DNA of 64,000 nucleotides, from IMG/VR virus record IMGVR_UViG_3300031656_000001; one strand, written 5' to 3'. The DNA is from a virus. The position numbers and the translations under genes were made by a program. The notes below the pieces were generated by a model. That model saw only the letters and a list, made by a program, of their open reading frames with translations, had not been told where the DNA came from and did not search any database. How positions within the stretch are numbered: the first letter of the stretch is position 1; every line of letters begins with the position of its first letter. Shown piece by piece: positions 1 to 64,000 of this stretch.

Positions 1-125
1 TGACCGATTGGCCCCATTGGTCCACCGCCATTTGCTAAAATTTGGTCAAAGTTATAATTGATTTTCCCGAACTTTATAGAGTCAGAATCGCTTGGGTGTA
101 ATATCTCTTGAATGTTAATTGCCAT
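1..125 (-). CDS. Virion fibre/baseplate protein, N-terminal fragment (runs off window start)
   Basis: Not in ORF track. ATG at 125 gives MAINIQEILHPSDSDSIKFGKINYNFDQILANGGGPMGPIG; the KINxNF motif resembles T4 gp9/gp10-type N-termini and the start of a GXY repeat follows. Late-type motif at 180-190. Confidence 0.55.
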   Translation of the reverse strand, partial: MAINIQEILHPSDSDSIKFGKINYNFDQILANGGGPMGPIG

Positions 126-126
126 T

Positions 127-3100
127 TTAAGACTTTATTTTTATCATAGGTTTAATGTCGTAAGAATACCCTAATCTTTTATTATATATCAATCTAAAAT
201 TCATAGGCTTTTGCCTGTGTGATTTATATATGAAATTATTGTCTGGTGTATATTCACCATCACTTAATGACTCAATGTCAGTTACATCTACTATGCTAGA
301 TGCAGCTCCTTTAAAACTCCTTGTATATAAAGATATAGAATTCACTACAAATTGTTCAATAATATTTTTATTTATATAAAAGTCAGCATCATCAGAAAGC
401 GTAGTTTTATCACCTGCTGAATTTTCTGCGTTAACGTGTTTCTGAATTCTAGCTAATACACCGTCTTCCTTTAATAACCTAATAGTAGCATCTGTGATAT
501 AAAAATCTGCCGTAATTTGTTTATCGTCTTCAAATAACAAAACCTCTGATTTGTTTATCGAATTCTTCATGATATAATTCAATTCTTCATAATCCTCTAC
601 AATTTCATATGTAAACGATACAATACTATATTCATTTTTAATTTTCATTAATGTTGAAGCAAAGTATGATCTTTCTTCAGTATTGTCTAGCGTTCCCGGA
701 ACACTTTCTGATTTTCCACCAGGAAATGATCTAGTATAATATCCAGAATCCCATGAAGATCTAAACACGTTAATATCTTTTTTAGCAATTGCAATTTCAT
801 CAATTGCTGGATACAATGGAAGTTTATCAGAAGATTCAGATAATTTGGTTACACCACTTGGGTTTATTTCATTTACCTTATGATAGAAATGGTTTTTAAT
901 AACACCCCAATTCTTATCATGTAAGCCACCGTCCTGTATAAATCCTAAATTAAACGTAGTTCCACATCTATTATATCTTTCATAATATGATTTAGCAGTA
1001 GTTAATTCATAACTGTCAGACAATGAATGTTTGTAAAGTTTAGACTCTAATCCCATTTCCCTGTTATCTGCGCTCGCTTGAATTCTATTAGATTTGAAAT
1101 GAGTGTACATATCAGTAAATGTAATTACTGGTTTAAAATCAACAGTATATGATCCATTGTGTCTTATTAAAAATGGATAATATGAAGTATCTTTTGATGA
1201 AACCAAATCATATCCAATAATACCCTTGGATAATTTATGGCTTTTCGGTTTATTGTTATCTTCTTCTATTGAAAGAGTAGCTTGTTTGATTATTTCATTT
1301 CCATCCTCAAAGTTGATCGTAAATCTGTTATTATTTACTGTACCGTCCTCTTCTATTGATGTATATGTAATACGGTCATCATCTTTGTTAATTATGTCTG
1401 CAACCTCATTAATAGAAAGTTTTTCCAGTACGTTTTTGTATATGTCAATTCCACCACCTACATAATAATATTTAATATTACTTTGTAATAAATTAGGTAA
1501 ATAAGAGATATCTAAGAAGTCAGTATCATCAATAACATTCACTGGTCTATTTCTAATAGTAATCACATTATCGCTTTCAATAGATGCTATTGAAATTTTG
1601 TACATTTTATTACCAGACTCATTAGGGTAAATATCCATTAATATGTCTCCGTATAAGCCATTTTCACCTCTGAGTATTTGATTGTTGAAATCAGGAATAG
1701 ATCCATCAAAGTTATTAATACCTTCGATTGTATAAGGTGAACCTCCAGTTAAATCAGCAGTGTTCCACTTCAATGCTCCGTCAATTGCTGTATTTGCATA
1801 TACATAATCGCCAATTGTTTGATCATATATAATTTTATGATTTAATTCATATAATAATTTTCTATTCATATTACCATCTATCCAATAATCACTTAAGTTT
1901 AGATTAATAAAGAATATTACAAATTTGAATTTCTTATTTTGAATAACTTCAAATTCTATGTCGTTTTTATTATTATCTGTGTTTGTTTTTAATAAAATAC
2001 TAAATTTGTATCCGTTAAATTCACTGTTTTTTACAAAATCTACAGCAGTCTTATTAATAAATTCTTTCCTGTTTTTTAATACAACTTTCAAACCTTTAAA
2101 AATAGTACTAGCAAAAGATCCGCTAGCTCCGCCGTCAATTGTGGTGTATTTCTTTTTTAAATTAGTTTTGAAGAATGTATTATTAATATCTTCAGTATTT
2201 AAATAACCGCTGTCATATTCTCCAAACAATGTAGATATACTTGATGTATCTGCTTCACTTAAGTTTTTCTCAAAACCTTCAGTGATCATGAACTTGTCAA
2301 AGTAATCATTATTAGTACTTTTAAATAAGTTAGCAGTTAAATCAAAGTCTTCCATGAAATTAACATAAGAGAAAGTGTCGTTTAAATTGTCGTATTTTAA
2401 ATACTTTGGTTTTTTGTCCATATAAAACCATTCATGTGTCATATCATCCTTACTACGACCGGTTGCTGTTAAATCTGGTGAAAAATTAGTTCTACCAAAA
2501 GCTTCGTTTGTATTTAAATAATAAGGTTGATCTCTAACTGTTAATGAATCTTTTAAAACCCATTTATTAATATTGGGTACTATTCTAGAATTAATAGCAA
2601 ATTCCTTTAATTGATTTTCTTTTAATCTATCAAATTCACTCGTGATAATTTCAGTAGATTCCTCATATACAGATTCCTCTGTTAAAATTCCAGAAAGATT
2701 CGAAAAGTAATTTATAGGCGCCATGTTATAATTATCGTTAAATATATTATTCGCTGATAATTCCGATCCAGGCATATCAAGGTGTTCCTCAATGTTCTGT
2801 ATTGCATGATCATATGGTGCGTACGCTATATTACTTGTGGTTTCTAAACTAAGTTCTTTTAAATCAGAATTAGATGTATCATAAAAATCAAAGTTCATGT
2901 CGTATACGTCATACGCAGAAAATAATCCTATCCTAACAACATCTTGATTAAATACTCTTGCTTCTCCGCTTTCAGAATCTGATTTTGATTCCAATATTAA
3001 TTTAGATTTGGTAGAATCAAAAGATCTAACATCTTCCACTATATCTAATACCTTATTGTATTTTCCCTTATGTCTTGTTTCTAAATAATCTCCGATCGAT

Positions 3101-6100
3101 ATTTCACTAACCGTTGTGTTATCAACATATACTGATTTAGATGTAGAATTACCACCATTTAAATAATGTGCAGACCAATTAGAAAGTACCGTATTATTAC
3201 CGTTAAATTGTTCTCTTAATTTTAAAATATTACCAGTATCGTGATTACCAACTCTTATGAAATCCACAACATTTGATTTATTAACTAAAACAGTATGTTG
3301 TAATAATCTATAACCTGGTATTTTTGTTTTAATATAAATATTTTGGCCAGAATTAACTGCATCTAATTCGCTATCATCCATGTGTATTGCTGAAGCCAAC
3401 GCCAATGTAATATCGCTGACACTACCTTGATTAGAAAATAAATTACCTTGATACGTTCCCTTGTCTAATGCATATGAAGCAACATACGTTCTATTTTGAA
3501 TTTTAATGTTTGATTGTATTTGATCAACTCTTATAATAGAACTTATTGCACTTGAGATATACATATTTAAATCTCCTAAGTTTGTTTGACTTTCAGTTAT
3601 AACAAATGATTTCGTTGCATCGTCTACTGTTAAATCTAGGTACTTGTTTAAATCAGGTAATAATGCCCATGCATTTAGTATACTTGTTTTTGTATCATTT
3701 AAAGAGTTGTTTTCAAATAATATACCCGTGTTAAAAGAGAATTGCTTTAATCCAGTTGAATCTTCTAAGTTAATTGTAATACTTTCACCCGCAATATGTT
3801 TAATAAATGTAAATTTATAAGCTTCTTCTCTAGAACCAACTACCGCTATTTTATCTCCGGTTTCAGGTGTATCTGTAATTGACATTTTAACAAAATCGTA
3901 ACCTCTCTCATCATTCTTTGTTAGGTTAATTGATCTACCAGTGTGCGATATACCAATGCTACTATGTATAACACCAGTACTATCATCTATTTTAACTTCT
4001 AGCTGTTCAGGATCATAAAGACCTATCTTAGAAGGATTAGATATTTTATAATATATTTTATTTACACAAACATAACCAAGTGTAGGTGAAGTTTGCATCT
4101 GTTTATATGATGGTATTGCAGTTACTGGTTTATCAACATCTACAAGAGATTTGACTTTATTAAACTTAATAACATTATTACTAATAGACTCTATTTCACC
4201 ATTACCTGAATCGATTGTGTCGACATATAATCCAAAGTACCTATTGACACTATAATCAACTGAACTGTCATCATCAAACAAAAATTCTAAGTTTAATAAA
4301 TTAGCACATATCATCTTGTTTCGTTTAAATCCGTCTGTGATAAAATCGTTTGCCTCAATAAGAGGTTTATCTGTACGTACAAAATCATTGTGAATATATT
4401 CACCTTTGCTTGTTATTTCACCTGACTTGATATCGATTCCATTATAATTAGTCATCTCACCCTTATCAAAAGAGACAGTGATTGGTGATTTTGGAAATGT
4501 TTCTTGTTGTACATGATTTCTAATATATGTACCTATATTTGATGTACTTGTTAAATCAAACGATTTAACAATCTCTGCATTTTCAAGCATATCTTGAATC
4601 ACATTTGCATTATTCTCATCTACTGCGTCGATATTTATACCTATTGGATTTTTAACTTTAAATATAACAAAATTACTAGGTATATTATCATCTGCCCATA
4701 TTGGCGCAAACATTCTATATTTTTCTGTATAATTCTTAGAATGATTATAAGTAGTACCATATTGATACTCTTCTTCTATTTGTTTATCATATGAGTCCAA
4801 TACATTTAAATCAGATTCTGCTCTTTTCGTTGCGAAAATTAATGCAGCAGGAGTTCCTTTTGATTTAAAGAAATTAGACACGTCAGATGCATAGTTACCA
4901 TTAGGATTAATTACATTCTTTTTATATTTTATACTAGCGAGATCTTTAGAAGCATTTATACTTTCTAAATAAACCGAATCATCAGAACTTGTAACAATTT
5001 TAATGTTACCAGATAATTTAGGATTTGTTCTTAATAATGGTTTGGTTACATTATCTAACTTGTAATTAGATTGCGTATTGAAATTAGGACCTACTTTAAC
5101 AGTATCATATCCACTTACTAATGGAAATGTATATGTTGATGTAATTGTTGCAGTATCACCCACAATACATGGGCTTAAATCTGTATTATTATAAATATTA
5201 ACAACTGATTCACTAGATATTCCTATTTCTATTCCACTTGAAACAACAGGTCGTTGCTGTGATGTTATTCCAGTATTTTTTAATAAAAGAATAGCAGTAT
5301 CCATATCTTCTGCAATGATCTTCACTGCGTATTCCAAACAGCTATCGAAGCTCGTAGTCTTTATTATTTTACCAAACGATATATCAGTAATGAATGTTTC
5401 TATATGACTACCAGCATCACCCCCTTGATTGGTGTGCAATCCGTCTATTACATATATTGGCCAGAATACTGTTTCATTATTATTACTATTGTCAGGTCCC
5501 TCTATTTCTGGGTTACTAGAATAAAATCCGTAAAAAACATTCATGTCATTTATGCCACTTCCCTCAATTAAGTTTACAGGTATACTTGGTTTATTATAAT
5601 TACTACATGTTCCACTATGCGTTATATTGATACCCGATGCTAGTAAATTATTATTATCATATCCATACCATTTTACATTAACATTATCTCCTGAATTTTC
5701 CCATGTAAAGAATCCATTTCCATCAGAAAATATATTTGATTCAAACAAATCATCAGCATCTTCAATTTCAGCACCAATCTCAGATTTGTAAATTAAAACA
5801 TTGGACTTAGCTAGCTCAATTAGCGTTGATATTACACCTGTATTCTTAAGTACTCTGTAGAATAAATTAGTATTTGTTTTTGTAGCTGCACAATATTGAT
5901 TTATATTAGGATCTGATACGGTAGAAGTTTCAATTGAATTCATAGATTCCACATCATACAGTAATGTTTCTTCACATTCCCATGTCAATAATGGTGGATT
6001 CTGATTTGAATCCGATTCTACCCAATCATTTGTAGTTGATCTCTTGTAATGAACATTATTTGTATTATCAGTTTCGCTGTATATTCCACTAGCAATAGTT

Positions 6101-7962
6101 CCTATTAAAAGAGTATCACCCGTTGAATTATTAGCAACATTACTGGCATATAAATTTGAATAATATTCGCTACTAAATACAGGAATATTATTTGTAACCA
6201 GTTCGTTTAATGTAAGTATATTAGTAACACCAGATGGTAGATCGTACCATATTTTCATGTTATTAAATTCACCATCACACTGTGATAATGTTGAATCTGC
6301 ATAATTAACCCATCTATATGTCGGATTTGTAACAATACCACATTCTATGATTTGCGTAATTAAACCAGTTGTACTTATTTTTAAGATTCTGGTACCGCTT
6401 GTATCTGATACTGGAATAAATATGTCTGTACCGCCTGTAGTTAACGGATTTGTTAATATGTTATTTAAATTGCTACTATAAATTAAACTACCTATTGCTA
6501 ATTGACTAACATTATTTTCGCCGTTTAATGTACTAGCATATGCTATGCTGTTTCTGTTTGCGACGCACATTACACTTGAATCATTTCCGAATGAACCAAT
6601 CTGCATTTCAAACGAAGGTGATTGAGCTATGTCAAATTTGATATTGAATTGCGCAGTTACACCATTCATCGCATCTGTTCCTATAAATTTCCAATTATCT
6701 TCCCCGAAATGTCCAGTGTTTGGTGAATATGTAATTGATTGAGTCGATATAATACCGCCATTATATGTTTTGTGTAATAATTGTCCAAACGATATGATAC
6801 CATCGCTGACAGCAGTTGAAGTACTAAATGTTACATTAGTACTGTCTGTTGCAGAAATATCAAATGTTACGGTACCGTCCTGTGAAACACTTTGATTGCT
6901 TGCTGTGATTACAGGTACAGGATTAGTTATTGTTACTGTTCTTGTTTTAGTTACCGCTGAGTTTCCTGCAGCGTCGCTGACATTATACGTAATAATATAT
7001 TCGTCCGGAATGCTTGTGTTTACTGGGTTTACTGTTACAATAGTTCCAGTAATATCTACACCAGTATTGTCTGTTGCGGTTGCACCTGCATCTGCATAGA
7101 CAGCACCTAGTTCTAAAGAAACAGGATCAGTTCCTAATAATAAAATTACAGGCAGAGAAGCTGTTGTTATAATCACACTACGCGTAACTTCTATTGCGTC
7201 AATTCCGTCTGCGTTTACATTATATGTAATTACATATGTACCAACTGCAGTTAAATCAACTGGGTTTACAGTTACTATTGTTGATGTGATATCAATGCCG
7301 TTACCATCAGTTGCAGTTGCACCTGCATCGGCATATGTCATGCCAAGTTCAAAAGAAACCGGATCAGTACCTGACAATAAAATCACTGGCGCTGCAGTAG
7401 TAGTTACTGAAAGTAATGCAGCAATTGATGTATTATTAGCTTGATCTTTTGCGACTATATTAAATGCGTATAGTTGCCCCGGATTTAATCCAGTAATACT
7501 AACAGTCGGTGAACTTGTAGCAATCACATTTACAGTGGTAGTACCATATGTGATGTCATATGAAACAACTGCTACATTATCAGAACTTACGTCCCATGAA
7601 ATGTCCACTGAAGTTGATGTGTGTGTTTCTGTTAAATTATTAGGTGTACTAGGTATTGTGATATCGGTGTATATGCTAATCACCTCGCCTATGTTTGTAG
7701 TTGCGTTTGTGTTTATTCCAATAGCTGAATCAGGTGATCCTGTACTAAAGAAATATTCAAGATGCTGTCCAATTGTCGTTGATGTTGGGCTATATAAATT
7801 GCTGAATGTGTCATCTGTGTATAATACAGTACCTACCACGAAAGTAGCAGTAACGGTATCGTCATAGTATAAAACTAGGTCAGCTGAACCACTTAGTGAT
7901 CCACCTTGTAGCGCAAGTATTGCACTTGTAAATTGTTCTGATTTTATTGTTATATATGCCAT
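127..7962 (-). CDS. Giant virion structural protein with N-terminal FN3 and two DUF5011-like Ig domains
   Basis: 2611 aa. FN3-like segment (PSTPNNL...SWDVSSDNVAVVSY...GLNPGQLYAFNIVAKDQANN) and two PVILLxGTDPVSxELGxxYADAGATATD repeats; lies in the baseplate cluster. Confidence 0.65.
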   Translation of the reverse strand: MAYITIKSEQFTSAILALQGGSLSGSADLVLYYDDTVTATFVVGTVLYTDDTFSNLYSPTSTTIGQHLEYFFSTGSPDSAIGINTNATTNIGEVISIYTDITIPSTPNNLTETHTSTSVDISWDVSSDNVAVVSYDITYGTTTVNVIATSSPTVSITGLNPGQLYAFNIVAKDQANNTSIAALLSVTTTAAPVILLSGTDPVSFELGMTYADAGATATDGNGIDITSTIVTVNPVDLTAVGTYVITYNVNADGIDAIEVTRSVIITTASLPVILLLGTDPVSLELGAVYADAGATATDNTGVDITGTIVTVNPVNTSIPDEYIITYNVSDAAGNSAVTKTRTVTITNPVPVITASNQSVSQDGTVTFDISATDSTNVTFSTSTAVSDGIISFGQLLHKTYNGGIISTQSITYSPNTGHFGEDNWKFIGTDAMNGVTAQFNIKFDIAQSPSFEMQIGSFGNDSSVMCVANRNSIAYASTLNGENNVSQLAIGSLIYSSNLNNILTNPLTTGGTDIFIPVSDTSGTRILKISTTGLITQIIECGIVTNPTYRWVNYADSTLSQCDGEFNNMKIWYDLPSGVTNILTLNELVTNNIPVFSSEYYSNLYASNVANNSTGDTLLIGTIASGIYSETDNTNNVHYKRSTTNDWVESDSNQNPPLLTWECEETLLYDVESMNSIETSTVSDPNINQYCAATKTNTNLFYRVLKNTGVISTLIELAKSNVLIYKSEIGAEIEDADDLFESNIFSDGNGFFTWENSGDNVNVKWYGYDNNNLLASGINITHSGTCSNYNKPSIPVNLIEGSGINDMNVFYGFYSSNPEIEGPDNSNNNETVFWPIYVIDGLHTNQGGDAGSHIETFITDISFGKIIKTTSFDSCLEYAVKIIAEDMDTAILLLKNTGITSQQRPVVSSGIEIGISSESVVNIYNNTDLSPCIVGDTATITSTYTFPLVSGYDTVKVGPNFNTQSNYKLDNVTKPLLRTNPKLSGNIKIVTSSDDSVYLESINASKDLASIKYKKNVINPNGNYASDVSNFFKSKGTPAALIFATKRAESDLNVLDSYDKQIEEEYQYGTTYNHSKNYTEKYRMFAPIWADDNIPSNFVIFKVKNPIGINIDAVDENNANVIQDMLENAEIVKSFDLTSTSNIGTYIRNHVQQETFPKSPITVSFDKGEMTNYNGIDIKSGEITSKGEYIHNDFVRTDKPLIEANDFITDGFKRNKMICANLLNLEFLFDDDSSVDYSVNRYFGLYVDTIDSGNGEIESISNNVIKFNKVKSLVDVDKPVTAIPSYKQMQTSPTLGYVCVNKIYYKISNPSKIGLYDPEQLEVKIDDSTGVIHSSIGISHTGRSINLTKNDERGYDFVKMSITDTPETGDKIAVVGSREEAYKFTFIKHIAGESITINLEDSTGLKQFSFNTGILFENNSLNDTKTSILNAWALLPDLNKYLDLTVDDATKSFVITESQTNLGDLNMYISSAISSIIRVDQIQSNIKIQNRTYVASYALDKGTYQGNLFSNQGSVSDITLALASAIHMDDSELDAVNSGQNIYIKTKIPGYRLLQHTVLVNKSNVVDFIRVGNHDTGNILKLREQFNGNNTVLSNWSAHYLNGGNSTSKSVYVDNTTVSEISIGDYLETRHKGKYNKVLDIVEDVRSFDSTKSKLILESKSDSESGEARVFNQDVVRIGLFSAYDVYDMNFDFYDTSNSDLKELSLETTSNIAYAPYDHAIQNIEEHLDMPGSELSANNIFNDNYNMAPINYFSNLSGILTEESVYEESTEIITSEFDRLKENQLKEFAINSRIVPNINKWVLKDSLTVRDQPYYLNTNEAFGRTNFSPDLTATGRSKDDMTHEWFYMDKKPKYLKYDNLNDTFSYVNFMEDFDLTANLFKSTNNDYFDKFMITEGFEKNLSEADTSSISTLFGEYDSGYLNTEDINNTFFKTNLKKKYTTIDGGASGSFASTIFKGLKVVLKNRKEFINKTAVDFVKNSEFNGYKFSILLKTNTDNNKNDIEFEVIQNKKFKFVIFFINLNLSDYWIDGNMNRKLLYELNHKIIYDQTIGDYVYANTAIDGALKWNTADLTGGSPYTIEGINNFDGSIPDFNNQILRGENGLYGDILMDIYPNESGNKMYKISIASIESDNVITIRNRPVNVIDDTDFLDISYLPNLLQSNIKYYYVGGGIDIYKNVLEKLSINEVADIINKDDDRITYTSIEEDGTVNNNRFTINFEDGNEIIKQATLSIEEDNNKPKSHKLSKGIIGYDLVSSKDTSYYPFLIRHNGSYTVDFKPVITFTDMYTHFKSNRIQASADNREMGLESKLYKHSLSDSYELTTAKSYYERYNRCGTTFNLGFIQDGGLHDKNWGVIKNHFYHKVNEINPSGVTKLSESSDKLPLYPAIDEIAIAKKDINVFRSSWDSGYYTRSFPGGKSESVPGTLDNTEERSYFASTLMKIKNEYSIVSFTYEIVEDYEELNYIMKNSINKSEVLLFEDDKQITADFYITDATIRLLKEDGVLARIQKHVNAENSAGDKTTLSDDADFYINKNIIEQFVVNSISLYTRSFKGAASSIVDVTDIESLSDGEYTPDNNFIYKSHRQKPMNFRLIYNKRLGYSYDIKPMIKIKS

Positions 7963-8016
7963 TAATCTAAATCTTTTTATATGTACAGGCCTTCTGTCTG
8001 TATTATATATCCAGAT

Positions 8017-11000
8017 TTATTGCACGCTCATCCTAGTCAACTTCGCAGCTCTGATAGAGTTTAGGTTTTTACCTAGTGGACTGTATTTTGCAAACACTTC
8101 TAAATCGAATGAAAACTGTTGATCATGTTTATCAAATATATCTAAACCTATTTTTTTGGTATATGTTAAGTTAGGGAATCTTAGTTTAGCTTGACCTCCA
8201 ATTCTACCAATATCACTAGATGCATCATTACCAAAGTAATCAGTCATTCTGTATTGAAATATAATATCAACTGAAACTGCATTAGAATTAGCAAGAGTTC
8301 CAACCTTTGCTTTAATTTGCTTTCTACTTTGTTTAGCATCACCAGCAACTCTTAATGTATTTAAATTAATTGGAGATAAGAATAAGAATGCTCCACATGA
8401 ACGACCACCTAGCATGTATTGATCGTTTGCATCGAATGACATCTTAAATGTTCTATCACCTGCGTTAATTAAACCACTTGTTTTTTGAAATGCTAATTGT
8501 TTGGTTGCTTTAACAGAATCAACTGGTGATGTTGCAAAAGATGCACCAATACTAGAATATCTACCACTGTATATGAATGATGTACCCGTTGCATATGTAG
8601 ATGTAATAGGCATTGTATATAATGCATTATTGACAAGTGTTTTAACATGTTCTTGTTGTTCAGTTACTGTAACACTGCTGTCGTTTACAGATCCGTCTTC
8701 TTTGAAATCTATATACAAGTGCTCTAAATCTGGATGATGTTTGTGCATATATAATCCATTATTGTAGTTCGAAATTCCAACAATTGAAGTACTTGTTACA
8801 TCGACAGTAGATTGAGAAAATACAGAACTTATATTAGCGTTGGCATTATTAGCAAGATTGTTTCTACCAAATGTTCCTGTCCATATAAAATCAGCTGAAT
8901 CTCCGTCACCTGTTGGTGTTATTAATGTAATTGTGTCCACTGTTTGAAAATCAGCATAACTAAGAGCGTACTCGTAATTAGTAAATTCGCTAGTGTTTGC
9001 AGATAATAGTGATTCAGTTACATATAATGGATTTTGATTAGATACATCCATGAATCTAGAGTAAACAAATTGTCCACGTCTCTGTGCAGATTGATATGGT
9101 GCTTCAGCTAACATGTCATATGACGATAAAGATGTACCATCAATGTTTTGATATTGTATTGGAGCTAAATCATATTTACCTTCAGATGTATAATAATTAT
9201 CAGAACTGATTTTAACATCAGTATCTTTAATACCATTATCATTGTCAATTACACCAAATCCGTTATCACCAATTACAGAACCAGCCGCGCTAGATCTATA
9301 TGCTGGTAAATTTCTATCACCAACCAATCTAGAAATTAATTCTAATTTAGTAGCTTTAGTGTTTTCCAATAATAATTTAAATGTCTTAGTAACAATATGA
9401 CCTTTCTTGACAGTTAAACTGGCAACTTCGTCAGTATAATAACCTGCGAATATTTGATTCTTAGTTCCGTTATTTATAACAGTAACTGTACCGTCTTCAT
9501 CCATTACTTTAACAACTAATTCTCCTATTTCAACTTCAACTGCATCTTTAAGTCCAGCGATCTGCGCTTCTAATTGTGCGATCTTATCGTATACTGAAAT
9601 TGGTTTTTGTTCAGCAGATAGAAATCCCGATGCAATGCCCGTAGCTGTATGTGCATAATATTTCTCATTTGCACTAAATGAATCGCTAATATGATTATAT
9701 ACACCTCTTGACGTAAGTTGTTCTGCAATTTTAACAGCTGCAGTTTCAGCAGCGTTAACTAATAATAAAGCATCTACATTAGTAGTATCGATCTCAGTAA
9801 TTGGGAAATCAATTGTAATTGATTTTGACCAATCTGAATATATTGGGTTTGCCGGATAACCAGCTTCTGAAACAGATTTCACTCTAATTTCCACTAGTTC
9901 ACCTTCATTGATTGAAAGATCTAATTGATTGAAGTTAACTGCCTGTGCATCTTCTACTAAACTAGCTTGCCATTCAAATTTTCTTGTTTTTGCATTTCTA
10001 AATCTGTCTCTAGATTTAGTTTTTTGTTCGTTCCAGTTTGAGAATACTGCTGTTTTCTCTCTTGTACCTTCAGTGAATGGCAGTTGAGTAACTTCACTTG
10101 CCTTTCCACTGGTTGACAAATATCTGTATTGTATAATAAATTGAACAACATGTTGCTCAACCGTGTTTGCAAGTTTCTTAGGAGTTGGTACTTGCCAAAA
10201 ACCTCTAACTCTGTATTTAGGTGAAATAGCAGTTGCATTAGTTCCTGCAGCAAGCGATTGAATTTGATTTACAATACTTGTATATAAACTAGTTTCGCTT
10301 GTTCTCTCCGTGATAAGAGAATTTAATTCATTTTTATCTACATCCTTTTGAATAACAGATTCATATTTCTTGGTAGAAATACTCTCTCGTGTATTAGATA
10401 TAGTTTCATCTAACTTTTTAATCTTCTCTTCTACATTAACTTTATCAGCAGATAATTTCTTGATCTTATCAGCACTATCATTAATAGTTAGGTGTGAATT
10501 GATTTGTACTACCGCAAAGTTATTAGAGTTAATTGTTGGAGCATCAGGAGTGATACCCTCTGTTGCTGGTGGTATAGAATCTTCCTTAAGTGCTTTGATA
10601 TATTTACCAAAATCTGCAACTTCAGAATTATAATAATCATCTAATCTTTTTATAGCACCGTCAGCCTGTATAAGTGTTAATTCATTTGTATATAAGCCGA
10701 TACCAGGTGACCAGTTTTCTGCTAATATTTTAGAATCAGGATCTATTGCTTTAACAAAAACTAAAACTCTCTCGTTAAATCCTACATTAATGTTTACCTT
10801 TAAATCTGCATCATCAATTTTATATATGCCAAGTTGATTAATTCCAATATTAGGTGTGATAGGTTCGTATCCTTCAACTCTTAATAGCTCTACTTGTTTT
10901 AATGAACCATTAATTGTTGTAATTTTATACCTAGTGTTATTAGAACCTCCGTTTAATATAAGCTCATCTCCAACTTGTAGTACTTCAGTCTGTTTAACGC

Positions 11001-11751
11001 CTTTAGAAGAATCGCTATATGTCAATTGATCCAATTCGTATAAATCTATAGACTGCTTAACTGTAACTTCACCCTTTACGATGTCTCTTGTCCCTGTACT
11101 GATGTTCACTACATCAAACTTACCAGTATACTGTACGTTTCTGTATGGCATGTCACGTGTGTCTTCATCCAGTGTATATGCTAATTTGTTATTAGATATT
11201 TCTTGAATTACAGTAGAATATTTTAAGTTTCCTTTATTCTTATAGTTACTATTAAAATAATCAACTGTCGTTGCATTTGAAGAATTAAACAAAATCCTTT
11301 TAACTAAAACTCTCTCAGTATTATTTGGAATTTGTCCGCTAACATCGACGCTCATTGTAAGCAATGGGTTTAAAAAATCTTCGAAGAAATAATTAGCTTT
11401 AGTTGCAAAATTAATTGGTCTACTAAAACTAGTGATATCTTTTGCCGGAGATTTTAATCTAGATGTAATGATATTTCGATATGTACCGTCGGCTAATCTA
11501 ATATTAGTGTCGCCAGTACCTAACCCTGATAATGCTTTTAAATTTGTATCTAATCGTCCTAATTCGTTTTTCATGTAATGAAATGACGGCACAGAGACGG
11601 TTTCAGTTCCATCAGGTGTTAATATCTCAAGAGAAATATCTTGATTATTGGTAGTCATCGCCTCATTAATTCTCTCAAATATTGTTAAAGAATTTGCGTT
11701 GATTTCAAGTAGTTTCTTGAGCGAGTTAGAAATAGAGTTGTTAGTATTCAT
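8017..11751 (-). CDS. Large virion structural protein (baseplate/tail region)
   Basis: 1244 aa ORF abutting structural genes; central coiled-coil stretch; no enzyme motif recognised. Confidence 0.5.
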   Translation of the reverse strand: MNTNNSISNSLKKLLEINANSLTIFERINEAMTTNNQDISLEILTPDGTETVSVPSFHYMKNELGRLDTNLKALSGLGTGDTNIRLADGTYRNIITSRLKSPAKDITSFSRPINFATKANYFFEDFLNPLLTMSVDVSGQIPNNTERVLVKRILFNSSNATTVDYFNSNYKNKGNLKYSTVIQEISNNKLAYTLDEDTRDMPYRNVQYTGKFDVVNISTGTRDIVKGEVTVKQSIDLYELDQLTYSDSSKGVKQTEVLQVGDELILNGGSNNTRYKITTINGSLKQVELLRVEGYEPITPNIGINQLGIYKIDDADLKVNINVGFNERVLVFVKAIDPDSKILAENWSPGIGLYTNELTLIQADGAIKRLDDYYNSEVADFGKYIKALKEDSIPPATEGITPDAPTINSNNFAVVQINSHLTINDSADKIKKLSADKVNVEEKIKKLDETISNTRESISTKKYESVIQKDVDKNELNSLITERTSETSLYTSIVNQIQSLAAGTNATAISPKYRVRGFWQVPTPKKLANTVEQHVVQFIIQYRYLSTSGKASEVTQLPFTEGTREKTAVFSNWNEQKTKSRDRFRNAKTRKFEWQASLVEDAQAVNFNQLDLSINEGELVEIRVKSVSEAGYPANPIYSDWSKSITIDFPITEIDTTNVDALLLVNAAETAAVKIAEQLTSRGVYNHISDSFSANEKYYAHTATGIASGFLSAEQKPISVYDKIAQLEAQIAGLKDAVEVEIGELVVKVMDEDGTVTVINNGTKNQIFAGYYTDEVASLTVKKGHIVTKTFKLLLENTKATKLELISRLVGDRNLPAYRSSAAGSVIGDNGFGVIDNDNGIKDTDVKISSDNYYTSEGKYDLAPIQYQNIDGTSLSSYDMLAEAPYQSAQRRGQFVYSRFMDVSNQNPLYVTESLLSANTSEFTNYEYALSYADFQTVDTITLITPTGDGDSADFIWTGTFGRNNLANNANANISSVFSQSTVDVTSTSIVGISNYNNGLYMHKHHPDLEHLYIDFKEDGSVNDSSVTVTEQQEHVKTLVNNALYTMPITSTYATGTSFIYSGRYSSIGASFATSPVDSVKATKQLAFQKTSGLINAGDRTFKMSFDANDQYMLGGRSCGAFLFLSPINLNTLRVAGDAKQSRKQIKAKVGTLANSNAVSVDIIFQYRMTDYFGNDASSDIGRIGGQAKLRFPNLTYTKKIGLDIFDKHDQQFSFDLEVFAKYSPLGKNLNSIRAAKLTRMSVQ

Positions 11752-11752
11752 A

Positions 11753-13690
11753 TTATCTTAAAATATCTGCTTCAAATTGATAGTTAGCAGCGTCAATGCA
11801 TACTAATTCAATATATGGTTTGTTAGTTATTAATTGAGTTCCATCTATGTCAGCTATTAACTTATCAAAGCCTGTAGTAGATTTACTCCAAATTTTAATG
11901 TTATTTCCTGTCATATTGATTTCGTCAAATGTAATTTTAAATGTTTGACCGCTTTTCCATGCGATTACACTGTCGTCAATATATATATTAAGATTACTTT
12001 CAGGATCTGATGATATCAAACCTTTAAGACTTAATCTATTAGTGAATGATTTAAGTCTAGCCCAAATAGCAAACTTTGATGAACCATTACCACTTGCACC
12101 GGCATCAAACATTAAATTCGTTGATAATTGATCTGCGATTGCCTTAGCATATATATTATATACGAATACTTCATTTAGAATGTATCCATCAATGTTATTG
12201 TCTATTTTAATTTTATTAGGAATTGTTTTGTCAACCGACGTACCCTTTCCTGCAAATATCACATCAGTGTTGTATTGCAATTCAACTGGTATTGTCCCAT
12301 CAATTAAAGAATTTATTTTAGTATGTGCCTTTGTAATTAATTCCAATAATGAATTTGAATTAGCTAATTGAATAGAAGCGTTTTTGAAACTGTCTTCTAA
12401 ACTAGTTAATCTATTGATAATTGCAACAGAATCATCACCTGACGTAACTAATCTTTCTACACTATCAACTCTCTTAGCAATTGAGCCATATCTAGCATTT
12501 GCTTGTATTAGGAGCTGTGTTGCATTTTCTATTGCAGTTGTTGTATCCATAAATAAATCCATACCAAACGTAGTGAAATCATTTATGCTTGTTTCAACTC
12601 CAACATTATCTAATGAAGAATTGAATTTTAAATTTAACTTTAAAGAGAACGCATTACCGTTTAACCCTGTAATCTCGTTCGGCTTATATTTGATCTGCTC
12701 ATTAATTTTAGAACCTGGACCATATGCATCTTGAATATCATCAAGAATTAAAATACCATATAAGTTAGTTGCTCTATTACCAGCAATTGATTCACTATAA
12801 AGATCATAATAAACAAGAACAGCATTGAATTTAAACTTTTGTCCTTTTTTAGCAAAATCCAACAAAGACTGTACATCTGAGTTGTTGTTTATTTCTTCAT
12901 ATGCGTTTGCTTCAAACTGAATTCCAACACTATTAGTTGCATTAGTTTGAATATCGTAATGTCCACCGCTGTTTACTGTGTATGCATCAACTACAGAATC
13001 AATATTAATATTAGGATCTGGGTGCGTTTGACCCACTCGACCTTCAATGTAATCTGAAGCATATAATTTAGTTGCAGTTGTATTATAATCGTTAGTTTTA
13101 AACAATACAGTAGGTGTGTAACCAACTGATGTAGGAACGTTTATATAAACTTCGTGATATGTGTTACCTTGATATGCAACATCATTCTCTACATCAATTG
13201 TCCCTAAGTATTTTACAACTCGGTCATAATTTTCACTAGCGAATGTTCCGTTGATCTTCTCGGTATAATTACCCAAAAGTGTTTGATTAGAATCAGCAGC
13301 TATAAAATCAATAGCACCTAAAGAAGATAACCATTTAAAGAATATTTTCTCTGAATCTGATTGTAAAAGTATTGGATCGTAATCATCATCTTTCAATAAT
13401 AATTCTTCCAAGTTTAGTACGTAATTTTGAAATGTCTGTGCAAAATCAACATTAGGCATCCCAGCAACATATGCTTGGCCCGAAGGTTGTTTAAGATTTG
13501 ATTCAAAATCTATTACGTTAGAACCGTTAACTGAATCAGTAAAATCTGGAAGATCTAATAAAGCGTATTTACTAAACTCAAAATTTAAATCTGAACTGTT
13601 AAAAGCTCTAGTCATGTCTCTTGCTGAAGAAGCAAAAGCATACATTGTGCCTCCCATGGGCTGCGGTATTCTAACTAGAGGAGTTGCCAT
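11753..13690 (-). CDS. Virion structural protein (baseplate-associated)
   Basis: 645 aa ORF; context within the baseplate cluster. Confidence 0.45.
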   Translation of the reverse strand: MATPLVRIPQPMGGTMYAFASSARDMTRAFNSSDLNFEFSKYALLDLPDFTDSVNGSNVIDFESNLKQPSGQAYVAGMPNVDFAQTFQNYVLNLEELLLKDDDYDPILLQSDSEKIFFKWLSSLGAIDFIAADSNQTLLGNYTEKINGTFASENYDRVVKYLGTIDVENDVAYQGNTYHEVYINVPTSVGYTPTVLFKTNDYNTTATKLYASDYIEGRVGQTHPDPNINIDSVVDAYTVNSGGHYDIQTNATNSVGIQFEANAYEEINNNSDVQSLLDFAKKGQKFKFNAVLVYYDLYSESIAGNRATNLYGILILDDIQDAYGPGSKINEQIKYKPNEITGLNGNAFSLKLNLKFNSSLDNVGVETSINDFTTFGMDLFMDTTTAIENATQLLIQANARYGSIAKRVDSVERLVTSGDDSVAIINRLTSLEDSFKNASIQLANSNSLLELITKAHTKINSLIDGTIPVELQYNTDVIFAGKGTSVDKTIPNKIKIDNNIDGYILNEVFVYNIYAKAIADQLSTNLMFDAGASGNGSSKFAIWARLKSFTNRLSLKGLISSDPESNLNIYIDDSVIAWKSGQTFKITFDEINMTGNNIKIWSKSTTGFDKLIADIDGTQLITNKPYIELVCIDAANYQFEADILR

Positions 13691-13708
13691 CTATTATTAA
13701 GTTTTGTT

Positions 13709-14275
13709 TTATACTATTGTTGTGTTATGTGATGAAATAACGTACCATACGTTTTCAAAACATCTTAATGTAACTGTTGAGTTCAATCCATCTAATGTAA
13801 TTGAAGCTGCAGCTAAAGTTGAAGCACTTGCTTCGTGTTTAACTATTTTCGCAACATTTGCTGTATTAATAATTGTTACTTCTTGACCGTCATTAGATGC
13901 TGGTAAAGTAAAATCACTTCCAACAAAGTATGCTGATGCTGTGATAGCTCCAGTAACTTGTGTAGTTGGTATAGCCTTCGTACCTAATACTCCGCTTTTT
14001 TCTAATGTTCCTCCAATTTTAGTAGTACCATTAAACACAACATCAGTTGTGAATTCTGCACCTGAATTGTTAACAGACAATAAGTTTGTACCATTGTATA
14101 CAACTGCTAATGATGCAGTAGAAATACTAGCTAATCCGCTTAGTGTTAATGTGGTTGGGTTTAATAGAGCCGTAACAGATGCTAACGCATCGTTTAATAA
14201 CTCAAAGTTACTATTGATGATTGGTCTCGATGAAGAAACTGAGTCAGTTCCTAAAATTTCAGTAATGTTTGCCAT
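13709..14275 (-). CDS. Short tail fibre/baseplate attachment protein
   Basis: N-terminus MANITEILGTDSVSSSRPIINSNF resembles gp9/gp10-type motif and the ORF at 125; beta-rich fibre-like C-terminus. Confidence 0.5.
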   Translation of the reverse strand: MANITEILGTDSVSSSRPIINSNFELLNDALASVTALLNPTTLTLSGLASISTASLAVVYNGTNLLSVNNSGAEFTTDVVFNGTTKIGGTLEKSGVLGTKAIPTTQVTGAITASAYFVGSDFTLPASNDGQEVTIINTANVAKIVKHEASASTLAAASITLDGLNSTVTLRCFENVWYVISSHNTTIV

Positions 14276-14288
14276 TTTATTTGTTTTA

Positions 14289-17201
14289 TTATTTTACTTT
14301 TAACATATTTCTTTTTACAATGTTCTTATTGCCGTGTGTGTCTTCCGCTTCTAATTGAATTGAATAGTATCCAGGTTCTTTAAAGACATACGTAAGCCAC
14401 ATATTATTATAGTATATATCAGTGATTTCTGGGTTAGTTATATTAGTTATAGTCCATTTGGCCTTTTTCTTACCAGGGAACTTAGAAATATCAGTAGAAA
14501 TTGTAACATGTGTAGATCTTTCTACTTCAGCATAGTCACTGAACACTCTTGTATCATCCCATGTTGGATTAAAGTGTTGTACGTGTGTTTCTCCAGAAAT
14601 ACTCTCAGATGTATCCCTTGTAGTATTTAGAATACTAATAGATTCAAAATCATAATTCCTAGAATATTCCCAACCTACTACCATCATAAATCTAAACACA
14701 TCAACAGTGTCATCATTATCTGTATCTTCAAATACAGCATTAAAATTAAATTTACTAATAATTGTATCATTGCTCGCATTCAATTCATTCATAATAGCTT
14801 TCCAACCAGCGATATCGCTCATGGATATCGGAGTCAAACTAGCGATTATATGTTCACCTATTGATTCTACACCTGTTTTAGGATCTTTATATGTAATGCT
14901 CAATTTCTCACCTTGTCGTATATCATTTATTTTGAAACTAGCTGTTAAATCAGGTCCAACTCTCATGTAATCCCATGCTAAATGTTCAGTATCGCTCCAC
15001 TTAAAGGTAGACTCGCTCCATTGATATGGTCCAGTTGTTTCGCTAAAACCAGTATCTGAATAAGTATCAACATATCTTCTAACTGTAGAAAATCTAACGC
15101 CTTGATCCGATTCCATGTGTACGTAATTCGCTCTATCCAACGTCAAATACAATGTAGCTATATTTTCGTCTATTGTAGTTTTATTATCTTGAGGAGAATT
15201 CCAATAACCACCAGATTTTGACCATGTAAGATCTTTGTTATCCCATGATTGATCTTCCAGCCATTTATAAATTCCATAAAGTTCTAGTTGTTTTAATTTA
15301 ACATCTATAATATCCTTCATTTTATAATGAGACCTGTGTCCAAATAGATCATATGTTCTCATCTCTACGTCGTACTTGTCATTGTGCGGTAATATCAATG
15401 GAAGTATTAAGTAGTCATCTATAGCTCCTCTATATGTCTGGCTGTAACCTCTTGTTTTACCAGTAATTACCCATTCTATTTCATAAACCCATGCTTTCCA
15501 CCAATTCGCCCAAGTTACTTTTAAACTAGAGTTTGGATCTTCAGCATCTTCCCATGTAAATTTAGCCTCGTCCCATATATCATCAAATGATTCTGTTCCG
15601 TCTAATAATACAGGACATCCGATTGGAATATTAGGATTGTAAGAATGTAATTCTTGATTATGATATGTGTCATAAAATTTACTAATCACATCTTTTAATT
15701 CTGTCAATGTACCCTTGATTGGTAATAAAGCAAATGTTAACACTTGTCCTTTAGTGTTTCCAGTAAATGTAGGGTTTGCTACCCAGTTGTTTTCGTTATT
15801 CCAAGTCCAGTATGTGTTATTGGAAAGCACTTCATATGTGTCTCCGTCAAATACGTTTCCATGTACATGATCTCTAATATCTCCGGTTAAAATATCTTCG
15901 TTCCCGGTTCCTAAATTTAAAAACAAATTATAATTAGTTGCGTCATTGTTATGATCTAATGATGGCTTTAATACCATTGATAAATCCTCTATAAAAAGTT
16001 CTCTCCTTTCAGGCGTAACCTTAAATTTAATAGCATGGCCCTCGCTGAAATAACCAATCGGGTTTTGATTATGCCAAATGTTTATGTTTCTTTGTGTAAA
16101 ATAATCACCTTCAGCTGTGATGTCAATGATCTTAGCCTGTAATGGTAAGTACTCTTTTTGTAATTTAGATTTTAAACCATATAATTTAATTAAAACTTCT
16201 TGCGGAGTATAATCAAAGGTTTCAGTTACATTAGGAATATCCCATTGATCAAACGTACCGTTAGGTTCATTTAATCTATAAACAAGACTAAACTTACTAG
16301 TCTTTTTCATAGTGCTCGATGGCAACTTGAATTTTAATTTCTTTCTAGTAGCTTCACCTCTTACTGATGACTTAGGTACAGGAACTGCAAATAATTTACC
16401 GAAATTCTTAACCGAATTATCGATGTTTAACCAATATTCTTTTAATGTAATCTTATCGTAACCAAAGAAATCTATTGCATTTAAAACTGCTTTATAAGTT
16501 CCTACGAATGGTTTAATATTGTGAAGCTCTAAAAGAAGTTCCTTTCTTTTTCTATTTAATAGAATATAATCAGGTGACATTTCACTAATGTCATGATCTT
16601 TAAATAATAGAAAATCTGATTCCGCTAATGTAGCACCAAAATTAGATAATAAAACTTTAAGTCTTTCATCTTCAGGAACTACTTCACCATAAACCTCTAT
16701 TATAGCAACTAATGTTTTAATGTTATTTGTTACACTGTATACATTTAAGTTTCGTACATGTGGTCCAGCGATTGTAGAGTTTAACGTTATATTAAGTTGA
16801 ATTGCTGTATTGTCCTGTGTATTTAAATGTTTTACACCTGATACAATACTATCAATATTAGTATTATCAAACAAAACAACTGATTGTGATTTTAATTCTT
16901 TAACTACTGGAATATTACCAGTATTATCAATGTCATATAAAATGATAGATTTACTATCAAATTTGTTTGTTTCTTCCCATTCAAATGAGAACTTAGTGTC
17001 ATCTGCTGTTTCTGCAATTGGAAAGTTTATAGTTACATCACCATTGTGAATACATTCTTCAAGAATGAATAAATTAATAGTTTCATATAAACCTGCTGAA
17101 ACCTCAGGTAAGTAAACAGTACCCTTATATACACCGAAAAGATCCTTCTCGAAGTTTAAGTCGTATTCTAATCCCTTGAAAAATCTTAAATTATTATACA
17201 T
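14289..17201 (-). CDS. Baseplate wedge protein (gp7-like), C-terminal PKD/Ig-like
   Basis: KELLLELHNIKPFVGTYKAVLNAIDFFGY resembles the gp7/P2 gpI KGT motif; located downstream of the gp6-like gene. Confidence 0.55.
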   Translation of the reverse strand: MYNNLRFFKGLEYDLNFEKDLFGVYKGTVYLPEVSAGLYETINLFILEECIHNGDVTINFPIAETADDTKFSFEWEETNKFDSKSIILYDIDNTGNIPVVKELKSQSVVLFDNTNIDSIVSGVKHLNTQDNTAIQLNITLNSTIAGPHVRNLNVYSVTNNIKTLVAIIEVYGEVVPEDERLKVLLSNFGATLAESDFLLFKDHDISEMSPDYILLNRKRKELLLELHNIKPFVGTYKAVLNAIDFFGYDKITLKEYWLNIDNSVKNFGKLFAVPVPKSSVRGEATRKKLKFKLPSSTMKKTSKFSLVYRLNEPNGTFDQWDIPNVTETFDYTPQEVLIKLYGLKSKLQKEYLPLQAKIIDITAEGDYFTQRNINIWHNQNPIGYFSEGHAIKFKVTPERRELFIEDLSMVLKPSLDHNNDATNYNLFLNLGTGNEDILTGDIRDHVHGNVFDGDTYEVLSNNTYWTWNNENNWVANPTFTGNTKGQVLTFALLPIKGTLTELKDVISKFYDTYHNQELHSYNPNIPIGCPVLLDGTESFDDIWDEAKFTWEDAEDPNSSLKVTWANWWKAWVYEIEWVITGKTRGYSQTYRGAIDDYLILPLILPHNDKYDVEMRTYDLFGHRSHYKMKDIIDVKLKQLELYGIYKWLEDQSWDNKDLTWSKSGGYWNSPQDNKTTIDENIATLYLTLDRANYVHMESDQGVRFSTVRRYVDTYSDTGFSETTGPYQWSESTFKWSDTEHLAWDYMRVGPDLTASFKINDIRQGEKLSITYKDPKTGVESIGEHIIASLTPISMSDIAGWKAIMNELNASNDTIISKFNFNAVFEDTDNDDTVDVFRFMMVVGWEYSRNYDFESISILNTTRDTSESISGETHVQHFNPTWDDTRVFSDYAEVERSTHVTISTDISKFPGKKKAKWTITNITNPEITDIYYNNMWLTYVFKEPGYYSIQLEAEDTHGNKNIVKRNMLKVK

Positions 17202-17482
17202 TATCTTGTTCCTTTATCGTCTTCTTTGACGGTGTAATTTTTATAGTTCTTTAAATGTCTTACACCTTTTAATAAGTTTTTTAAACTATCGTCTAAGAAT
17301 ATTAAAAAATGTTGCATTGTTTCGTTTCTTTGAATATGTCCAGATAATGATCTACCCATAAATTCACTAGGTGGTAAGTTTTCATAATCGTAACCGACAT
17401 GTAGCCTTGCGTCCTTTCTAGTTTTGGAAAAGTCATATCGATTGCTTCTCTTGTATCCAAATAAGTTTGTGAATAATCCCAT
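17201..17482 (-). CDS. Small baseplate-cluster protein
   Basis: 93 aa; 1-nt stop/start overlaps with both neighbours. Confidence 0.5.
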   Translation of the reverse strand: MGLFTNLFGYKRSNRYDFSKTRKDARLHVGYDYENLPPSEFMGRSLSGHIQRNETMQHFLIFLDDSLKNLLKGVRHLKNYKNYTVKEDDKGTR

Positions 17483-19311
17483 TATTTAAGTGCTCTTCTG
17501 TTTCCTGCTTGTACTCTAGTATATATTGTCTTCGGTACAGGTGTACTATCGAAGTTTATACTAACTGCAGCTTCCGCATTTAGCTTCACATCATCTTCAA
17601 TGTTATCACCGTCTCTGTCTAACCATCCACCTCTAAATACAGCAACTTCTTCTTTATCCATAACAATGTCACCCCATTGATCTAAACCTTTTACATCATA
17701 TGGTATATTAGTGGTTGCAGATACTGGTATCATTTTAACAGTTTCTATCTTTTTAAAGAATATATGTTTTTGTTTACCATTGCCAATCGTTTCCAATACC
17801 ACTGGTTCTTGTGGAACAACATTAACATTAACAGATTCATAGTAACCTAATCTTCTAGCTTTTTCTTCAGTTTCAGAAATGAATCTAATATTAACTGAAT
17901 CAATACCAGCCACTTCTTCCAATATATAAACAATATCGGATTTTGGTAATTTATCTCTTCTAGTGATATTCAATAAATAATCAGACACTTTACCTCTAAC
18001 TGCTGTGAAAATTTCATCTTTAGTATAACCTTCAAAATATCTAATATTAATATCCATACTATAATATCTAATCTTGGGTTTAACAAATACAACTTCAGTT
18101 GTTACCATTTGTTGTCCGCTATCTTCTAATACTCTGTGCATTGCATCATATTCACCTTGATCTAAAAACATTTCCTCTTGTGGAATATTAAAATAATCTT
18201 GTGTCTTTGCTAATTTCTTATTAATATCTGGAACAGCGAAAATATAAATTACATTATCATCATCTAAATACTGATCATCTGTAGTGTTATATGCATCTAT
18301 ATAAGAAAACATATTATATCTTGATAAGAAGTACTCATAGTTATCGGGTGTAGCTAACACGAACGACTTACTAGCCATTGGCGTCATTATCTTTGTAAAC
18401 TGTGTACTTTCTCTATCACTACCCATTTTAGGTGATGATGAAATAGTCACATCCAAGAAATCGTTTAAATCGTGTTCAGCTCCATTTGAATCAGTACCTT
18501 TAGCATCCCATTTGATAGTTAAATCTGGCGAGTCATCTAAATTTCCAGATAATCCAGCATGCTTTACATATTCTATAGCAATTGACGCACCATCAGCCGG
18601 TACAAGTCCAAAACTATTATTACCGAAATAAAGATCTAAACCTCCACTAATTCCAGTTTTAATTAAATATGCTTTTTCATTTGCACCTAAATCATATAAA
18701 GATTCGTGCTTTGTCCAAAGTTCTCCGTTAACGCTTACGCTAACTTTGCTATGATCAGTTATTCCGCCAGTATTGATACTGAATGATTGTAATTTAGTAC
18801 CATTAGACGTTACTGTTTGTGATTCAAATTTACCTTGAATGATTGCAGTATTAATAGAGTTAAAGTTTGATTTTTCTAATTTAAATTTATCAACCGAATT
18901 CAAAAGAGTATATGTTAATCCGTTTGCATCAAACTTGAGCTGTGCTCTACTGTCCATGTTTAAAGTATTTCCAGCAATCTTAACCATATCAGCACCTGGT
19001 TTCCATCTAAATTGAATTTCTCCAGTTGCAGCAAATCCTCTAGTTGCATCATGTCCTGTCAATCTAGACATTCCATATATTGATTCAGGCTGTTGTGCGG
19101 TATATATGTTTTGTTCTACAACAGAATCCTCTATATAAAACATTATAAGATCAACCATTTCCGATAATACACTTATTATTTGCGCAAACGGAGATGCAAC
19201 AGTAAACAGAGCATTTGCTCTATTATAAACCCTAGAGATATATGTTCTAGCATCGCCCTTTATAGCATCTGCGCTAGCTCTAATTGTACTTAAAAATTTT
19301 AATTCTGCCAT
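17482..19311 (-). CDS. Baseplate wedge subunit (T4 gp6 / baseplate J-like)
   Basis: About 610 aa; LYFGNNSFGLVP, GSDRES, LATPDNYEY and EEVAGIDSV motifs typical of gp6; adjacent to the gp25-like gene. Confidence 0.8.
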   Translation of the reverse strand: MAELKFLSTIRASADAIKGDARTYISRVYNRANALFTVASPFAQIISVLSEMVDLIMFYIEDSVVEQNIYTAQQPESIYGMSRLTGHDATRGFAATGEIQFRWKPGADMVKIAGNTLNMDSRAQLKFDANGLTYTLLNSVDKFKLEKSNFNSINTAIIQGKFESQTVTSNGTKLQSFSINTGGITDHSKVSVSVNGELWTKHESLYDLGANEKAYLIKTGISGGLDLYFGNNSFGLVPADGASIAIEYVKHAGLSGNLDDSPDLTIKWDAKGTDSNGAEHDLNDFLDVTISSSPKMGSDRESTQFTKIMTPMASKSFVLATPDNYEYFLSRYNMFSYIDAYNTTDDQYLDDDNVIYIFAVPDINKKLAKTQDYFNIPQEEMFLDQGEYDAMHRVLEDSGQQMVTTEVVFVKPKIRYYSMDINIRYFEGYTKDEIFTAVRGKVSDYLLNITRRDKLPKSDIVYILEEVAGIDSVNIRFISETEEKARRLGYYESVNVNVVPQEPVVLETIGNGKQKHIFFKKIETVKMIPVSATTNIPYDVKGLDQWGDIVMDKEEVAVFRGGWLDRDGDNIEDDVKLNAEAAVSINFDSTPVPKTIYTRVQAGNRRALK

Positions 19312-19328
19312 TATTATTATTTACTTTT

Positions 19329-19685
19329 TTATAGCATGCTTATTTTAATAGCATATTTGCCGTCTATTGTAATATCTATGAATGCTATATCTCTAACTTC
19401 ACCTTTCATGAAGTCAACTTTAACATCTACATGGTACTTGTTTGCTAATGGACAATACGCCGTAAGCTGCTGACCAATAGTCGCGCGTATATCATGCTCA
19501 TTTGCATTGAAACTATATATAAGGTCTTCCAGATTGCAACCAAAGTTACTATCTCCCATTACTTCGCCTTTATTAGTGAATAATATTGTTTGAATCTGTG
19601 TGATCAACATTTCTATTTCACTATTAGTTTGAATCTGTGTCCCATCGTAATTAGGATCACTTGGGTATTTTATATATAATTCCAT
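19329..19685 (-). CDS. Baseplate wedge/sheath initiator (gp25/GPW-like)
   Basis: IQTILFTNKGEVMGDSNFGCNLEDLIY matches the gp25 consensus (LxTxxGERxxxPxFG). Confidence 0.85.
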   Translation of the reverse strand: MELYIKYPSDPNYDGTQIQTNSEIEMLITQIQTILFTNKGEVMGDSNFGCNLEDLIYSFNANEHDIRATIGQQLTAYCPLANKYHVDVKVDFMKGEVRDIAFIDITIDGKYAIKISML

Positions 19686-19705
19686 CTAAGTATGTATCTT
19701 ATTTA

Positions 19706-20542
19706 TTATGAGTGCATCATCCAATCGACACCTTCGTCATCGTTAATCTCTTCTTCAATTGCAGATAGCTCATCATCTCCCATTGATTTAATACTCTCAT
19801 AATCAAATTCAACATTACCAGGTAATGCAAACTTAAAAATACCAAGTTTAGTACCAATTGATTGTTTTACTTTAGCGCTAACATATCTAAAGAATATTTC
19901 ATCATCGTATAATGCACAATCTGGTATCGTTTCATATACTTGTAAAATAACATCACCCTTGGGTGTGTCTCCCATAAATTTCAATCCTCCAGTTAATCTA
20001 GAATAATCATAAGAAATAGGATTTTCTAAAATCTGTCTAGACAAATCAGCCATAGAAGCATTCAATACATAATATTGTAATTCTTCAGCAGCTTCTGCCA
20101 TTCCTGATCCTTCGTACATTCCTCTAAATAACATTCGTTCCATAGAGAAATCTCCACCACTTTGAAATCTAACATCTAAACCTCCACCGCTAAATGAATT
20201 CTTTAAATCATATAAACCATATACAGAGTAAACTCCACCACCACCATCGGCACTTGCGCCTGGTAAATTAAGAGTTCTATTACTCTTGAAATACGCTGTT
20301 GAAAACACAGAGTTTGGTATATGATAATAATTCTCTCTTACAGAATACTCATATTTTTTATAGAACCATTTCTTAGCTCTTTTAATTATATTAATAATTT
20401 CTTTTTGTGGCAAGTTAATAGGAACCATACATGCTCCAGTAATTTCATCGCCTAATTCATCTAAGAATGCATTTAAACAATTTGCATCAAACGACCTTCC
20501 AGTTGTTAAATCGTTATTTGATCCGCTTCTAATTTCACTCAT
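19706..20542 (-). CDS. Neck/head-tail adaptor protein (T4 gp13-like)
   Basis: C-terminal YVSAKVKQSIGTKLGIFKFALPGNVEFDYESI resembles gp13 (LPGGVTIDG); size about 280 aa. Confidence 0.75.
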   Translation of the reverse strand: MSEIRSGSNNDLTTGRSFDANCLNAFLDELGDEITGACMVPINLPQKEIINIIKRAKKWFYKKYEYSVRENYYHIPNSVFSTAYFKSNRTLNLPGASADGGGGVYSVYGLYDLKNSFSGGGLDVRFQSGGDFSMERMLFRGMYEGSGMAEAAEELQYYVLNASMADLSRQILENPISYDYSRLTGGLKFMGDTPKGDVILQVYETIPDCALYDDEIFFRYVSAKVKQSIGTKLGIFKFALPGNVEFDYESIKSMGDDELSAIEEEINDDEGVDWMMHS

Positions 20543-20548
20543 TTTGTC

Positions 20549-21856
20549 TTACTTTATTTTTTTACTAACTACTATTTCAGTATCTTCAAATCTAGCATCC
20601 TTTGTCATGAAGCCTTCTCTAAATATACCACCAATCATTTTACCTTTAAACATTGTATCTCTTCCTGCAACATAACAGTTTGTTAATGTACAACTACCAT
20701 GTGTATAAGAAGATTCAACTTTAGAATCCTTTGCTTTAGTTCCTTGATATAAACTACCAAACTTTACAGCAGATCCATCTATTTTACAATTATAAAAACT
20801 ACAATTTTCAATATTCCCTGCAAGTTCACAATCAATGAATTCAAAGTTCTCTAACATATATACTGTTGGGAATTTACCGCCCTTGACTTGTACAGCACCG
20901 TAATCAGAGTCATAATTAATAATCCCAGCAGTCATTGATCCATTTACTATAAGATCCATCACCCTGGTTTTAAATCTCTCCCAGTGCACCTTAACAATAG
21001 CAGGATTATCTTGTAAATCTGCCAATATTTTAATATCTGGCCAATTCTCAGACACTTTAGTGTAGTCTTTCAACATATCTGAGATTGGCTTATTTTTATT
21101 TAAAATTCTTTGTAGTTCAATTTTGTTTTCTGCAGTAAATCTAGGATCATTGCAAGATTTCCACATACGTTGTAAGAACCTCTCAGTTAAATAAAGAATA
21201 TCGTCTACTCTCTTTTCATAACCTTCCCCGCCAATATATCTAAATTCTAAGTAATTCTTTTCACTCTTAGAAAAGTTTATACCGTAATATTTGGTGTCTG
21301 CGAATTTATATTGATTTGATGCTATTTGATTTGCATCGAAGTGGAATGATTCCCATTTAGGCATAATCCATTTTACACTTTTAGCGTAAGCCGAATGTTC
21401 TCTGTCTGGAAAAAACTTATAAACCTGTGCTTCGTCGAATTCTAATATGAATTTAAGAATATTCATTTTAGAAACCATTGCAGGATCTTCTAAGTATTTT
21501 TTATCAAATGATAAGTTAATGTGAATTGATGCTCTATCATTGGTATACCCGTTTTCGGCTATCCAATTAAGCATTTGAATAACTACTAATCTGGCATTTC
21601 TATATGGAATCGGACCAGTAACTAATTCAATTAGTCCTTTACCGCCAGACATATCTGGCTCCATTTTAAATTCATCAGCAGACGGTACAAAATCTGAATG
21701 AGCTTTGATTTCTAACCTAATTTTTCGATCTAGAAGTTTAGCCAAAGATTTTTGGGTAGCTTCTAGATCGATATTAGAATAGAATTCAAACTCTAATCCC
21801 ATCAGTGATGAGTTAAGAATTGATTCTCTTGAAGAATCTATAGATAGTTTTTGCAT
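20549..21856 (-). CDS. Putative amidoligase (COOH-NH2 ligase) with C-terminal beta-helix-like repeats
   Basis: GLEFEF, EPDMS, ELVTGP, SIHIN, KYYGINF and LEFR motifs in amidoligase order. Confidence 0.7.
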   Translation of the reverse strand: MQKLSIDSSRESILNSSLMGLEFEFYSNIDLEATQKSLAKLLDRKIRLEIKAHSDFVPSADEFKMEPDMSGGKGLIELVTGPIPYRNARLVVIQMLNWIAENGYTNDRASIHINLSFDKKYLEDPAMVSKMNILKFILEFDEAQVYKFFPDREHSAYAKSVKWIMPKWESFHFDANQIASNQYKFADTKYYGINFSKSEKNYLEFRYIGGEGYEKRVDDILYLTERFLQRMWKSCNDPRFTAENKIELQRILNKNKPISDMLKDYTKVSENWPDIKILADLQDNPAIVKVHWERFKTRVMDLIVNGSMTAGIINYDSDYGAVQVKGGKFPTVYMLENFEFIDCELAGNIENCSFYNCKIDGSAVKFGSLYQGTKAKDSKVESSYTHGSCTLTNCYVAGRDTMFKGKMIGGIFREGFMTKDARFEDTEIVVSKKIK

Positions 21857-21908
21857 ATTAGATTATGATATTATCGTTTCAATATATATCACACTCTCGT
21901 TGCAATAG

Positions 21909-23192
21909 TTATTGAGGCATTTTTAAGAATACTTTCATTGCGTCAACATCAATTCGGGTGATCTGAACGGTAATTTTGTCACCGCTTGAAAATACATCCA
22001 TAAGATCTTCACCAACTTCACTGACGTGTAACAGTCCAGTTACGCCTTCTTCTATTGTAATGAATAAGCCGTAATCCTTTTTAGTCTTAACAGTCGCTTC
22101 AATAGTACATGGCATTTGATATCTTGAAATTATATCATTCCATGGATTAATCACAGCATTTGCCTTTTGAGTAAGTGTGATTTTAGTATTACTAATGATG
22201 TCTTTAACAATAAATGTAATTTCATCACCAGGTATAATTTGTCTTGCCTTGAATTTAACTAAAGTTTCCTCATCTAAATCGTTATTGTGAATCATTCCAG
22301 TTAAGCAACCTTTAAATTCAACAAATACTCCATATTTTGCAGATCCAGTTACGTTTCCAGTAAGTGTCTCTCCTTGATTTTCTTTTAATTTCTCTAGTTC
22401 TCCTGGAATTAAAGCTTGTAAGTATTTTCTATGTGAAACAACTAACGTACCTCTTTCTGGTGAGAAACTTACAGGGACAACATACATTTCAGTTCCTATA
22501 ATAGAAGAAAAATCATGTAGTTTATTAATACCTGCTAATGATCCTGGCATGAAACAATCAACGCCTTGTACATTTAGCATGTAACCACCATTTTCAATCA
22601 TATGTGTTACTTTACCGATCCATGCAGTGTTGCCTTCTTCGACAGCTTCTCTAAGATCCATAAATACTCTATGTTTAATACCACCGCTAATTGATCCAAG
22701 CGCATGTGAATTGTTAGGTACTTGTGTAATTAATACAGATGTTGGTTCTCCCGGTTTTAATGCTTGAATGTCTGCTGGTTCTTTAGCATACTTAACGTAA
22801 ACGTGTTCTCTGTACCCGATGTCAACACTAAAGAAGTCAGAGTCGACCGCGTAGATTGTACCTTCGTGTATTTCACCTAAATTTAATACTGTAACTAATT
22901 CTCCATTACTTTCGTTGAAGTCTTCTAGCATATCATACATTTCCTGTGCATATGATTCTCTAGAGAAAACCCTATCACCGTTTTTTGTTTTGATGTGTGG
23001 GTTGTGTTTTCTTGTTTTAGATGGGCAAGTAGCTTCGTAAGCGTCCCACATAAATTCACCAGATTCATCGTAAAATTGTTCTTCTGGTACTATTGGTTTA
23101 AAGTTTTCGATTGCGTTTGATGGTTCTTGAAATGGAACCTGATCATTTTTTACTTCGCTAATTCTAACTCTTTTGTTTTTTTCGTTGTTCAT
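21909..23192 (-). CDS. rpsA: Ribosomal protein bS1-like multi-S1-domain protein
   Basis: About four S1 repeats (VDCFMPGSL, LVVSHRK, YGVFVEF..GMIH, YGLFITIEEGVTGLLHVSE). Confidence 0.75.
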   Translation of the reverse strand: MNNEKNKRVRISEVKNDQVPFQEPSNAIENFKPIVPEEQFYDESGEFMWDAYEATCPSKTRKHNPHIKTKNGDRVFSRESYAQEMYDMLEDFNESNGELVTVLNLGEIHEGTIYAVDSDFFSVDIGYREHVYVKYAKEPADIQALKPGEPTSVLITQVPNNSHALGSISGGIKHRVFMDLREAVEEGNTAWIGKVTHMIENGGYMLNVQGVDCFMPGSLAGINKLHDFSSIIGTEMYVVPVSFSPERGTLVVSHRKYLQALIPGELEKLKENQGETLTGNVTGSAKYGVFVEFKGCLTGMIHNNDLDEETLVKFKARQIIPGDEITFIVKDIISNTKITLTQKANAVINPWNDIISRYQMPCTIEATVKTKKDYGLFITIEEGVTGLLHVSEVGEDLMDVFSSGDKITVQITRIDVDAMKVFLKMPQ

Positions 23193-23239
23193 TTATTTTA
23201 TATTAAAGGTGTAACATATTATATATCCTATTTTATTTG

Positions 23240-25180
23240 CTAAAAAACAACCGGTACCATGCCGATCATTGGTATTGGCCCAGCAGGCGTTGGTATTCCA
23301 CCCAAATATAATAGTTTAAATTCTAGTAAATGTAATGCATATGCTGCTGCAACTGCAACTGATACTGCCATTGCAGGTGGTTGCGGTGCAGGAATCACAC
23401 TGAATGTTTTCCCGGTGGCCCATGCCTTTCTTAAATTATTGCCTAATCTCTTTGCACTACCATAGTATATTGGAATGTAAATTCCTGTTAATGGTGGCGG
23501 TATCATAGCTGGCATTGCAGATGGCGAAGCTGCAAACGGTTGAATTAAACATGCGTACCAGTACGCAATTGTAACTTGTCCCATTTTTATCCATGGATCG
23601 CCTCCTGGCCAATCATAATCTATATTTGCATCAGGCTCTGCTTCATCGCATATGGCAGCACCTTCTATTGCATCTATTACTTGTTGTCTTGTAAATTTAA
23701 ATTGAGTTCCACCAGTATTAGGGTTCATTGCAATAATATCTTCAGGACTTCTTACAGTATTTATATTTGCTGGTATTTTATTCCAACCTATTTCCCATTC
23801 AGAGATAACGTATTGTGTGTTTATATAAGCATCGCTTTTTTTCCACCAATAAACTGTACCTTCAGGGTCACTACTACTATCAAAACCAGTTGCAAATATA
23901 CTAAGTGTAAATGATTTAGAAACTTGTGAACTATTATCATATGAAAAGAATGCAACAACTTCATCACTTAAAACTTTAGGGCGTTTGCTTTCATTATCCG
24001 GTAAATCATTCTCTCTATCATAAGATACCTGAATTTTATTTACAGACAACATGCATTCCGGTTTTTCTTTAGTGTCATATGGCCATGGTCTAATAATAGG
24101 ACTAAATTGTCCAACATCAAATGTAGCAGACATATTGTCACGTGGATTCGTATATGTCGTAATATTAGTAAAAGAAGATCCCAAATTAATTACGTTGTTC
24201 GTTTCACTAGATCTGCTTACTTCAACTACAGTGTCGTCGTAATACGCACGTTGAATAGCCAACTTAAATTTACTGCTGATTGTGTTAACTACTATTTCCC
24301 AATCATAGCCTACTGATGTTAATCTAGTCCTAACACTATTAGGAACATTTGGATATGGCCATAAATTTCTGAAAGTAGTGTCACCTCTTTGTTTGTCATT
24401 ATCATTCATATTCTGGTAATTGATCTTACCTAAGCTTGTAGCCCACATTGCATAATCCAATTTATCTGCAGTGTTTGTTATCGTTTCAAATTGCTGTAAC
24501 ATTCTATTAACAATAAGGTATATAAAATCTAATTCAGTTTCATCACCATCTAAACAATGAAATTCAAAGAACTTAAACTTTTTAAGATCCATTACTGAAT
24601 CATCTTTAAAATCTTCTATGAATTTATTAAATTTCTTCTGACGTTTCTTTTCTAGTTCAACTGGATCTGGTTCTTCTATAGGACCTGGGCAAAAATCAGC
24701 ATAATCAGGATGAGACTCTTTACCCATCGTAGTTATATTGCCATCTGCATCTTTCTGGTCTTGTAATGGAATATCGCCCTCTTTTAATATCTGTTCAAAT
24801 ATTAATCCATATCCTTGTTTAAGAATAAGTTCAGCTGCTGGGTTATTAGAATGTGTTGCACCGAATGGTGTCATAGCTAAACCTTTCACCGCTTCTAAAT
24901 AACGTTCTGCTACGTTTACACCAAAATCATATCTACCACTTAATGGCGCTAAATTAATAGCATTTACCATTGTAGTTGGATCTGTTACTAACATAGTATT
25001 TGCTGGATTTCCAGGTTTTAACGATTCTACTAACTCAGCTGATGGCGGAAAAATAGGCACTTGATCCTTTCCTACCTTTGGTAAGTCGTAAGATAACATT
25101 GCTCCACCTGGTTTCGTAAACGATTGTCCAGACAAGTCTGAGGCTAGTGTAGGAATAAATGTGGGCCAAAGTGCAGGCAT
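23240..25180 (-). CDS. Hypothetical virion protein next to the gp5-like spike
   Basis: 646 aa; Pro-rich ends (GGIPTPAGPIP); directly downstream of the gp5-like gene. Confidence 0.4.
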   Translation of the reverse strand: MPALWPTFIPTLASDLSGQSFTKPGGAMLSYDLPKVGKDQVPIFPPSAELVESLKPGNPANTMLVTDPTTMVNAINLAPLSGRYDFGVNVAERYLEAVKGLAMTPFGATHSNNPAAELILKQGYGLIFEQILKEGDIPLQDQKDADGNITTMGKESHPDYADFCPGPIEEPDPVELEKKRQKKFNKFIEDFKDDSVMDLKKFKFFEFHCLDGDETELDFIYLIVNRMLQQFETITNTADKLDYAMWATSLGKINYQNMNDNDKQRGDTTFRNLWPYPNVPNSVRTRLTSVGYDWEIVVNTISSKFKLAIQRAYYDDTVVEVSRSSETNNVINLGSSFTNITTYTNPRDNMSATFDVGQFSPIIRPWPYDTKEKPECMLSVNKIQVSYDRENDLPDNESKRPKVLSDEVVAFFSYDNSSQVSKSFTLSIFATGFDSSSDPEGTVYWWKKSDAYINTQYVISEWEIGWNKIPANINTVRSPEDIIAMNPNTGGTQFKFTRQQVIDAIEGAAICDEAEPDANIDYDWPGGDPWIKMGQVTIAYWYACLIQPFAASPSAMPAMIPPPLTGIYIPIYYGSAKRLGNNLRKAWATGKTFSVIPAPQPPAMAVSVAVAAAYALHLLEFKLLYLGGIPTPAGPIPMIGMVPVVF

Positions 25181-25182
25181 AA

Positions 25183-25896
25183 TTATTTACCTTTTTGTTG
25201 ATAGTTAATATGAGTCTGTGATAATTGTCCAACAACGACTGGTGTCGGAGGCATCGGAGGTCCAGAAGGACCAACGCCTGTTGGGTGAATATGTGCATTG
25301 TAATCGTCTAACCACATTTGCAACCAATCTTGAAGAGATTGACCTCTCACTGCTGGTTCTGTTTCATCTGCACCTGGTTCACCTGTATTTGAAACGAATA
25401 TATCACCACAGTCTAAGAACATCTTTGCGTCTGTGCTTATCTTAATGAATCCTTCCTCGTCTATTTGAATCATAGGGCGTTCTTTTGCACCTGATCCTCT
25501 AGTAATAACTAAGCCGTCTTCAGGAGAATGATATATTCTAACATTCCTTACAGCATCATATACTAAACTAATCACATCATGAGGAGCATCGCTCGCTTCC
25601 AATATATCTGATTTTAATTCTGTATTTTGATCTATTTGAAACCAATATTCAGGGTGATAAATGTTACCGTTATCAAAACGTACAGCAACAATATCGCCAA
25701 CTCTTGGTACAGCATGTGCACCAACCTGATCCCTATTCATAGGAGTTGCCCATGGAATTGCGTCGTCTGTTAGTTTATCGAATTTACCATAAACCTTTAC
25801 TCTGCATCTTCCATTCAAAAGCGGATCTTCGTTTACAACGACTTCACCTAACCAATGTGTCTCCCTTAAATTATCTTGAAAAAGTTCATCTGCCAT
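25183..25896 (-). CDS. Baseplate central spike (gp5/VgrG-like OB fold, no lysozyme domain)
   Basis: GEVVVNEDPLLNGRCRVKVYG...IPWA...PRVGDIVAVRF OB-fold motif; C-terminal HIH metal-binding tip motif. Confidence 0.8.
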   Translation of the reverse strand: MADELFQDNLRETHWLGEVVVNEDPLLNGRCRVKVYGKFDKLTDDAIPWATPMNRDQVGAHAVPRVGDIVAVRFDNGNIYHPEYWFQIDQNTELKSDILEASDAPHDVISLVYDAVRNVRIYHSPEDGLVITRGSGAKERPMIQIDEEGFIKISTDAKMFLDCGDIFVSNTGEPGADETEPAVRGQSLQDWLQMWLDDYNAHIHPTGVGPSGPPMPPTPVVVGQLSQTHINYQQKGK

Positions 25897-27323
25897 TATT
25901 CGTATACATTATCGTTAATATTTTCATCTGGGCTACTGTCTACCCCTTTATCGTGAATTCTACCAGGTGTAATATGCCTCGTAGTTTGTTCTTTTGCAAT
26001 AGGTTCATAAACTCGTTCGTTGAGATTATTATCTGGACTACTATCAACGGTTGGTTCGTCGTAAACAGTAATAGGTGAAATAGTACCATTAACAGGTTTC
26101 GTTGTTTTTTTCTTAAATAATTGTCCGGTTAAATTTCTAATTCCATTAATACTTCCAGCTTCAAGCGCAGTATTGATGTCGCTTGCTGTACTCAAAGCGC
26201 CTGCAGCTCCATGTACATTATCAAGTATCAATGATTTTAATTTATCCATGCCAGCGTTTGCTAAACTTGCAGCAGCTCCTGTTAATCTTTCAGGATATAC
26301 TGCACCCATTGGATTATTACCGAAACCTGGTAAACTATTCTTTAAATTATTGAATCGGTTTACAAGTGAACCTGCAATTCCATTTACTTTATCACTGATT
26401 GCATTTTGAACATTAGCCAATGGATTAAATGGTTGATTAGGATATAAACCATCATCTGGCTTTGCACTAGGTATAAGATCTTCTTCTTTTGCTGTGATGT
26501 TTGGTCCAAACTTTTGCCTAGACATTGATGAAGTACCCCAAATAAAACTTATTTTAGGTTTTTTCAATTCCGGGTTTTTACCTGCGTCTGCAAACATATC
26601 TGCTATTGAATCTTGAATCCATTCACAATGTCCTAATTCAAACATAACAAATGGCTTAGCATCTGCTGTATAATTTCCAACTAATGTTCCATCAAATTCT
26701 CCCATGCTTTTATAAACCGAAGTTTCATATCCTTTTGCTCTTGGAATAATATTAACAGATTTACTTCCATTATCACTTGGCATCGGTGTACCATACTGAT
26801 CTAAATCTCTGGCACCTTTGTCTTGTTGAAATGTTCTAACCTCTGAAAGAACGGTCCACACTCTAAAGTGTCTTAGATTTTTAGGAAGAATTTCAACATA
26901 CCTGTCATAATCATAAACTGCTTGTTTATAAAGTGTCATTAAAGCGATTGCTGTTAATTCTACATTTTCTTCTAAACATTCTATTTCGATCTTTAGTTTT
27001 CCCTCACCCAACCAAGGTTCCTTCATATCAGTGTGCATTTGAGTAGCTTCAAGTCCTGATACTTTTTGCCAAAACCAAGGCATCTCGGTGTTAATCTTAA
27101 GTAAAACTTTTTTGAATGCTACTAGTTTTAAAGCATATGTTGTGCCTAAATGTGCATCTACGAAATCTCTAAGATATTCTTCAGCAGGTCCCGAGAACAA
27201 TGGTGAATGTTGTCTATCTACTGTATCAAACATGAAAAAGAAACTAAGATAAGTTGGATCTTCGCTGATCTTTCTTGAAATAGAACCTTTTCTAAATTCA
27301 TTAATATGTTTAAAGTCTGACAT
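25896..27323 (-). CDS. Tail/baseplate structural protein (possibly tube-fold)
   Basis: 475 aa between hub-like and gp5-like genes; call rests on context. Confidence 0.4.
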   Translation of the reverse strand: MSDFKHINEFRKGSISRKISEDPTYLSFFFMFDTVDRQHSPLFSGPAEEYLRDFVDAHLGTTYALKLVAFKKVLLKINTEMPWFWQKVSGLEATQMHTDMKEPWLGEGKLKIEIECLEENVELTAIALMTLYKQAVYDYDRYVEILPKNLRHFRVWTVLSEVRTFQQDKGARDLDQYGTPMPSDNGSKSVNIIPRAKGYETSVYKSMGEFDGTLVGNYTADAKPFVMFELGHCEWIQDSIADMFADAGKNPELKKPKISFIWGTSSMSRQKFGPNITAKEEDLIPSAKPDDGLYPNQPFNPLANVQNAISDKVNGIAGSLVNRFNNLKNSLPGFGNNPMGAVYPERLTGAAASLANAGMDKLKSLILDNVHGAAGALSTASDINTALEAGSINGIRNLTGQLFKKKTTKPVNGTISPITVYDEPTVDSSPDNNLNERVYEPIAKEQTTRHITPGRIHDKGVDSSPDENINDNVYE

Positions 27324-27341
27324 GTGTTATATATTCTGTTT

Positions 27342-29315
27342 TTATTTATCTTCAATTGTAAAGGCTGCAACACTTTCAAATAATTTACCCTCGGCTCTCA
27401 TAGATACTGTTAAATCATATGATCCTATATCAAAATCTGATTCAGCATTGAATGTCCAAGTACCGTTTGTTTTAAGCGAAAGATTATATCCCCAACTCCA
27501 TGACGTATCATCCATTTCTATTTCAAATGCCTCAACGCCTTCAAACTCTCTGTTTTTAGTCCATGTACCTGACGTTGTGAAATATGTATTACTTGATGGG
27601 AAAGGAGACATGACATCTTGCACAAAAGTAGATCCTGCATTATCAAATCCTAAAGTTATTTCTAAATCTTCAGGAACAGGCGTCGGTGATGGTGTTGTTT
27701 CCGGTGTCGGCACTGGCGTTGGTGCTGGTGTTGGTTCCGGACTATTTTCCGCAACATTTTCAGCTTTCTCTTCATCTGTTGCAGATTCTAATCCCGGAGG
27801 ATTAATTAAGTTTTCAGTTCTAGTTGGCCATTCTCTTCTCAATAATGTAACTATTTGTTTAGTCTCGCCATCAGTAGTTCTGTATACTATATCTTCTATA
27901 AGATAATATCCCGATAAAAATGAATCTAATGCTTGGTTTGGACTTCTACCTTCTTCTATATCGTCAGAGAATTCTCCTAAATTAAAAGGTTCATCTTTAT
28001 CCATGCTAAGTTCTTTCTTATCACCTTTAATTCTTTCATTCTGTTCAATTGCCTGTTCGTTTACAATATACATTAACACAGGAATCTTTTGGTATTTATA
28101 TAATGATGGATTAAATGAATTCAAAGTAACTTCGATTTTCATTTTTTGAGTTTCCATTGCATTTTGTTTATTGTGCAACTTTGAAAAACTAGCATTTGGA
28201 TGTACGTTTCCTAAACCATCATCACCTGCTTCTTGTCTTCCAATGTATTTATACTTAATTTGCTCCAAGTGTCTCTTGTCGTTTCTATTACCTCTGAGTG
28301 GTTCTTCTAATTCTTTTAGATCTTTGCCACCGAGCGGCTCAATTCTAAACTCTTGCTTCTTATTATCACCATTGTTATCATATATTGTAACTTCTCTTGC
28401 ATATCCAGCAGTTGTACTAATAGCATTTGCATTATTGATCATTTTATTAGATTCAATAAATGCACTGTTTCCCATGAATGCAATATGATTAGTTAGTAAT
28501 AAAGGTACTTCAATATCATTACCTGTTTTGGCCTTTTCAGCTGAGTCACCTGAAGGCGTCATAGATTCCGCAGCAGAAGCCAAAGATTCTGCAAATTCCT
28601 CAATTGGAGGGTTAGGCGAATTAAACAATGCATTAACATCTACATAATTCATATAGTAATATGAATCGATCCACCATTTTTGAAATGATTCTTCACCAAT
28701 ATAACTTTCGTTTACTATTGATTTTATAAAATCCATATATGACGTGTATGCCATGATTCTAGATTGAGAATCGTCTGTTGTGTCTATGTTAGTTGCTAAT
28801 CCTAATTTTAAATCTCGTGCTACTTCTTCCATATGATCTAATGATCCACCATTATCAAAGCTCACACATGATTCTGCATATATTTTAGGAATTTTACAAT
28901 AACCGCTTATACTAAAAGTTGCGGGACCAACATTACCTTCCTTAGGTGCTTTACATGAACTTATATCAAAATCCATATGAATTGATTTGAACGTCTCTTG
29001 GTTTTTAGAATTTATAAGTACTGTAAAGAAGTCGCCGTCTCTTGGATAACTACCAACTGCAAATTTACCTGCGCTGTCTTTGAGTGTTAATTTACAGGTA
29101 GGTAAAATTTGAGTTAAGTTTAATTCAAAATAAGTAACGTCATCAGGCCTAAATTGATATCCATTAATAAGTATCATCGGTTTTAATGTAGCAATGACAC
29201 TTGTCTGTTTATACTCTGCCTCATCTGGTTTTTCTTCAGCAAGCGCATCGATCTTTATTTCAGTTGGCCTGATTTCAGGCTCAACTACTGCTAATATATT
29301 GTTAGATAATTCCAT
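27342..29315 (-). CDS. Baseplate hub (gp27-like) with PT-rich linker and C-terminal extra domain
   Basis: Position between gp53-like and gp5-like genes; LSGYYLIEDIVY hub-like motif; PTPAPTPVPTPETTPSPTP linker. Confidence 0.6.
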   Translation of the reverse strand: MELSNNILAVVEPEIRPTEIKIDALAEEKPDEAEYKQTSVIATLKPMILINGYQFRPDDVTYFELNLTQILPTCKLTLKDSAGKFAVGSYPRDGDFFTVLINSKNQETFKSIHMDFDISSCKAPKEGNVGPATFSISGYCKIPKIYAESCVSFDNGGSLDHMEEVARDLKLGLATNIDTTDDSQSRIMAYTSYMDFIKSIVNESYIGEESFQKWWIDSYYYMNYVDVNALFNSPNPPIEEFAESLASAAESMTPSGDSAEKAKTGNDIEVPLLLTNHIAFMGNSAFIESNKMINNANAISTTAGYAREVTIYDNNGDNKKQEFRIEPLGGKDLKELEEPLRGNRNDKRHLEQIKYKYIGRQEAGDDGLGNVHPNASFSKLHNKQNAMETQKMKIEVTLNSFNPSLYKYQKIPVLMYIVNEQAIEQNERIKGDKKELSMDKDEPFNLGEFSDDIEEGRSPNQALDSFLSGYYLIEDIVYRTTDGETKQIVTLLRREWPTRTENLINPPGLESATDEEKAENVAENSPEPTPAPTPVPTPETTPSPTPVPEDLEITLGFDNAGSTFVQDVMSPFPSSNTYFTTSGTWTKNREFEGVEAFEIEMDDTSWSWGYNLSLKTNGTWTFNAESDFDIGSYDLTVSMRAEGKLFESVAAFTIEDK

Positions 29316-29323
29316 ATGTATTG

Positions 29324-30145
29324 TTATTTAGCGCAAGGTGAATCTGCTTCATCAATTGAAGGATCATCAGTAGATGCAGGCGCATCACCATCAGGTATTT
29401 CACCTCCTAATTCATCTGCAATATCGTTATTTTCAATTTCAATTGTTTCTATTCCATTATTATCTCTATCACCTCCATTGCCATTTGCATTATTGATTAA
29501 GTCATCTTCATATGAATTATCATCGCTTATGTTATTTTCATTTTGTGAAATAATGTCAGGTGTATTGTGTATATCGGTTAAGTTGTCATTGTCAGATGTA
29601 GCCGCTTTCTTCATCTCACTTAAAATAGAATTAACAACAGGATCTGTTTGAGGTCCCATGCCCAATCTAACATCAGTTCCATCAAATTCATAGTTTTTTC
29701 TACCAACTGGAATCACATTAGGTGGCAATAAAGATTCTTTGTTGTATTTTTTCTTAAGTGCTTCTATTCTCCGTTGATCAGTCTTACTTAATCGTTTTGT
29801 CTTTAAGAATTGATTCTTAATTGGATTATCTTCATACATGTCCGGAGTCTCTAGTCTATAATAAGGAATAGTATCTACAGGAACATAAATGGTTTCGCCT
29901 GGCATAATAGAAAAAGGATCTGATATACCATTGAATTTTAAAATAATATCTAAACCATCTGTGCCTCCGTAGTGTTTTACAGAAATCAAATCGGGTCGTA
30001 CAACGTCATCTTTAGTTACAATGTGTTTAGCTACCATCGCATACTCATTAGGATCTAATGTTCTAAAAAGCATAGTCGGTTGGGCTAGTAACATTTTATC
30101 TTTACTAGTACTTAATGTTTTATTTCTAAATATTTTAAAATCCAT
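29324..30145 (-). CDS. Baseplate wedge gp53-like (LysM-like) protein with acidic tail
   Basis: RPDLISVKHYG...ILKFNGISDPFSIMPGETIYVP matches the gp53 motif. Confidence 0.8.
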   Translation of the reverse strand: MDFKIFRNKTLSTSKDKMLLAQPTMLFRTLDPNEYAMVAKHIVTKDDVVRPDLISVKHYGGTDGLDIILKFNGISDPFSIMPGETIYVPVDTIPYYRLETPDMYEDNPIKNQFLKTKRLSKTDQRRIEALKKKYNKESLLPPNVIPVGRKNYEFDGTDVRLGMGPQTDPVVNSILSEMKKAATSDNDNLTDIHNTPDIISQNENNISDDNSYEDDLINNANGNGGDRDNNGIETIEIENNDIADELGGEIPDGDAPASTDDPSIDEADSPCAK

Positions 30146-30159
30146 CTTATTTTATTATT

Positions 30160-32022
30160 TTATCCTGCTGACATATCTGATAACTTACTCATATATGGCG
30201 CATTCTTAATATTATCTCCTGATTTACCTCCATATGCATTAACATTGATCATTGAATCAACATCTAATCCTTCGCCTTCATCCATCCATTCTGGTTGTAA
30301 ATACATTCTACCTCGACCTGCATTAAACATAGATTCAATTTCAGTTTTATCTCTAGGTCTACCAGGTTTTAGTGTTATTTCAACTTTCATTTTAGTAGGA
30401 AAACCTTCAAAACCTAAAGGTCCTTCAAACGAAACGTTGCTTTCTTGTAGTGCTAAATTTCCGCAAACTATAATAGGATTCATTGGATTACCAATAGTTA
30501 AATGCCATTGTCCAGTTGGATCACCTGTTAAGAATGCTTTAATTATATCCCCACCTCCAGGTCCACCTAGCATTTTCATAAGTCCTCCACCTACTATGTT
30601 TTCTAGAATAGAAGAATCACCTAATATTTTATTTATACCAGCACCGCTAGTAACATTAGAAGCTGTCTTTTTTAATTGATCCATAAAGTTTCCACCCATA
30701 CCAGCAAGTGTATCAGCAATAGAACCTATATAACCAGCATAATCACCCTTTGCTAACATAGCAGAATCACCGAATGGTTTACCAGTATTACCAGTACCAC
30801 TAAATCTAGTAGCTCCTCCCCAAAATGGTGCATTGTTGAATGTAAGTGCTAAGACATTTGATAATGTATCCATAAACGCAACCTTTGGGCTCGTTCCAGG
30901 ATATGCTTTAAGATCATAATGAAATGATATTTTAAAATCTTGTTCAAATATTAAACCTTTATCTCTAGCTAATACGTTATCTATAATATTAAGAGGTCCA
31001 AATACCTTGTTTGGATATGTTGCTTTATTATAATCAACATTAGCACCTCTTTTTTTAATATTTTGTGCTTGTACTGAATTGAATCCATTTAAACCAGATT
31101 CAACTGCTGATGCAAGTGGACTACCCTCAATTGCTTTACCAGCTTTACCCCTATCAGCTGTTTGTGATTGTGCGTCTTGTATACTAGATTCTGCTACTGT
31201 CCATTTGAAAGCTGTTTTGAATTTAAGTATTTCTTCTAAATTATTACCTAATGCTGGTGATAGCCATGTTACTGCTCGTGCTAAATCAGGCTGACTTGTA
31301 TCAATCTCTTTTGCATCTGTACCATGTTGTATTGGTGTTAATAAATCATCAGGTACTGGATAAGCAAATCGCCTAAGAGTAATTAAATAATCGTTAGATA
31401 TTTGACCATAATGTTCCATCTGAATAAAATCACTGTAACTATATGAGAAACATTCTTTACCAGTAACTTTAGCATATTCTACTATATTGTTAGCAGTTGG
31501 ATTTAATTTATTATTATTACCAGCGCTTGAATTCTCGCCGCCATCAAACATTACTGGCTTATTATAATCATTACCAGTAGTTGGTCCATTAGTAAAATTA
31601 GCTTGACCTGTTCTATTAGCAAATCTATGAAGTGTCCACGCATTAAACAAACTTCTAGGTGCTTTACCTAAATGTATCGTCTCGCCTTTATCTTCATACG
31701 TATCGCCATTCTCACCACTAACAGTAGTCTTTACAGAATATACTTTAGACTCTACAGGATTATTAGGATATAAAGATTCTGTTTTAGCATTTTTACCTGT
31801 AATGGTAGCTACATTTAATGTGTTTTTTCCTGTACCTGTAGTATCTGTAGGTGTTTTTGATTCTCCACTCAATGCACCAACCTTTGGACTAGTTGTCTTT
31901 ACTTCTCTACCAGATTTAACGTCTGTGTAAAAGAAATGAGTTACATCAACGCCTGTTGTTGCATCAGCTACAGTTAATGATTTTTTGAAAATGAAATTTA
32001 AATCGTCGGTTATTCCTGACAT
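30160..32022 (-). CDS. Baseplate-tail tube junction/initiator (gp48/gp54-like)
   Basis: C-terminal tube-like segment GNLALQESNVSFEGPLGFEGFPTKMKVEITLK; located upstream of gp53-like gene. Confidence 0.5.
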   Translation of the reverse strand: MSGITDDLNFIFKKSLTVADATTGVDVTHFFYTDVKSGREVKTTSPKVGALSGESKTPTDTTGTGKNTLNVATITGKNAKTESLYPNNPVESKVYSVKTTVSGENGDTYEDKGETIHLGKAPRSLFNAWTLHRFANRTGQANFTNGPTTGNDYNKPVMFDGGENSSAGNNNKLNPTANNIVEYAKVTGKECFSYSYSDFIQMEHYGQISNDYLITLRRFAYPVPDDLLTPIQHGTDAKEIDTSQPDLARAVTWLSPALGNNLEEILKFKTAFKWTVAESSIQDAQSQTADRGKAGKAIEGSPLASAVESGLNGFNSVQAQNIKKRGANVDYNKATYPNKVFGPLNIIDNVLARDKGLIFEQDFKISFHYDLKAYPGTSPKVAFMDTLSNVLALTFNNAPFWGGATRFSGTGNTGKPFGDSAMLAKGDYAGYIGSIADTLAGMGGNFMDQLKKTASNVTSGAGINKILGDSSILENIVGGGLMKMLGGPGGGDIIKAFLTGDPTGQWHLTIGNPMNPIIVCGNLALQESNVSFEGPLGFEGFPTKMKVEITLKPGRPRDKTEIESMFNAGRGRMYLQPEWMDEGEGLDVDSMINVNAYGGKSGDNIKNAPYMSKLSDMSAG

Positions 32023-32075
32023 ATGGGTGAATTTTCTTTTTTATATATATCTACCTTATATGGTAGGATAATATA

Positions 32076-32675
32076 TTAAACCCACTCGGTGTTGTCCATT
32101 TCGTCGGTTTCAGGTCTATATAGTAGATTATCAGACCATTTAGAATCTTTTGGGTATTTATTACCTAAGAATTTTTGTAAAGATTTTACATATTCACCTT
32201 TAGTATGCCAATAAAATTCACCATCTCGGTATACTGATCTATTGACAAGCTCATATAGCTCTTTCAGTTTCATCTCTATATGAAACGTTTGGATATTATT
32301 AAATAGAGTTTCTTGTTCAGCCCGAGTTCTTGTACAGAACACAGAGTCAACAACAATTAGATACTGTTTCCACTTAGCACCATTAAATATATTATTTTCA
32401 ATATCTATGACAGTTGGATACAATGCTCTTTTAAGATTCAACTTAGTATCTCTACCATCAAAATCTTTTATAAATCTACCGCCAAATATATTCTTTTTCA
32501 GAAAATAAACCTGATCGTAAAACTTTTTAATTCTAATTTGATATTGTGGATTGACGTCTTCAAACTTAACGTCATAGATAGTTGCTCTAACTGGGATTAA
32601 TAAGTTAGGCTGTTGTGTAGTAGAAATAAGGGCGTGAATTTGATCACCCTTAGAAAATAGTTTGTGTTTAATCAT
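32076..32675 (-). CDS. Hypothetical protein
   Basis: 199 aa ORF in an overlapping gene string. Confidence 0.55.
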   Translation of the reverse strand: MIKHKLFSKGDQIHALISTTQQPNLLIPVRATIYDVKFEDVNPQYQIRIKKFYDQVYFLKKNIFGGRFIKDFDGRDTKLNLKRALYPTVIDIENNIFNGAKWKQYLIVVDSVFCTRTRAEQETLFNNIQTFHIEMKLKELYELVNRSVYRDGEFYWHTKGEYVKSLQKFLGNKYPKDSKWSDNLLYRPETDEMDNTEWV

Positions 32676-33069
32676 TGTCTATAAACCTAACATTGTCAAA
32701 TTTGCTTAAAACTCCGGTTTTCGGAAAGTCACATCTATTAACTACTAATAGATCTAACTCGCAAACTTCGTCTGACATGTCATTAATGAAGTCCCTGAAA
32801 CCACCAACGGTATCAGCACTCAAAGATTTAAACATATAAAGAATCTTGACGTCTTCTTGTTCGCCAAGATTCAATAATACTTTTTGGATTATTTTTCTAA
32901 TATAAATAGAAATGATTATATTCGATGGCTCTGTATTATCTGGATCACTTTTAACCAAACGATTAAAAATATCGTAATACGAAACTGAAAGATCATAGTC
33001 ACCCGATTTGGATAACTTATCGAATTCTGTTCTTGTCTTGCACCAAACACCTTCTATTTTTATATTCAT
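32668..33069 (-). CDS. Hypothetical protein
   Basis: 133 aa; overlaps both neighbours. Confidence 0.55.
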   Translation of the reverse strand: MNIKIEGVWCKTRTEFDKLSKSGDYDLSVSYYDIFNRLVKSDPDNTEPSNIIISIYIRKIIQKVLLNLGEQEDVKILYMFKSLSADTVGGFRDFINDMSDEVCELDLLVVNRCDFPKTGVLSKFDNVRFIDND

Positions 33070-33389
33070 ATGTCTAATATAGAATTCAGTCTTTTAATTT
33101 CTCTTTCTAAAGTCTGAATCTTTTTTTTAATTTCACTGTCTGTTGGTTCATATTGAGAACCCCAGTCCAATGCAATACGTATACGATCTGGATCTAGTTC
33201 AGTTCCAATATCAAGTCCTAAGTCAAATACTAAATCCTTAAAGAATTTTATTTGATTAGCTCTTTTCATCGGTCCTTCGAATTCATAGACTTGTCTAGAT
33301 TCGAATTCTTCGCCACCTCCATTTACGTTATCGTCGACTAGTGTTTTTATAACACCATTATCTGCTGGCTCAATACCGATAGTTAACAT
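33066..33389 (-). CDS. Hypothetical protein with C-terminal coiled coil
   Basis: 107 aa; ATGA overlap with the downstream gene. Confidence 0.55.
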   Translation of the reverse strand: MLTIGIEPADNGVIKTLVDDNVNGGGEEFESRQVYEFEGPMKRANQIKFFKDLVFDLGLDIGTELDPDRIRIALDWGSQYEPTDSEIKKKIQTLEREIKRLNSILDI

Positions 33390-33392
33390 ATA

Positions 33393-33818
33393 TTATTTTG
33401 TTTTTCTAGATAATAACGATTCTTTAGCCTTTCTCATTAGTGATTTAGCCTCAATTTTATCTTCGCGGTATGTTTCTTTGTTCTTAACAAAGCCAATAGT
33501 TGCTGCTTCTTCTAGCATTGCTATTTCGTCTGCGTTATAACCAATATCATACCAAGTTTCTTTCATACCTTCTAATTTGTCGCCAAGAGTTTCCTCCCAT
33601 TTTTTTTCAATATTAGCACGTCTTACTTCTTGAATTCTTTTACCATTCTTCATGGTCTCTGCACGAAAGTTCGCTCTGATAGGATTAAGAAAATTCAATT
33701 TACTAAGATACTTTAAAATACCTTGTTGTTTTAATCTTGCTCTTCTTTCTCTACGATTAGGAATTTCCTGGTTCGTCGTTTCCTGAGTCACTTCTTGTGA
33801 TTGTGTTTGTTCTTCCAT
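33393..33818 (-). CDS. Hypothetical basic helical protein
   Basis: 141 aa; contains NRRERRA motif. Confidence 0.55.
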   Translation of the reverse strand: MEEQTQSQEVTQETTNQEIPNRRERRARLKQQGILKYLSKLNFLNPIRANFRAETMKNGKRIQEVRRANIEKKWEETLGDKLEGMKETWYDIGYNADEIAMLEEAATIGFVKNKETYREDKIEAKSLMRKAKESLLSRKTK

Positions 33819-34413
33819 TGTAATAGTTATTAATAAATGATTCGATTTGTTCTTTTAGTTCCGTTCTTAGGTTATCTATCTGATCTTCTACGAGCGCTGA
33901 AATCTGGCCGTTTAGATCTTTTTTAGTGATGTCCATCTGATCTTTAAGTAATGCATATATTTCCTTAGATGGAATATTTACTTGAATAGGCAGATCAGCT
34001 TTATTCTTAACACTCATCTTCTTAAGCATTTCACGCATTACATTTACTTCTACTGATTGTTCAATATCTCTACGCGGTCTAACTGGTGTTGCATCCTCTA
34101 TGTCTCTGCGCGGTCTAACCGGTGTTGCATCTTCTATTGGATCTCTACGTGGCCTAACTGGCGTTGCATCTTGTGGATTTATATAAGTTGTAATTCCACC
34201 AAAGTCTTTTGCTATTAAATTAGCCTGATCTTCAGATGATGCCGGTAATAAAAATTCTGAAATTAACGTTGAATTACATTTAGTTCCATCGGTAAATTCT
34301 ACCCATTCCTTTTCAACAGGTTTAGTATTATCGACCTCTACTATTTGTCCTATCCTCTCAGATTTAATCCAAACGTAAAATTGTCTATTTTCTGCCTCTT
34401 TGTTTTTAGCCAT
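33757..34413 (-). CDS. Hypothetical protein with internal DATPVRPRRD repeats
   Basis: ORF track start 34446; likelier start is ATG 34413 (MAKNKE), just past the upstream stop. Confidence 0.55.
   Translation of the reverse strand: MAKNKEAENRQFYVWIKSERIGQIVEVDNTKPVEKEWVEFTDGTKCNSTLISEFLLPASSEDQANLIAKDFGGITTYINPQDATPVRPRRDPIEDATPVRPRRDIEDATPVRPRRDIEQSVEVNVMREMLKKMSVKNKADLPIQVNIPSKEIYALLKDQMDITKKDLNGQISALVEDQIDNLRTELKEQIESFINNYYNGRTNTITRSDSGNDEPGNS
34065..34171 (-). repeat. Three tandem 36-39 nt repeats encoding DATPVRPRRD(P)IE
   Basis: Seen directly in protein and DNA, with synonymous divergence. Confidence 0.85.
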
Positions 34414-34417
34414 GATT

Positions 34418-34648
34418 TTATTTTTTAATATCCGTATCCATTTCATTTCCTACAAATATTTGTTTACTCTTATTATATGCGAAATCTGCAAAAGGTTTAA
34501 TAAAGTCATGTGAATCACTAGGTCCCATGACAGCATCTGCGTTCTGCATTCTCTTTAACCAGTGTTCTCCAAAGGTTTCTTCGCCCATTGTTTCTAGTTG
34601 TTCCTTCAGTGATTTTACCTCTGGTAAAATCAATTTATTAAATCCCAT
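34418..34648 (-). CDS. Hypothetical protein
   Basis: 76 aa ORF filling the gap between neighbours. Confidence 0.55.
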   Translation of the reverse strand: MGFNKLILPEVKSLKEQLETMGEETFGEHWLKRMQNADAVMGPSDSHDFIKPFADFAYNKSKQIFVGNEMDTDIKK

Positions 34649-34658
34649 TTATTATTGT

Positions 34659-35369
34659 TTAGTTGTTGTTTCTTTTTCTTCGTGTAGTACTATTAGATCT
34701 TTTAACAGGTGTACGTTTAATTACACGTGGTGTTGTGCTACGTCTTATTGGAGTATTCACATTAGTCCTTCTTGTAGGTCTAATAACTCTGTTTGGAGTA
34801 TTACGTCTTGTTGGTGTAGTTCTAATTGTTCTTGTCGGTGTAGTTCTAATTGTTCTTGTCGGTGTGGTTCTTCTTGGTGTAGTTCTTGTAGAAGTAGGCT
34901 GAACATATAATCTTCTTCCATTATTACGAATTGAAGAACGTCTACTATAATTTAAATTATAATTTCGATTCCACCTGTAATATGTATTGTTCCATGAATG
35001 CCAATCCCAATTGTAACCATGATAGACATTGCCCATATTATTCCAATGTGGTATAGAAGTCCATGTATTCCAATTATTATATTGATAATAATAGACGTTC
35101 CAATTTGAAATATGCTGATAATTATTAAAAGGTCTACAATACCATGCATTATATGTGGGATCAAATCCATACAAATCATGAAAGCCATGCCTTCTACAAC
35201 TTACAGGTGATGTTCGTTGTAATCCAATATTCCAATCATTTGATTGTGTATATGAAACCCGTTTGCTTATTACAACGGATGGTGTGAGATCTCTAGCAGA
35301 ACTGTATTGAAAATTTAAACTGCTACAACTAGTTAAAAACAGCATCGCGATAATAAGTAACTTTTTCAT
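34659..35369 (-). CDS. Putative lipoprotein with Arg/Thr-rich low-complexity tail
   Basis: Signal peptide and lipobox MKKLLIIAMLFLTS-C; W/Y/N-rich middle; TTPTRTIR repeats. Confidence 0.65.
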   Translation of the reverse strand: MKKLLIIAMLFLTSCSSLNFQYSSARDLTPSVVISKRVSYTQSNDWNIGLQRTSPVSCRRHGFHDLYGFDPTYNAWYCRPFNNYQHISNWNVYYYQYNNWNTWTSIPHWNNMGNVYHGYNWDWHSWNNTYYRWNRNYNLNYSRRSSIRNNGRRLYVQPTSTRTTPRRTTPTRTIRTTPTRTIRTTPTRRNTPNRVIRPTRRTNVNTPIRRSTTPRVIKRTPVKRSNSTTRRKRNNN

Positions 35370-35374
35370 AATAT

Positions 35375-37114
35375 TTATTTTATAGTTTTAACCCTATCAG
35401 TAAAGCTAGGAGGGAAGAATCCCTTCTTATTTATCAGACTTCTAAAGCAAGCATCCAGTACATATGTTACGGCCCAATCATCTTCACTTCTTACTGATCT
35501 TCCAACACCTTGAAGAATCGAAATTCCAGTTTTCCAATCATACCATTCATTTGATGTCTGCATTTTAGCTTTAATCAAAGGATCGCCTAATGATGGATAT
35601 GGTACTTTAAAGAATATCTGAAATCTACTTGTCTCGTCTTTTAAATCTAAACCCTCTAATAATGACGGTCCCATTAAAACTGATCCTTCTTTCTTTTTGA
35701 ACAACTCTAACATGTTTGCTTTTTGTTTAGAGTTCTCATAATCTATCAATCTAAATGTATGTTTAGAATGTTGCTTTATGTAATTAGTAAATGCGTATGA
35801 TCCTGTGTGAACTACCCCTCGTTGTCCTTTATGCTTACTTATAATTTGATCTAGTATTTCAACCACTTTAGGCAAACTCTGTTCGCGTTCTCTGTATGAA
35901 AGTTTGTGGCGATTAATAAAAACTACTGGTGATTTATCATAATTGAACATGTTGTCCATTCTAATAAATTTAGCATTCTTAATTCCCATGATTTTAACAA
36001 AAGATCTAGGATCTCCAATCGTTGCACTCATGAATACTTTAAAGTCTGCTTTGTCGTGTAAGTATTTGTTAATCATAAGAGATTCCTCAACACACATGAA
36101 TTTAGATTCATATTCGTTTTGATCTAATACCATTTTACTAATACCAACTTCGTTGATCAATGCAAGATAATCTTCAATCTTACAATGTACATCTTTTATT
36201 CTATCAAAATTGGTAAATGCGGTTTGCCAATCTTTCGGTGCACCAATATTACCATATCTTTTTTTAACTTGTTTATTAGCCAATTGCCTTACCTTACCAA
36301 AATTACGTAAGATTACTTCGAACTCGACCATCGCATCATATACCTCTGATTTATTACCTGTCATTAAATCATTAACTAATGTTTCTATTTTGTTACGAGT
36401 ATGCGCTACTGTTTGAAATCCATGTTTATTTGCAAATCTAAGACTAGTCATAATCTTATCTACAATATTAGGTTCAATACGAGGGCTGAAATGACTCTGT
36501 ACAATATCATCAATTCTATGTGCTTCATCAAAAAACACAAAGTCTCTTTGTTCAAATGGAACCTTACGATCATCTTGTTCCATCTTAGCTGCAACATAAT
36601 TACGTTGAATCAACCAAAATGCATAATTCAATAATGAGATAGGTTGATCTATTGCCCTTTTTCTATTTTGAAGATAATCACAGGTTGCGTAACATGAAAG
36701 CTTTTCAGTTTGTTCATATCCCATACCCTTCAATCTACAATCTCCTAATGAAAATGGCAATCCGTTAACATTACATTCATAATTGTCTGCACCTTTAATT
36801 GATGGCCATCGCAAACCATATTTATAAAAATCTGATTCATATTGATCCTGAAGACTCAGGTCACTAGTGATCATGTAACCCTTATTACCTAATTCTTTTA
36901 ATATATGAGCAGACCACATAGCTATCAGTGATTTACCAGAACCAGTCGGAGCATCAATAACGATAGTTGCTTTAGAATCTTCCAGATAAGATTCGCAAAT
37001 CTTAACTATGATTTCTCTTTGACCTCTTCTGAATTCAAATCCTTTCCCAAATGTATTGGACTCTATTGAATCGTTTATAATTTTGTTTATCTTCTCTACT
37101 CCGCGTTCCAGCAT
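35375..37114 (-). CDS. DinG/XPD-family ATP-dependent DNA helicase
   Basis: Q motif FRRGQ, Walker A APTGSGKS, four Cys (Fe-S), DEAH, MSAT, EGLD, KVPYP, QGVGRSVRSEDD. Confidence 0.9.
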   Translation of the reverse strand: MLERGVEKINKIINDSIESNTFGKGFEFRRGQREIIVKICESYLEDSKATIVIDAPTGSGKSLIAMWSAHILKELGNKGYMITSDLSLQDQYESDFYKYGLRWPSIKGADNYECNVNGLPFSLGDCRLKGMGYEQTEKLSCYATCDYLQNRKRAIDQPISLLNYAFWLIQRNYVAAKMEQDDRKVPFEQRDFVFFDEAHRIDDIVQSHFSPRIEPNIVDKIMTSLRFANKHGFQTVAHTRNKIETLVNDLMTGNKSEVYDAMVEFEVILRNFGKVRQLANKQVKKRYGNIGAPKDWQTAFTNFDRIKDVHCKIEDYLALINEVGISKMVLDQNEYESKFMCVEESLMINKYLHDKADFKVFMSATIGDPRSFVKIMGIKNAKFIRMDNMFNYDKSPVVFINRHKLSYREREQSLPKVVEILDQIISKHKGQRGVVHTGSYAFTNYIKQHSKHTFRLIDYENSKQKANMLELFKKKEGSVLMGPSLLEGLDLKDETSRFQIFFKVPYPSLGDPLIKAKMQTSNEWYDWKTGISILQGVGRSVRSEDDWAVTYVLDACFRSLINKKGFFPPSFTDRVKTIK

Positions 37115-37617
37115 ATAACTTCTTTTACTTCAATTCCAGCTTTATTTAATAATTCAACACCTGACATATCTCTATATGTTTCAGAGTAAAATACTTTTTT
37201 AATACCTGATTGGATTATTAATTTTGCACAATCAAAACATGGACAAGTTGTCGTGTAAAGATCTGCACCTTCTGAACTCAATGTTGATTTACTTACTTTT
37301 GCTAATGCATTAGATTCTGCGTGTAAAACTTCTCGTTTTGTTTTAGTAGTTTCTTTAGTACAACATCCATTTTCACATGTAAATCCATGATCTTCTACGA
37401 GAGTTTGTGCCATGTCAGGATTTTCATAATACTGACGTGTTATTTCTATTTCCTCACAATCGTTATTAAAACCATGTGGCGTTCCGTTATATCCTGTAGA
37501 AATCACTTGTTTATCTTTCACGATAATACAACCAACCCTACGGCGTTTTGCATAACTAAGCTTAGCTATCTGATAAGCCATCTGCATATAAACTAAATCT
37601 ACTGGTATTCTTGGCAT
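37096..37617 (-). CDS. dCMP deaminase
   Basis: VGCII, STGYNGTP, HAESNA and PCFDC zinc-deaminase motifs. Confidence 0.92.
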   Translation of the reverse strand: MPRIPVDLVYMQMAYQIAKLSYAKRRRVGCIIVKDKQVISTGYNGTPHGFNNDCEEIEITRQYYENPDMAQTLVEDHGFTCENGCCTKETTKTKREVLHAESNALAKVSKSTLSSEGADLYTTTCPCFDCAKLIIQSGIKKVFYSETYRDMSGVELLNKAGIEVKEVICWNAE

Positions 37618-37631
37618 AGTATTCTAAATGT

Positions 37632-37663
37632 AAAAAGGTCCATATATTATATACGGACCTTTT
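37632..37663 (-). terminator. Intrinsic terminator overlapping a class II promoter
   Basis: Minus strand AAAAGGTCC..GGACCTTTTT stem with U-tract. Confidence 0.6.
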
Positions 37664-37672
37664 AAAAAGTTT
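37646..37672 (-). promoter_or_regulatory. Class II promoter-like motif AAAC-N17-TATAAT
   Basis: One of eight copies with identical 17-nt spacing; upstream of dCMP deaminase. Confidence 0.6.
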
Positions 37673-37704
37673 AATTAGATGATACTCGTTTTAAACTAAA
37701 TATG

Positions 37705-38214
37705 TTACTTAGCTGACCAGACGTCTTTTAACTCGTCGATCTTCTTATTATAAGATTCTTTCATACCATTAAGTATTGCGTCATATGTTTCAATAGTAAG
37801 TTCTTCTTCACCTTTAATCTCAGCGTGTGCTTGTTCTAATGTAGAAGCAGCTAATGTTGCAATTAATGCAGCATTTTCTTTAAGATAAGATTCTAATGTG
37901 TGATCAGGATAATCATCCCCGTCATAGTCACATGCTTCTTTAATAGCAGATTCATAACCTTCTATTAAACGTGCAGAAACCGTTAATGTTTCTTTATCTT
38001 CATCTTCTTCCTCAGATTCTTCTTCAGATTCAGACTCTTCAGCATCCTCTTCTTTTTCTTCTTCTTCGCCTTCTATTTTTTCATGTTCTTCTGATTCTGA
38101 ATCCTCGTCAGAAATACCTAACACTTTGTCATCGTCGGTTTCCGTAATCGCATCAGTACTTGCAAGTTTCTTATTTGCTGCGTACTCTTCGAATGATAAT
38201 ATTGGTTTTGCCAT
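37705..38214 (-). CDS. Highly acidic protein, possible internal head/core protein
   Basis: Glu-rich tract; N-terminus MAKPILSFEEY resembles the shared leader; late-type motif at 38235-38245. Confidence 0.55.
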   Translation of the reverse strand: MAKPILSFEEYAANKKLASTDAITETDDDKVLGISDEDSESEEHEKIEGEEEEKEEDAEESESEEESEEEDEDKETLTVSARLIEGYESAIKEACDYDGDDYPDHTLESYLKENAALIATLAASTLEQAHAEIKGEEELTIETYDAILNGMKESYNKKIDELKDVWSAK

Positions 38215-38245
38215 AATGTTTTTATTATTATTTTATTTATATATC

Positions 38246-38926
38246 TTATTTTGTAGCCTTTTGTTTTTTCTTGGCTGTTTTCAGTTTAGATTTTAAACCG
38301 ATTTGTTGTTTTTGAACTGCAGCTTTCATACCATCTGCCGATGCTTGCTGTAGTTGAGACTTTAACAATAAACCTTGTAATTTATCAGTAGGATCCTTTT
38401 CTTTATCTTTAGAAAGTGCAGCTATGTCTCCTTTAATATCTTTTGATTTTGAAGAAAGACTCTTTTGTTTTTTAGTCAAAGCCTTTATCTTTTGTTTGTC
38501 AGATTTAGGTTTGCTCTTTTTCTTTTCTTCTATTATACCTTCTTCTAATGTATCTATTTCTTTTGATCTAGCCATTGCCCAATCAACTCCTGCATCTCCT
38601 CCCCAAATTAGCCATGAAACAAAACCTTTATCTAACCATGGTGTTTCTTTAAATTCAGGTGCAATAGTTGCATTTTTTCTATGTCTATTAAATGAAGACA
38701 TTCTTTTTACAGTATCGCTAGATATGTTTTCTCCATTAGCCAATTGATGTGCTCTTGCCCATCCGACTGCAGTACCAGCTTCAACTTCTTCTCTGCCATA
38801 TTTCTCTTTCCAGTCTATTGCTTTTTGTGCATTCTTTTTAGCAGCTTGAGGATAGTCACTATGTGAATCTTCAGCTTCATTAATTCTACTTAATAAGAAT
38901 TCTTCGAATAGTTTAATTCTTTTCAT
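38246..38926 (-). CDS. Putative internal head protein with Lys-rich C-terminus
   Basis: Leader MKRIKLFEEF; central RAHQLA...TVKRMSSF..RH...WGG domain; basic tail. Confidence 0.55.
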   Translation of the reverse strand: MKRIKLFEEFLLSRINEAEDSHSDYPQAAKKNAQKAIDWKEKYGREEVEAGTAVGWARAHQLANGENISSDTVKRMSSFNRHRKNATIAPEFKETPWLDKGFVSWLIWGGDAGVDWAMARSKEIDTLEEGIIEEKKKSKPKSDKQKIKALTKKQKSLSSKSKDIKGDIAALSKDKEKDPTDKLQGLLLKSQLQQASADGMKAAVQKQQIGLKSKLKTAKKKQKATK

Positions 38927-38927
38927 A

Positions 38928-39275
38928 TTATTTTGGTAATCTTACCATTGTTTCTTTAGTTTCATTCTTAAATGTATTCTTAACAAACCCGAATTCTTTA
39001 TAAAATGTTTTAAGTCTATTTACTGAAGTCGCTCCAAAATCTTTAGAAGGTGTTAGATAAATCTTTTTATTTGCATTATCAGCAAAATCAACAATTCTTT
39101 CCATTACTTTAGAACCAATTCCAGAACCTCTCAGTTCTTTAGGAACTACAATGCGCGAAAGCGCTAACCATTTACCATTATCATAAAGGTCTAATTTTAT
39201 ATTGAATTCAGTTTCTAATTCCTGAAGAATCATACCTTCATTTATAAAATCTTCAAATACTTTAATATGTCTCAT
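38928..39275 (-). CDS. GNAT acetyltransferase with shared leader
   Basis: IVVPKELRGSGIGSKVM acetyl-CoA motif A and FYKEFGF; probable start MRHIKVFEDFINE at 39275. Confidence 0.75.
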   Translation of the reverse strand: MRHIKVFEDFINEGMILQELETEFNIKLDLYDNGKWLALSRIVVPKELRGSGIGSKVMERIVDFADNANKKIYLTPSKDFGATSVNRLKTFYKEFGFVKNTFKNETKETMVRLPK

Positions 39276-39276
39276 G

Positions 39277-39693
39277 TTATTCACCGTATATTCTTTTTAC
39301 GAATCTTTTAATATCTGCATTACTATAATCCAATAATTCACCAATCTCTCTTGCTTCTTCAGCAGTCTTATCTGCTAAATATCCACCATGTGAATCTGCA
39401 ATTTCTTTTAATCGTTTTGCTTTCTTTTTACCAGTCGAGTTTGGTCTATATGCAATATATGCATCTCCGTCCTCTTTATCAACTGTCAATACGCCCCAGC
39501 CCATATCTCTATATGTTTGTAAGATTCGTATATCGTCTTCACTGTTAACCATAGGATGTTTAGTAACAAGAAAATGAATATCTTTTTTACCATCCATCAC
39601 TTGTTTGAAAAGCCAATCCTCAGTATAACCACCAGACGTTGGTAATGTTATCTTCTCATTTATAAAATCGTTGAATACTTTAATGTGCTTCAT
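39277..39693 (-). CDS. Hypothetical protein with shared leader
   Basis: Probable start MKHIKVFNDFINE at 39693; C-terminal IGELLDYS motif. Confidence 0.6.
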   Translation of the reverse strand: MKHIKVFNDFINEKITLPTSGGYTEDWLFKQVMDGKKDIHFLVTKHPMVNSEDDIRILQTYRDMGWGVLTVDKEDGDAYIAYRPNSTGKKKAKRLKEIADSHGGYLADKTAEEAREIGELLDYSNADIKRFVKRIYGE

Positions 39694-39694
39694 A

Positions 39695-40390
39695 TTAGAA
39701 TTTAGGTATACCACCTATTTTTTTAGCTCTTCGTCTCCATAATGTTAATACTTCCTCACGTGAAGTTCCATCAATCGTACCACTTTGTTCTTGTGTGTCT
39801 AAATACCTGGTGACTGCGTCGATCATTGATTCCTTTCTTTTCTTAGATTCAAATCTAAGTCCTTGTAAATTTGCATCAACTTCTTTAGGTAACATTAAGT
39901 ATTGTGCCTTCGGCATAACTCCTAATTCTATCAGCGCTCTTAATTCAGAGTCATCTTCATTCGGTTTACCCTTTCTATAATTACCGGTGTCTTTTCCGTC
40001 TTGTGTAATGTGTTCCATTTCATGTCGAATAACATCTGCTAAATACATGTAAACCTCTGACCATTCTCCTGGTAACCAATCTGGATTAATAACAAAATCT
40101 ATATTGATAAATGGTGTTTGAAAATCTCCATCGTCATCTTCATCTCTACCATCTGCACCTGTTGAATTAGCTATTTCAAATCCTTTGGTCTTTTTAGTAA
40201 TATGAAGTGTAGCTGTAAGATCAAATTCTAATTTATCCTCAATTTGATCAGAGTAATCTATGGTTGTCATTCCATTGGCATGTCCTTTAATCCACGCTTT
40301 GAATACCACGCTTGTTAATTTGGATGCTAGTGAATCCCATTTACTTCGACTCTCGTTCAAAAATAAGTTATATGTTTTTATGTGTTTCAT
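39695..40390 (-). CDS. Putative zinc metallopeptidase (HExxH) with shared leader
   Basis: IRHEMEHITQ plus downstream EVDA; leader MKHIKTYNLFLNE. Confidence 0.6.
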   Translation of the reverse strand: MKHIKTYNLFLNESRSKWDSLASKLTSVVFKAWIKGHANGMTTIDYSDQIEDKLEFDLTATLHITKKTKGFEIANSTGADGRDEDDDGDFQTPFINIDFVINPDWLPGEWSEVYMYLADVIRHEMEHITQDGKDTGNYRKGKPNEDDSELRALIELGVMPKAQYLMLPKEVDANLQGLRFESKKRKESMIDAVTRYLDTQEQSGTIDGTSREEVLTLWRRRAKKIGGIPKF

Positions 40391-40391
40391 G

Positions 40392-40402
40392 TATTATATA
40401 TC
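40392..40402 (-). promoter_or_regulatory. Late-type promoter motif GATATATAATA
   Basis: Recurrent upstream of structural and leader-bearing genes; other copies at 180, 8001, 21881, 23217, 32041, 38235, 50488, 53734 and 62202. Confidence 0.65.
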
Positions 40403-40404
40403 AT

Positions 40405-40436
40405 AAAAAAAGGGGAATGATTTCTCAGTCCCCTTT
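40405..40436 (-). terminator. Intrinsic terminator
   Basis: AAAGGGGA..TCCCC stem followed by T7 on the minus strand. Confidence 0.75.
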
Positions 40437-40456
40437 GGTTAGTATTTGTAGGTTAA

Positions 40457-40702
40457 TTATTCGTTAAGCGGACCAGATGGTCCAACAGCTTCTTTGTCAT
40501 CTGCTGTTACAAAAATAGAATCTAATGTGGCTAAATATCCATTTGCATCTGATATCGTTCTAATTAATTTGTCCATTTCGTCAATGATCTGTGGATGTTC
40601 TCCAATACCTATTGCATTTTTAGAATAAACTTCTAATGTTGCAACAGCTTCTAATCTCATTGCGATATACTTTGCGCGTAGCGCATCTAATTTCAAACTC
40701 AT
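40457..40702 (-). CDS. Conserved small phage protein
   Basis: LEVYSKNAIGIGEHPQIIDE resembles a common small protein of T4-like marine phages. Confidence 0.6.
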   Translation of the reverse strand: MSLKLDALRAKYIAMRLEAVATLEVYSKNAIGIGEHPQIIDEMDKLIRTISDANGYLATLDSIFVTADDKEAVGPSGPLNE

Positions 40703-40711
40703 AATTATCGT

Positions 40712-40915
40712 TTATTGTTTATTGTTTTTTCTTAATTCATCTATGATTTCTTGTAATCCTCTAAATGCAATTGCGGCCATTGCAAAAAACCAAAAGTCCT
40801 TTGTACTCCAATTTAATACTGCAAATAGCCAAAACAAATTAGAATTCATCCCCATTACGTGTTGATCACAATGTGCCAATATTTTCTTTGCTACTCTTTT
40901 AATTGTTTTAAACAT
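40712..40915 (-). CDS. Small membrane protein
   Basis: Likely start MFKTIKR (40915), just downstream of the class II motif at 40931-40957; hydrophobic segment. Confidence 0.5.
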   Translation of the reverse strand: MFKTIKRVAKKILAHCDQHVMGMNSNLFWLFAVLNWSTKDFWFFAMAAIAFRGLQEIIDELRKNNKQ

Positions 40916-40963
40916 ATTTTGTAATTTATTATTATACATTAATTTTTTTAAATGTTTCAAATA

Positions 40964-41167
40964 TCAATCTTCGTCCTTTAGTTTACGTATCATTGCACTT
41001 ATATAATTAAAAATAAATGCAGCACAATAAAGAGGCCATAATATAGCAAACAAAACACGCTGAGCCATATCAAGCCTAAGCTCTTCTTTTTTTATATAAG
41101 AAACAACACCATCATAAATGGCATTAAATAATATGCCTAACGATAAGTAATAAAATAAATTCATCAT
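40964..41167 (-). CDS. Small membrane protein
   Basis: Two hydrophobic segments; ILWP motif. Confidence 0.55.
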   Translation of the reverse strand: MMNLFYYLSLGILFNAIYDGVVSYIKKEELRLDMAQRVLFAILWPLYCAAFIFNYISAMIRKLKDED

Positions 41168-41172
41168 GTATA

Positions 41173-41204
41173 TTATACTTAAGAATCAGAAACTGTTTCT
41201 TGTT
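41173..41204. repeat. 32-bp direct repeat, copy 1 (contains most of a class II promoter motif)
   Basis: ttatacttaagaatcagaaactgtttcttgtt, identical to 42151-42182. Confidence 0.9.
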
Positions 41205-42117
41205 CAAACTGTTTCAAATATTTTTTAAGTGCTAACTCTTTAGCTTTAGCTTCCAATTCAATATCTAGAAATAAACCATAAGTGTCAATATATTCATATA
41301 TGTAATCTGAATGTGCACGTTTATTTGTTTGCTCTTCGTTCTCGTGAATCATTTGACAACTAGAATAATGTACAAGTTGTTTAATACCAACTGGCCATGT
41401 CAGGCTTGCTAATTTAAGTGCTTCTTCCTGTGTTAATTCACCTGAATGACACCAATGGTGATGATAGTCAAATGTAACAGGAACTCCTATTTTATTCCAA
41501 ATACCTTGATAAAGATCCTCTGTTGTGTATTGGCTTTCTTTGTCATCGTTTTCTACTACTAATCTTTTACGAACAGATTCGTCTAGTAATTCAAATGCAT
41601 CACAGAAGCGTTGCATTGCTTCGTCTTTTCCACCTTGTGTAGTATTGACATGTATGTTAATAGGTGCAGAGTGATCTCTTGGTAATTCCAAAAGATCCAT
41701 GATTTCACCATGTTTATTAAGATCTATAATACATTTGTCTACAACTCGCTGTGTAAGAGATGCCAATACATCGAATGGTCCAGGATGAAATGTCAAACGT
41801 TGACCGTTATCCATTGCTATTTTTCCAGCACCTTTTAATATATTCTTTATTTTTTTATAATCTGGCAAATCACATAAATTGTATTCGCTCATCCATGGAA
41901 ACATATCAGAACTTATGCGAAAAAGTTTAATATCGTTAGCATTATTCCATGAAACTATTTTAACTAAATCCTTAACATTTAATAATGCTAATTCAGAAAC
42001 ATAATCTATACCCTTACTTGCGAACGTTCGTTTGATCATACCTCTATTAGTAGTAATCTTGTCAGCTTTTTGAAGAGTAGTATTAATGCAACAATACCCG
42101 TAATTATTGGTTTCCAT
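41179..42117 (-). CDS. uvsE: UV damage repair endonuclease UvsE/UvdE
   Basis: GYCCIN, LFRISSDMFP, RLTFHPG, RLVVENDD, VTFDYHHH, AHSDY and LEAKAKE motifs. Confidence 0.92.
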   Translation of the reverse strand: METNNYGYCCINTTLQKADKITTNRGMIKRTFASKGIDYVSELALLNVKDLVKIVSWNNANDIKLFRISSDMFPWMSEYNLCDLPDYKKIKNILKGAGKIAMDNGQRLTFHPGPFDVLASLTQRVVDKCIIDLNKHGEIMDLLELPRDHSAPINIHVNTTQGGKDEAMQRFCDAFELLDESVRKRLVVENDDKESQYTTEDLYQGIWNKIGVPVTFDYHHHWCHSGELTQEEALKLASLTWPVGIKQLVHYSSCQMIHENEEQTNKRAHSDYIYEYIDTYGLFLDIELEAKAKELALKKYLKQFEQETVSDS

Positions 42118-42150
42118 TGAATTTAGTTTTTAAATATTTATAAATAAATG

Positions 42151-42182
42151 TTATACTTAAGAATCAGAAACTGTTTCTTGTT
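42151..42182. repeat. 32-bp direct repeat, copy 2 (contains most of a class II promoter motif)
   Basis: Identical to 41173-41204. Confidence 0.9.
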
Positions 42183-42537
42183 TTATTTTAAACAACTCAT
42201 AATTACTATTCCCTGTTTTGAATTTAAAATAGTCCTCACGTTGCTCTAGGATTTCCGTTACTGGAGTTGTTTGCCATGTAAAACTATCATCAAACGGTGA
42301 CATGACCAAGCTACGATTCAATCCAATTTCTTCAAACTGATCTTTAAATGTACTGTCCTTGTTCCATTCTATCCAAATAACAGCACGCGAGATCTTCGTT
42401 AAGTTATCACGTTCTCTGACTAATTTCCAGTTCTGCTCTTTTTCTTTATAAAAAAGTTCTGCAAAATCTGCGTTGATTACAAGATTACCGTCGTCATTTA
42501 TGTCGACTAATATCTTTTTTTGTACTCCGCCTATCAT
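42157..42537 (-). CDS. Hypothetical phage protein
   Basis: 126 aa; WQTTPVTEI...FKTGNSNYEL motif. Confidence 0.6.
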   Translation of the reverse strand: MIGGVQKKILVDINDDGNLVINADFAELFYKEKEQNWKLVRERDNLTKISRAVIWIEWNKDSTFKDQFEEIGLNRSLVMSPFDDSFTWQTTPVTEILEQREDYFKFKTGNSNYELFKIKQETVSDS

Positions 42538-42540
42538 AAT

Positions 42541-42960
42541 TTATGTTTTTTGTTGTGGTAACCATTCCACGTTAATAAGGTCTCTGACAACAGCCCTGAA
42601 TTCTGCAATGCCCTGTTTATTAAACATAGTATTTGCTTCAACCATTGATTCGCTATCATTTTCTAAAACGCCAATCATCCAACGTGCATTATCTAAGTAT
42701 TCTTCTTTCCATGGTTTAGTACGTTTATCAGTGACTTCAATCGAGCACTGATCATCATACGGTGTACCATCTTCTTGTAAAATACGAGTAGCTTCGAATG
42801 CATAATCATCTGTTTCATAAGTTCTACCATCATATGATGTAACTTCTAGTTCTGCGCTCTCTTGATGATTTATGTTAGCTATTGCTAAACTGATTTGTTC
42901 TAGTTCCTCTAGATTAAATTCAGCTTTATTAATTGCTTTTATTATTTTTAAGTGTTTCAT
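42541..42960 (-). CDS. Hypothetical protein
   Basis: 139 aa ORF. Confidence 0.55.
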   Translation of the reverse strand: MKHLKIIKAINKAEFNLEELEQISLAIANINHQESAELEVTSYDGRTYETDDYAFEATRILQEDGTPYDDQCSIEVTDKRTKPWKEEYLDNARWMIGVLENDSESMVEANTMFNKQGIAEFRAVVRDLINVEWLPQQKT

Positions 42961-42970
42961 AATTTATATT

Positions 42971-43438
42971 TTAAAAATTACCCGGTGCAACTTGCATACA
43001 AGTCAATCCATTATCTCTCCACATCTTAACGACTTTATCTCTGTCATCAAATACACATAAGATATCTGTTTTATCAGGGAACAAATCGTCTAACCATCCT
43101 TGTTTTAACTTGTCATCTGGCATAAATCCGAATTCGTTACCAGTCGGCCTCATTTTAAGTACATCAAATGGTACATCAAATTTATCTAACCAATCTCTAG
43201 TAGCATCTTTAGTCGCTTTACTTCTACCACTAAAAATAACAATTCTATGTCCATCTGCTTTTAACAATTGGGCCATTTTAATTACTGAGTGATTTGGTAC
43301 ATCTAAGCTAATGTTCTTAGGATCAAAGAAAATGTCCCAGTTAATTTTACCATCTGGCTTAGTTGCCAATACTCGTCTTTTATCAATTATTGCTAGAGTT
43401 CCATCTAGATCAAAAATTACTGATTTTTTATTGTTCAT
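42971..43438 (-). CDS. HAD phosphatase resembling the polynucleotide kinase (PseT) 3'-phosphatase domain
   Basis: FDLDGTLA, FSGR, LKMRP..D, FDDRDKVVKMWRDNGL..QVA.GNF. Confidence 0.85.
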   Translation of the reverse strand: MNNKKSVIFDLDGTLAIIDKRRVLATKPDGKINWDIFFDPKNISLDVPNHSVIKMAQLLKADGHRIVIFSGRSKATKDATRDWLDKFDVPFDVLKMRPTGNEFGFMPDDKLKQGWLDDLFPDKTDILCVFDDRDKVVKMWRDNGLTCMQVAPGNF

Positions 43439-43452
43439 TTTTATTTTTTAAA

Positions 43453-43674
43453 TTATTCATCTTCTCCTGTACCGAATGCATCTAACCATTCTTTAGGTGT
43501 AATACCTGAAATTAAAAACTCTCTTTCATCTGAACTTAAATCAGGAAATGTATTTTGTACTAACTCTCCGTTATCGTATTTTACCAATTGCTCAGACGTT
43601 ATATCTAATTCCATGGTATTTGTTTTACCCGACAATTGTGATTGTTTTGTAATTTTCATAGTCTTATAGTTCAA
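43453..43674 (-). CDS. Conserved small phage protein
   Basis: LVQNTFPDLSSDEREFLISGITPKEW motif. Confidence 0.6.
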   Translation of the reverse strand: MNYKTMKITKQSQLSGKTNTMELDITSEQLVKYDNGELVQNTFPDLSSDEREFLISGITPKEWLDAFGTGEDE

Positions 43675-43891
43675 AGTTTTCTTGTAATTCTTTAATTAAC
43701 GTTTTGATCTCTTCTTTATTAAGAGCAATGTGTGTAAAGAATTTACCTTGATCTGTAGTTCTCATTGTTAATTGAACTTTCATACCTTCTTTACCACCAC
43801 TAAATCTTGTTAGTGACATTGTTGTGTTTTCCATTTCATTAGTTCTTTCGCTATGAAATTGTCCTTTTAATGTTTTTAATTCTGTTGACAT
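43664..43891 (-). CDS. Small hypothetical protein (putative early gene)
   Basis: 75 aa, directly downstream of a class I motif. Confidence 0.55.
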   Translation of the reverse strand: MSTELKTLKGQFHSERTNEMENTTMSLTRFSGGKEGMKVQLTMRTTDQGKFFTHIALNKEEIKTLIKELQENFEL

Positions 43892-43915
43892 GACTTTAAG
43901 TTTTTAATTATACTA

Positions 43916-43946
43916 CTAATATACAACTTTTATTTGACATAAAAAA
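43916..43946 (-). promoter_or_regulatory. Class I (early, host-RNAP-like) promoter repeat
   Basis: Minus strand TTTTTTATGTCAAATAAAAGTTGTATATTAG; near-identical copies at 44183, 45205, 49845 and 51445. TATATTAG resembles the Bacteroidota -7 element TAnnTTTG. Confidence 0.65.
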
Positions 43947-43958
43947 GCTTTTATGCGT

Positions 43959-44159
43959 TTATTTTTTTGTGATTGACTGAAAATCGAAGATGTATCCTTT
44001 AAGTGCATTTAACTTTGAGTCAATTTCATCAGAAGTTAAAAAGCCTTTTTCGATTTGAAGATCTGAAAGATTACTTGCAACTCTTGATAATACATCGTTA
44101 GATGTTAATAGATCCGCTGATCTTTCTCCGTACTTTGTGCTAAATGCTTCTTTTGTCAT
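43959..44159 (-). CDS. Small hypothetical protein (putative early gene)
   Basis: 66 aa, between two class I motifs. Confidence 0.55.
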   Translation of the reverse strand: MTKEAFSTKYGERSADLLTSNDVLSRVASNLSDLQIEKGFLTSDEIDSKLNALKGYIFDFQSITKK

Positions 44160-44182
44160 GACTTTATCTTTTAGTTATACTA

Positions 44183-44214
44183 CTAATATACAACAATTTA
44201 TTGATATAAAAAAA
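44183..44214 (-). promoter_or_regulatory. Class I promoter repeat
   Basis: ctaatatacaacaatttattgatataaaaaaa variant copy. Confidence 0.55.
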
Positions 44215-44278
44215 TCCTAGCTAAAAAAGTTACGAACAATTTCACTAGGATTTATAATATTGTAATAATTAGATTTCA

Positions 44279-44512
44279 TTACTGTAATGATTCTATCTTT
44301 AAATTAAGTGTCGTTTCTAATTCTAGTTGACTTGTCTTTAAATAATCTGACTGTATTTCGTTTGCACATGATATTGTGCTATTGAATCTTTTCAAGTTTT
44401 TAATATATTCTTTTGCACCTCTAAGTTGTATTAGATTTGTACATGATGAAATCACTCTGCCAGCTTTCTTGTAATTATCAAAAATCGATGATGTGTTTTC
44501 TTTGAAGTCCAT
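44279..44512 (-). CDS. Hypothetical protein
   Basis: 77 aa ORF. Confidence 0.55.
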   Translation of the reverse strand: MDFKENTSSIFDNYKKAGRVISSCTNLIQLRGAKEYIKNLKRFNSTISCANEIQSDYLKTSQLELETTLNLKIESLQ

Positions 44513-44513
44513 A

Positions 44514-44966
44514 TTAATTAACGTTTAAATATTTAAGTACACTTTCCCAGTTTGGATGTGCTTCAGTACCGAATTGAATAAGTTCACCTTTAAATTCACC
44601 TGCACCGTTTGCTGTTCTATCATCAATTAGATATTCTCCAATCATAAGATTTTTGTGGTGGCTTGTGATTAAACGCTTGTAAGCAGGTTTACCTAAATAC
44701 TTTTGTACCCATTGTTTTTTTGCTTTGACAGCGCCGATGCTCTTCCAAGGTGCAGAGGTTAATAGATATACATCAAACACCTTAACTAATTTATTGAAAG
44801 CTTCAATTGCACCGGGCATCGGTACAGCTTCATAAAATAATTCAGGATCTTCATCCAACAAATCACCAATACTTGAAACTGATTCAGGTCCATATTTATC
44901 GGTACATGCTTTGAATATGTCTACGAGGACACCATCCATATCTAAGTACATTATCTTTTTTGCCAT
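44514..44966 (-). CDS. 5'(3')-deoxyribonucleotidase (NT5C family HAD)
   Basis: YLDMDGVLVD, PMPGAIEA, KKQWV, HKNL..GEYLIDDR; probable start MAKKI at 44966. Confidence 0.88.
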   Translation of the reverse strand: MAKKIMYLDMDGVLVDIFKACTDKYGPESVSSIGDLLDEDPELFYEAVPMPGAIEAFNKLVKVFDVYLLTSAPWKSIGAVKAKKQWVQKYLGKPAYKRLITSHHKNLMIGEYLIDDRTANGAGEFKGELIQFGTEAHPNWESVLKYLNVN

Positions 44967-44967
44967 A

Positions 44968-45177
44968 TTATTTTGTAGTTTTTGAGTTTGATGATTTAAA
45001 AAGAACTGAAGATAAGACATTAATACCTAATGCTTGCCAAAATCCTATTGAGTTTACACCGTCAATTGCCGATACTAAACAGTTATTCCAAAGCCACTGT
45101 GTTGGCCAAGCCATAAATACTGCTAGTATTGTAATACCTAAAATTCCTAGTGCGAATGCTGCGAATGTTTCTTTCAT
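44968..45177 (-). CDS. Small membrane protein
   Basis: WLWN...IGFWQALG motif; two hydrophobic segments. Confidence 0.6.
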   Translation of the reverse strand: MKETFAAFALGILGITILAVFMAWPTQWLWNNCLVSAIDGVNSIGFWQALGINVLSSVLFKSSNSKTTK

Positions 45178-45204
45178 AATTATTGTTTTGTTTTTATTAT
45201 ACTG

Positions 45205-45236
45205 CTAATATACAACTTTTATTTGACATAAAAAAA
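45205..45236 (-). promoter_or_regulatory. Class I promoter repeat
   Basis: ctaatatacaacttttatttgacataaaaaa, identical core to the 43916 copy. Confidence 0.65.
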
Positions 45237-45249
45237 TATTTGCGGACTT

Positions 45250-45495
45250 TTATTCCACAAATATGTATTTTTTTATTTTATATTTCTTCATCCATGATTC
45301 AATGAAAGATAAACCCACGCCAAGTTCTATGATTTCGTGCTTATGATCAATGAGCGGTTTAGTAGCTCTACCATTATTTACGATATCAACATGTTTTAGT
45401 GTAACTAGCATGTAATGTGTTTTACTTCTAAGATTCTTTTTATAAACAGCTACAGTAACCGGTTTATCAAATGCTTTTATTTTCTTTATTTCCAT
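45250..45495 (-). CDS. Hypothetical protein
   Basis: 81 aa ORF. Confidence 0.5.
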   Translation of the reverse strand: MEIKKIKAFDKPVTVAVYKKNLRSKTHYMLVTLKHVDIVNNGRATKPLIDHKHEIIELGVGLSFIESWMKKYKIKKYIFVE

Positions 45496-45830
45496 AATAG
45501 TTGTACTAATATCAATGCTGTTGCTAATCCTAGTGAAACAAATGTTTTCATATTAACACCTTCGCCCATAAAATACCATGTAAGAAATGCAAAGGATGTA
45601 ATGCCCATTGAAAATCCTATAAATCTACCTGGCCAAATTGCTCCATCATAATATATTGCAATATATGCAGTAGCTCTAATAAACATATAACTAATAATAG
45701 TTCCTCCAACAGCTGCAATCAATAATGGATTTCTTTTTGCCCATGGATATAGAAATTGGCTATTTGTTTGAAACCAAATAAGTGTTTGTCCTGTCAAGAA
45801 CAATAACATTCCAGTAATTAATCCTCTCAA
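45486..45830 (-). CDS. Four-TM small membrane protein (DMT/SMR-like)
   Basis: 114 aa with four hydrophobic helices. Confidence 0.55.
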   Translation of the reverse strand: MRGLITGMLLFLTGQTLIWFQTNSQFLYPWAKRNPLLIAAVGGTIISYMFIRATAYIAIYYDGAIWPGRFIGFSMGITSFAFLTWYFMGEGVNMKTFVSLGLATALILVQLLWK

Positions 45831-46459
45831 AACAACGTACTGGTTTTAGTTAGCATGTGGCTTATGAAAGAATACCTGTGGTGTTTAGTTGTACCCGCTT
45901 CAACGATAGCATCTCTATGTTGTTTAGTACCATATCCTTTATTTGATCCCCAACCATATGCTTCATTTTCTTTACTAAGAGATTTCATAAGAAGATCTCT
46001 TTCAGTTTTTGCAAGAATTGAAGCTGCTGCAATATTAGTGTATATGTTATCTCCACCAACTACTGTTTCAAAGGGAACACCATCATATCCATGGAATTGA
46101 TCTCCATCTACTAATATGAAATCAAACTTATGGGTTTTAGAAACTTCATCTAAGCAAAGTTTCATACCATGTAATGTGGCTTTTAAAATGTTTGTGTTTT
46201 CTATTTCTTCAACAGGAATATGGACAACTGACCATGCGAGTGCATTTTCCAGTACCATTTTGCGAGCTTCAGCTCTCATAGGTTCAGATAATAATTTACT
46301 ATCCTTAATAAGTTCGTGTTGAAAACCAAAGGGCATGATACATGCCGCTACAGTTACTGGTCCTGCGAGTGCGCCTCGGCCAGCTTCATCTAGTCCAATT
46401 TCGGTAATACTAGGATTACCGCTATGACTGTGTTTTAATAAAATGTGAATTGGATTCAT
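45827..46459 (-). CDS. rnhB: Ribonuclease HII
   Basis: GLDEAGRGALAGPV, DSK, LVDG, IAAASILAK and NKGYGT motifs. Confidence 0.93.
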   Translation of the reverse strand: MNPIHILLKHSHSGNPSITEIGLDEAGRGALAGPVTVAACIMPFGFQHELIKDSKLLSEPMRAEARKMVLENALAWSVVHIPVEEIENTNILKATLHGMKLCLDEVSKTHKFDFILVDGDQFHGYDGVPFETVVGGDNIYTNIAAASILAKTERDLLMKSLSKENEAYGWGSNKGYGTKQHRDAIVEAGTTKHHRYSFISHMLTKTSTLF

Positions 46460-46494
46460 GTATTTCTAATTTAATAGTTATACATGAATCCAAT
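46449..46494 (-). promoter_or_regulatory. 14-bp perfect inverted repeat covering the rnhB start codon, overlapping a class II promoter (46477-46503)
   Basis: attggattcatgta (46449-46462) / tacatgaatccaat (46481-46494). Confidence 0.6.
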
Positions 46495-46503
46495 GAATTG
46501 TTT

Positions 46504-47202
46504 CTAAAATTTAGATTCGTTTTCAGATTTCCATACGTCATATCTTTCTACAACTTCTTGTAAAATCTTAGCACGTACAATATCTTTGTTACCGAATATG
46601 TGTACACCTACGCCTTTAACACCATCTAATATACCTATAAAATTAGGTAAACTAACATGCTTTCTAGTAATATCGTGTTGGCTTACATCTCCTGTGATTA
46701 ATACCTTACTATCTCTACCCATTCTTGTTGTGAATAACATAAGTTGTTTAAACGATGCATTTTGTGCTTCATCTAAAATCATTAATGAGTTGTCAAATGT
46801 ATCACCTCTCATATATGCTAATGGTTCAAATCTAATTGTTTTACTATCGAATAAAAGTTTTGCTTGAGTAACTCCGATAATTTTAGTAATATTGGAAATA
46901 TATGAATTCATATATGGATCCATCTTTTCTTCCTTAGTTCCTGGTAAAAAACCTAATTTCTCACCAGCTTCTTGTATTGGTTTACAAAGAATGATTTCTT
47001 TGATCTTTTTTTGTTGTAATAATTTAAGTGCTACGAAACATGCTGTAAATGTTTTAGAAGTTCCTGCTGGTCCATAACAAAATGTTATTTCGTTTTCTTC
47101 TATTTGTCTTACATATTGTTGTTGGGATTGTCTAAGAGTAACTCGCTTTAAGCTAGTTTCAATTGTACCCGCCTTTTCTTTTCTTCCGTTTCCTTTTGTC
47201 AT
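46504..47202 (-). CDS. phoH: PhoH-family ATPase
   Basis: GPAGTSKT, LGFLPG, PLAYMRGDT, ILDEAQN and GDVSQHD motifs. Confidence 0.93.
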   Translation of the reverse strand: MTKGNGRKEKAGTIETSLKRVTLRQSQQQYVRQIEENEITFCYGPAGTSKTFTACFVALKLLQQKKIKEIILCKPIQEAGEKLGFLPGTKEEKMDPYMNSYISNITKIIGVTQAKLLFDSKTIRFEPLAYMRGDTFDNSLMILDEAQNASFKQLMLFTTRMGRDSKVLITGDVSQHDITRKHVSLPNFIGILDGVKGVGVHIFGNKDIVRAKILQEVVERYDVWKSENESKF

Positions 47203-47229
47203 ATATTATAAATTTAAGTTATACTGTGT

Positions 47230-47490
47230 TTAGTCACCTGCCATTATGACAAGTTCTTTTAGCTTCATTAACTTTGTACATTTCTCGTATTCTTCTAGCG
47301 ATTCAAAATACTTAACCATTAGGTCAATAAATTTACTGCGCTGTTTAATACCATGAGGTATCTCAACGATACGATCACTGTCTTTAAATGCTATGAAGCG
47401 ATTTACTGTTTTGGTGAAGTTTCTAGTTATTTGATAATAACTAGCTCTCATCAAGCTATCTTTGTCTGAGTTGGAAATAAACCCTGCCAT
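47230..47490 (-). CDS. Small protein with C-terminal UVR-like motif
   Basis: YFESLEEYEKCTKL. Confidence 0.55.
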   Translation of the reverse strand: MAGFISNSDKDSLMRASYYQITRNFTKTVNRFIAFKDSDRIVEIPHGIKQRSKFIDLMVKYFESLEEYEKCTKLMKLKELVIMAGD

Positions 47491-47620
47491 CTTAATATTG
47501 GTATATTTTGGGGAACTTGTAGTTTAATACTACTCGTTCTCATTTGTATATATTAATTAAAATATTTATCTAAATCACAATTTTAAGTATGTAATATTAG
47601 GATATTTTATTAATATGTTA

Positions 47621-47803
47621 TTAAGAATGTTCTTTGGTTTGTAAATATTTAGCCTTTTGATGCTTTAGGCGATTTTTAGCCGATGGCTTGATAAAATTCT
47701 TTAGTTCTCTTAGTTTTTTTAATTGTTTAGTTTTAATAACTTTTCTTTTATATTGCTTTAATGCTTTGTCTATATTACCTTTATTAACTTCAATTATTAA
47801 CAT
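47621..47803 (-). CDS. rpsU: 30S ribosomal protein bS21 (phage-encoded)
   Basis: MLIIEV..NIDKALKQYKRKV.KT....LR....FIKPS...R....KAKYLQ closely follows the Flavobacterium-type bS21 pattern. Confidence 0.88.
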   Translation of the reverse strand: MLIIEVNKGNIDKALKQYKRKVIKTKQLKKLRELKNFIKPSAKNRLKHQKAKYLQTKEHS

Positions 47804-48063
47804 ACGAGTTTTATTTGTTTTTTTATATTTAAAATTTTAGTACACTTTTCGAATTCTTCTTTGGTTTCGAAATAATCTAACATTGCGCCTAATATTACGT
47901 TTTTGCGATCAGTTGCTAAGTCAGATGCTATTACATATGTAGGGTGACTTGTCATTGCCATATATAACGCATTAAAAAATAAGTCTTCATCATTAACTAT
48001 AATTCCATCGATTATAGGAAACCATGGTTTATCATTAATATCACTGGAGAAATAGTCTTTCAT
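47797..48063 (-). CDS. Small protein with C-terminal UVR-like motif
   Basis: MLDYFETKEEFEKCTKI. Confidence 0.55.
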   Translation of the reverse strand: MKDYFSSDINDKPWFPIIDGIIVNDEDLFFNALYMAMTSHPTYVIASDLATDRKNVILGAMLDYFETKEEFEKCTKILNIKKQIKLVC

Positions 48064-48854
48064 ATTGTGTTCTTTACTTTCTCTATATATTCCAGTTGTT
48101 CGTCATTAAGTTCAGAATATCTAGAATTTAATTTGCATAAAAGAGCACCTTTTTTACCAGTACCATATATTGGATAGCCTCTATCTTTAATTCTAAGTGA
48201 TTTACCAGGGTAACTGTTTTTAGGAATGTTAATAGAGATCTCACCATCCGGTGTATTTACATTCACTTTAGTTCCTAAGAATATATCATACCAATCCATA
48301 TTCAATTCTATCCAAATATCATTGTCTTGTAAAATCCATTCTGAATTATGAATGACATGTACATTTATGATTAGATCGCCATTAGGAAGAGTGCTATTAT
48401 ATTGATGAGGTTGACCTTTACCAGGAACTCTTAGCTTCATGCCTGTTTTTAGACCAGGTTTAAAATCTATTTTAATCTCTTGGCCATTAATAGGAAATTG
48501 TTTTGAGGTACCAGAATACGCTTCGTCGAAACTGATATGTAAATCTAATCGAACGTCTAATCCTTTAGGTGCTCGTTGTGGGTTGAAAGCATTGCCGAAA
48601 ACTTGATCAAACATGTCTGCCATATTAAAATTGGCATCAAATCCTGAGAAGTTCTGATAATTACCGACGTTGTCATATTCTTCCCTAGAAGACTCGGATC
48701 CTATCTTTTCATATGCTTCAGCAATCTCTTTGAATTTAGCATCAGCGCCATCGTTCTTATCTGGATGATGCTCCTTAGCTAGTTTACGGTACGCTTTCTT
48801 TATATCGTTTTGAGTAGAACTTTTATCTACACCTAATACGTTATACGGATCCAT
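48060..48854 (-). CDS. dnaJ: DnaJ/CbpA-type co-chaperone (no zinc finger)
   Basis: J domain with HHPDKN, G/F region and DnaJ C-terminal domain. Confidence 0.88.
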   Translation of the reverse strand: MDPYNVLGVDKSSTQNDIKKAYRKLAKEHHPDKNDGADAKFKEIAEAYEKIGSESSREEYDNVGNYQNFSGFDANFNMADMFDQVFGNAFNPQRAPKGLDVRLDLHISFDEAYSGTSKQFPINGQEIKIDFKPGLKTGMKLRVPGKGQPHQYNSTLPNGDLIINVHVIHNSEWILQDNDIWIELNMDWYDIFLGTKVNVNTPDGEISINIPKNSYPGKSLRIKDRGYPIYGTGKKGALLCKLNSRYSELNDEQLEYIEKVKNTI

Positions 48855-48860
48855 AAAAAT

Positions 48861-49067
48861 TTAGTCTAAGTTGGGTGAAACGTGTGTTACTTTTTCTGGA
48901 TCTATAGATACCTTTTCTCTAAGATCAGCTCTAAGATTCTTTTCTTGTAGTTTTTCTAAAACAGCAGTTCTTTTTTCAGCAACTTCGCTATTCTTATTAG
49001 ATTTTTCTAGAGCATCTGCTATTCTTTTTAATTGAACAACTAACTCTTTTGTAATTTTATCTTCCAT
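48861..49067 (-). CDS. Small coiled-coil protein
   Basis: 68 aa; LKRIADALEK. Confidence 0.5.
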   Translation of the reverse strand: MEDKITKELVVQLKRIADALEKSNKNSEVAEKRTAVLEKLQEKNLRADLREKVSIDPEKVTHVSPNLD

Positions 49068-49821
49068 GTCTATTCTTTACTAAGTCTGACTCACCGTTTT
49101 GAAAATCTTGGTAAGGCAATGATTTATCTTTTTGGCCAGCGTGTGGGCCGTTTACCATTATAGTGTCTTTATACGGATTTGTTTCACCGTCTAGGCCCTG
49201 TTCTTTTAGTTTACGACTCAACCAAGAATGCATATCTTCTAACTTTCCGTTAAAGTGTCTGATTCTTTCTAGATCTGAATTCTCACTAGCAAAATCCTCA
49301 TACAATTTAATGTACTTCATTTTGTTTTGGTGGGATTCTTTAATATTTAATACGGATTTGATAGCATCTATGAATACTGATTCTGGTACTCTATGTCCAC
49401 CATTGTATTTTGTGTGATAAAAACTACCTGAACCGATGTGCCCAAAGTATCTCATTACTTGTTCACCATTTATAACAGTATCGCTTTTCCCTAGGTATAC
49501 ATTGTGAGTAGTACCGAAATTTAATCTTGTATCATCTACTACGGGGTCAAACGTCCTATCAACAACTGCTGGGTTAAATAGAAGAGTTTCTATTCCAAGC
49601 TTACTCCCAATCAAATACGCAACATATCCACCCATAGATGATCCTACGATTAAATCTGGTTTTAGTTGTTTAATTGATGAATATAATTTATCAAATGTTT
49701 TTTTATTTCTATATGCAATTGATGGAGCAAATACTTCATCAAACGTTTCTCTTAAGAATATGATCTTAGGGTCTTTTTCGTCTATGCTAGATTCTAAACC
49801 GTGTAAATATGCTATCTTCAT
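49057..49821 (-). CDS. YqiA-like alpha/beta hydrolase with C-terminal extension starting with the shared leader
   Basis: YLHGLES, VGSSMGG, FNPA, D and H triad residues; internal MKYIKLYEDFASE at 49320. Confidence 0.75.
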   Translation of the reverse strand: MKIAYLHGLESSIDEKDPKIIFLRETFDEVFAPSIAYRNKKTFDKLYSSIKQLKPDLIVGSSMGGYVAYLIGSKLGIETLLFNPAVVDRTFDPVVDDTRLNFGTTHNVYLGKSDTVINGEQVMRYFGHIGSGSFYHTKYNGGHRVPESVFIDAIKSVLNIKESHQNKMKYIKLYEDFASENSDLERIRHFNGKLEDMHSWLSRKLKEQGLDGETNPYKDTIMVNGPHAGQKDKSLPYQDFQNGESDLVKNRHGR

Positions 49822-49844
49822 TTCTAATCTTTATTATTATAATA

Positions 49845-49876
49845 CTAATGTACAACTAATGTTTGACATAAAAAAA
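49845..49876 (-). promoter_or_regulatory. Class I promoter repeat
   Basis: ctaatgtacaactaatgtttgacataaaaaaa variant copy. Confidence 0.55.
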
Positions 49877-49892
49877 CATTTGCTGAATTAGT

Positions 49893-50486
49893 TTAAACTT
49901 TAGGTCTACCTATAAGTACTTTATTGTGATATGATCCTCCTAGTTTTCTAGAATACCAACCATTTCCTAATTCACCTTCTATATTTCCTAACCACTCAAT
50001 CTTTTTGCCTAGAACCTTTTCCACTGCAGCATGATCTGAAACAACTGGCACATTATATTTACCAATTAAAATGTCTGCGATTTTACCAGAAACTTCTATA
50101 TAGAATCCTGGTCTATTAAGATCCCTGCCTCTTGCTGTTATATAAGCTCTCTTTGCAGGTTTTGATCCATCGTGACCAACTCCAGAATACTTAACTCCGA
50201 ATTTAGTTTTCTTTCCAAACATTACCATATCAAAATCTTCATCTCCGTGTATGTCTAATCCTTCCCAGTAATTCCAATCAGGATCTGCGAATACATCATC
50301 TGGTGATTTGATTTTTGCATGTCCTCCGATTTCTGCATATGCAGTTGCTATTAAGTCATAGAATTCTCCAGACAATTCAGGATGTTTCGTATGATCAAAC
50401 TTTGTAATCTTACCTCTTTTAGGATTAAAGAGTTCACCACTTGATTTCTCATTGGTAAATTCTTCAAATAATTTAATGTGTTTCAT
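49893..50486 (-). CDS. Putative internal head protein with shared leader
   Basis: MKHIKLFEEFTNE leader; late-type motif at 50488-50498. Confidence 0.6.
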   Translation of the reverse strand: MKHIKLFEEFTNEKSSGELFNPKRGKITKFDHTKHPELSGEFYDLIATAYAEIGGHAKIKSPDDVFADPDWNYWEGLDIHGDEDFDMVMFGKKTKFGVKYSGVGHDGSKPAKRAYITARGRDLNRPGFYIEVSGKIADILIGKYNVPVVSDHAAVEKVLGKKIEWLGNIEGELGNGWYSRKLGGSYHNKVLIGRPKV

Positions 50487-50501
50487 ATATTATATATCTA
50501 A

Positions 50502-51041
50502 TTAAAGATCGCTATGCGATTTTAGGTTATTTTCTTTCTTAATCTCTAGTTTTAATCTCTTAAGTGAATACAGAAACCCATGTATCGCTAAACAAAGTAA
50601 TGCAATTACCTCATACCAAAAGAGTGTTATTATTGGTATTAAAGCTGCACAAAATATTATTGGAATTCCAATATATCTGTATCGTTTATCATTAACAATA
50701 CTATACGTTGCAGATAAAAAGAATCCGTATGCAAACAAATTGTGTAATATCATATATTCATGTGTGTCGAATATTGCGACACCAATCAAAAATAAACCAG
50801 TAATTATATTTTCACTTAATATAAAACTTAAAGATATTATTAATAGGCTATATGTTAATATGTCCGTGGCGGCAGTGCCGTGATACGAGCTGAATGAGTG
50901 TTCCATTGTACCTGTTTTAAGATACAACGCCAATGGTAATAAAACCGTCAGTGAAGAACATATTAAATTGAATAATAGACCTAGTTTTTTCACCTTTTTG
51001 AATCTGTTTTTTTGTTTATCTATCGGCTTTATATTTATCAA
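50502..51041 (-). CDS. Multi-pass membrane protein
   Basis: About six hydrophobic helices; SFSSYH and LHNLFA motifs. Confidence 0.6.
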   Translation of the reverse strand: MINIKPIDKQKNRFKKVKKLGLLFNLICSSLTVLLPLALYLKTGTMEHSFSSYHGTAATDILTYSLLIISLSFILSENIITGLFLIGVAIFDTHEYMILHNLFAYGFFLSATYSIVNDKRYRYIGIPIIFCAALIPIITLFWYEVIALLCLAIHGFLYSLKRLKLEIKKENNLKSHSDL

Positions 51042-51042
51042 T

Positions 51043-51071
51043 AAAAAAGCCCATACGTTTCCATATGGGCT
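51043..51071 (-). terminator. Intrinsic terminator
   Basis: AGCCCATA..TATGGGCT stem plus T-tract on the minus strand. Confidence 0.75.
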
Positions 51072-51097
51072 AATTAATTTTCACTAATTTGTAATAT

Positions 51098-51427
51098 TTA
51101 AATTCTTTCTGTAGATCTGTTTTTTTCAATACTATAAATGATCATAAGCTGATCTCGTATCACTGTACATTTTTCATATTCTTCTAACTCTATGAAGTAG
51201 TCCAACATGGTATCGAACGTTTTCTTGAGATCGGTAAGTTTATCATCATCTAACATTCTAAGATGCCACGCACTGATACCGTTTATGGATATTTGATCAT
51301 AATTAGATTCTATCGCCATGGATATCATCCTTTCTTTGTGCTCTTCTAATTTAATTTTAAAATTAGAATCACTATTTTCCATGAACTCATCAAAGTCAAA
51401 GTCTTCATCGTCGTTTGTATATTCCAT
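51098..51427 (-). CDS. Acidic protein with C-terminal UVR-like motif
   Basis: MLDYFIELEEYEKCTVIRDQL. Confidence 0.6.
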   Translation of the reverse strand: MEYTNDDEDFDFDEFMENSDSNFKIKLEEHKERMISMAIESNYDQISINGISAWHLRMLDDDKLTDLKKTFDTMLDYFIELEEYEKCTVIRDQLMIIYSIEKNRSTERI

Positions 51428-51444
51428 ATCTTTTATTTATTCTA

Positions 51445-51475
51445 CTAATATACCACTAATATTTGACATAAAAAA
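51445..51475 (-). promoter_or_regulatory. Class I promoter repeat
   Basis: ctaatataccactaatatttgacataaaaaa. Confidence 0.6.
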
Positions 51476-51480
51476 GCTTT

Positions 51481-52221
51481 TTAGCTATTATTTTCAATTA
51501 TATTCATATTAGATATTTTTAGCATAATGTTTGCGGTAGCTTGAATATCTTTTTCGCAGTATGTTTTAATCTCTTCAAGTCTGTCATTCCAATAATATTC
51601 ATTTACTTCTGGACCTGACATTGCATCCTTAGGTGAAGGAATCCCTAATAGTTCTGATATCAATCCTAATTTAGCAGAATTCCAACCACCAAACTTCCAA
51701 ACGTCTTGTGTATCTAATAGACAATTCTCCCATGGTTTTTGTTTATGTAAATGAAATGCAGTCGGAACTGTGTTGCCGTTTATTAGTGATCTTTTGATAA
51801 TATATGGCAAATCAAAACCTTTTATGTTATGACCAACCCATTTCATTCTAGGATACTTCTGCATGATCTTGGTCGCTGTCTGAGAAAAATCCTTAAGTAG
51901 TTTACTCTCATCTGTCCCGTGGTAAGACGCAGCTTTAAATGCAACTGGAAATCCTGTTTCATCAAACTTTAATTGTCCCATAGAAATACAAACAATTCTA
52001 CCCCATTCTGGATATAGTCCTGCCATACGTGACCACATTTTATGCGGATCATCGAAACCTTTAAGTGTTTCCGGCTGTGCTTCCATTAATTGACTAGTCT
52101 TTAAATTCCAATACTCTTCGAGCGCTGGGTTTTCATCAATCACTTCTTGAAATGTTTCTTTCTGTGTGCTTGTTTCGATGTCTACGAAGATCATCTGTTG
52201 TAATTCGCTTAATGTATACAT
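51481..52221 (-). CDS. 3'-5' exonuclease (DEDD, PolB-exo-like)
   Basis: FVDIET, VGHNIKGFDLPY and YCEKD ExoI/II/III motifs. Confidence 0.88.
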   Translation of the reverse strand: MYTLSELQQMIFVDIETSTQKETFQEVIDENPALEEYWNLKTSQLMEAQPETLKGFDDPHKMWSRMAGLYPEWGRIVCISMGQLKFDETGFPVAFKAASYHGTDESKLLKDFSQTATKIMQKYPRMKWVGHNIKGFDLPYIIKRSLINGNTVPTAFHLHKQKPWENCLLDTQDVWKFGGWNSAKLGLISELLGIPSPKDAMSGPEVNEYYWNDRLEEIKTYCEKDIQATANIMLKISNMNIIENNS

Positions 52222-52247
52222 ATATTATCCTTTAATCCTTTAAACCT

Positions 52248-52277
52248 AAAAAACGTCTAATGGTTAGATTAGACGTT
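52248..52277 (-). terminator. Intrinsic terminator adjoining a class II promoter (52279-52305)
   Basis: AACGTCTAA..TTAGACGTT stem with T-tract. Confidence 0.6.
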
Positions 52278-52428
52278 CTTTATATGTGATTTTTTAAAAT
52301 TGTTTATTTCTTTCTAGTAATAAACGCTTTAATAAATTGACCGACTATACCTAAAAAGGTGTCTGATCTGTACTTAGTTCCTTTATGATTTAAAAGAAAT
52401 GCTTTTAATGTTTGTTGTTTTTTCATAA

Positions 52429-52671
52429 TTATTGATTTATCCAACCTGGAGCTTCGTCCCAATTTCGATTAGAAGATAAATGAGAATAAGAGTCATATGT
52501 CAATGAAATCATTACGTATCCACCAGTAATTGAAGTGGGTACTGATGCTTCGTTAAGCCAGTAATATGGTGCAGCGTTGATCCTCATATTTAAGAAGTCG
52601 AATAACTCATCAACTTGCATATGGTGAACCCACACATTTATAATCATACAATTCATATTAGCTTCTGCCAT
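52429..52671 (-). CDS. Hypothetical protein
   Basis: 80 aa ORF with A-rich leader. Confidence 0.5.
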   Translation of the reverse strand: MAEANMNCMIINVWVHHMQVDELFDFLNMRINAAPYYWLNEASVPTSITGGYVMISLTYDSYSHLSSNRNWDEAPGWINQ

Positions 52672-52728
52672 AATTTTTATTATTAAGTTCTATTTATCTT
52701 TAATTAAAATGGAATTTATCCAAGTTTA

Positions 52729-53682
52729 TTATTTTTCTACACTAAATCTATCGCCACCGTCTAATTTAATTGATTTCTCAAGCATAAAATCAGCAAGCTC
52801 TTTCAATTTAGCATCTGTTTTTGCATCCACCACTCTTCCATAAAAATCTTCAAACAATGTTCTATAGATATCTACAGTAGAATCAAATGGTACACCTGGC
52901 ATCGAGTTCGACTCAATGATATACAGCTTTCCTTTTTGATCTTCCATAACATCGAAACATATATAAGGTAAATCCGAAAACATTTTTCCGAATTTAGCCA
53001 TTAATTTGTTAAATTTATCTGGAGTTTTTGATACATCTTTTTTAATGTAATTAAACATCATCTTCTCTTTGTCGTCACCATCGCCAGTTTTAGCTTTGTC
53101 ATTTGTAGGCTGTCTCTCTTGCCAAAAGAAAGGCTTTCCTTTAAATGTAAAAAACCTATGTTCACTCTTCTTATCAATGTACTGCGAATATACATCTAAT
53201 TTAGAATGATCTGCCGCGTCAAAGTCTTCTTGATTTTTAATTACTGTAATACCCAAACCAGAATGTCCTTCAGATGGTTTAGCAATCATTGGAAATCCAA
53301 TTTCTTTAACTGCATCTTCTGATTTATGAATAGTCTTTGGGATGTTTTCATCACCATCAACTATTTTGTGAAATTCTGCTTTAGATCCCGAACTCTTAAT
53401 GAATTCTGGTCTATTATATACATTTTCTGCTTTGATTAACTTCTTGTCTAATAATGTTTGTACAACATCACTATTATATGTTAAGACTGGAAAGTTCTTG
53501 TCAATATCAATATCCTTATAATTTTCAGGTGTAAGTCTAATGAAAAACTTATCAGCAGCGAAATCCTTATAAGACCAAAATCTATGGCCTAAATCTGGAT
53601 TATACGCTAAGTATATTTTATTTAAATCTTGGGGTTCTTCCGCTTCATTTAGAAAATCTTCAAAGAATTTAATTCGTTTCAT
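52729..53682 (-). CDS. ATP-grasp ligase (RimK-like) with shared leader
   Basis: FPMIAKPSEGHSGLGI, SQYI...EHR, FDV and IIESNSMPG motifs; leader MKRIKFFEDFLNE. Confidence 0.8.
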   Translation of the reverse strand: MKRIKFFEDFLNEAEEPQDLNKIYLAYNPDLGHRFWSYKDFAADKFFIRLTPENYKDIDIDKNFPVLTYNSDVVQTLLDKKLIKAENVYNRPEFIKSSGSKAEFHKIVDGDENIPKTIHKSEDAVKEIGFPMIAKPSEGHSGLGITVIKNQEDFDAADHSKLDVYSQYIDKKSEHRFFTFKGKPFFWQERQPTNDKAKTGDGDDKEKMMFNYIKKDVSKTPDKFNKLMAKFGKMFSDLPYICFDVMEDQKGKLYIIESNSMPGVPFDSTVDIYRTLFEDFYGRVVDAKTDAKLKELADFMLEKSIKLDGGDRFSVEK

Positions 53683-53747
53683 TACAGTCGTGTATATTTA
53701 ATATAAGTTATATGCAGTAATTGCATATAGTTTATTTATATATCGAT

Positions 53748-54146
53748 TTAATCTTGAAACACTTCTATCGTAACCTTCTTTTCTACCAGATCTGACCAAA
53801 CTCCATTATATCTAGTACCTCTCACGATATGATTATCAATCCAATGATAATTTCCACCACGAGGTTTACCCATTAATAAACCATGGTATTTAAATCCATG
53901 TTTGTTTAACCACGTTTCTGTAATATCTCTAGTGTCCTCGGTTCTTGATGTAAAAAAAGTTATTATATGTCCTTCGTCAAACCATTTATTTAAAGTTTCT
54001 AATGAACCTTCATACGGCAATACATTTACCATTCTTTCTGGTTCTTCGTTAGGTACATCATCAGTAACTGTACCGTCAATATCTATTAGGTAATTCTTTT
54101 TATCTCCTTTTAAAACTGGAGAAACAGTATGTTTGTTATCTTTCAT
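53748..54146 (-). CDS. Small HAD-family phosphatase (capsule-biosynthesis-phosphatase-like)
   Basis: IDIDGT, FFTSR, TETWL, LLMGKPRG and WIDN motifs. Confidence 0.8.
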   Translation of the reverse strand: MKDNKHTVSPVLKGDKKNYLIDIDGTVTDDVPNEEPERMVNVLPYEGSLETLNKWFDEGHIITFFTSRTEDTRDITETWLNKHGFKYHGLLMGKPRGGNYHWIDNHIVRGTRYNGVWSDLVEKKVTIEVFQD

Positions 54147-54152
54147 ATATTG

Positions 54153-54683
54153 TTAAACTTTACGTTTAAGTATTAATGTTAGCATCTTAGGATCTGTGTG
54201 ATTCTTAAGAATTTCCCAATCAGCTTCTAATTTCTTTAACCACCAATCTGCTGGATGAACTGACAAATGCAAGTTAGTTCCATCAGGAAAACTACCATGT
54301 GCAGGAACAAGACATATTGTTATGTATGCAAAGTTTCTAGTTTTACTAGCGATATGTGCAAGTGTGATATCTATCTTTGATGGTTCGACATGTTCTAACA
54401 CATCAAAACATAATGTGAAATCACTTACTGGAGGATCTCCTGCCTTTTCTTCTCTTGCGGGCTCGTATTCATGAATAGTATATGGTAATTCCATATTATA
54501 TGCATTCATTTGATTAAGATAATCACTTTTACCAGAACCATAATCTAATATAGATTTAGATCCTGTTAATTGCATTATCATGTGTATTTCTGGTACTTTA
54601 CCAACTACTGCTCCACCCCAAGGTCTCGTCTTAGTATATGCTGTAATTTGTGCTTTGTATTCTGGGCTAATTATGTTCTCCAT
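54153..54683 (-). CDS. Class I SAM-dependent methyltransferase
   Basis: ILDYGSGK, FDVLEHVEP and NLHLSV...WW motifs. Confidence 0.82.
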   Translation of the reverse strand: MENIISPEYKAQITAYTKTRPWGGAVVGKVPEIHMIMQLTGSKSILDYGSGKSDYLNQMNAYNMELPYTIHEYEPAREEKAGDPPVSDFTLCFDVLEHVEPSKIDITLAHIASKTRNFAYITICLVPAHGSFPDGTNLHLSVHPADWWLKKLEADWEILKNHTDPKMLTLILKRKV

Positions 54684-55588
54684 TACTTGTTTTTGTTTTT
54701 CTTAGGTGCATCTAAAAACCACCCTTTGTAATATTCTCGTTTATTAAAAATGTATTCCATATATGCATCAACCTTTGCTTTCCAGTCTTTGTCAATATCA
54801 GGATTAACTATACCTGATTTTGGACTAGAGAAAGTTCTATTGATCCATTCTTTACCATTTTCTTTATTATCAAATAACGGTGAGTTAACACTATAGAATG
54901 ATCCTTGATGTACGTTATTCCATACATCAATTGGTTCTACTTGTTTGCCTAATACAATTGCGTATAATGCAGATTCACTGATATGCGTTGTGTAAACTGT
55001 GTCAGCTTTCTGCATGAAGTGATACATGTCAATATCTCTTGGTAGAATAGACTCTTCTCCAAATAAATCTTTGATTTCTCCGATTACTGCATGTGTTGTG
55101 ATAGGATGTGGTTTAAACCATACATCACCTTTGTGCTTTTTAGCAATAGAGATTAATTTGTTTAAACAGCAATTGGCCTTGATCTTATTAGATCCAGGAA
55201 GAACGACTAAAACAGATTTGTGTTCATATCTGTCAAAATCTTCTTTACGCTTCTGATATTTGTTAGCTTGTTTGTTTTCGATGTTAGCTTTGAAGTAAGA
55301 AGACCAATCTGATACATCTTCTACATTATCGTGATAAGCATCTGAAATTTGCTCAACTCTCATCTTAAGATTTAAGGGTTGCATCATGAAATTAGTTGCA
55401 TATTCAGTATATCCCATTGTTTTGAAGTATGGCATTTCTTCTGCTATGACATCGTAACTGTGTTCTAAACCTAATTCTTTACACTTTCTAATTACATATC
55501 TTTCAACTTGTTCAAGGTTAGATATCTTCTCATTCTTTTTCAAAGGTCCTATCCTTTCGGCTAGAACCTTTTTGTTAAACATTTCCAT
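54683..55588 (-). CDS. Putative glycosyltransferase (KpsC/KpsS-like GT-B fold)
   Basis: WFKPHP and MQKADTVYTTHISESALYAIVLGKQV resemble the KxHP and ad.v.t..S..g.eA...gk.v motifs of CMP-sugar/capsule transferases. Confidence 0.6.
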   Translation of the reverse strand: MEMFNKKVLAERIGPLKKNEKISNLEQVERYVIRKCKELGLEHSYDVIAEEMPYFKTMGYTEYATNFMMQPLNLKMRVEQISDAYHDNVEDVSDWSSYFKANIENKQANKYQKRKEDFDRYEHKSVLVVLPGSNKIKANCCLNKLISIAKKHKGDVWFKPHPITTHAVIGEIKDLFGEESILPRDIDMYHFMQKADTVYTTHISESALYAIVLGKQVEPIDVWNNVHQGSFYSVNSPLFDNKENGKEWINRTFSSPKSGIVNPDIDKDWKAKVDAYMEYIFNKREYYKGWFLDAPKKNKNK

Positions 55589-55607
55589 ATAGTAAAATAA
55601 TTTAATA

Positions 55608-55634
55608 GTTATACAAACAAAACACTATTTGTTT
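55608..55634 (-). promoter_or_regulatory. Class II promoter-like motif AAAC-N17-TATAAC
   Basis: Upstream of the GT/MTase/HAD trio; same 17-nt spacing as the other copies. Confidence 0.6.
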
Positions 55635-55645
55635 AATTATTTATC

Positions 55646-58375
55646 TTAATTATTTCTATGTCCTCTACCTCTGTATCTGTTTTGTCTCCATTGACGATTA
55701 GTACTATACTTATTCAACGGCTCATTGGTATTATACCATGTTTTCTTAACTTCAACGTCAGTACTCCATGATGTTGTCCATGATGTGCTTGTCGTCCATG
55801 TTGTATTTCTTGAATGGAATGTACCAACTGATGTTGCCCACGTTGTAGTAGTAGATCTAGTTGTTGACCATGTCGTTGTAGTAGATCTAGTCGTATTCAC
55901 TGATGTATTATATGTCGTAGTAGTCGATTTACTAGTATTCCACGAGGTTGTCGTAGATTTGCTAGTATTATAAGTGGTCGTGGTAGATTTCGTGGTAGAA
56001 TTACTTGTTGCCCACGTTGTTGCCCATGACGTATTATACGTAGTCGTAGTCGATTGACTGGTATTGAATGTTGTTGTCCATTTCGTTGTCCAAGTTGTCG
56101 TTGTAGATTTACTAGTTGATTGACTCGTTGTCCATGATGTAGTATGTGGATAGTTAGTATTCCATGATGTGGTCCACAATGTGCTCCATGTTGTTGTAGT
56201 TCCATGTGTAGTCGATTGACTAGTTGATTTACTAGTTGACCAAGTTGTCGTTGTAGAACGAGTTGTACTGTGGTTAGTAGATTGACTAGTTGACCACGTC
56301 GTTGTCCATAATGTCGTCGTAGCACGTGACGTAGAAACAGTCGTTGCTAGTGTAGTTCCCCATGTCGTTGTAGTTGAATGACTAGTCGATTTATTAGTTG
56401 AATGACTAGTTGACCATGTAGTTACCCATGATGTCGTTGTAGATTTCGAAGTCGATTTACTAGTTCCTTGGCTTGTATTAAAAGTCGTTGCAGTTGAATG
56501 ACTTGTTCCTCTACTCGTTTCAAGACTCGTTGACCACGTCGTATTATAAGTTGTCGTTGTTGAATGACTTGTCGATCTACTAGTATTAAATCTAGTGGTA
56601 GTTGAATGGCTTGTTCCTCTGCTCGTTCCAATACTTGTTGACCAAGTCGTTGTATATACGGTTGTTGTTGCATGATTGGTTGATCTACTAGTATTCCATG
56701 AAGTTGTCCAATTAGATACCCATGTAGTAATTGTTGCTTTACTAGTTGCATACGTTGTATTATACACAGTAGATGTCCCGTGACTGGTTGTTTGACTAGT
56801 ATTCCATGTAGTTGTCCACTTAGTTGTCCAGATTGTATTTGTTGCTTTACTAGTTGCCCATGTTGTATTATAAACAGTAGACGTCGCATGACTTGTTGTT
56901 TGACTAGTATTCCATGAAGTTGTCCAATTTGATACCCATGTAGTAATTGTTGCTTTACTAGTTGCATACGTTGTATTATACACAGTAGATGTCCCATGAC
57001 TGGTTGTTTGACTAGTATTCCATGTAGTTGTCCACTTAGTTGTCCAGATTGTATTTGTTGCTTTACTAGTTGCATACGTTGTATTATATACAGTAGTAGT
57101 CGCATGACTTGTTGTTTGACTAGTATTCCATGAAGTTGTCCAATTTGAAGTCCACGAAGTCAGTGTTGATCTACTAGTTGCCCATGTTGTATTATAAACA
57201 GTAGACGTCGCACGGCTTGTTGATTTACTAGTATTCCAAGATGATTTAAAGAAAGTAGTCCAAGCTGTAGTAGTTGATTTATTAGTTGCCCATGTCGTAT
57301 TATAAACAGTACTCGTTACATGATTAGTTGATCTACTAGTATTCCATGTTGAAGTCCAATTCGTAGTCCATGAAGTTAATGTCGATTTGCTAGTGGCATA
57401 TGATGTATTGAACGTTGTAGTTGTTGAATGACTTGTCGATTTGCTAGTATTCCAAGATGTTGTGAAATGTGAAGTCCAAGAAGTTAACGTCAATTTACTA
57501 GTTGCCCATGTTGTATTATAAACAGTAGTTGTTTCATGACTAGTTGTTTGACTAGTATTCCATGAAGTTGTCCATAGAGTTGTCCATGAAGTTAACGTCG
57601 ATTTGCTAGTGGCGTATGACGTATTGAACGTTGTAGTTGTTGAATGACTTGTTGATTTACTGGTATTCCAGGTTGAAGTCCATGAAGTTGTCCATGAAGT
57701 TAACGTCGATTTGCTAGTGGCGTATGATGTATTGAACGTTGTAGTTGTTACTCTACTAGTTGATCTACTTGTATTCCATACAGATGTCGTACTCTTATTA
57801 GTTGATCTACTTGTAGTTCTGCTCGTTCCAAATGTAGTCGTCCAAGATGTTAACGTCGATTTGCTAGTATTAAAATATGTAGTCCATGTGGTTGTTGTTG
57901 CATGACTAGTTCCTCTACTGGTCTGCCATACAGACGTTGTAGCTTTGCTCGTTCCTCTGCTCGTTCCTCTACTTGTTGCAAATGTCGTTGTCCATGATGT
58001 AGTTGTTGCTTTACTGGTATTAAAATACGTAGTAAATGATGTAGTTGTTGCTTTACTGGTAGATCTACTGGTATTGATATATGAATTCCATTGTGTTGAC
58101 CATGATGTAGTTGTTGCTTTATTAGTAGCTCTACTTGTAGCGAATGTCGTTGTAGTGGACTTACTAGTTGTTCTGCTTGTATTTAACACTATACTTGAGC
58201 TCCAACCAGTACTCTTGGTTTCTGTCCATCCAGTATTAAATGAAGTAGTAGTAAGTTTACTGGTAGATTTACTTGTACTCCAAGTTGTATTTCTATAAGC
58301 AGCAGTATTCCAAATCGTCCCCCTAGTTCCGCTTGTCAATCTGCTTGTTCCCCATGATGTTGTAATAAGTGCCAT
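55646..58375 (-). CDS. Thr/Ser/Trp-rich 36-aa-repeat protein B (putative fibre)
   Basis: 909 aa, almost entirely T/S/W/N/Y/K/H/R repeats with almost no acidic residues; basic C-terminus. Confidence 0.75.
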   Translation of the reverse strand: MALITTSWGTSRLTSGTRGTIWNTAAYRNTTWSTSKSTSKLTTTSFNTGWTETKSTGWSSSIVLNTSRTTSKSTTTTFATSRATNKATTTSWSTQWNSYINTSRSTSKATTTSFTTYFNTSKATTTSWTTTFATSRGTSRGTSKATTSVWQTSRGTSHATTTTWTTYFNTSKSTLTSWTTTFGTSRTTSRSTNKSTTSVWNTSRSTSRVTTTTFNTSYATSKSTLTSWTTSWTSTWNTSKSTSHSTTTTFNTSYATSKSTLTSWTTLWTTSWNTSQTTSHETTTVYNTTWATSKLTLTSWTSHFTTSWNTSKSTSHSTTTTFNTSYATSKSTLTSWTTNWTSTWNTSRSTNHVTSTVYNTTWATNKSTTTAWTTFFKSSWNTSKSTSRATSTVYNTTWATSRSTLTSWTSNWTTSWNTSQTTSHATTTVYNTTYATSKATNTIWTTKWTTTWNTSQTTSHGTSTVYNTTYATSKATITTWVSNWTTSWNTSQTTSHATSTVYNTTWATSKATNTIWTTKWTTTWNTSQTTSHGTSTVYNTTYATSKATITTWVSNWTTSWNTSRSTNHATTTVYTTTWSTSIGTSRGTSHSTTTRFNTSRSTSHSTTTTYNTTWSTSLETSRGTSHSTATTFNTSQGTSKSTSKSTTTSWVTTWSTSHSTNKSTSHSTTTTWGTTLATTVSTSRATTTLWTTTWSTSQSTNHSTTRSTTTTWSTSKSTSQSTTHGTTTTWSTLWTTSWNTNYPHTTSWTTSQSTSKSTTTTWTTKWTTTFNTSQSTTTTYNTSWATTWATSNSTTKSTTTTYNTSKSTTTSWNTSKSTTTTYNTSVNTTRSTTTTWSTTRSTTTTWATSVGTFHSRNTTWTTSTSWTTSWSTDVEVKKTWYNTNEPLNKYSTNRQWRQNRYRGRGHRNN
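56691..57072. repeat. Near-exact 216-nt-period duplication within repeat protein B
   Basis: About 56691-56856 recurs at about 56907-57072 (72-aa period). Confidence 0.8.
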
Positions 58376-58398
58376 ATACCTTAATTATCTTATTTATT

Positions 58399-61300
58399 TT
58401 ATTTCATTCCTCCAACGTTAAAACACATGTCACATCCTCTTTCATCGCCTGTATATTTCATACAACGTGACATGTATGCGTTGTAGCGTTCTCTGAAGTT
58501 TACAGTTGGACATAATCCAGCCTCACCTTTTCTATTATGTGTTAATATTCCGTTAGCAAAAAATACGTCATTTGGTTCAATGTCTAATTTATATACAGTA
58601 TATGTATTAGTTCCATCATATACTGCTGATGTTATTAAAATTTCACCATTTGTAATATGATACAATATATCACCAACTACTATGTCTCCACCTCGACTTA
58701 TAATCCAAAATCCACCTCTTTTTATTATATGTAAATGTCCAGCAGTAGTCTTCAATAAGCCATTATTTATATCTACAACACCTATGACTTCACTTTTTCT
58801 TGCACCTGATAAATAATCATCTGTTGATAATGCACCTGTTATTGCTGTTGTAGAAATAGAAAATAATGATGTTTCATTTTCAATATTGAATGGTCCGTCT
58901 TTTGTTAACACTGTATCATTTATAAGTAATGTCTCAACTGGTACTGTTGTATTTGTAGAAATATGTATTTCTGTACCTTCAATTATACAGTCATCGGTTG
59001 TTTGACTAGTGTTCCAATATGAATTGTAACTATATGCAGTTGATCTTAATGTGCCTATTACTCCAGTATATGTTGATCTAGAAGTATTCCAAGTTGTAGT
59101 CCATGATGTAGTGGTGGATTTGCTTGTTCCTCTAGAATATGAGTAAGTTGTGTTTCGTGATTTCATCATAGGATATACTGTTCCCCATGTTGTTGTCCAT
59201 GATGTTGTCGTAGCACGTGTTGTATTCCACGATGTATTGAATGTTGTTGTAGTTGATCTACTTGTTGTTCTTTTAGGTGAGCCGCCAAGCGTTGACCATG
59301 TTGTATTATATACAGTTGTTGTTGAACGACTAGTTCCTCTACTCGTTTGCCATATAGTTGTTGTGTTTCTATTAGTTCCGCGTGTTGTGTTCCATGAAGT
59401 GTTCCAAGATGTAGTCCATGATGTTGTCGTGGATTTACTAGTATTGAAATATGTAGTATATGACGTAGTTGTAGATTTATTTGTAGATCTACTCGTTTGC
59501 CATACAGTTGTTGTATTTCTATTAGTTCCGCGCGTTGTGTTCCATGAAGTGTTCCAAGATGTAGTCCAAGTTGTCGTTGTAGATTTACTAGTACTAAATG
59601 TTGTGTTAAATGTAGTTGTTGTAGATTTACTAGTCGAATGACTTGTATTCCAAGCTGTAGTTGTATTTCTATTAGTTCCTCTACTTGTTCCTATGCTCGT
59701 TTTCCATGTGGTTGCATATGTAGTTGTAGTAGATTTACTAGTCGAATGACTTGTATTCCAAGTTGTAGTTGTATTTCTATTAGTTCCTCTGCTTGTTCCT
59801 CTACTCGTTGACCAAGTTGTTGCGTATGTTGTAGTTGTACCATGACTGGTCGATCTGCTTGTATTCCAAGTTGTAGTTGTGTTCTTACTAGTTCCTATGA
59901 ATGTTCCTCTACTCGTTGACCAAGTTGTCGTATAAGTTGTAGTAGTTGACTTACTAGTCGAATGTCTAGTATTCCAAGTTGTCGTCGTATTCTTGCTAGT
60001 TCCTCTAGACGTTCCTATACTTGTTGCCCAAGTGGTAGTATACGTAGTAGTTGTGGAATGGTTGGTTGATATGCTAGTATTCCAAGTGGTAGTAGTCGAT
60101 TTACTAGTCGATTTACTAGTTCCTGTACTTGTTGACCAAGTTGTATTATATGTAGTAGTTGTTGAATGGTTAGTTGAATAACTGGTATTCCATACAGTTG
60201 TAGTATTTCTACTTGTTGGTATACTTGTTGCTCTACTCGTTGACCATGTTGTATTATACGTAGTAGTTGTGGAATGACTAGTCGAATGACTAGTATTCCA
60301 TGATGTAGTCGTATTCTTATTTGTTGATCTATTTGTTCCTCTACTCGTTGACCATGTCGTCGTATATGTAGTAGTAGTTGAATGGTTGGTCGAATGACTA
60401 GTATTCCATGACGTAGTCGTATTCTTATTTGTTGAAATACTTGTTGCTCTACTCGTTGACCACGTAGTCGTATACGTAGTAGTTGTGGAATGACTAGTAG
60501 ACTTACTTGTATTCCATGTCGTAGTCGTATTCTTATTTGTTGATCTATTTGTTCCGATACTCGTTGACCATGTCGTCGTATATGTAGTAGTAGTTGAATG
60601 GTTGGTCGAATGACTAGTATTAAATGTCGTAGTAGTCGATTTATTTGTTGAAATACTTGTTGCTTTACTCGTTGACCATGTTGTATTATACGTAGTAGTA
60701 GTTGAATGGCTAGTAGACTTACTTGTATTCCAAACAGAAGTCCAATTTGTCGTATATGCAGTTGTAGTACTTAATGCAGTTTGCCATGTCGTCGTATAAA
60801 CAGTAGTAGTCGCATGATTTGTTGATCTACTAGTATTCCAGGCTGTTTTCCAAAATGTAGTATATGCTGTTGATGTTGCTCTACTCGTTGACCACACAGT
60901 AGTCCAAGCTGTAGTCCATGTAGTTGTTGTGGATTTAGATGTTCCTAAACTTGTGCTATAAGAAGTAGTCCAATTTGTTGTATATGCCGTCGTCGTTGAT
61001 TGACTAGTATTCCAAGCCGTAGTCCATGTCGTATTAAATACAGTTGTTGTGGATTTAGACGTTTTTAAACTTGTATTCCAAGCAGTATTGTATGTTGTTG
61101 TAAATGTGGTTGTGGTCGATTGACTTGTATTCCAAGCAGTACTCCACGAAGTATTATATGCTGTAGTTGTTGATTTGCTAGTCGATTGACTAGTTCCTAA
61201 TGAAGTTGATACAGGTATTAAAGTACCTTGAGATGTAGTCCACGAAGTTGTCCATGTCGTTGAAGTTGGCTTATTGGTTGATCTTGATGTTACGATACTT

Positions 61301-61659
61301 GTACTCCATGTAGTAGTCGTTGAATGATTAGTAGATCTACTAGTTGATTGTGATGTATTGAACGTTGTGGTCCAAGTCGATGTAGTAGACTTGCTTGTTG
61401 ACCACGTGGTTGTAGTAGATTTGTTAGTTGTCCATGTTGTTGTTGTTGCATGTGATGTTGCCCAAGTAGTTCCAAATGTGGTAGCAGTTGATTGACTAGT
61501 ACTCCATGATGTAGCAGTTGATTGCGATGTGTTTTTTTGTACTATGGTCGGCACAGATGTTGCCCAAGTTGTAGTAGTATTTTGATTCGTAACCTTCTGT
61601 GTTGATTTCGCACTTCCTGTACTCCAAAAATCAACTCTAGTAAATCCTATATTTTTCAT
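58399..61659 (-). CDS. Thr/Ser/Trp-rich 36-aa-repeat protein A with C-terminal Hint (intein-like) domain and Cys-rich tail
   Basis: 1086 aa: about 890 aa of repeats, then CIIEGT...TTAGH...FFANGILTHN and a 44-aa tail with four Cys. Confidence 0.8.
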   Translation of the reverse strand: MKNIGFTRVDFWSTGSAKSTQKVTNQNTTTTWATSVPTIVQKNTSQSTATSWSTSQSTATTFGTTWATSHATTTTWTTNKSTTTTWSTSKSTTSTWTTTFNTSQSTSRSTNHSTTTTWSTSIVTSRSTNKPTSTTWTTSWTTSQGTLIPVSTSLGTSQSTSKSTTTAYNTSWSTAWNTSQSTTTTFTTTYNTAWNTSLKTSKSTTTVFNTTWTTAWNTSQSTTTAYTTNWTTSYSTSLGTSKSTTTTWTTAWTTVWSTSRATSTAYTTFWKTAWNTSRSTNHATTTVYTTTWQTALSTTTAYTTNWTSVWNTSKSTSHSTTTTYNTTWSTSKATSISTNKSTTTTFNTSHSTNHSTTTTYTTTWSTSIGTNRSTNKNTTTTWNTSKSTSHSTTTTYTTTWSTSRATSISTNKNTTTSWNTSHSTNHSTTTTYTTTWSTSRGTNRSTNKNTTTSWNTSHSTSHSTTTTYNTTWSTSRATSIPTSRNTTTVWNTSYSTNHSTTTTYNTTWSTSTGTSKSTSKSTTTTWNTSISTNHSTTTTYTTTWATSIGTSRGTSKNTTTTWNTRHSTSKSTTTTYTTTWSTSRGTFIGTSKNTTTTWNTSRSTSHGTTTTYATTWSTSRGTSRGTNRNTTTTWNTSHSTSKSTTTTYATTWKTSIGTSRGTNRNTTTAWNTSHSTSKSTTTTFNTTFSTSKSTTTTWTTSWNTSWNTTRGTNRNTTTVWQTSRSTNKSTTTSYTTYFNTSKSTTTSWTTSWNTSWNTTRGTNRNTTTIWQTSRGTSRSTTTVYNTTWSTLGGSPKRTTSRSTTTTFNTSWNTTRATTTSWTTTWGTVYPMMKSRNTTYSYSRGTSKSTTTSWTTTWNTSRSTYTGVIGTLRSTAYSYNSYWNTSQTTDDCIIEGTEIHISTNTTVPVETLLINDTVLTKDGPFNIENETSLFSISTTAITGALSTDDYLSGARKSEVIGVVDINNGLLKTTAGHLHIIKRGGFWIISRGGDIVVGDILYHITNGEILITSAVYDGTNTYTVYKLDIEPNDVFFANGILTHNRKGEAGLCPTVNFRERYNAYMSRCMKYTGDERGCDMCFNVGGMK
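58534..58989 (-). other. Hint/BIL auto-processing domain (152 aa)
   Basis: Cys1, block B TxxH and terminal His-Asn; +1 residue is Arg rather than C/S/T; no endonuclease insert. Confidence 0.8.
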
Positions 61660-61693
61660 ATTGTCATTGTCTCGTTTTAATTATAAATTGTTA

Positions 61694-62173
61694 TTATGAA
61701 AAATCTCCTACATAATTACAAAGGACGTTATTTGCATCAATTATAAAGTAAGATATAATTGATACTACGTTGGCTTCAGTAGCAAAATTAATTGCTGCAC
61801 CTGATGGCGTTTTCATGTAAACTGGTAATGCATCAAATTTGGCACCATCTAACGCATTAATTATTAAGATTGTCCCAGATTGTCCAGCATTGTCTGCTGT
61901 AATACCGCTCATTCTTATTGTCGTTGGTACTTCAGCACCTTTGATTGCTATTAGGAATGCATCTCCATCATTTGGTTTAATATCAAACAGACCACGGTCT
62001 TCAGTAACACCTAGTATGTTTCTTTTTAGTGCACCTGTTACTTTTAAATCATTCAGTACTAGATCACTTGTATTTTCGTATTTCCCAGAATCTTTGTTAT
62101 ACGCCAGTAAATTGCCATTCGATGGCGCAGCTGATATAAATTCAAGTATTTGTTTTATTTTTAATTGAGACAT
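61694..62173 (-). CDS. Putative fibre-associated structural protein
   Basis: 159 aa; NGNLLAYNKDSGKYEN fibre-like motif; late-type motif at 62202-62212; first gene of the repeat-protein unit. Confidence 0.5.
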   Translation of the reverse strand: MSQLKIKQILEFISAAPSNGNLLAYNKDSGKYENTSDLVLNDLKVTGALKRNILGVTEDRGLFDIKPNDGDAFLIAIKGAEVPTTIRMSGITADNAGQSGTILIINALDGAKFDALPVYMKTPSGAAINFATEANVVSIISYFIIDANNVLCNYVGDFS

Positions 62174-62273
62174 GGATGAGTATTCTTTTTTACGTTTATA
62201 TTATTATATATCCTATTTTTATGACTTACACCTCTTATTGGGATAAAATAAAAGAAATTAATCTTTAAGTGTA

Positions 62274-62879
62274 TTACTTTTTCTTGGTCAAAAGAGCCAT
62301 AAAATCTAAATGCTGTTTTAAAATATCTGATTTAGCTGCATTGTCATTTGTCTTATACCACGACCATGCTGTAGAATTTAATATGTTTTCTTGTTTTTGT
62401 TTTAATTTGTTTATACTTTTTTCAATAGCTTCTATTTGATCATACGCTGATTCAGGAATTTCTAATTCTAGTTTCAAAGCACATCTAATTAATTTAGCCC
62501 AATCCTCAGTTTCGTTAGCATTCACTGAATTCTCATAAATCTCTTTATATTCATTGAATTCTGATTCTGTTAACTCAGATGATAATTTATCTGGATGACA
62601 TCTTAATACAACCTTTCTAAATAAGCTTTTAAATTCAGGATGTTTATTAGATTCTTTTTCTGCATCAGCAGCTTCTTTGTTATTCTGAACCCATGTATCT
62701 GACATGTTGTCCATTTCTTCAGTCTCTAAAACACCGTCAGTATCAATATCTGAAAGCGATTGCATAAATGAATCTTTGATTTCAGAATTCGCTGATTCAA
62801 TATCCTTTAAATCTTCTAGTAAAAACTCATACTCTCTTACGAGCCTTTTGAAAATTAGTTTATTAGCTTTAGTTGTCAT
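62274..62879 (-). CDS. Protein with internal J-domain-like HPD motif
   Basis: FKSLFRKVVLRCHPDKL flanked by coiled coils. Confidence 0.6.
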   Translation of the reverse strand: MTTKANKLIFKRLVREYEFLLEDLKDIESANSEIKDSFMQSLSDIDTDGVLETEEMDNMSDTWVQNNKEAADAEKESNKHPEFKSLFRKVVLRCHPDKLSSELTESEFNEYKEIYENSVNANETEDWAKLIRCALKLELEIPESAYDQIEAIEKSINKLKQKQENILNSTAWSWYKTNDNAAKSDILKQHLDFMALLTKKK

Positions 62880-62918
62880 TTATAGAAATTAATTTATCTG
62901 TTTTATTATATATTCAAT

Positions 62919-62948
62919 AAAAAAGGCCCACCTTTTGAGTGGGCCTTT
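62919..62948 (-). terminator. Intrinsic terminator
   Basis: AAAGGCCCAC..GTGGGCC stem plus T6 on the minus strand. Confidence 0.8.
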
Positions 62949-62974
62949 AGTTAAATTAAAGATTAACTAACTGA

Positions 62975-64000
62975 TTATACAGGAAGTTCAGTTAAATCTT
63001 TAGGATTTCCAATTGGATCAATTGGATCTTGGTTAGAATGTTCGATACCAATCACAACAATGTGATCATTTGCTTCTAAAGAGTAACCTAAGTTTGAAAC
63101 TTGGAAGTTGAAACCTCCGTTTGTAATAGAGAAACCGTCAACACCTACAGAACTTCTATGAATTTGTAATCCGTTAACATAAACTAAAACGTCATTGTTA
63201 GCATCATTTACAGCTTTAGCAAGATAGAATTGAGTTGCATTAATGAAAGTAGCAATTTGTTCTATTTTTGCAGTACCTGCGACAGCGCTTATTAAACCTT
63301 CAAGTCTAGTAACATCAGCATCTGTGTCAGCTATTTCAGCAGCTAACGCATTGTCAATTCTAGTAACATCACCGTTTGTAGAAGATACTTCAGCGGCTAA
63401 CGCATTTTCAATTCTAGTAACATCACCGTTTGTTGCTGAAACTTCAGCAGCTAATGCAGCTTCGATTCTAGTAATATCGCTGTTTGTTGTAGAAATTTCA
63501 TTGTTTAAGTTTAAGATAACAGTAGCAAGCGCATTATCATTTACAGTATCAACATTGTTGATTAATGTAACAACATCTGCGAATGAATCTGGATTAGCAT
63601 CAACTGCATTTAAAATTGCATCGATTCTATCTTTTTGAACTTTAATGTCAGCTTTTGTTGTTAAAGCTCTCGCTACATCCTTAGATTCAGCAGTTTCTGC
63701 AGCAGCAGCAATCGCTTCAGATTTAGCGGTGCCAGCAGAACCTGCAGCGTCATAGTTACCAGCTAATCCATCAGAATATCCGTTAGATGAACTAATTGCT
63801 TCAGATTTAGCAGCGTTAGCTTTAGTTGTTGCATCTAAAGCAGCAGCAGATTGAGCGTCGTCAGCAGAACCTACAGCGTCATAGTTACCAGCTAATCCAT
63901 CAGAATATCCGTTAGATGAACTAATTGCTTCAGATTTAGCAGCGTTAGCTTTAGTTGTTGCATCTAAAGCAGCAGCAGATTGAGCGTCGTCAGCAGAACC
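62975..64000 (-). CDS. Ala-rich coiled-coil fibre protein, C-terminal part (runs off window end)
   Basis: Not in ORF track. Open minus frame of 342 codons ending ...VLVYVNGLQIH...DLTELPV-stop; 43-aa and 18-aa repeats. Confidence 0.75.
   Translation of the reverse strand, partial: GSADDAQSAAALDATTKANAAKSEAISSSNGYSDGLAGNYDAVGSADDAQSAAALDATTKANAAKSEAISSSNGYSDGLAGNYDAAGSAGTAKSEAIAAAAETAESKDVARALTTKADIKVQKDRIDAILNAVDANPDSFADVVTLINNVDTVNDNALATVILNLNNEISTTNSDITRIEAALAAEVSATNGDVTRIENALAAEVSSTNGDVTRIDNALAAEIADTDADVTRLEGLISAVAGTAKIEQIATFINATQFYLAKAVNDANNDVLVYVNGLQIHRSSVGVDGFSITNGGFNFQVSNLGYSLEANDHIVVIGIEHSNQDPIDPIGNPKDLTELPV
63733..64000. repeat. 129-nt tandem repeat (43 aa)
   Basis: cagcagaacc recurs at 63733, 63862 and 63991 with near-identical intervening sequence. 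Confidence 0.9.

Follow-up and report, generated by a model that had tools for sequence, protein, structure and literature searches.

Leader-bearing genes in the window

We analysed a stretch of 64,000 nt (the window; positions below, also written w, refer to it) of the record IMGVR_UViG_3300031656_000001, which derives from an uncultured marine T4-related jumbo phage and is approximately 53% complete. Six genes on the minus strand open with MK(H/R)IKx(F/Y)(E/N)x(F/Y)..NE. A seventh copy of this leader is internal and in frame within an esterase ORF, and an eighth protein, which is acidic, carries a longer variant. The corresponding features are listed here with the residue that follows each leader.

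52729..53682, minus strand: ATP-grasp enzyme, 317 aa; leader MKRIKFFEDFLNE, then A
49893..50486, minus strand: 197-aa protein; leader MKHIKLFEEFTNE, then K
49057..49821, minus strand: esterase ORF, 254 aa, with a UPF0227 (YqiA-type) domain, an internal leader and an 80-aa module
w49320-49282, minus strand: internal in-frame leader MKYIKLYEDFASE, then N, in the 254-aa esterase ORF
39695..40390, minus strand: HExxH protein, 231 aa; leader MKHIKTYNLFLNE, then S; H123, E124 and H127 invariant
39277..39693, minus strand: 138-aa protein; leader MKHIKVFNDFINE, then K
38928..39275, minus strand: GNAT acetyltransferase, 115 aa; leader MRHIKVFEDFINE, then G
38246..38926, minus strand: two-module protein, 226 aa; 17-aa leader MKRIKLFEEFLLSRINE, then A
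37705..38214, minus strand: acidic protein, 169 aa, starting MAKPILSFEEY; leader variant of about 25 aa, MAKPILSFEEYAA...AITE, then T

The leader is carried by at least seven unrelated proteins in the window. A preliminary description of this DNA had proposed a shared leader on seven N-termini, and all seven lie on the minus strand where it placed them; its list did not include the copy inside the esterase ORF. Its GNAT and ATP-grasp assignments are confirmed by Pfam matches above the cut-offs. The ATP-grasp enzyme matches Dala_Dala_lig_C (26.7 bits, cut-off 24) and CPSase_L_D2 (25.2 bits, cut-off 19.8) as well as PHROG 2599, of the RimK type, and its orthologues in L080 and L109 carry the leader. 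The GNAT protein matches Acetyltransf_7 (32 bits, cut-off 27), Acetyltransf_1 (27.1 bits, cut-off 20.7) and positions 2689-2797 of the 3925-position profile PHROG 10691.

The HExxH protein is the first product of a four-gene leader operon headed by w40390, in which the genes are 1-2 nt apart. Its AF2 model has a pLDDT of 85, with the leader (pLDDT 53-64) detached from the fold. The metallopeptidase function claimed earlier for this protein is putative: the HExxH motif is invariant, but fold and profile searches returned no zincin and no fold match. The 138-aa protein has no match in Pfam or PHROG, and the AF2 model of the 197-aa protein is poor (pLDDT 56).

In the 226-aa protein, a DYP module (residues 18-134, approximately) is followed by a Lys-rich basic module that begins past ..GIIEE with KKKSK. 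Both modules recur in polyproteins of 400-1534 aa, many with PF19141, where modules join exactly at [LIV]xE and ES[VIL]LNE junctions. The DYP module resembles domains that other phages fuse to their portal and prohead-protease proteins, a similarity seen as an Atlas structure lead only. The 169-aa protein is highly acidic, T4 gp67-like in style, and its relatives retain M.KKILSFEEYAA and an [LIV]-x-E near residue 25.

The esterase domain is confirmed by Pfam (PF05728, 40.7 bits, cut-off 21). Its combination with an internal leader is found again in P0271, and the 80-aa module is a protein by itself in L046, with the leader at its N-terminus. An internal leader has no explanation in T4 biology.

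Conservation of the leader

The preliminary description had suggested a genome-wide scan of N-termini, and this finds the leader far more often than expected: the 173 proteins scanned contain 11 strict matches, whereas 2000 shuffles average 0.001, which excludes chance. Four of the strict copies lie in the genome outside the window, together with looser ones. A pattern reduced to four determinants, [FYW]xx[FYW][ILVMT]xE, is found 10 times within the first 26 residues (0.7 expected), and is not enriched at protein-internal positions of the same genome (10 found, 8.2 expected).

The leader codons vary synonymously (TTT/TTC, GAA/GAG, CAC/CAT, AAA/AAG, CGA/AGA, TTA/TTG/CTA) and the DNA 5′ of the leader genes is unrelated between copies, so the leader is conserved at the peptide level. 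This is also apparent in two cargo families in which the leader drifts while E13 and the aromatic residue at -4 (counting the Glu as -1) stay. The HExxH protein has 404 homologues (family A1); E13 is invariant, F10 is nearly invariant, and an invariant R15 starts the conserved mature sequence just past the Glu. The 197-aa protein has 313 homologues (family A2); an alignment of 22 sequences shows an invariant E13 and retains the aromatic at -4, the conserved mature part begins at most three residues past the Glu, and S16 and G17 are nearly invariant.

The form MKHIKxFE(E/D)F is present in at least 120 IMG/VR stretches, on at least 76 cargo-distinct, unrelated proteins of related T4-type jumbo phages. 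Leader positions 11-13 are unconstrained in this pattern and were not used in selecting the 76 proteins; among the matches listed, 43 of the 76 (57%) have [ILVMT]xE at these positions, against a background of 2%. Thirteen further proteins among the 76 listed have [ILV]xE by residue 24, and about a quarter of the relatives' leader-bearing proteins, again among the matches listed, have no [ILV]xE within 24 residues. Near-complete relatives contain 4-21 leader starts each, compared with none for reversed-pattern controls. Of the 13 leader-bearing records with a completeness of at least 40%, 12 encode Gp23, including all three with a completeness of at least 90%. The leader pattern is absent from the cultured relatives PTm1, PAU and MA9V-2 and from the metagenome-assembled Lak-A1. 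The hosts of the leader-bearing phage are probably marine Bacteroidota.

Regulatory motifs

The coding strand carries 32 copies of the motif GATATATA and the opposite strand none. It stands 5′ of the portal, protease, capsid, neck, sheath and tube genes, and also 5′ of nrdB. A 43-gene non-structural block (g9000-32000) contains only four copies, each heading one leader unit, and one of these sits behind a terminator-like hairpin.

53737..53744, minus strand: GATATATA late-type motif, 54 nt 5′ of the ATP-grasp gene
50491..50498, minus strand: GATATATA motif; 4 nt between its end and the start codon of the 197-aa gene
40403..40437, minus strand: hairpin with U-run, -14.5 kcal/mol, z -3.8
40395..40402, minus strand: GATATATA motif; 4 nt between its end and the start codon that opens the four-gene leader operon
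38238..38245, minus strand: GATATATA motif, 23 nt 5′ of the acidic-protein gene

Leader genes and structural genes have a regulatory motif in common, and the earlier claim of a late-type motif ahead of each leader gene or operon is borne out before w53682, w50486, w40390 and w38214. The copy ahead of the acidic-protein gene is kept at 22-28 nt in nine related contigs. The hairpin, directly 5′ of the four-gene cassette, is a terminator-like insulator. In four genes GATATATA ends just 4 nt before the ATG, a spacing that requires either leaderless mRNAs or a role for the motif other than as a -10 element. Between GATATATA and the ATG of the ATP-grasp gene lies AAAC-N17-TATAAC (w53733-53707). Since AAAC-N17-TATAA is a second promoter-like motif, typically 5′ of non-structural genes, the ATP-grasp gene may not be purely late. 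A search for RNA runs containing this DNA returned none.

T4 determinants and head genes

T4 IPII and IPIII (translated from NC_000866) begin with MKTYQEFIAE, followed by A. Residues 4 and 7 of this tag are needed for targeting, and residues 8 and 10 for processing (PMC9026906). In the window leaders, numbered back from the Glu, position -7 is F/Y, -4 is F, -3 is I/L/T and -1 is E; all four mapped T4 determinants (aromatic, aromatic, aliphatic, Glu) are kept.

The phage also encodes T4-type head proteins, namely a gp21-type protease (Peptidase_S77, 47 bits, cut-off 27), a gp23 capsid protein (Gp23, 161 bits) and a gp20 portal (Portal_T4, 249 bits). The head genes are ordered as portal, a 112-aa leader protein whose tail is acidic, a protease-scaffold fusion, the capsid protein and a 522-aa leader protein. 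The 112-aa protein occupies the position of T4 gp67, which is likewise acidic-tailed. The arrangement from the portal to the 522-aa leader protein is repeated in a complete relative (G011).

Proposed capsid targeting and alternative explanations

The match to the T4 tag at all mapped positions suggests that the leader-tagged proteins are probably packed in the virion and delivered with the DNA. We put at roughly 0.7 the probability that the shared N-terminus is a T4-type capsid-targeting propeptide on cargo that is packaged, cleaved and most likely ejected. The preliminary description had read the leader in this way, and all the sequence-level tests run support targeting: besides the four determinants, the head genes with their S77 protease and the leader at the gp67 position, they comprise the motif common to structural genes and the Glu site after the leader in relatives. 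What we infer is core binding, cleavage, virion presence, ejection and any host action, such as the host-takeover or anti-defence role that the preliminary description had proposed.

The leader genes would be transcribed along with the head genes, and the leader of 13-17 residues, with its aromatics at -7 and -4, would bind the cargo to the scaffolding core while the prohead grows. The gp21-type serine protease would then cleave after the Glu of the leader-terminal [ILVT]-x-E, and similar sites between the modules of multi-module cargo may also be cleaved. The mature cargo, which would include the ATP-grasp ligase, the GNAT acetyltransferase, the HExxH protein, the esterase, the basic Lys-rich module, the acidic protein and several others, would be free inside the head and most likely exit with the DNA at infection.

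Tagged proteins could also reach the prohead as core- or scaffold-type components, or act only in the head, and be degraded or retained there instead of being injected as effectors. Such a role would suit the structural-looking proteins at the gp67 position and next to the capsid gene (522 aa), the gp67-like style of the acidic protein, the Lys-rich module, which looks like a DNA counter-ion, and the DYP module with the tentative resemblance described above. We consider it unlikely, because the GNAT, ATP-grasp ligase, esterase and HExxH proteins have no obvious job in a DNA-filled head, and the tagged IPs and Alt of T4 are ejected and active in the host. It is quite improbable that the leader is a tag for another partner, such as a phage chaperone, a modifying enzyme (of the tag-plus-radical-SAM type), an unfoldase or degradation system, or another assembly. 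A full DnaJ is encoded in the same block (w48854-48060), and about half of the genome is missing from the record, so that another partner could be encoded there. However, no Radical_SAM or AAA_2 (Clp-type) domain is found across the 150 kb examined, and such a tag would leave the T4 determinants, the Glu site, the gp67-position leader and the structural-gene motif unexplained.

The 4-nt spacing in four leader genes suggests leaderless mRNAs with possibly important first codons, and the helicase-adjacent cassette differs in content between relatives, as if shared 5′ sequence promotes exchange. The conservation might accordingly serve the nucleic acid, with the first 30 nt acting as a translation-initiation or leaderless-mRNA element of late genes or as a recombination site for cassette shuffling. 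This seems very improbable, since residues are kept while synonymous codons vary, orthologous leaders change sequence yet keep the aromatic, aliphatic and Glu positions, and the copy within the esterase ORF lies away from any mRNA 5′ end. Recombination and targeting would not be mutually exclusive.

Comparison with known systems

The T4 capsid-targeting propeptide is already known; the present case is probably a T4-type tag on further unrelated phage enzymes. As in T4 IPI, IPII, IPIII and Alt, a short N-terminal propeptide with the same four determinant positions stands on unrelated proteins, the protease (gp21), portal and capsid proteins are homologous, and tagged genes lie dispersed, apart from the head cluster. 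Alt, itself an enzyme, is a precedent for injected enzymes. In contrast to T4, the leader has three additional residues (MKHIK.. for MKT..) and mostly ends in Asn-Glu, and tagged genes number 10 to over 20 per genome, compared with about five. GNAT, ATP-grasp, esterase and HExxH proteins are among the cargo, part of which is multi-module, and one leader lies inside its ORF. At its C-terminus the protease continues into a long, fused scaffold-like part.

The jumbo phages phiKZ, 201phi2-1 and SPN3US have many head-internal proteins (PMC9026906; see also PMC5694885 and PMC10052503). Their propeptides are cut after Glu, at redundant sites, by diverged T4 gp21 homologues (gp175, gp245) (PMC9026906). 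These inner-body or ejection proteins resemble the proposed cargo in being processed by gp21-like proteases after Glu, but their cleavage context reportedly has very few determinants beyond the Glu, and no short portable N-terminal tag is described there, whereas the present tag is recognisable in sequence. The present major capsid protein and portal also match the T4 Pfam families Gp23 and Portal_T4 directly.

The Dar system of P1 (DarA, DarB, Hdf, Ulx) consists of capsid-packaged anti-restriction proteins (PMC9024508, PMC12810830). It is likewise a protein set loaded during head assembly and delivered with the DNA, which it protects, but loading reportedly follows an ordered protein-protein dependency, and a shared cleavable N-terminal tag or a T4-type protease motif is not known there.

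Some features of the cargo recall polyvalent proteins: the GNAT protein matches part of a very long profile, and the DYP module occurs in proteins of up to 1534 aa. Polyvalent proteins of phages and conjugative elements are said (Iyer, Burroughs, Anand, de Souza and Aravind, 2017) to be strings of unrelated domains delivered with DNA, reportedly including acetyltransferases and zincin-like peptidases. A Pfam search of the window proteins returned no LPD or polyvalent-protein family, LPD23 appearing only as a 0.86 Atlas lead. In contrast to polyvalent proteins, the present domains are mostly encoded by small genes of their own, each individually tagged, and where they are chained they are joined at protease-type [LIV]xE sites.

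A leader shared by unrelated proteins

Several proteins encoded in the window begin with a common leader, MK(H/R)IKx(F/Y)(E/N)x(F/Y)..NE, which the preliminary description had taken for a probable capsid-targeting signal; all seven N-termini quoted there were found in place. The window corresponds, in reverse complement, to bases 282-64281 of a 149,989-bp IMG/VR virus record, classed as linear and ~53% complete according to CheckV. A six-frame scan of the record with the strict motif gave 12 matches, all on the coding strand and none in any of the three opposite-strand frames. A chance match out of frame accounts for one of them; of the remaining 11, ten come directly after a start Met, and the eleventh, missed in the preliminary description, is an in-frame internal copy, MKYIKLYEDFASE, within an esterase ORF. 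In this genome-wide scan, which the preliminary description had proposed as a check, the 11 observed matches compare with a mean of 0.001 after per-protein shuffling. A pattern reduced to the determinants, [FYW]xx[FYW][ILVMT]xE, occurs 10 times within the first 26 residues, against 0.7 expected, and is not enriched in protein interiors (10 vs 8.2).

Leader-bearing features in the window (w) and elsewhere in the source record (g); descending coordinates denote the minus strand
w53682-52729, ATP-grasp protein
w50486, minus strand, start of a 197-aa protein
w49821-49057, esterase ORF with the internal leader copy at w49320
w40390-39695, HExxH protein
w39275-38928, GNAT protein
w38926-38246, 226-aa protein
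g82859, g95512, g96267 and g96605, coding strand, strict copies outside the window (six-frame scan)
g69918, g77149, g81834, g110912 and g114992, looser versions at gene starts

The domains downstream of the window leaders are unrelated to one another (ATP-grasp, GNAT, HExxH and proteins of unknown function), and the leader is 13-17 residues long in six proteins and ~25 in one. Synonymous codon differences between the copies and the unrelated DNA upstream of them indicate selection on the leader peptide.

A tandem of three small acidic paralogues of 94-103 aa lies outside the window (g95512-96889), each starting with MKHVKLFEAF..(V/I/L)NE. Their upstream DNA (acaaaacaaaacaatt) is likewise conserved, and the short motif GATATATA stands ahead of the first.

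Comparison with the T4 capsid-targeting sequence

The capsid-targeting sequence of T4 is a short N-terminal propeptide of 10-19 residues found on otherwise unrelated proteins, as are the leaders in the window. T4 ipII and ipIII, translated from the T4 record, both begin MKTYQEFIAE, followed by Ala. The first 10 residues of IPIII are enough for encapsidation, with targeting mainly via residues 4 and 7 and processing via residues 8 and 10 (PMC9026906). With the Glu numbered -1, the leaders in the window show F/Y at -7 and F at -4, followed at -3 by I or L, or in one case T, so that all four mapped T4 positions are kept. Compared with the T4 sequence, they are longer by three residues, located behind the starting MK, and favour Asn at -2. 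The sites at the leader ends in the window read LNE, TNE, LNE, INE, INE and INE; the exceptional Thr at -3 belongs to the 197-aa protein, whose orthologues have I, L or V at this position.

In 22-sequence families of the HExxH protein and the 197-aa protein, E13 is invariant and the aromatic residue at -4 is kept, F10 being nearly invariant in the HExxH family. The leader drifts within the full sets of 404 (HExxH) and 313 (197-aa) homologues, examples from the former being MERIITFNDFLNE, MKTISNFEDFIVE and MNNIFNFTDFVNE. In both families, the conserved mature sequence starts at most 3 residues past the Glu, and the AF2 model of the HExxH protein shows the leader as a detached low-confidence helix. 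The tag is probably of the known T4 kind, with a cargo set larger and more enzymatic than that of T4. The T4 literature already sees the targeting sequence as the means by which T4-like phages load varied proteins (PMC9026906); the leader strings described here were not found in the literature searched.

Head maturation machinery

A Peptidase_S77 domain (gp21 family; PF03420) at g111382-111720 scores 47 bits against a cut-off of 27 bits and opens a 686-aa protein that matches PHROG 207, head maturation protease, with an E value of 2e-34. The PTm1 homologue of this protein is annotated as 'prohead core scaffolding protein and protease', and we infer the scaffold part of the head from the protease fusion in the 686-aa sequence. 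A Portal_T4 protein (249 bits) and a Gp23-family capsid protein (161 bits) are also encoded.

Between the portal and the protease lies a gene for a 112-aa protein that starts with MKIIKTFEDFITE and ends in an acidic tail. In T4, this interval is occupied by gp67, likewise a small protein with an acidic tail, and by gp68. In G011, a complete relative, the order of genes is portal, small protein with ..MKKLIKTFEQFIFE.., protease-scaffold and capsid protein. Since a protein in the gp67 position is bound to be in the prohead core, the same tag would be present on a core protein and on the enzymes of the window.

The capsid protein (g113482-114861, L002) starts MNLLNE|AEI.., and that of G011 (51406-49934) starts MAQLINE|AEI..; these starts point to a protease-type site at residue 6-7. 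The N-terminal 30 residues of the former protein align to residues 4-33 of T4 gp23 with 3 bits only, a match that did not place the capsid maturation site, for which LNE6, INE25 and LYE43 are candidates.

The leader in related phages

The best relatives of the capsid protein and of a Rad3-like helicase are metagenomic huge phages (LR756500, capsid identity 51%), with Lak phages and Tenacibaculum phage PTm1 next; T4-like cyanophages are more distant, at only ~26%, and the capsid protein is only ~26-37% identical to those of other groups. A run search located the stretch in 24 marine DNA runs and 0 RNA runs, counts that have no bearing on expression. These relatives and the marine samples point to a T4-related, deep-branching jumbo phage, of which the record is a fragment. 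The host of this phage probably belongs to the Bacteroidota. The moraphages are similar aquatic Bacteroidota jumbo phages, for which an N-terminal tag is not described (PMC12619734).

A scan of IMG/VR with back-translated MKHIKxFE(E/D)F matched at least 120 stretches. The matches listed encode 102 distinct proteins, of which 76 (median length 137 aa) are unrelated downstream of the leader. Positions 11-13, which lie outside the search pattern, read [ILVMT]xE in 43 of these 76 listed proteins, against a background of 2.1%, and a further 13 have [ILV]xE by residue 24. About a quarter of the tagged proteins from relatives among the listed matches are without a nearby [ILV]xE. In the same 76, A, K, S, G or E usually follows the leader Glu.

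The leader-bearing contigs among the matches listed are pieces of jumbo genomes: at lengths of 30-180 kb, CheckV rates them 8-64% complete. Of the listed leader-bearing records, 12 of the 13 with a completeness of 40% or more encode Gp23, as do all three with 90% or more. Near-complete relatives contain 4, 11, 15, 21 and 21 leader starts, and reversed-pattern controls 0. Among the named relatives scanned, only metagenomic LR756500 has copies (11, of the variant MKYIKEYEEF); the pattern is absent from PTm1, PAU, MA9V-2 and Lak-A1.

Candidate cargo proteins

The ATP-grasp and GNAT assignments of the preliminary description are borne out by profile searches. The protein at w53682-52729 matches Dala_Dala_lig_C (26.7 bits, cut-off 24) and CPSase_L_D2 (25.2 bits, cut-off 19.8), as well as PHROG 2599, RimK-type. 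Several other ATP-grasp families score below their cut-offs, and the sequence confirms an ATP-grasp ligase at the level of the fold family only. The GNAT protein matches Acetyltransf_7 (32.0 bits, cut-off 27), Acetyltransf_1 (27.1 bits, cut-off 20.7) and Acetyltransf_10 (26.3 bits, cut-off 23.6).

The protein at w40390-39695 had been called a metallopeptidase. Its HExxH motif stands: H123, E124 and H127 do not vary among 22 homologues and, in the AF2 model (pLDDT 85), form part of a helix (residues 110-128) behind a β-sheet. A zincin relationship was not recovered, as Pfam, PDB-sequence profiles and Foldseek against the PDB at E ≤ 0.001 gave no match, and a wide VIA-align search reached a best Z of 5.4 over the C-terminal helices only. 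From its motif, the protein may be a metallopeptidase. For the 197-aa protein, the AF2 model is poor (pLDDT 56) and a PDB profile search returned chance antibody matches only.

The 226-aa protein consists of the leader, a module that we call DYP and a Lys-rich basic module. Hundreds of proteins 400-1534 aa long, many with PF19141, contain both modules at 73-83% identity. In four polyproteins inspected, the modules are joined at ..ES(V/I)LNE|, ..EFVNE| and similar [LIV]xE sites, and in all four the basic module begins directly after the junction Glu; the junction in the window protein is ..GIIEE|KKKSK. PF19141 is the sole family recorded for the DYP module, on longer homologues. The Atlas pointed to DUF6321, DUF3721 and DUF5824 for this module; a search of the genome gave no match to PF19846 or PF12518 even at E 10.

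A UPF0227/YqiA-type esterase forms the N-terminal domain of w49821-49057 (PF05728, residues 3-97, 40.7 bits, cut-off 21). This minus-strand ORF is without an N-terminal leader; the esterase is followed by the in-frame leader and a small module. Another sample contains a polyprotein (P0271) made of esterase, internal leader, DYP and basic module, and the recurrence of the esterase-then-leader order argues that the arrangement in the window is not an assembly error. The 80-aa module that follows the esterase in the window stands alone in L046, where it has an N-terminal leader.

In nine related contigs, the window's acidic protein retains M.KKILSFEEYAA, an [LIV]-x-E at around residue 25 and, 22-28 nt ahead of its gene, a GATATATA copy of its own. 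Those relatives also show synteny across the island that runs from the putative terminator to the dCMP deaminase/helicase genes, with a varying set of tagged genes. This helicase-side island holds five tagged genes in the window, compared with ~14 in G011. There, at G011:C1:193196-200277 (L157), the ~14 leader-bearing genes lie beside a Rad3-like helicase gene, mostly with touching stop and start codons.

Upstream motifs

The preliminary description had placed the tagged genes behind a late-type motif, GATATATA. As a pattern shared with structural genes, this holds; a late promoter role is suggested by the company the motif keeps. All its 32 occurrences are on the coding strand, related octamers being symmetric, and it lies 18-100 nt, or exactly 4 nt, ahead of the gp2-like/portal, gp67-like, protease, capsid, neck, tail sheath and tail tube genes. 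The 43-gene non-structural block g9000-32000 contains only four copies, each ahead of a leader unit.

Units headed by GATATATA in g9000-32000
ATP-grasp gene
197-aa gene
operon of the HExxH, 138-aa, GNAT and 226-aa genes
gene of the acidic protein

The genes of the operon are separated by 1-2 nt, and a hairpin with a U-run precedes it (-14.5 kcal/mol, z -3.8). A second promoter-like motif, AAAC-N17-TATAA[TCA], occurs genome-wide 21 times on the coding strand vs once on the other. On the minus strand of window 37512-55634, it is found 2-57 nt ahead of non-structural genes, namely those for PhoH-like, RNase HII, UV-endonuclease-like and dCMP deaminase proteins and other non-leader genes. The ATP-grasp leader gene has both motif classes upstream.

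In four leader genes (window 50498 and 40402; g69906 and g110900), the end of GATATATA is exactly 4 nt from the ATG. This spacing suggests either leaderless mRNAs, with transcription beginning at the A of the start codon or beside it, or that GATATATA acts as something other than a -10 element. Of 97 leader genes in IMG/VR relatives, 22 have the motif no more than 150 nt upstream, compared with 8% of other ORFs. In G011, the large leader cluster has AATATATA-like variants, and the exact motif was not found ahead of it. The ribonucleotide reductase small-subunit gene nrdB (g92707, outside the window) is the one clear non-structural, non-leader gene behind GATATATA.

Proposed role of the leader

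We propose that the leader is a T4-like targeting and processing signal, and put the probability of this at about 0.7. The cargo would be made together with the head proteins and docked by its leader to the scaffold core; the S77 protease would then cut after the leader Glu and at the inter-module joints, and the mature proteins would remain inside the capsid until ejected along with the DNA. We infer these steps of docking, cutting, packaging and ejection from the sequence features of the leader and its surroundings. Our confidence in a host-directed role for the cargo is lower than in targeting and processing, and the tagged proteins might instead be head-internal without being injected, which we consider unlikely. 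Less likely still, the tag would serve another partner. A DnaJ gene nearby fits such a function, and the 150 kb searched, of a record ~53% complete, contain no Radical_SAM and no AAA_2 Clp-type domain, which speaks against it. That the leader element acts at the level of the nucleic acid is very improbable, being contradicted by the synonymous codon variation and by the drift of the leader within families.

If the tag works as in T4, the targeting and processing signal would identify the proteins that uncultured marine jumbo phages carry in their virions. The GNAT, ATP-grasp, esterase and HExxH proteins, with many proteins of unknown function, would become testable first-strike or anti-defence candidates, and the helicase-side island a place to seek new host-directed phage functions. 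The T4 targeting rule (aromatic, aromatic, aliphatic, Glu) would have survived a very deep split of the T4 superfamily, and the leader could provide a portable tag for loading foreign proteins into Bacteroidota phages.

A wider reading, which we advance tentatively, sees in the leader an address label that is portable, shared across the lineage and also functional at internal positions. Chains such as esterase-leader-module, leader-DYP-basic and the polyproteins of up to 1534 aa would be loaded whole and cut at [LIV]xE joints, and the helicase-side island would be a swap hot spot for tagged enzymes. The complete injected proteome of a lineage of abundant, uncultured marine Bacteroidota phages, 10-25 proteins per phage, could then be read from sequence alone, and the GNAT, ATP-grasp, esterase and HExxH proteins would act on the host within seconds of infection.

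Other features of the window

The minus strand of the window carries nearly all of its genes. The window and the genome record differ at two bases, window 2815 and 4003, with no N involved. Three small paralogues of 86, 88 and 109 aa (window 47230-47490, 47797-48063 and 51098-51427, minus strand) share a C-terminal YF(E/I)xxEE(Y/F)EKCT and have no Pfam match. A full-length DnaJ (J domain and DnaJ_C) is encoded at window 48060-48854, minus strand, inside the non-structural block; PMC12619734 describes this protein as common among aquatic Bacteroidota moraphages.
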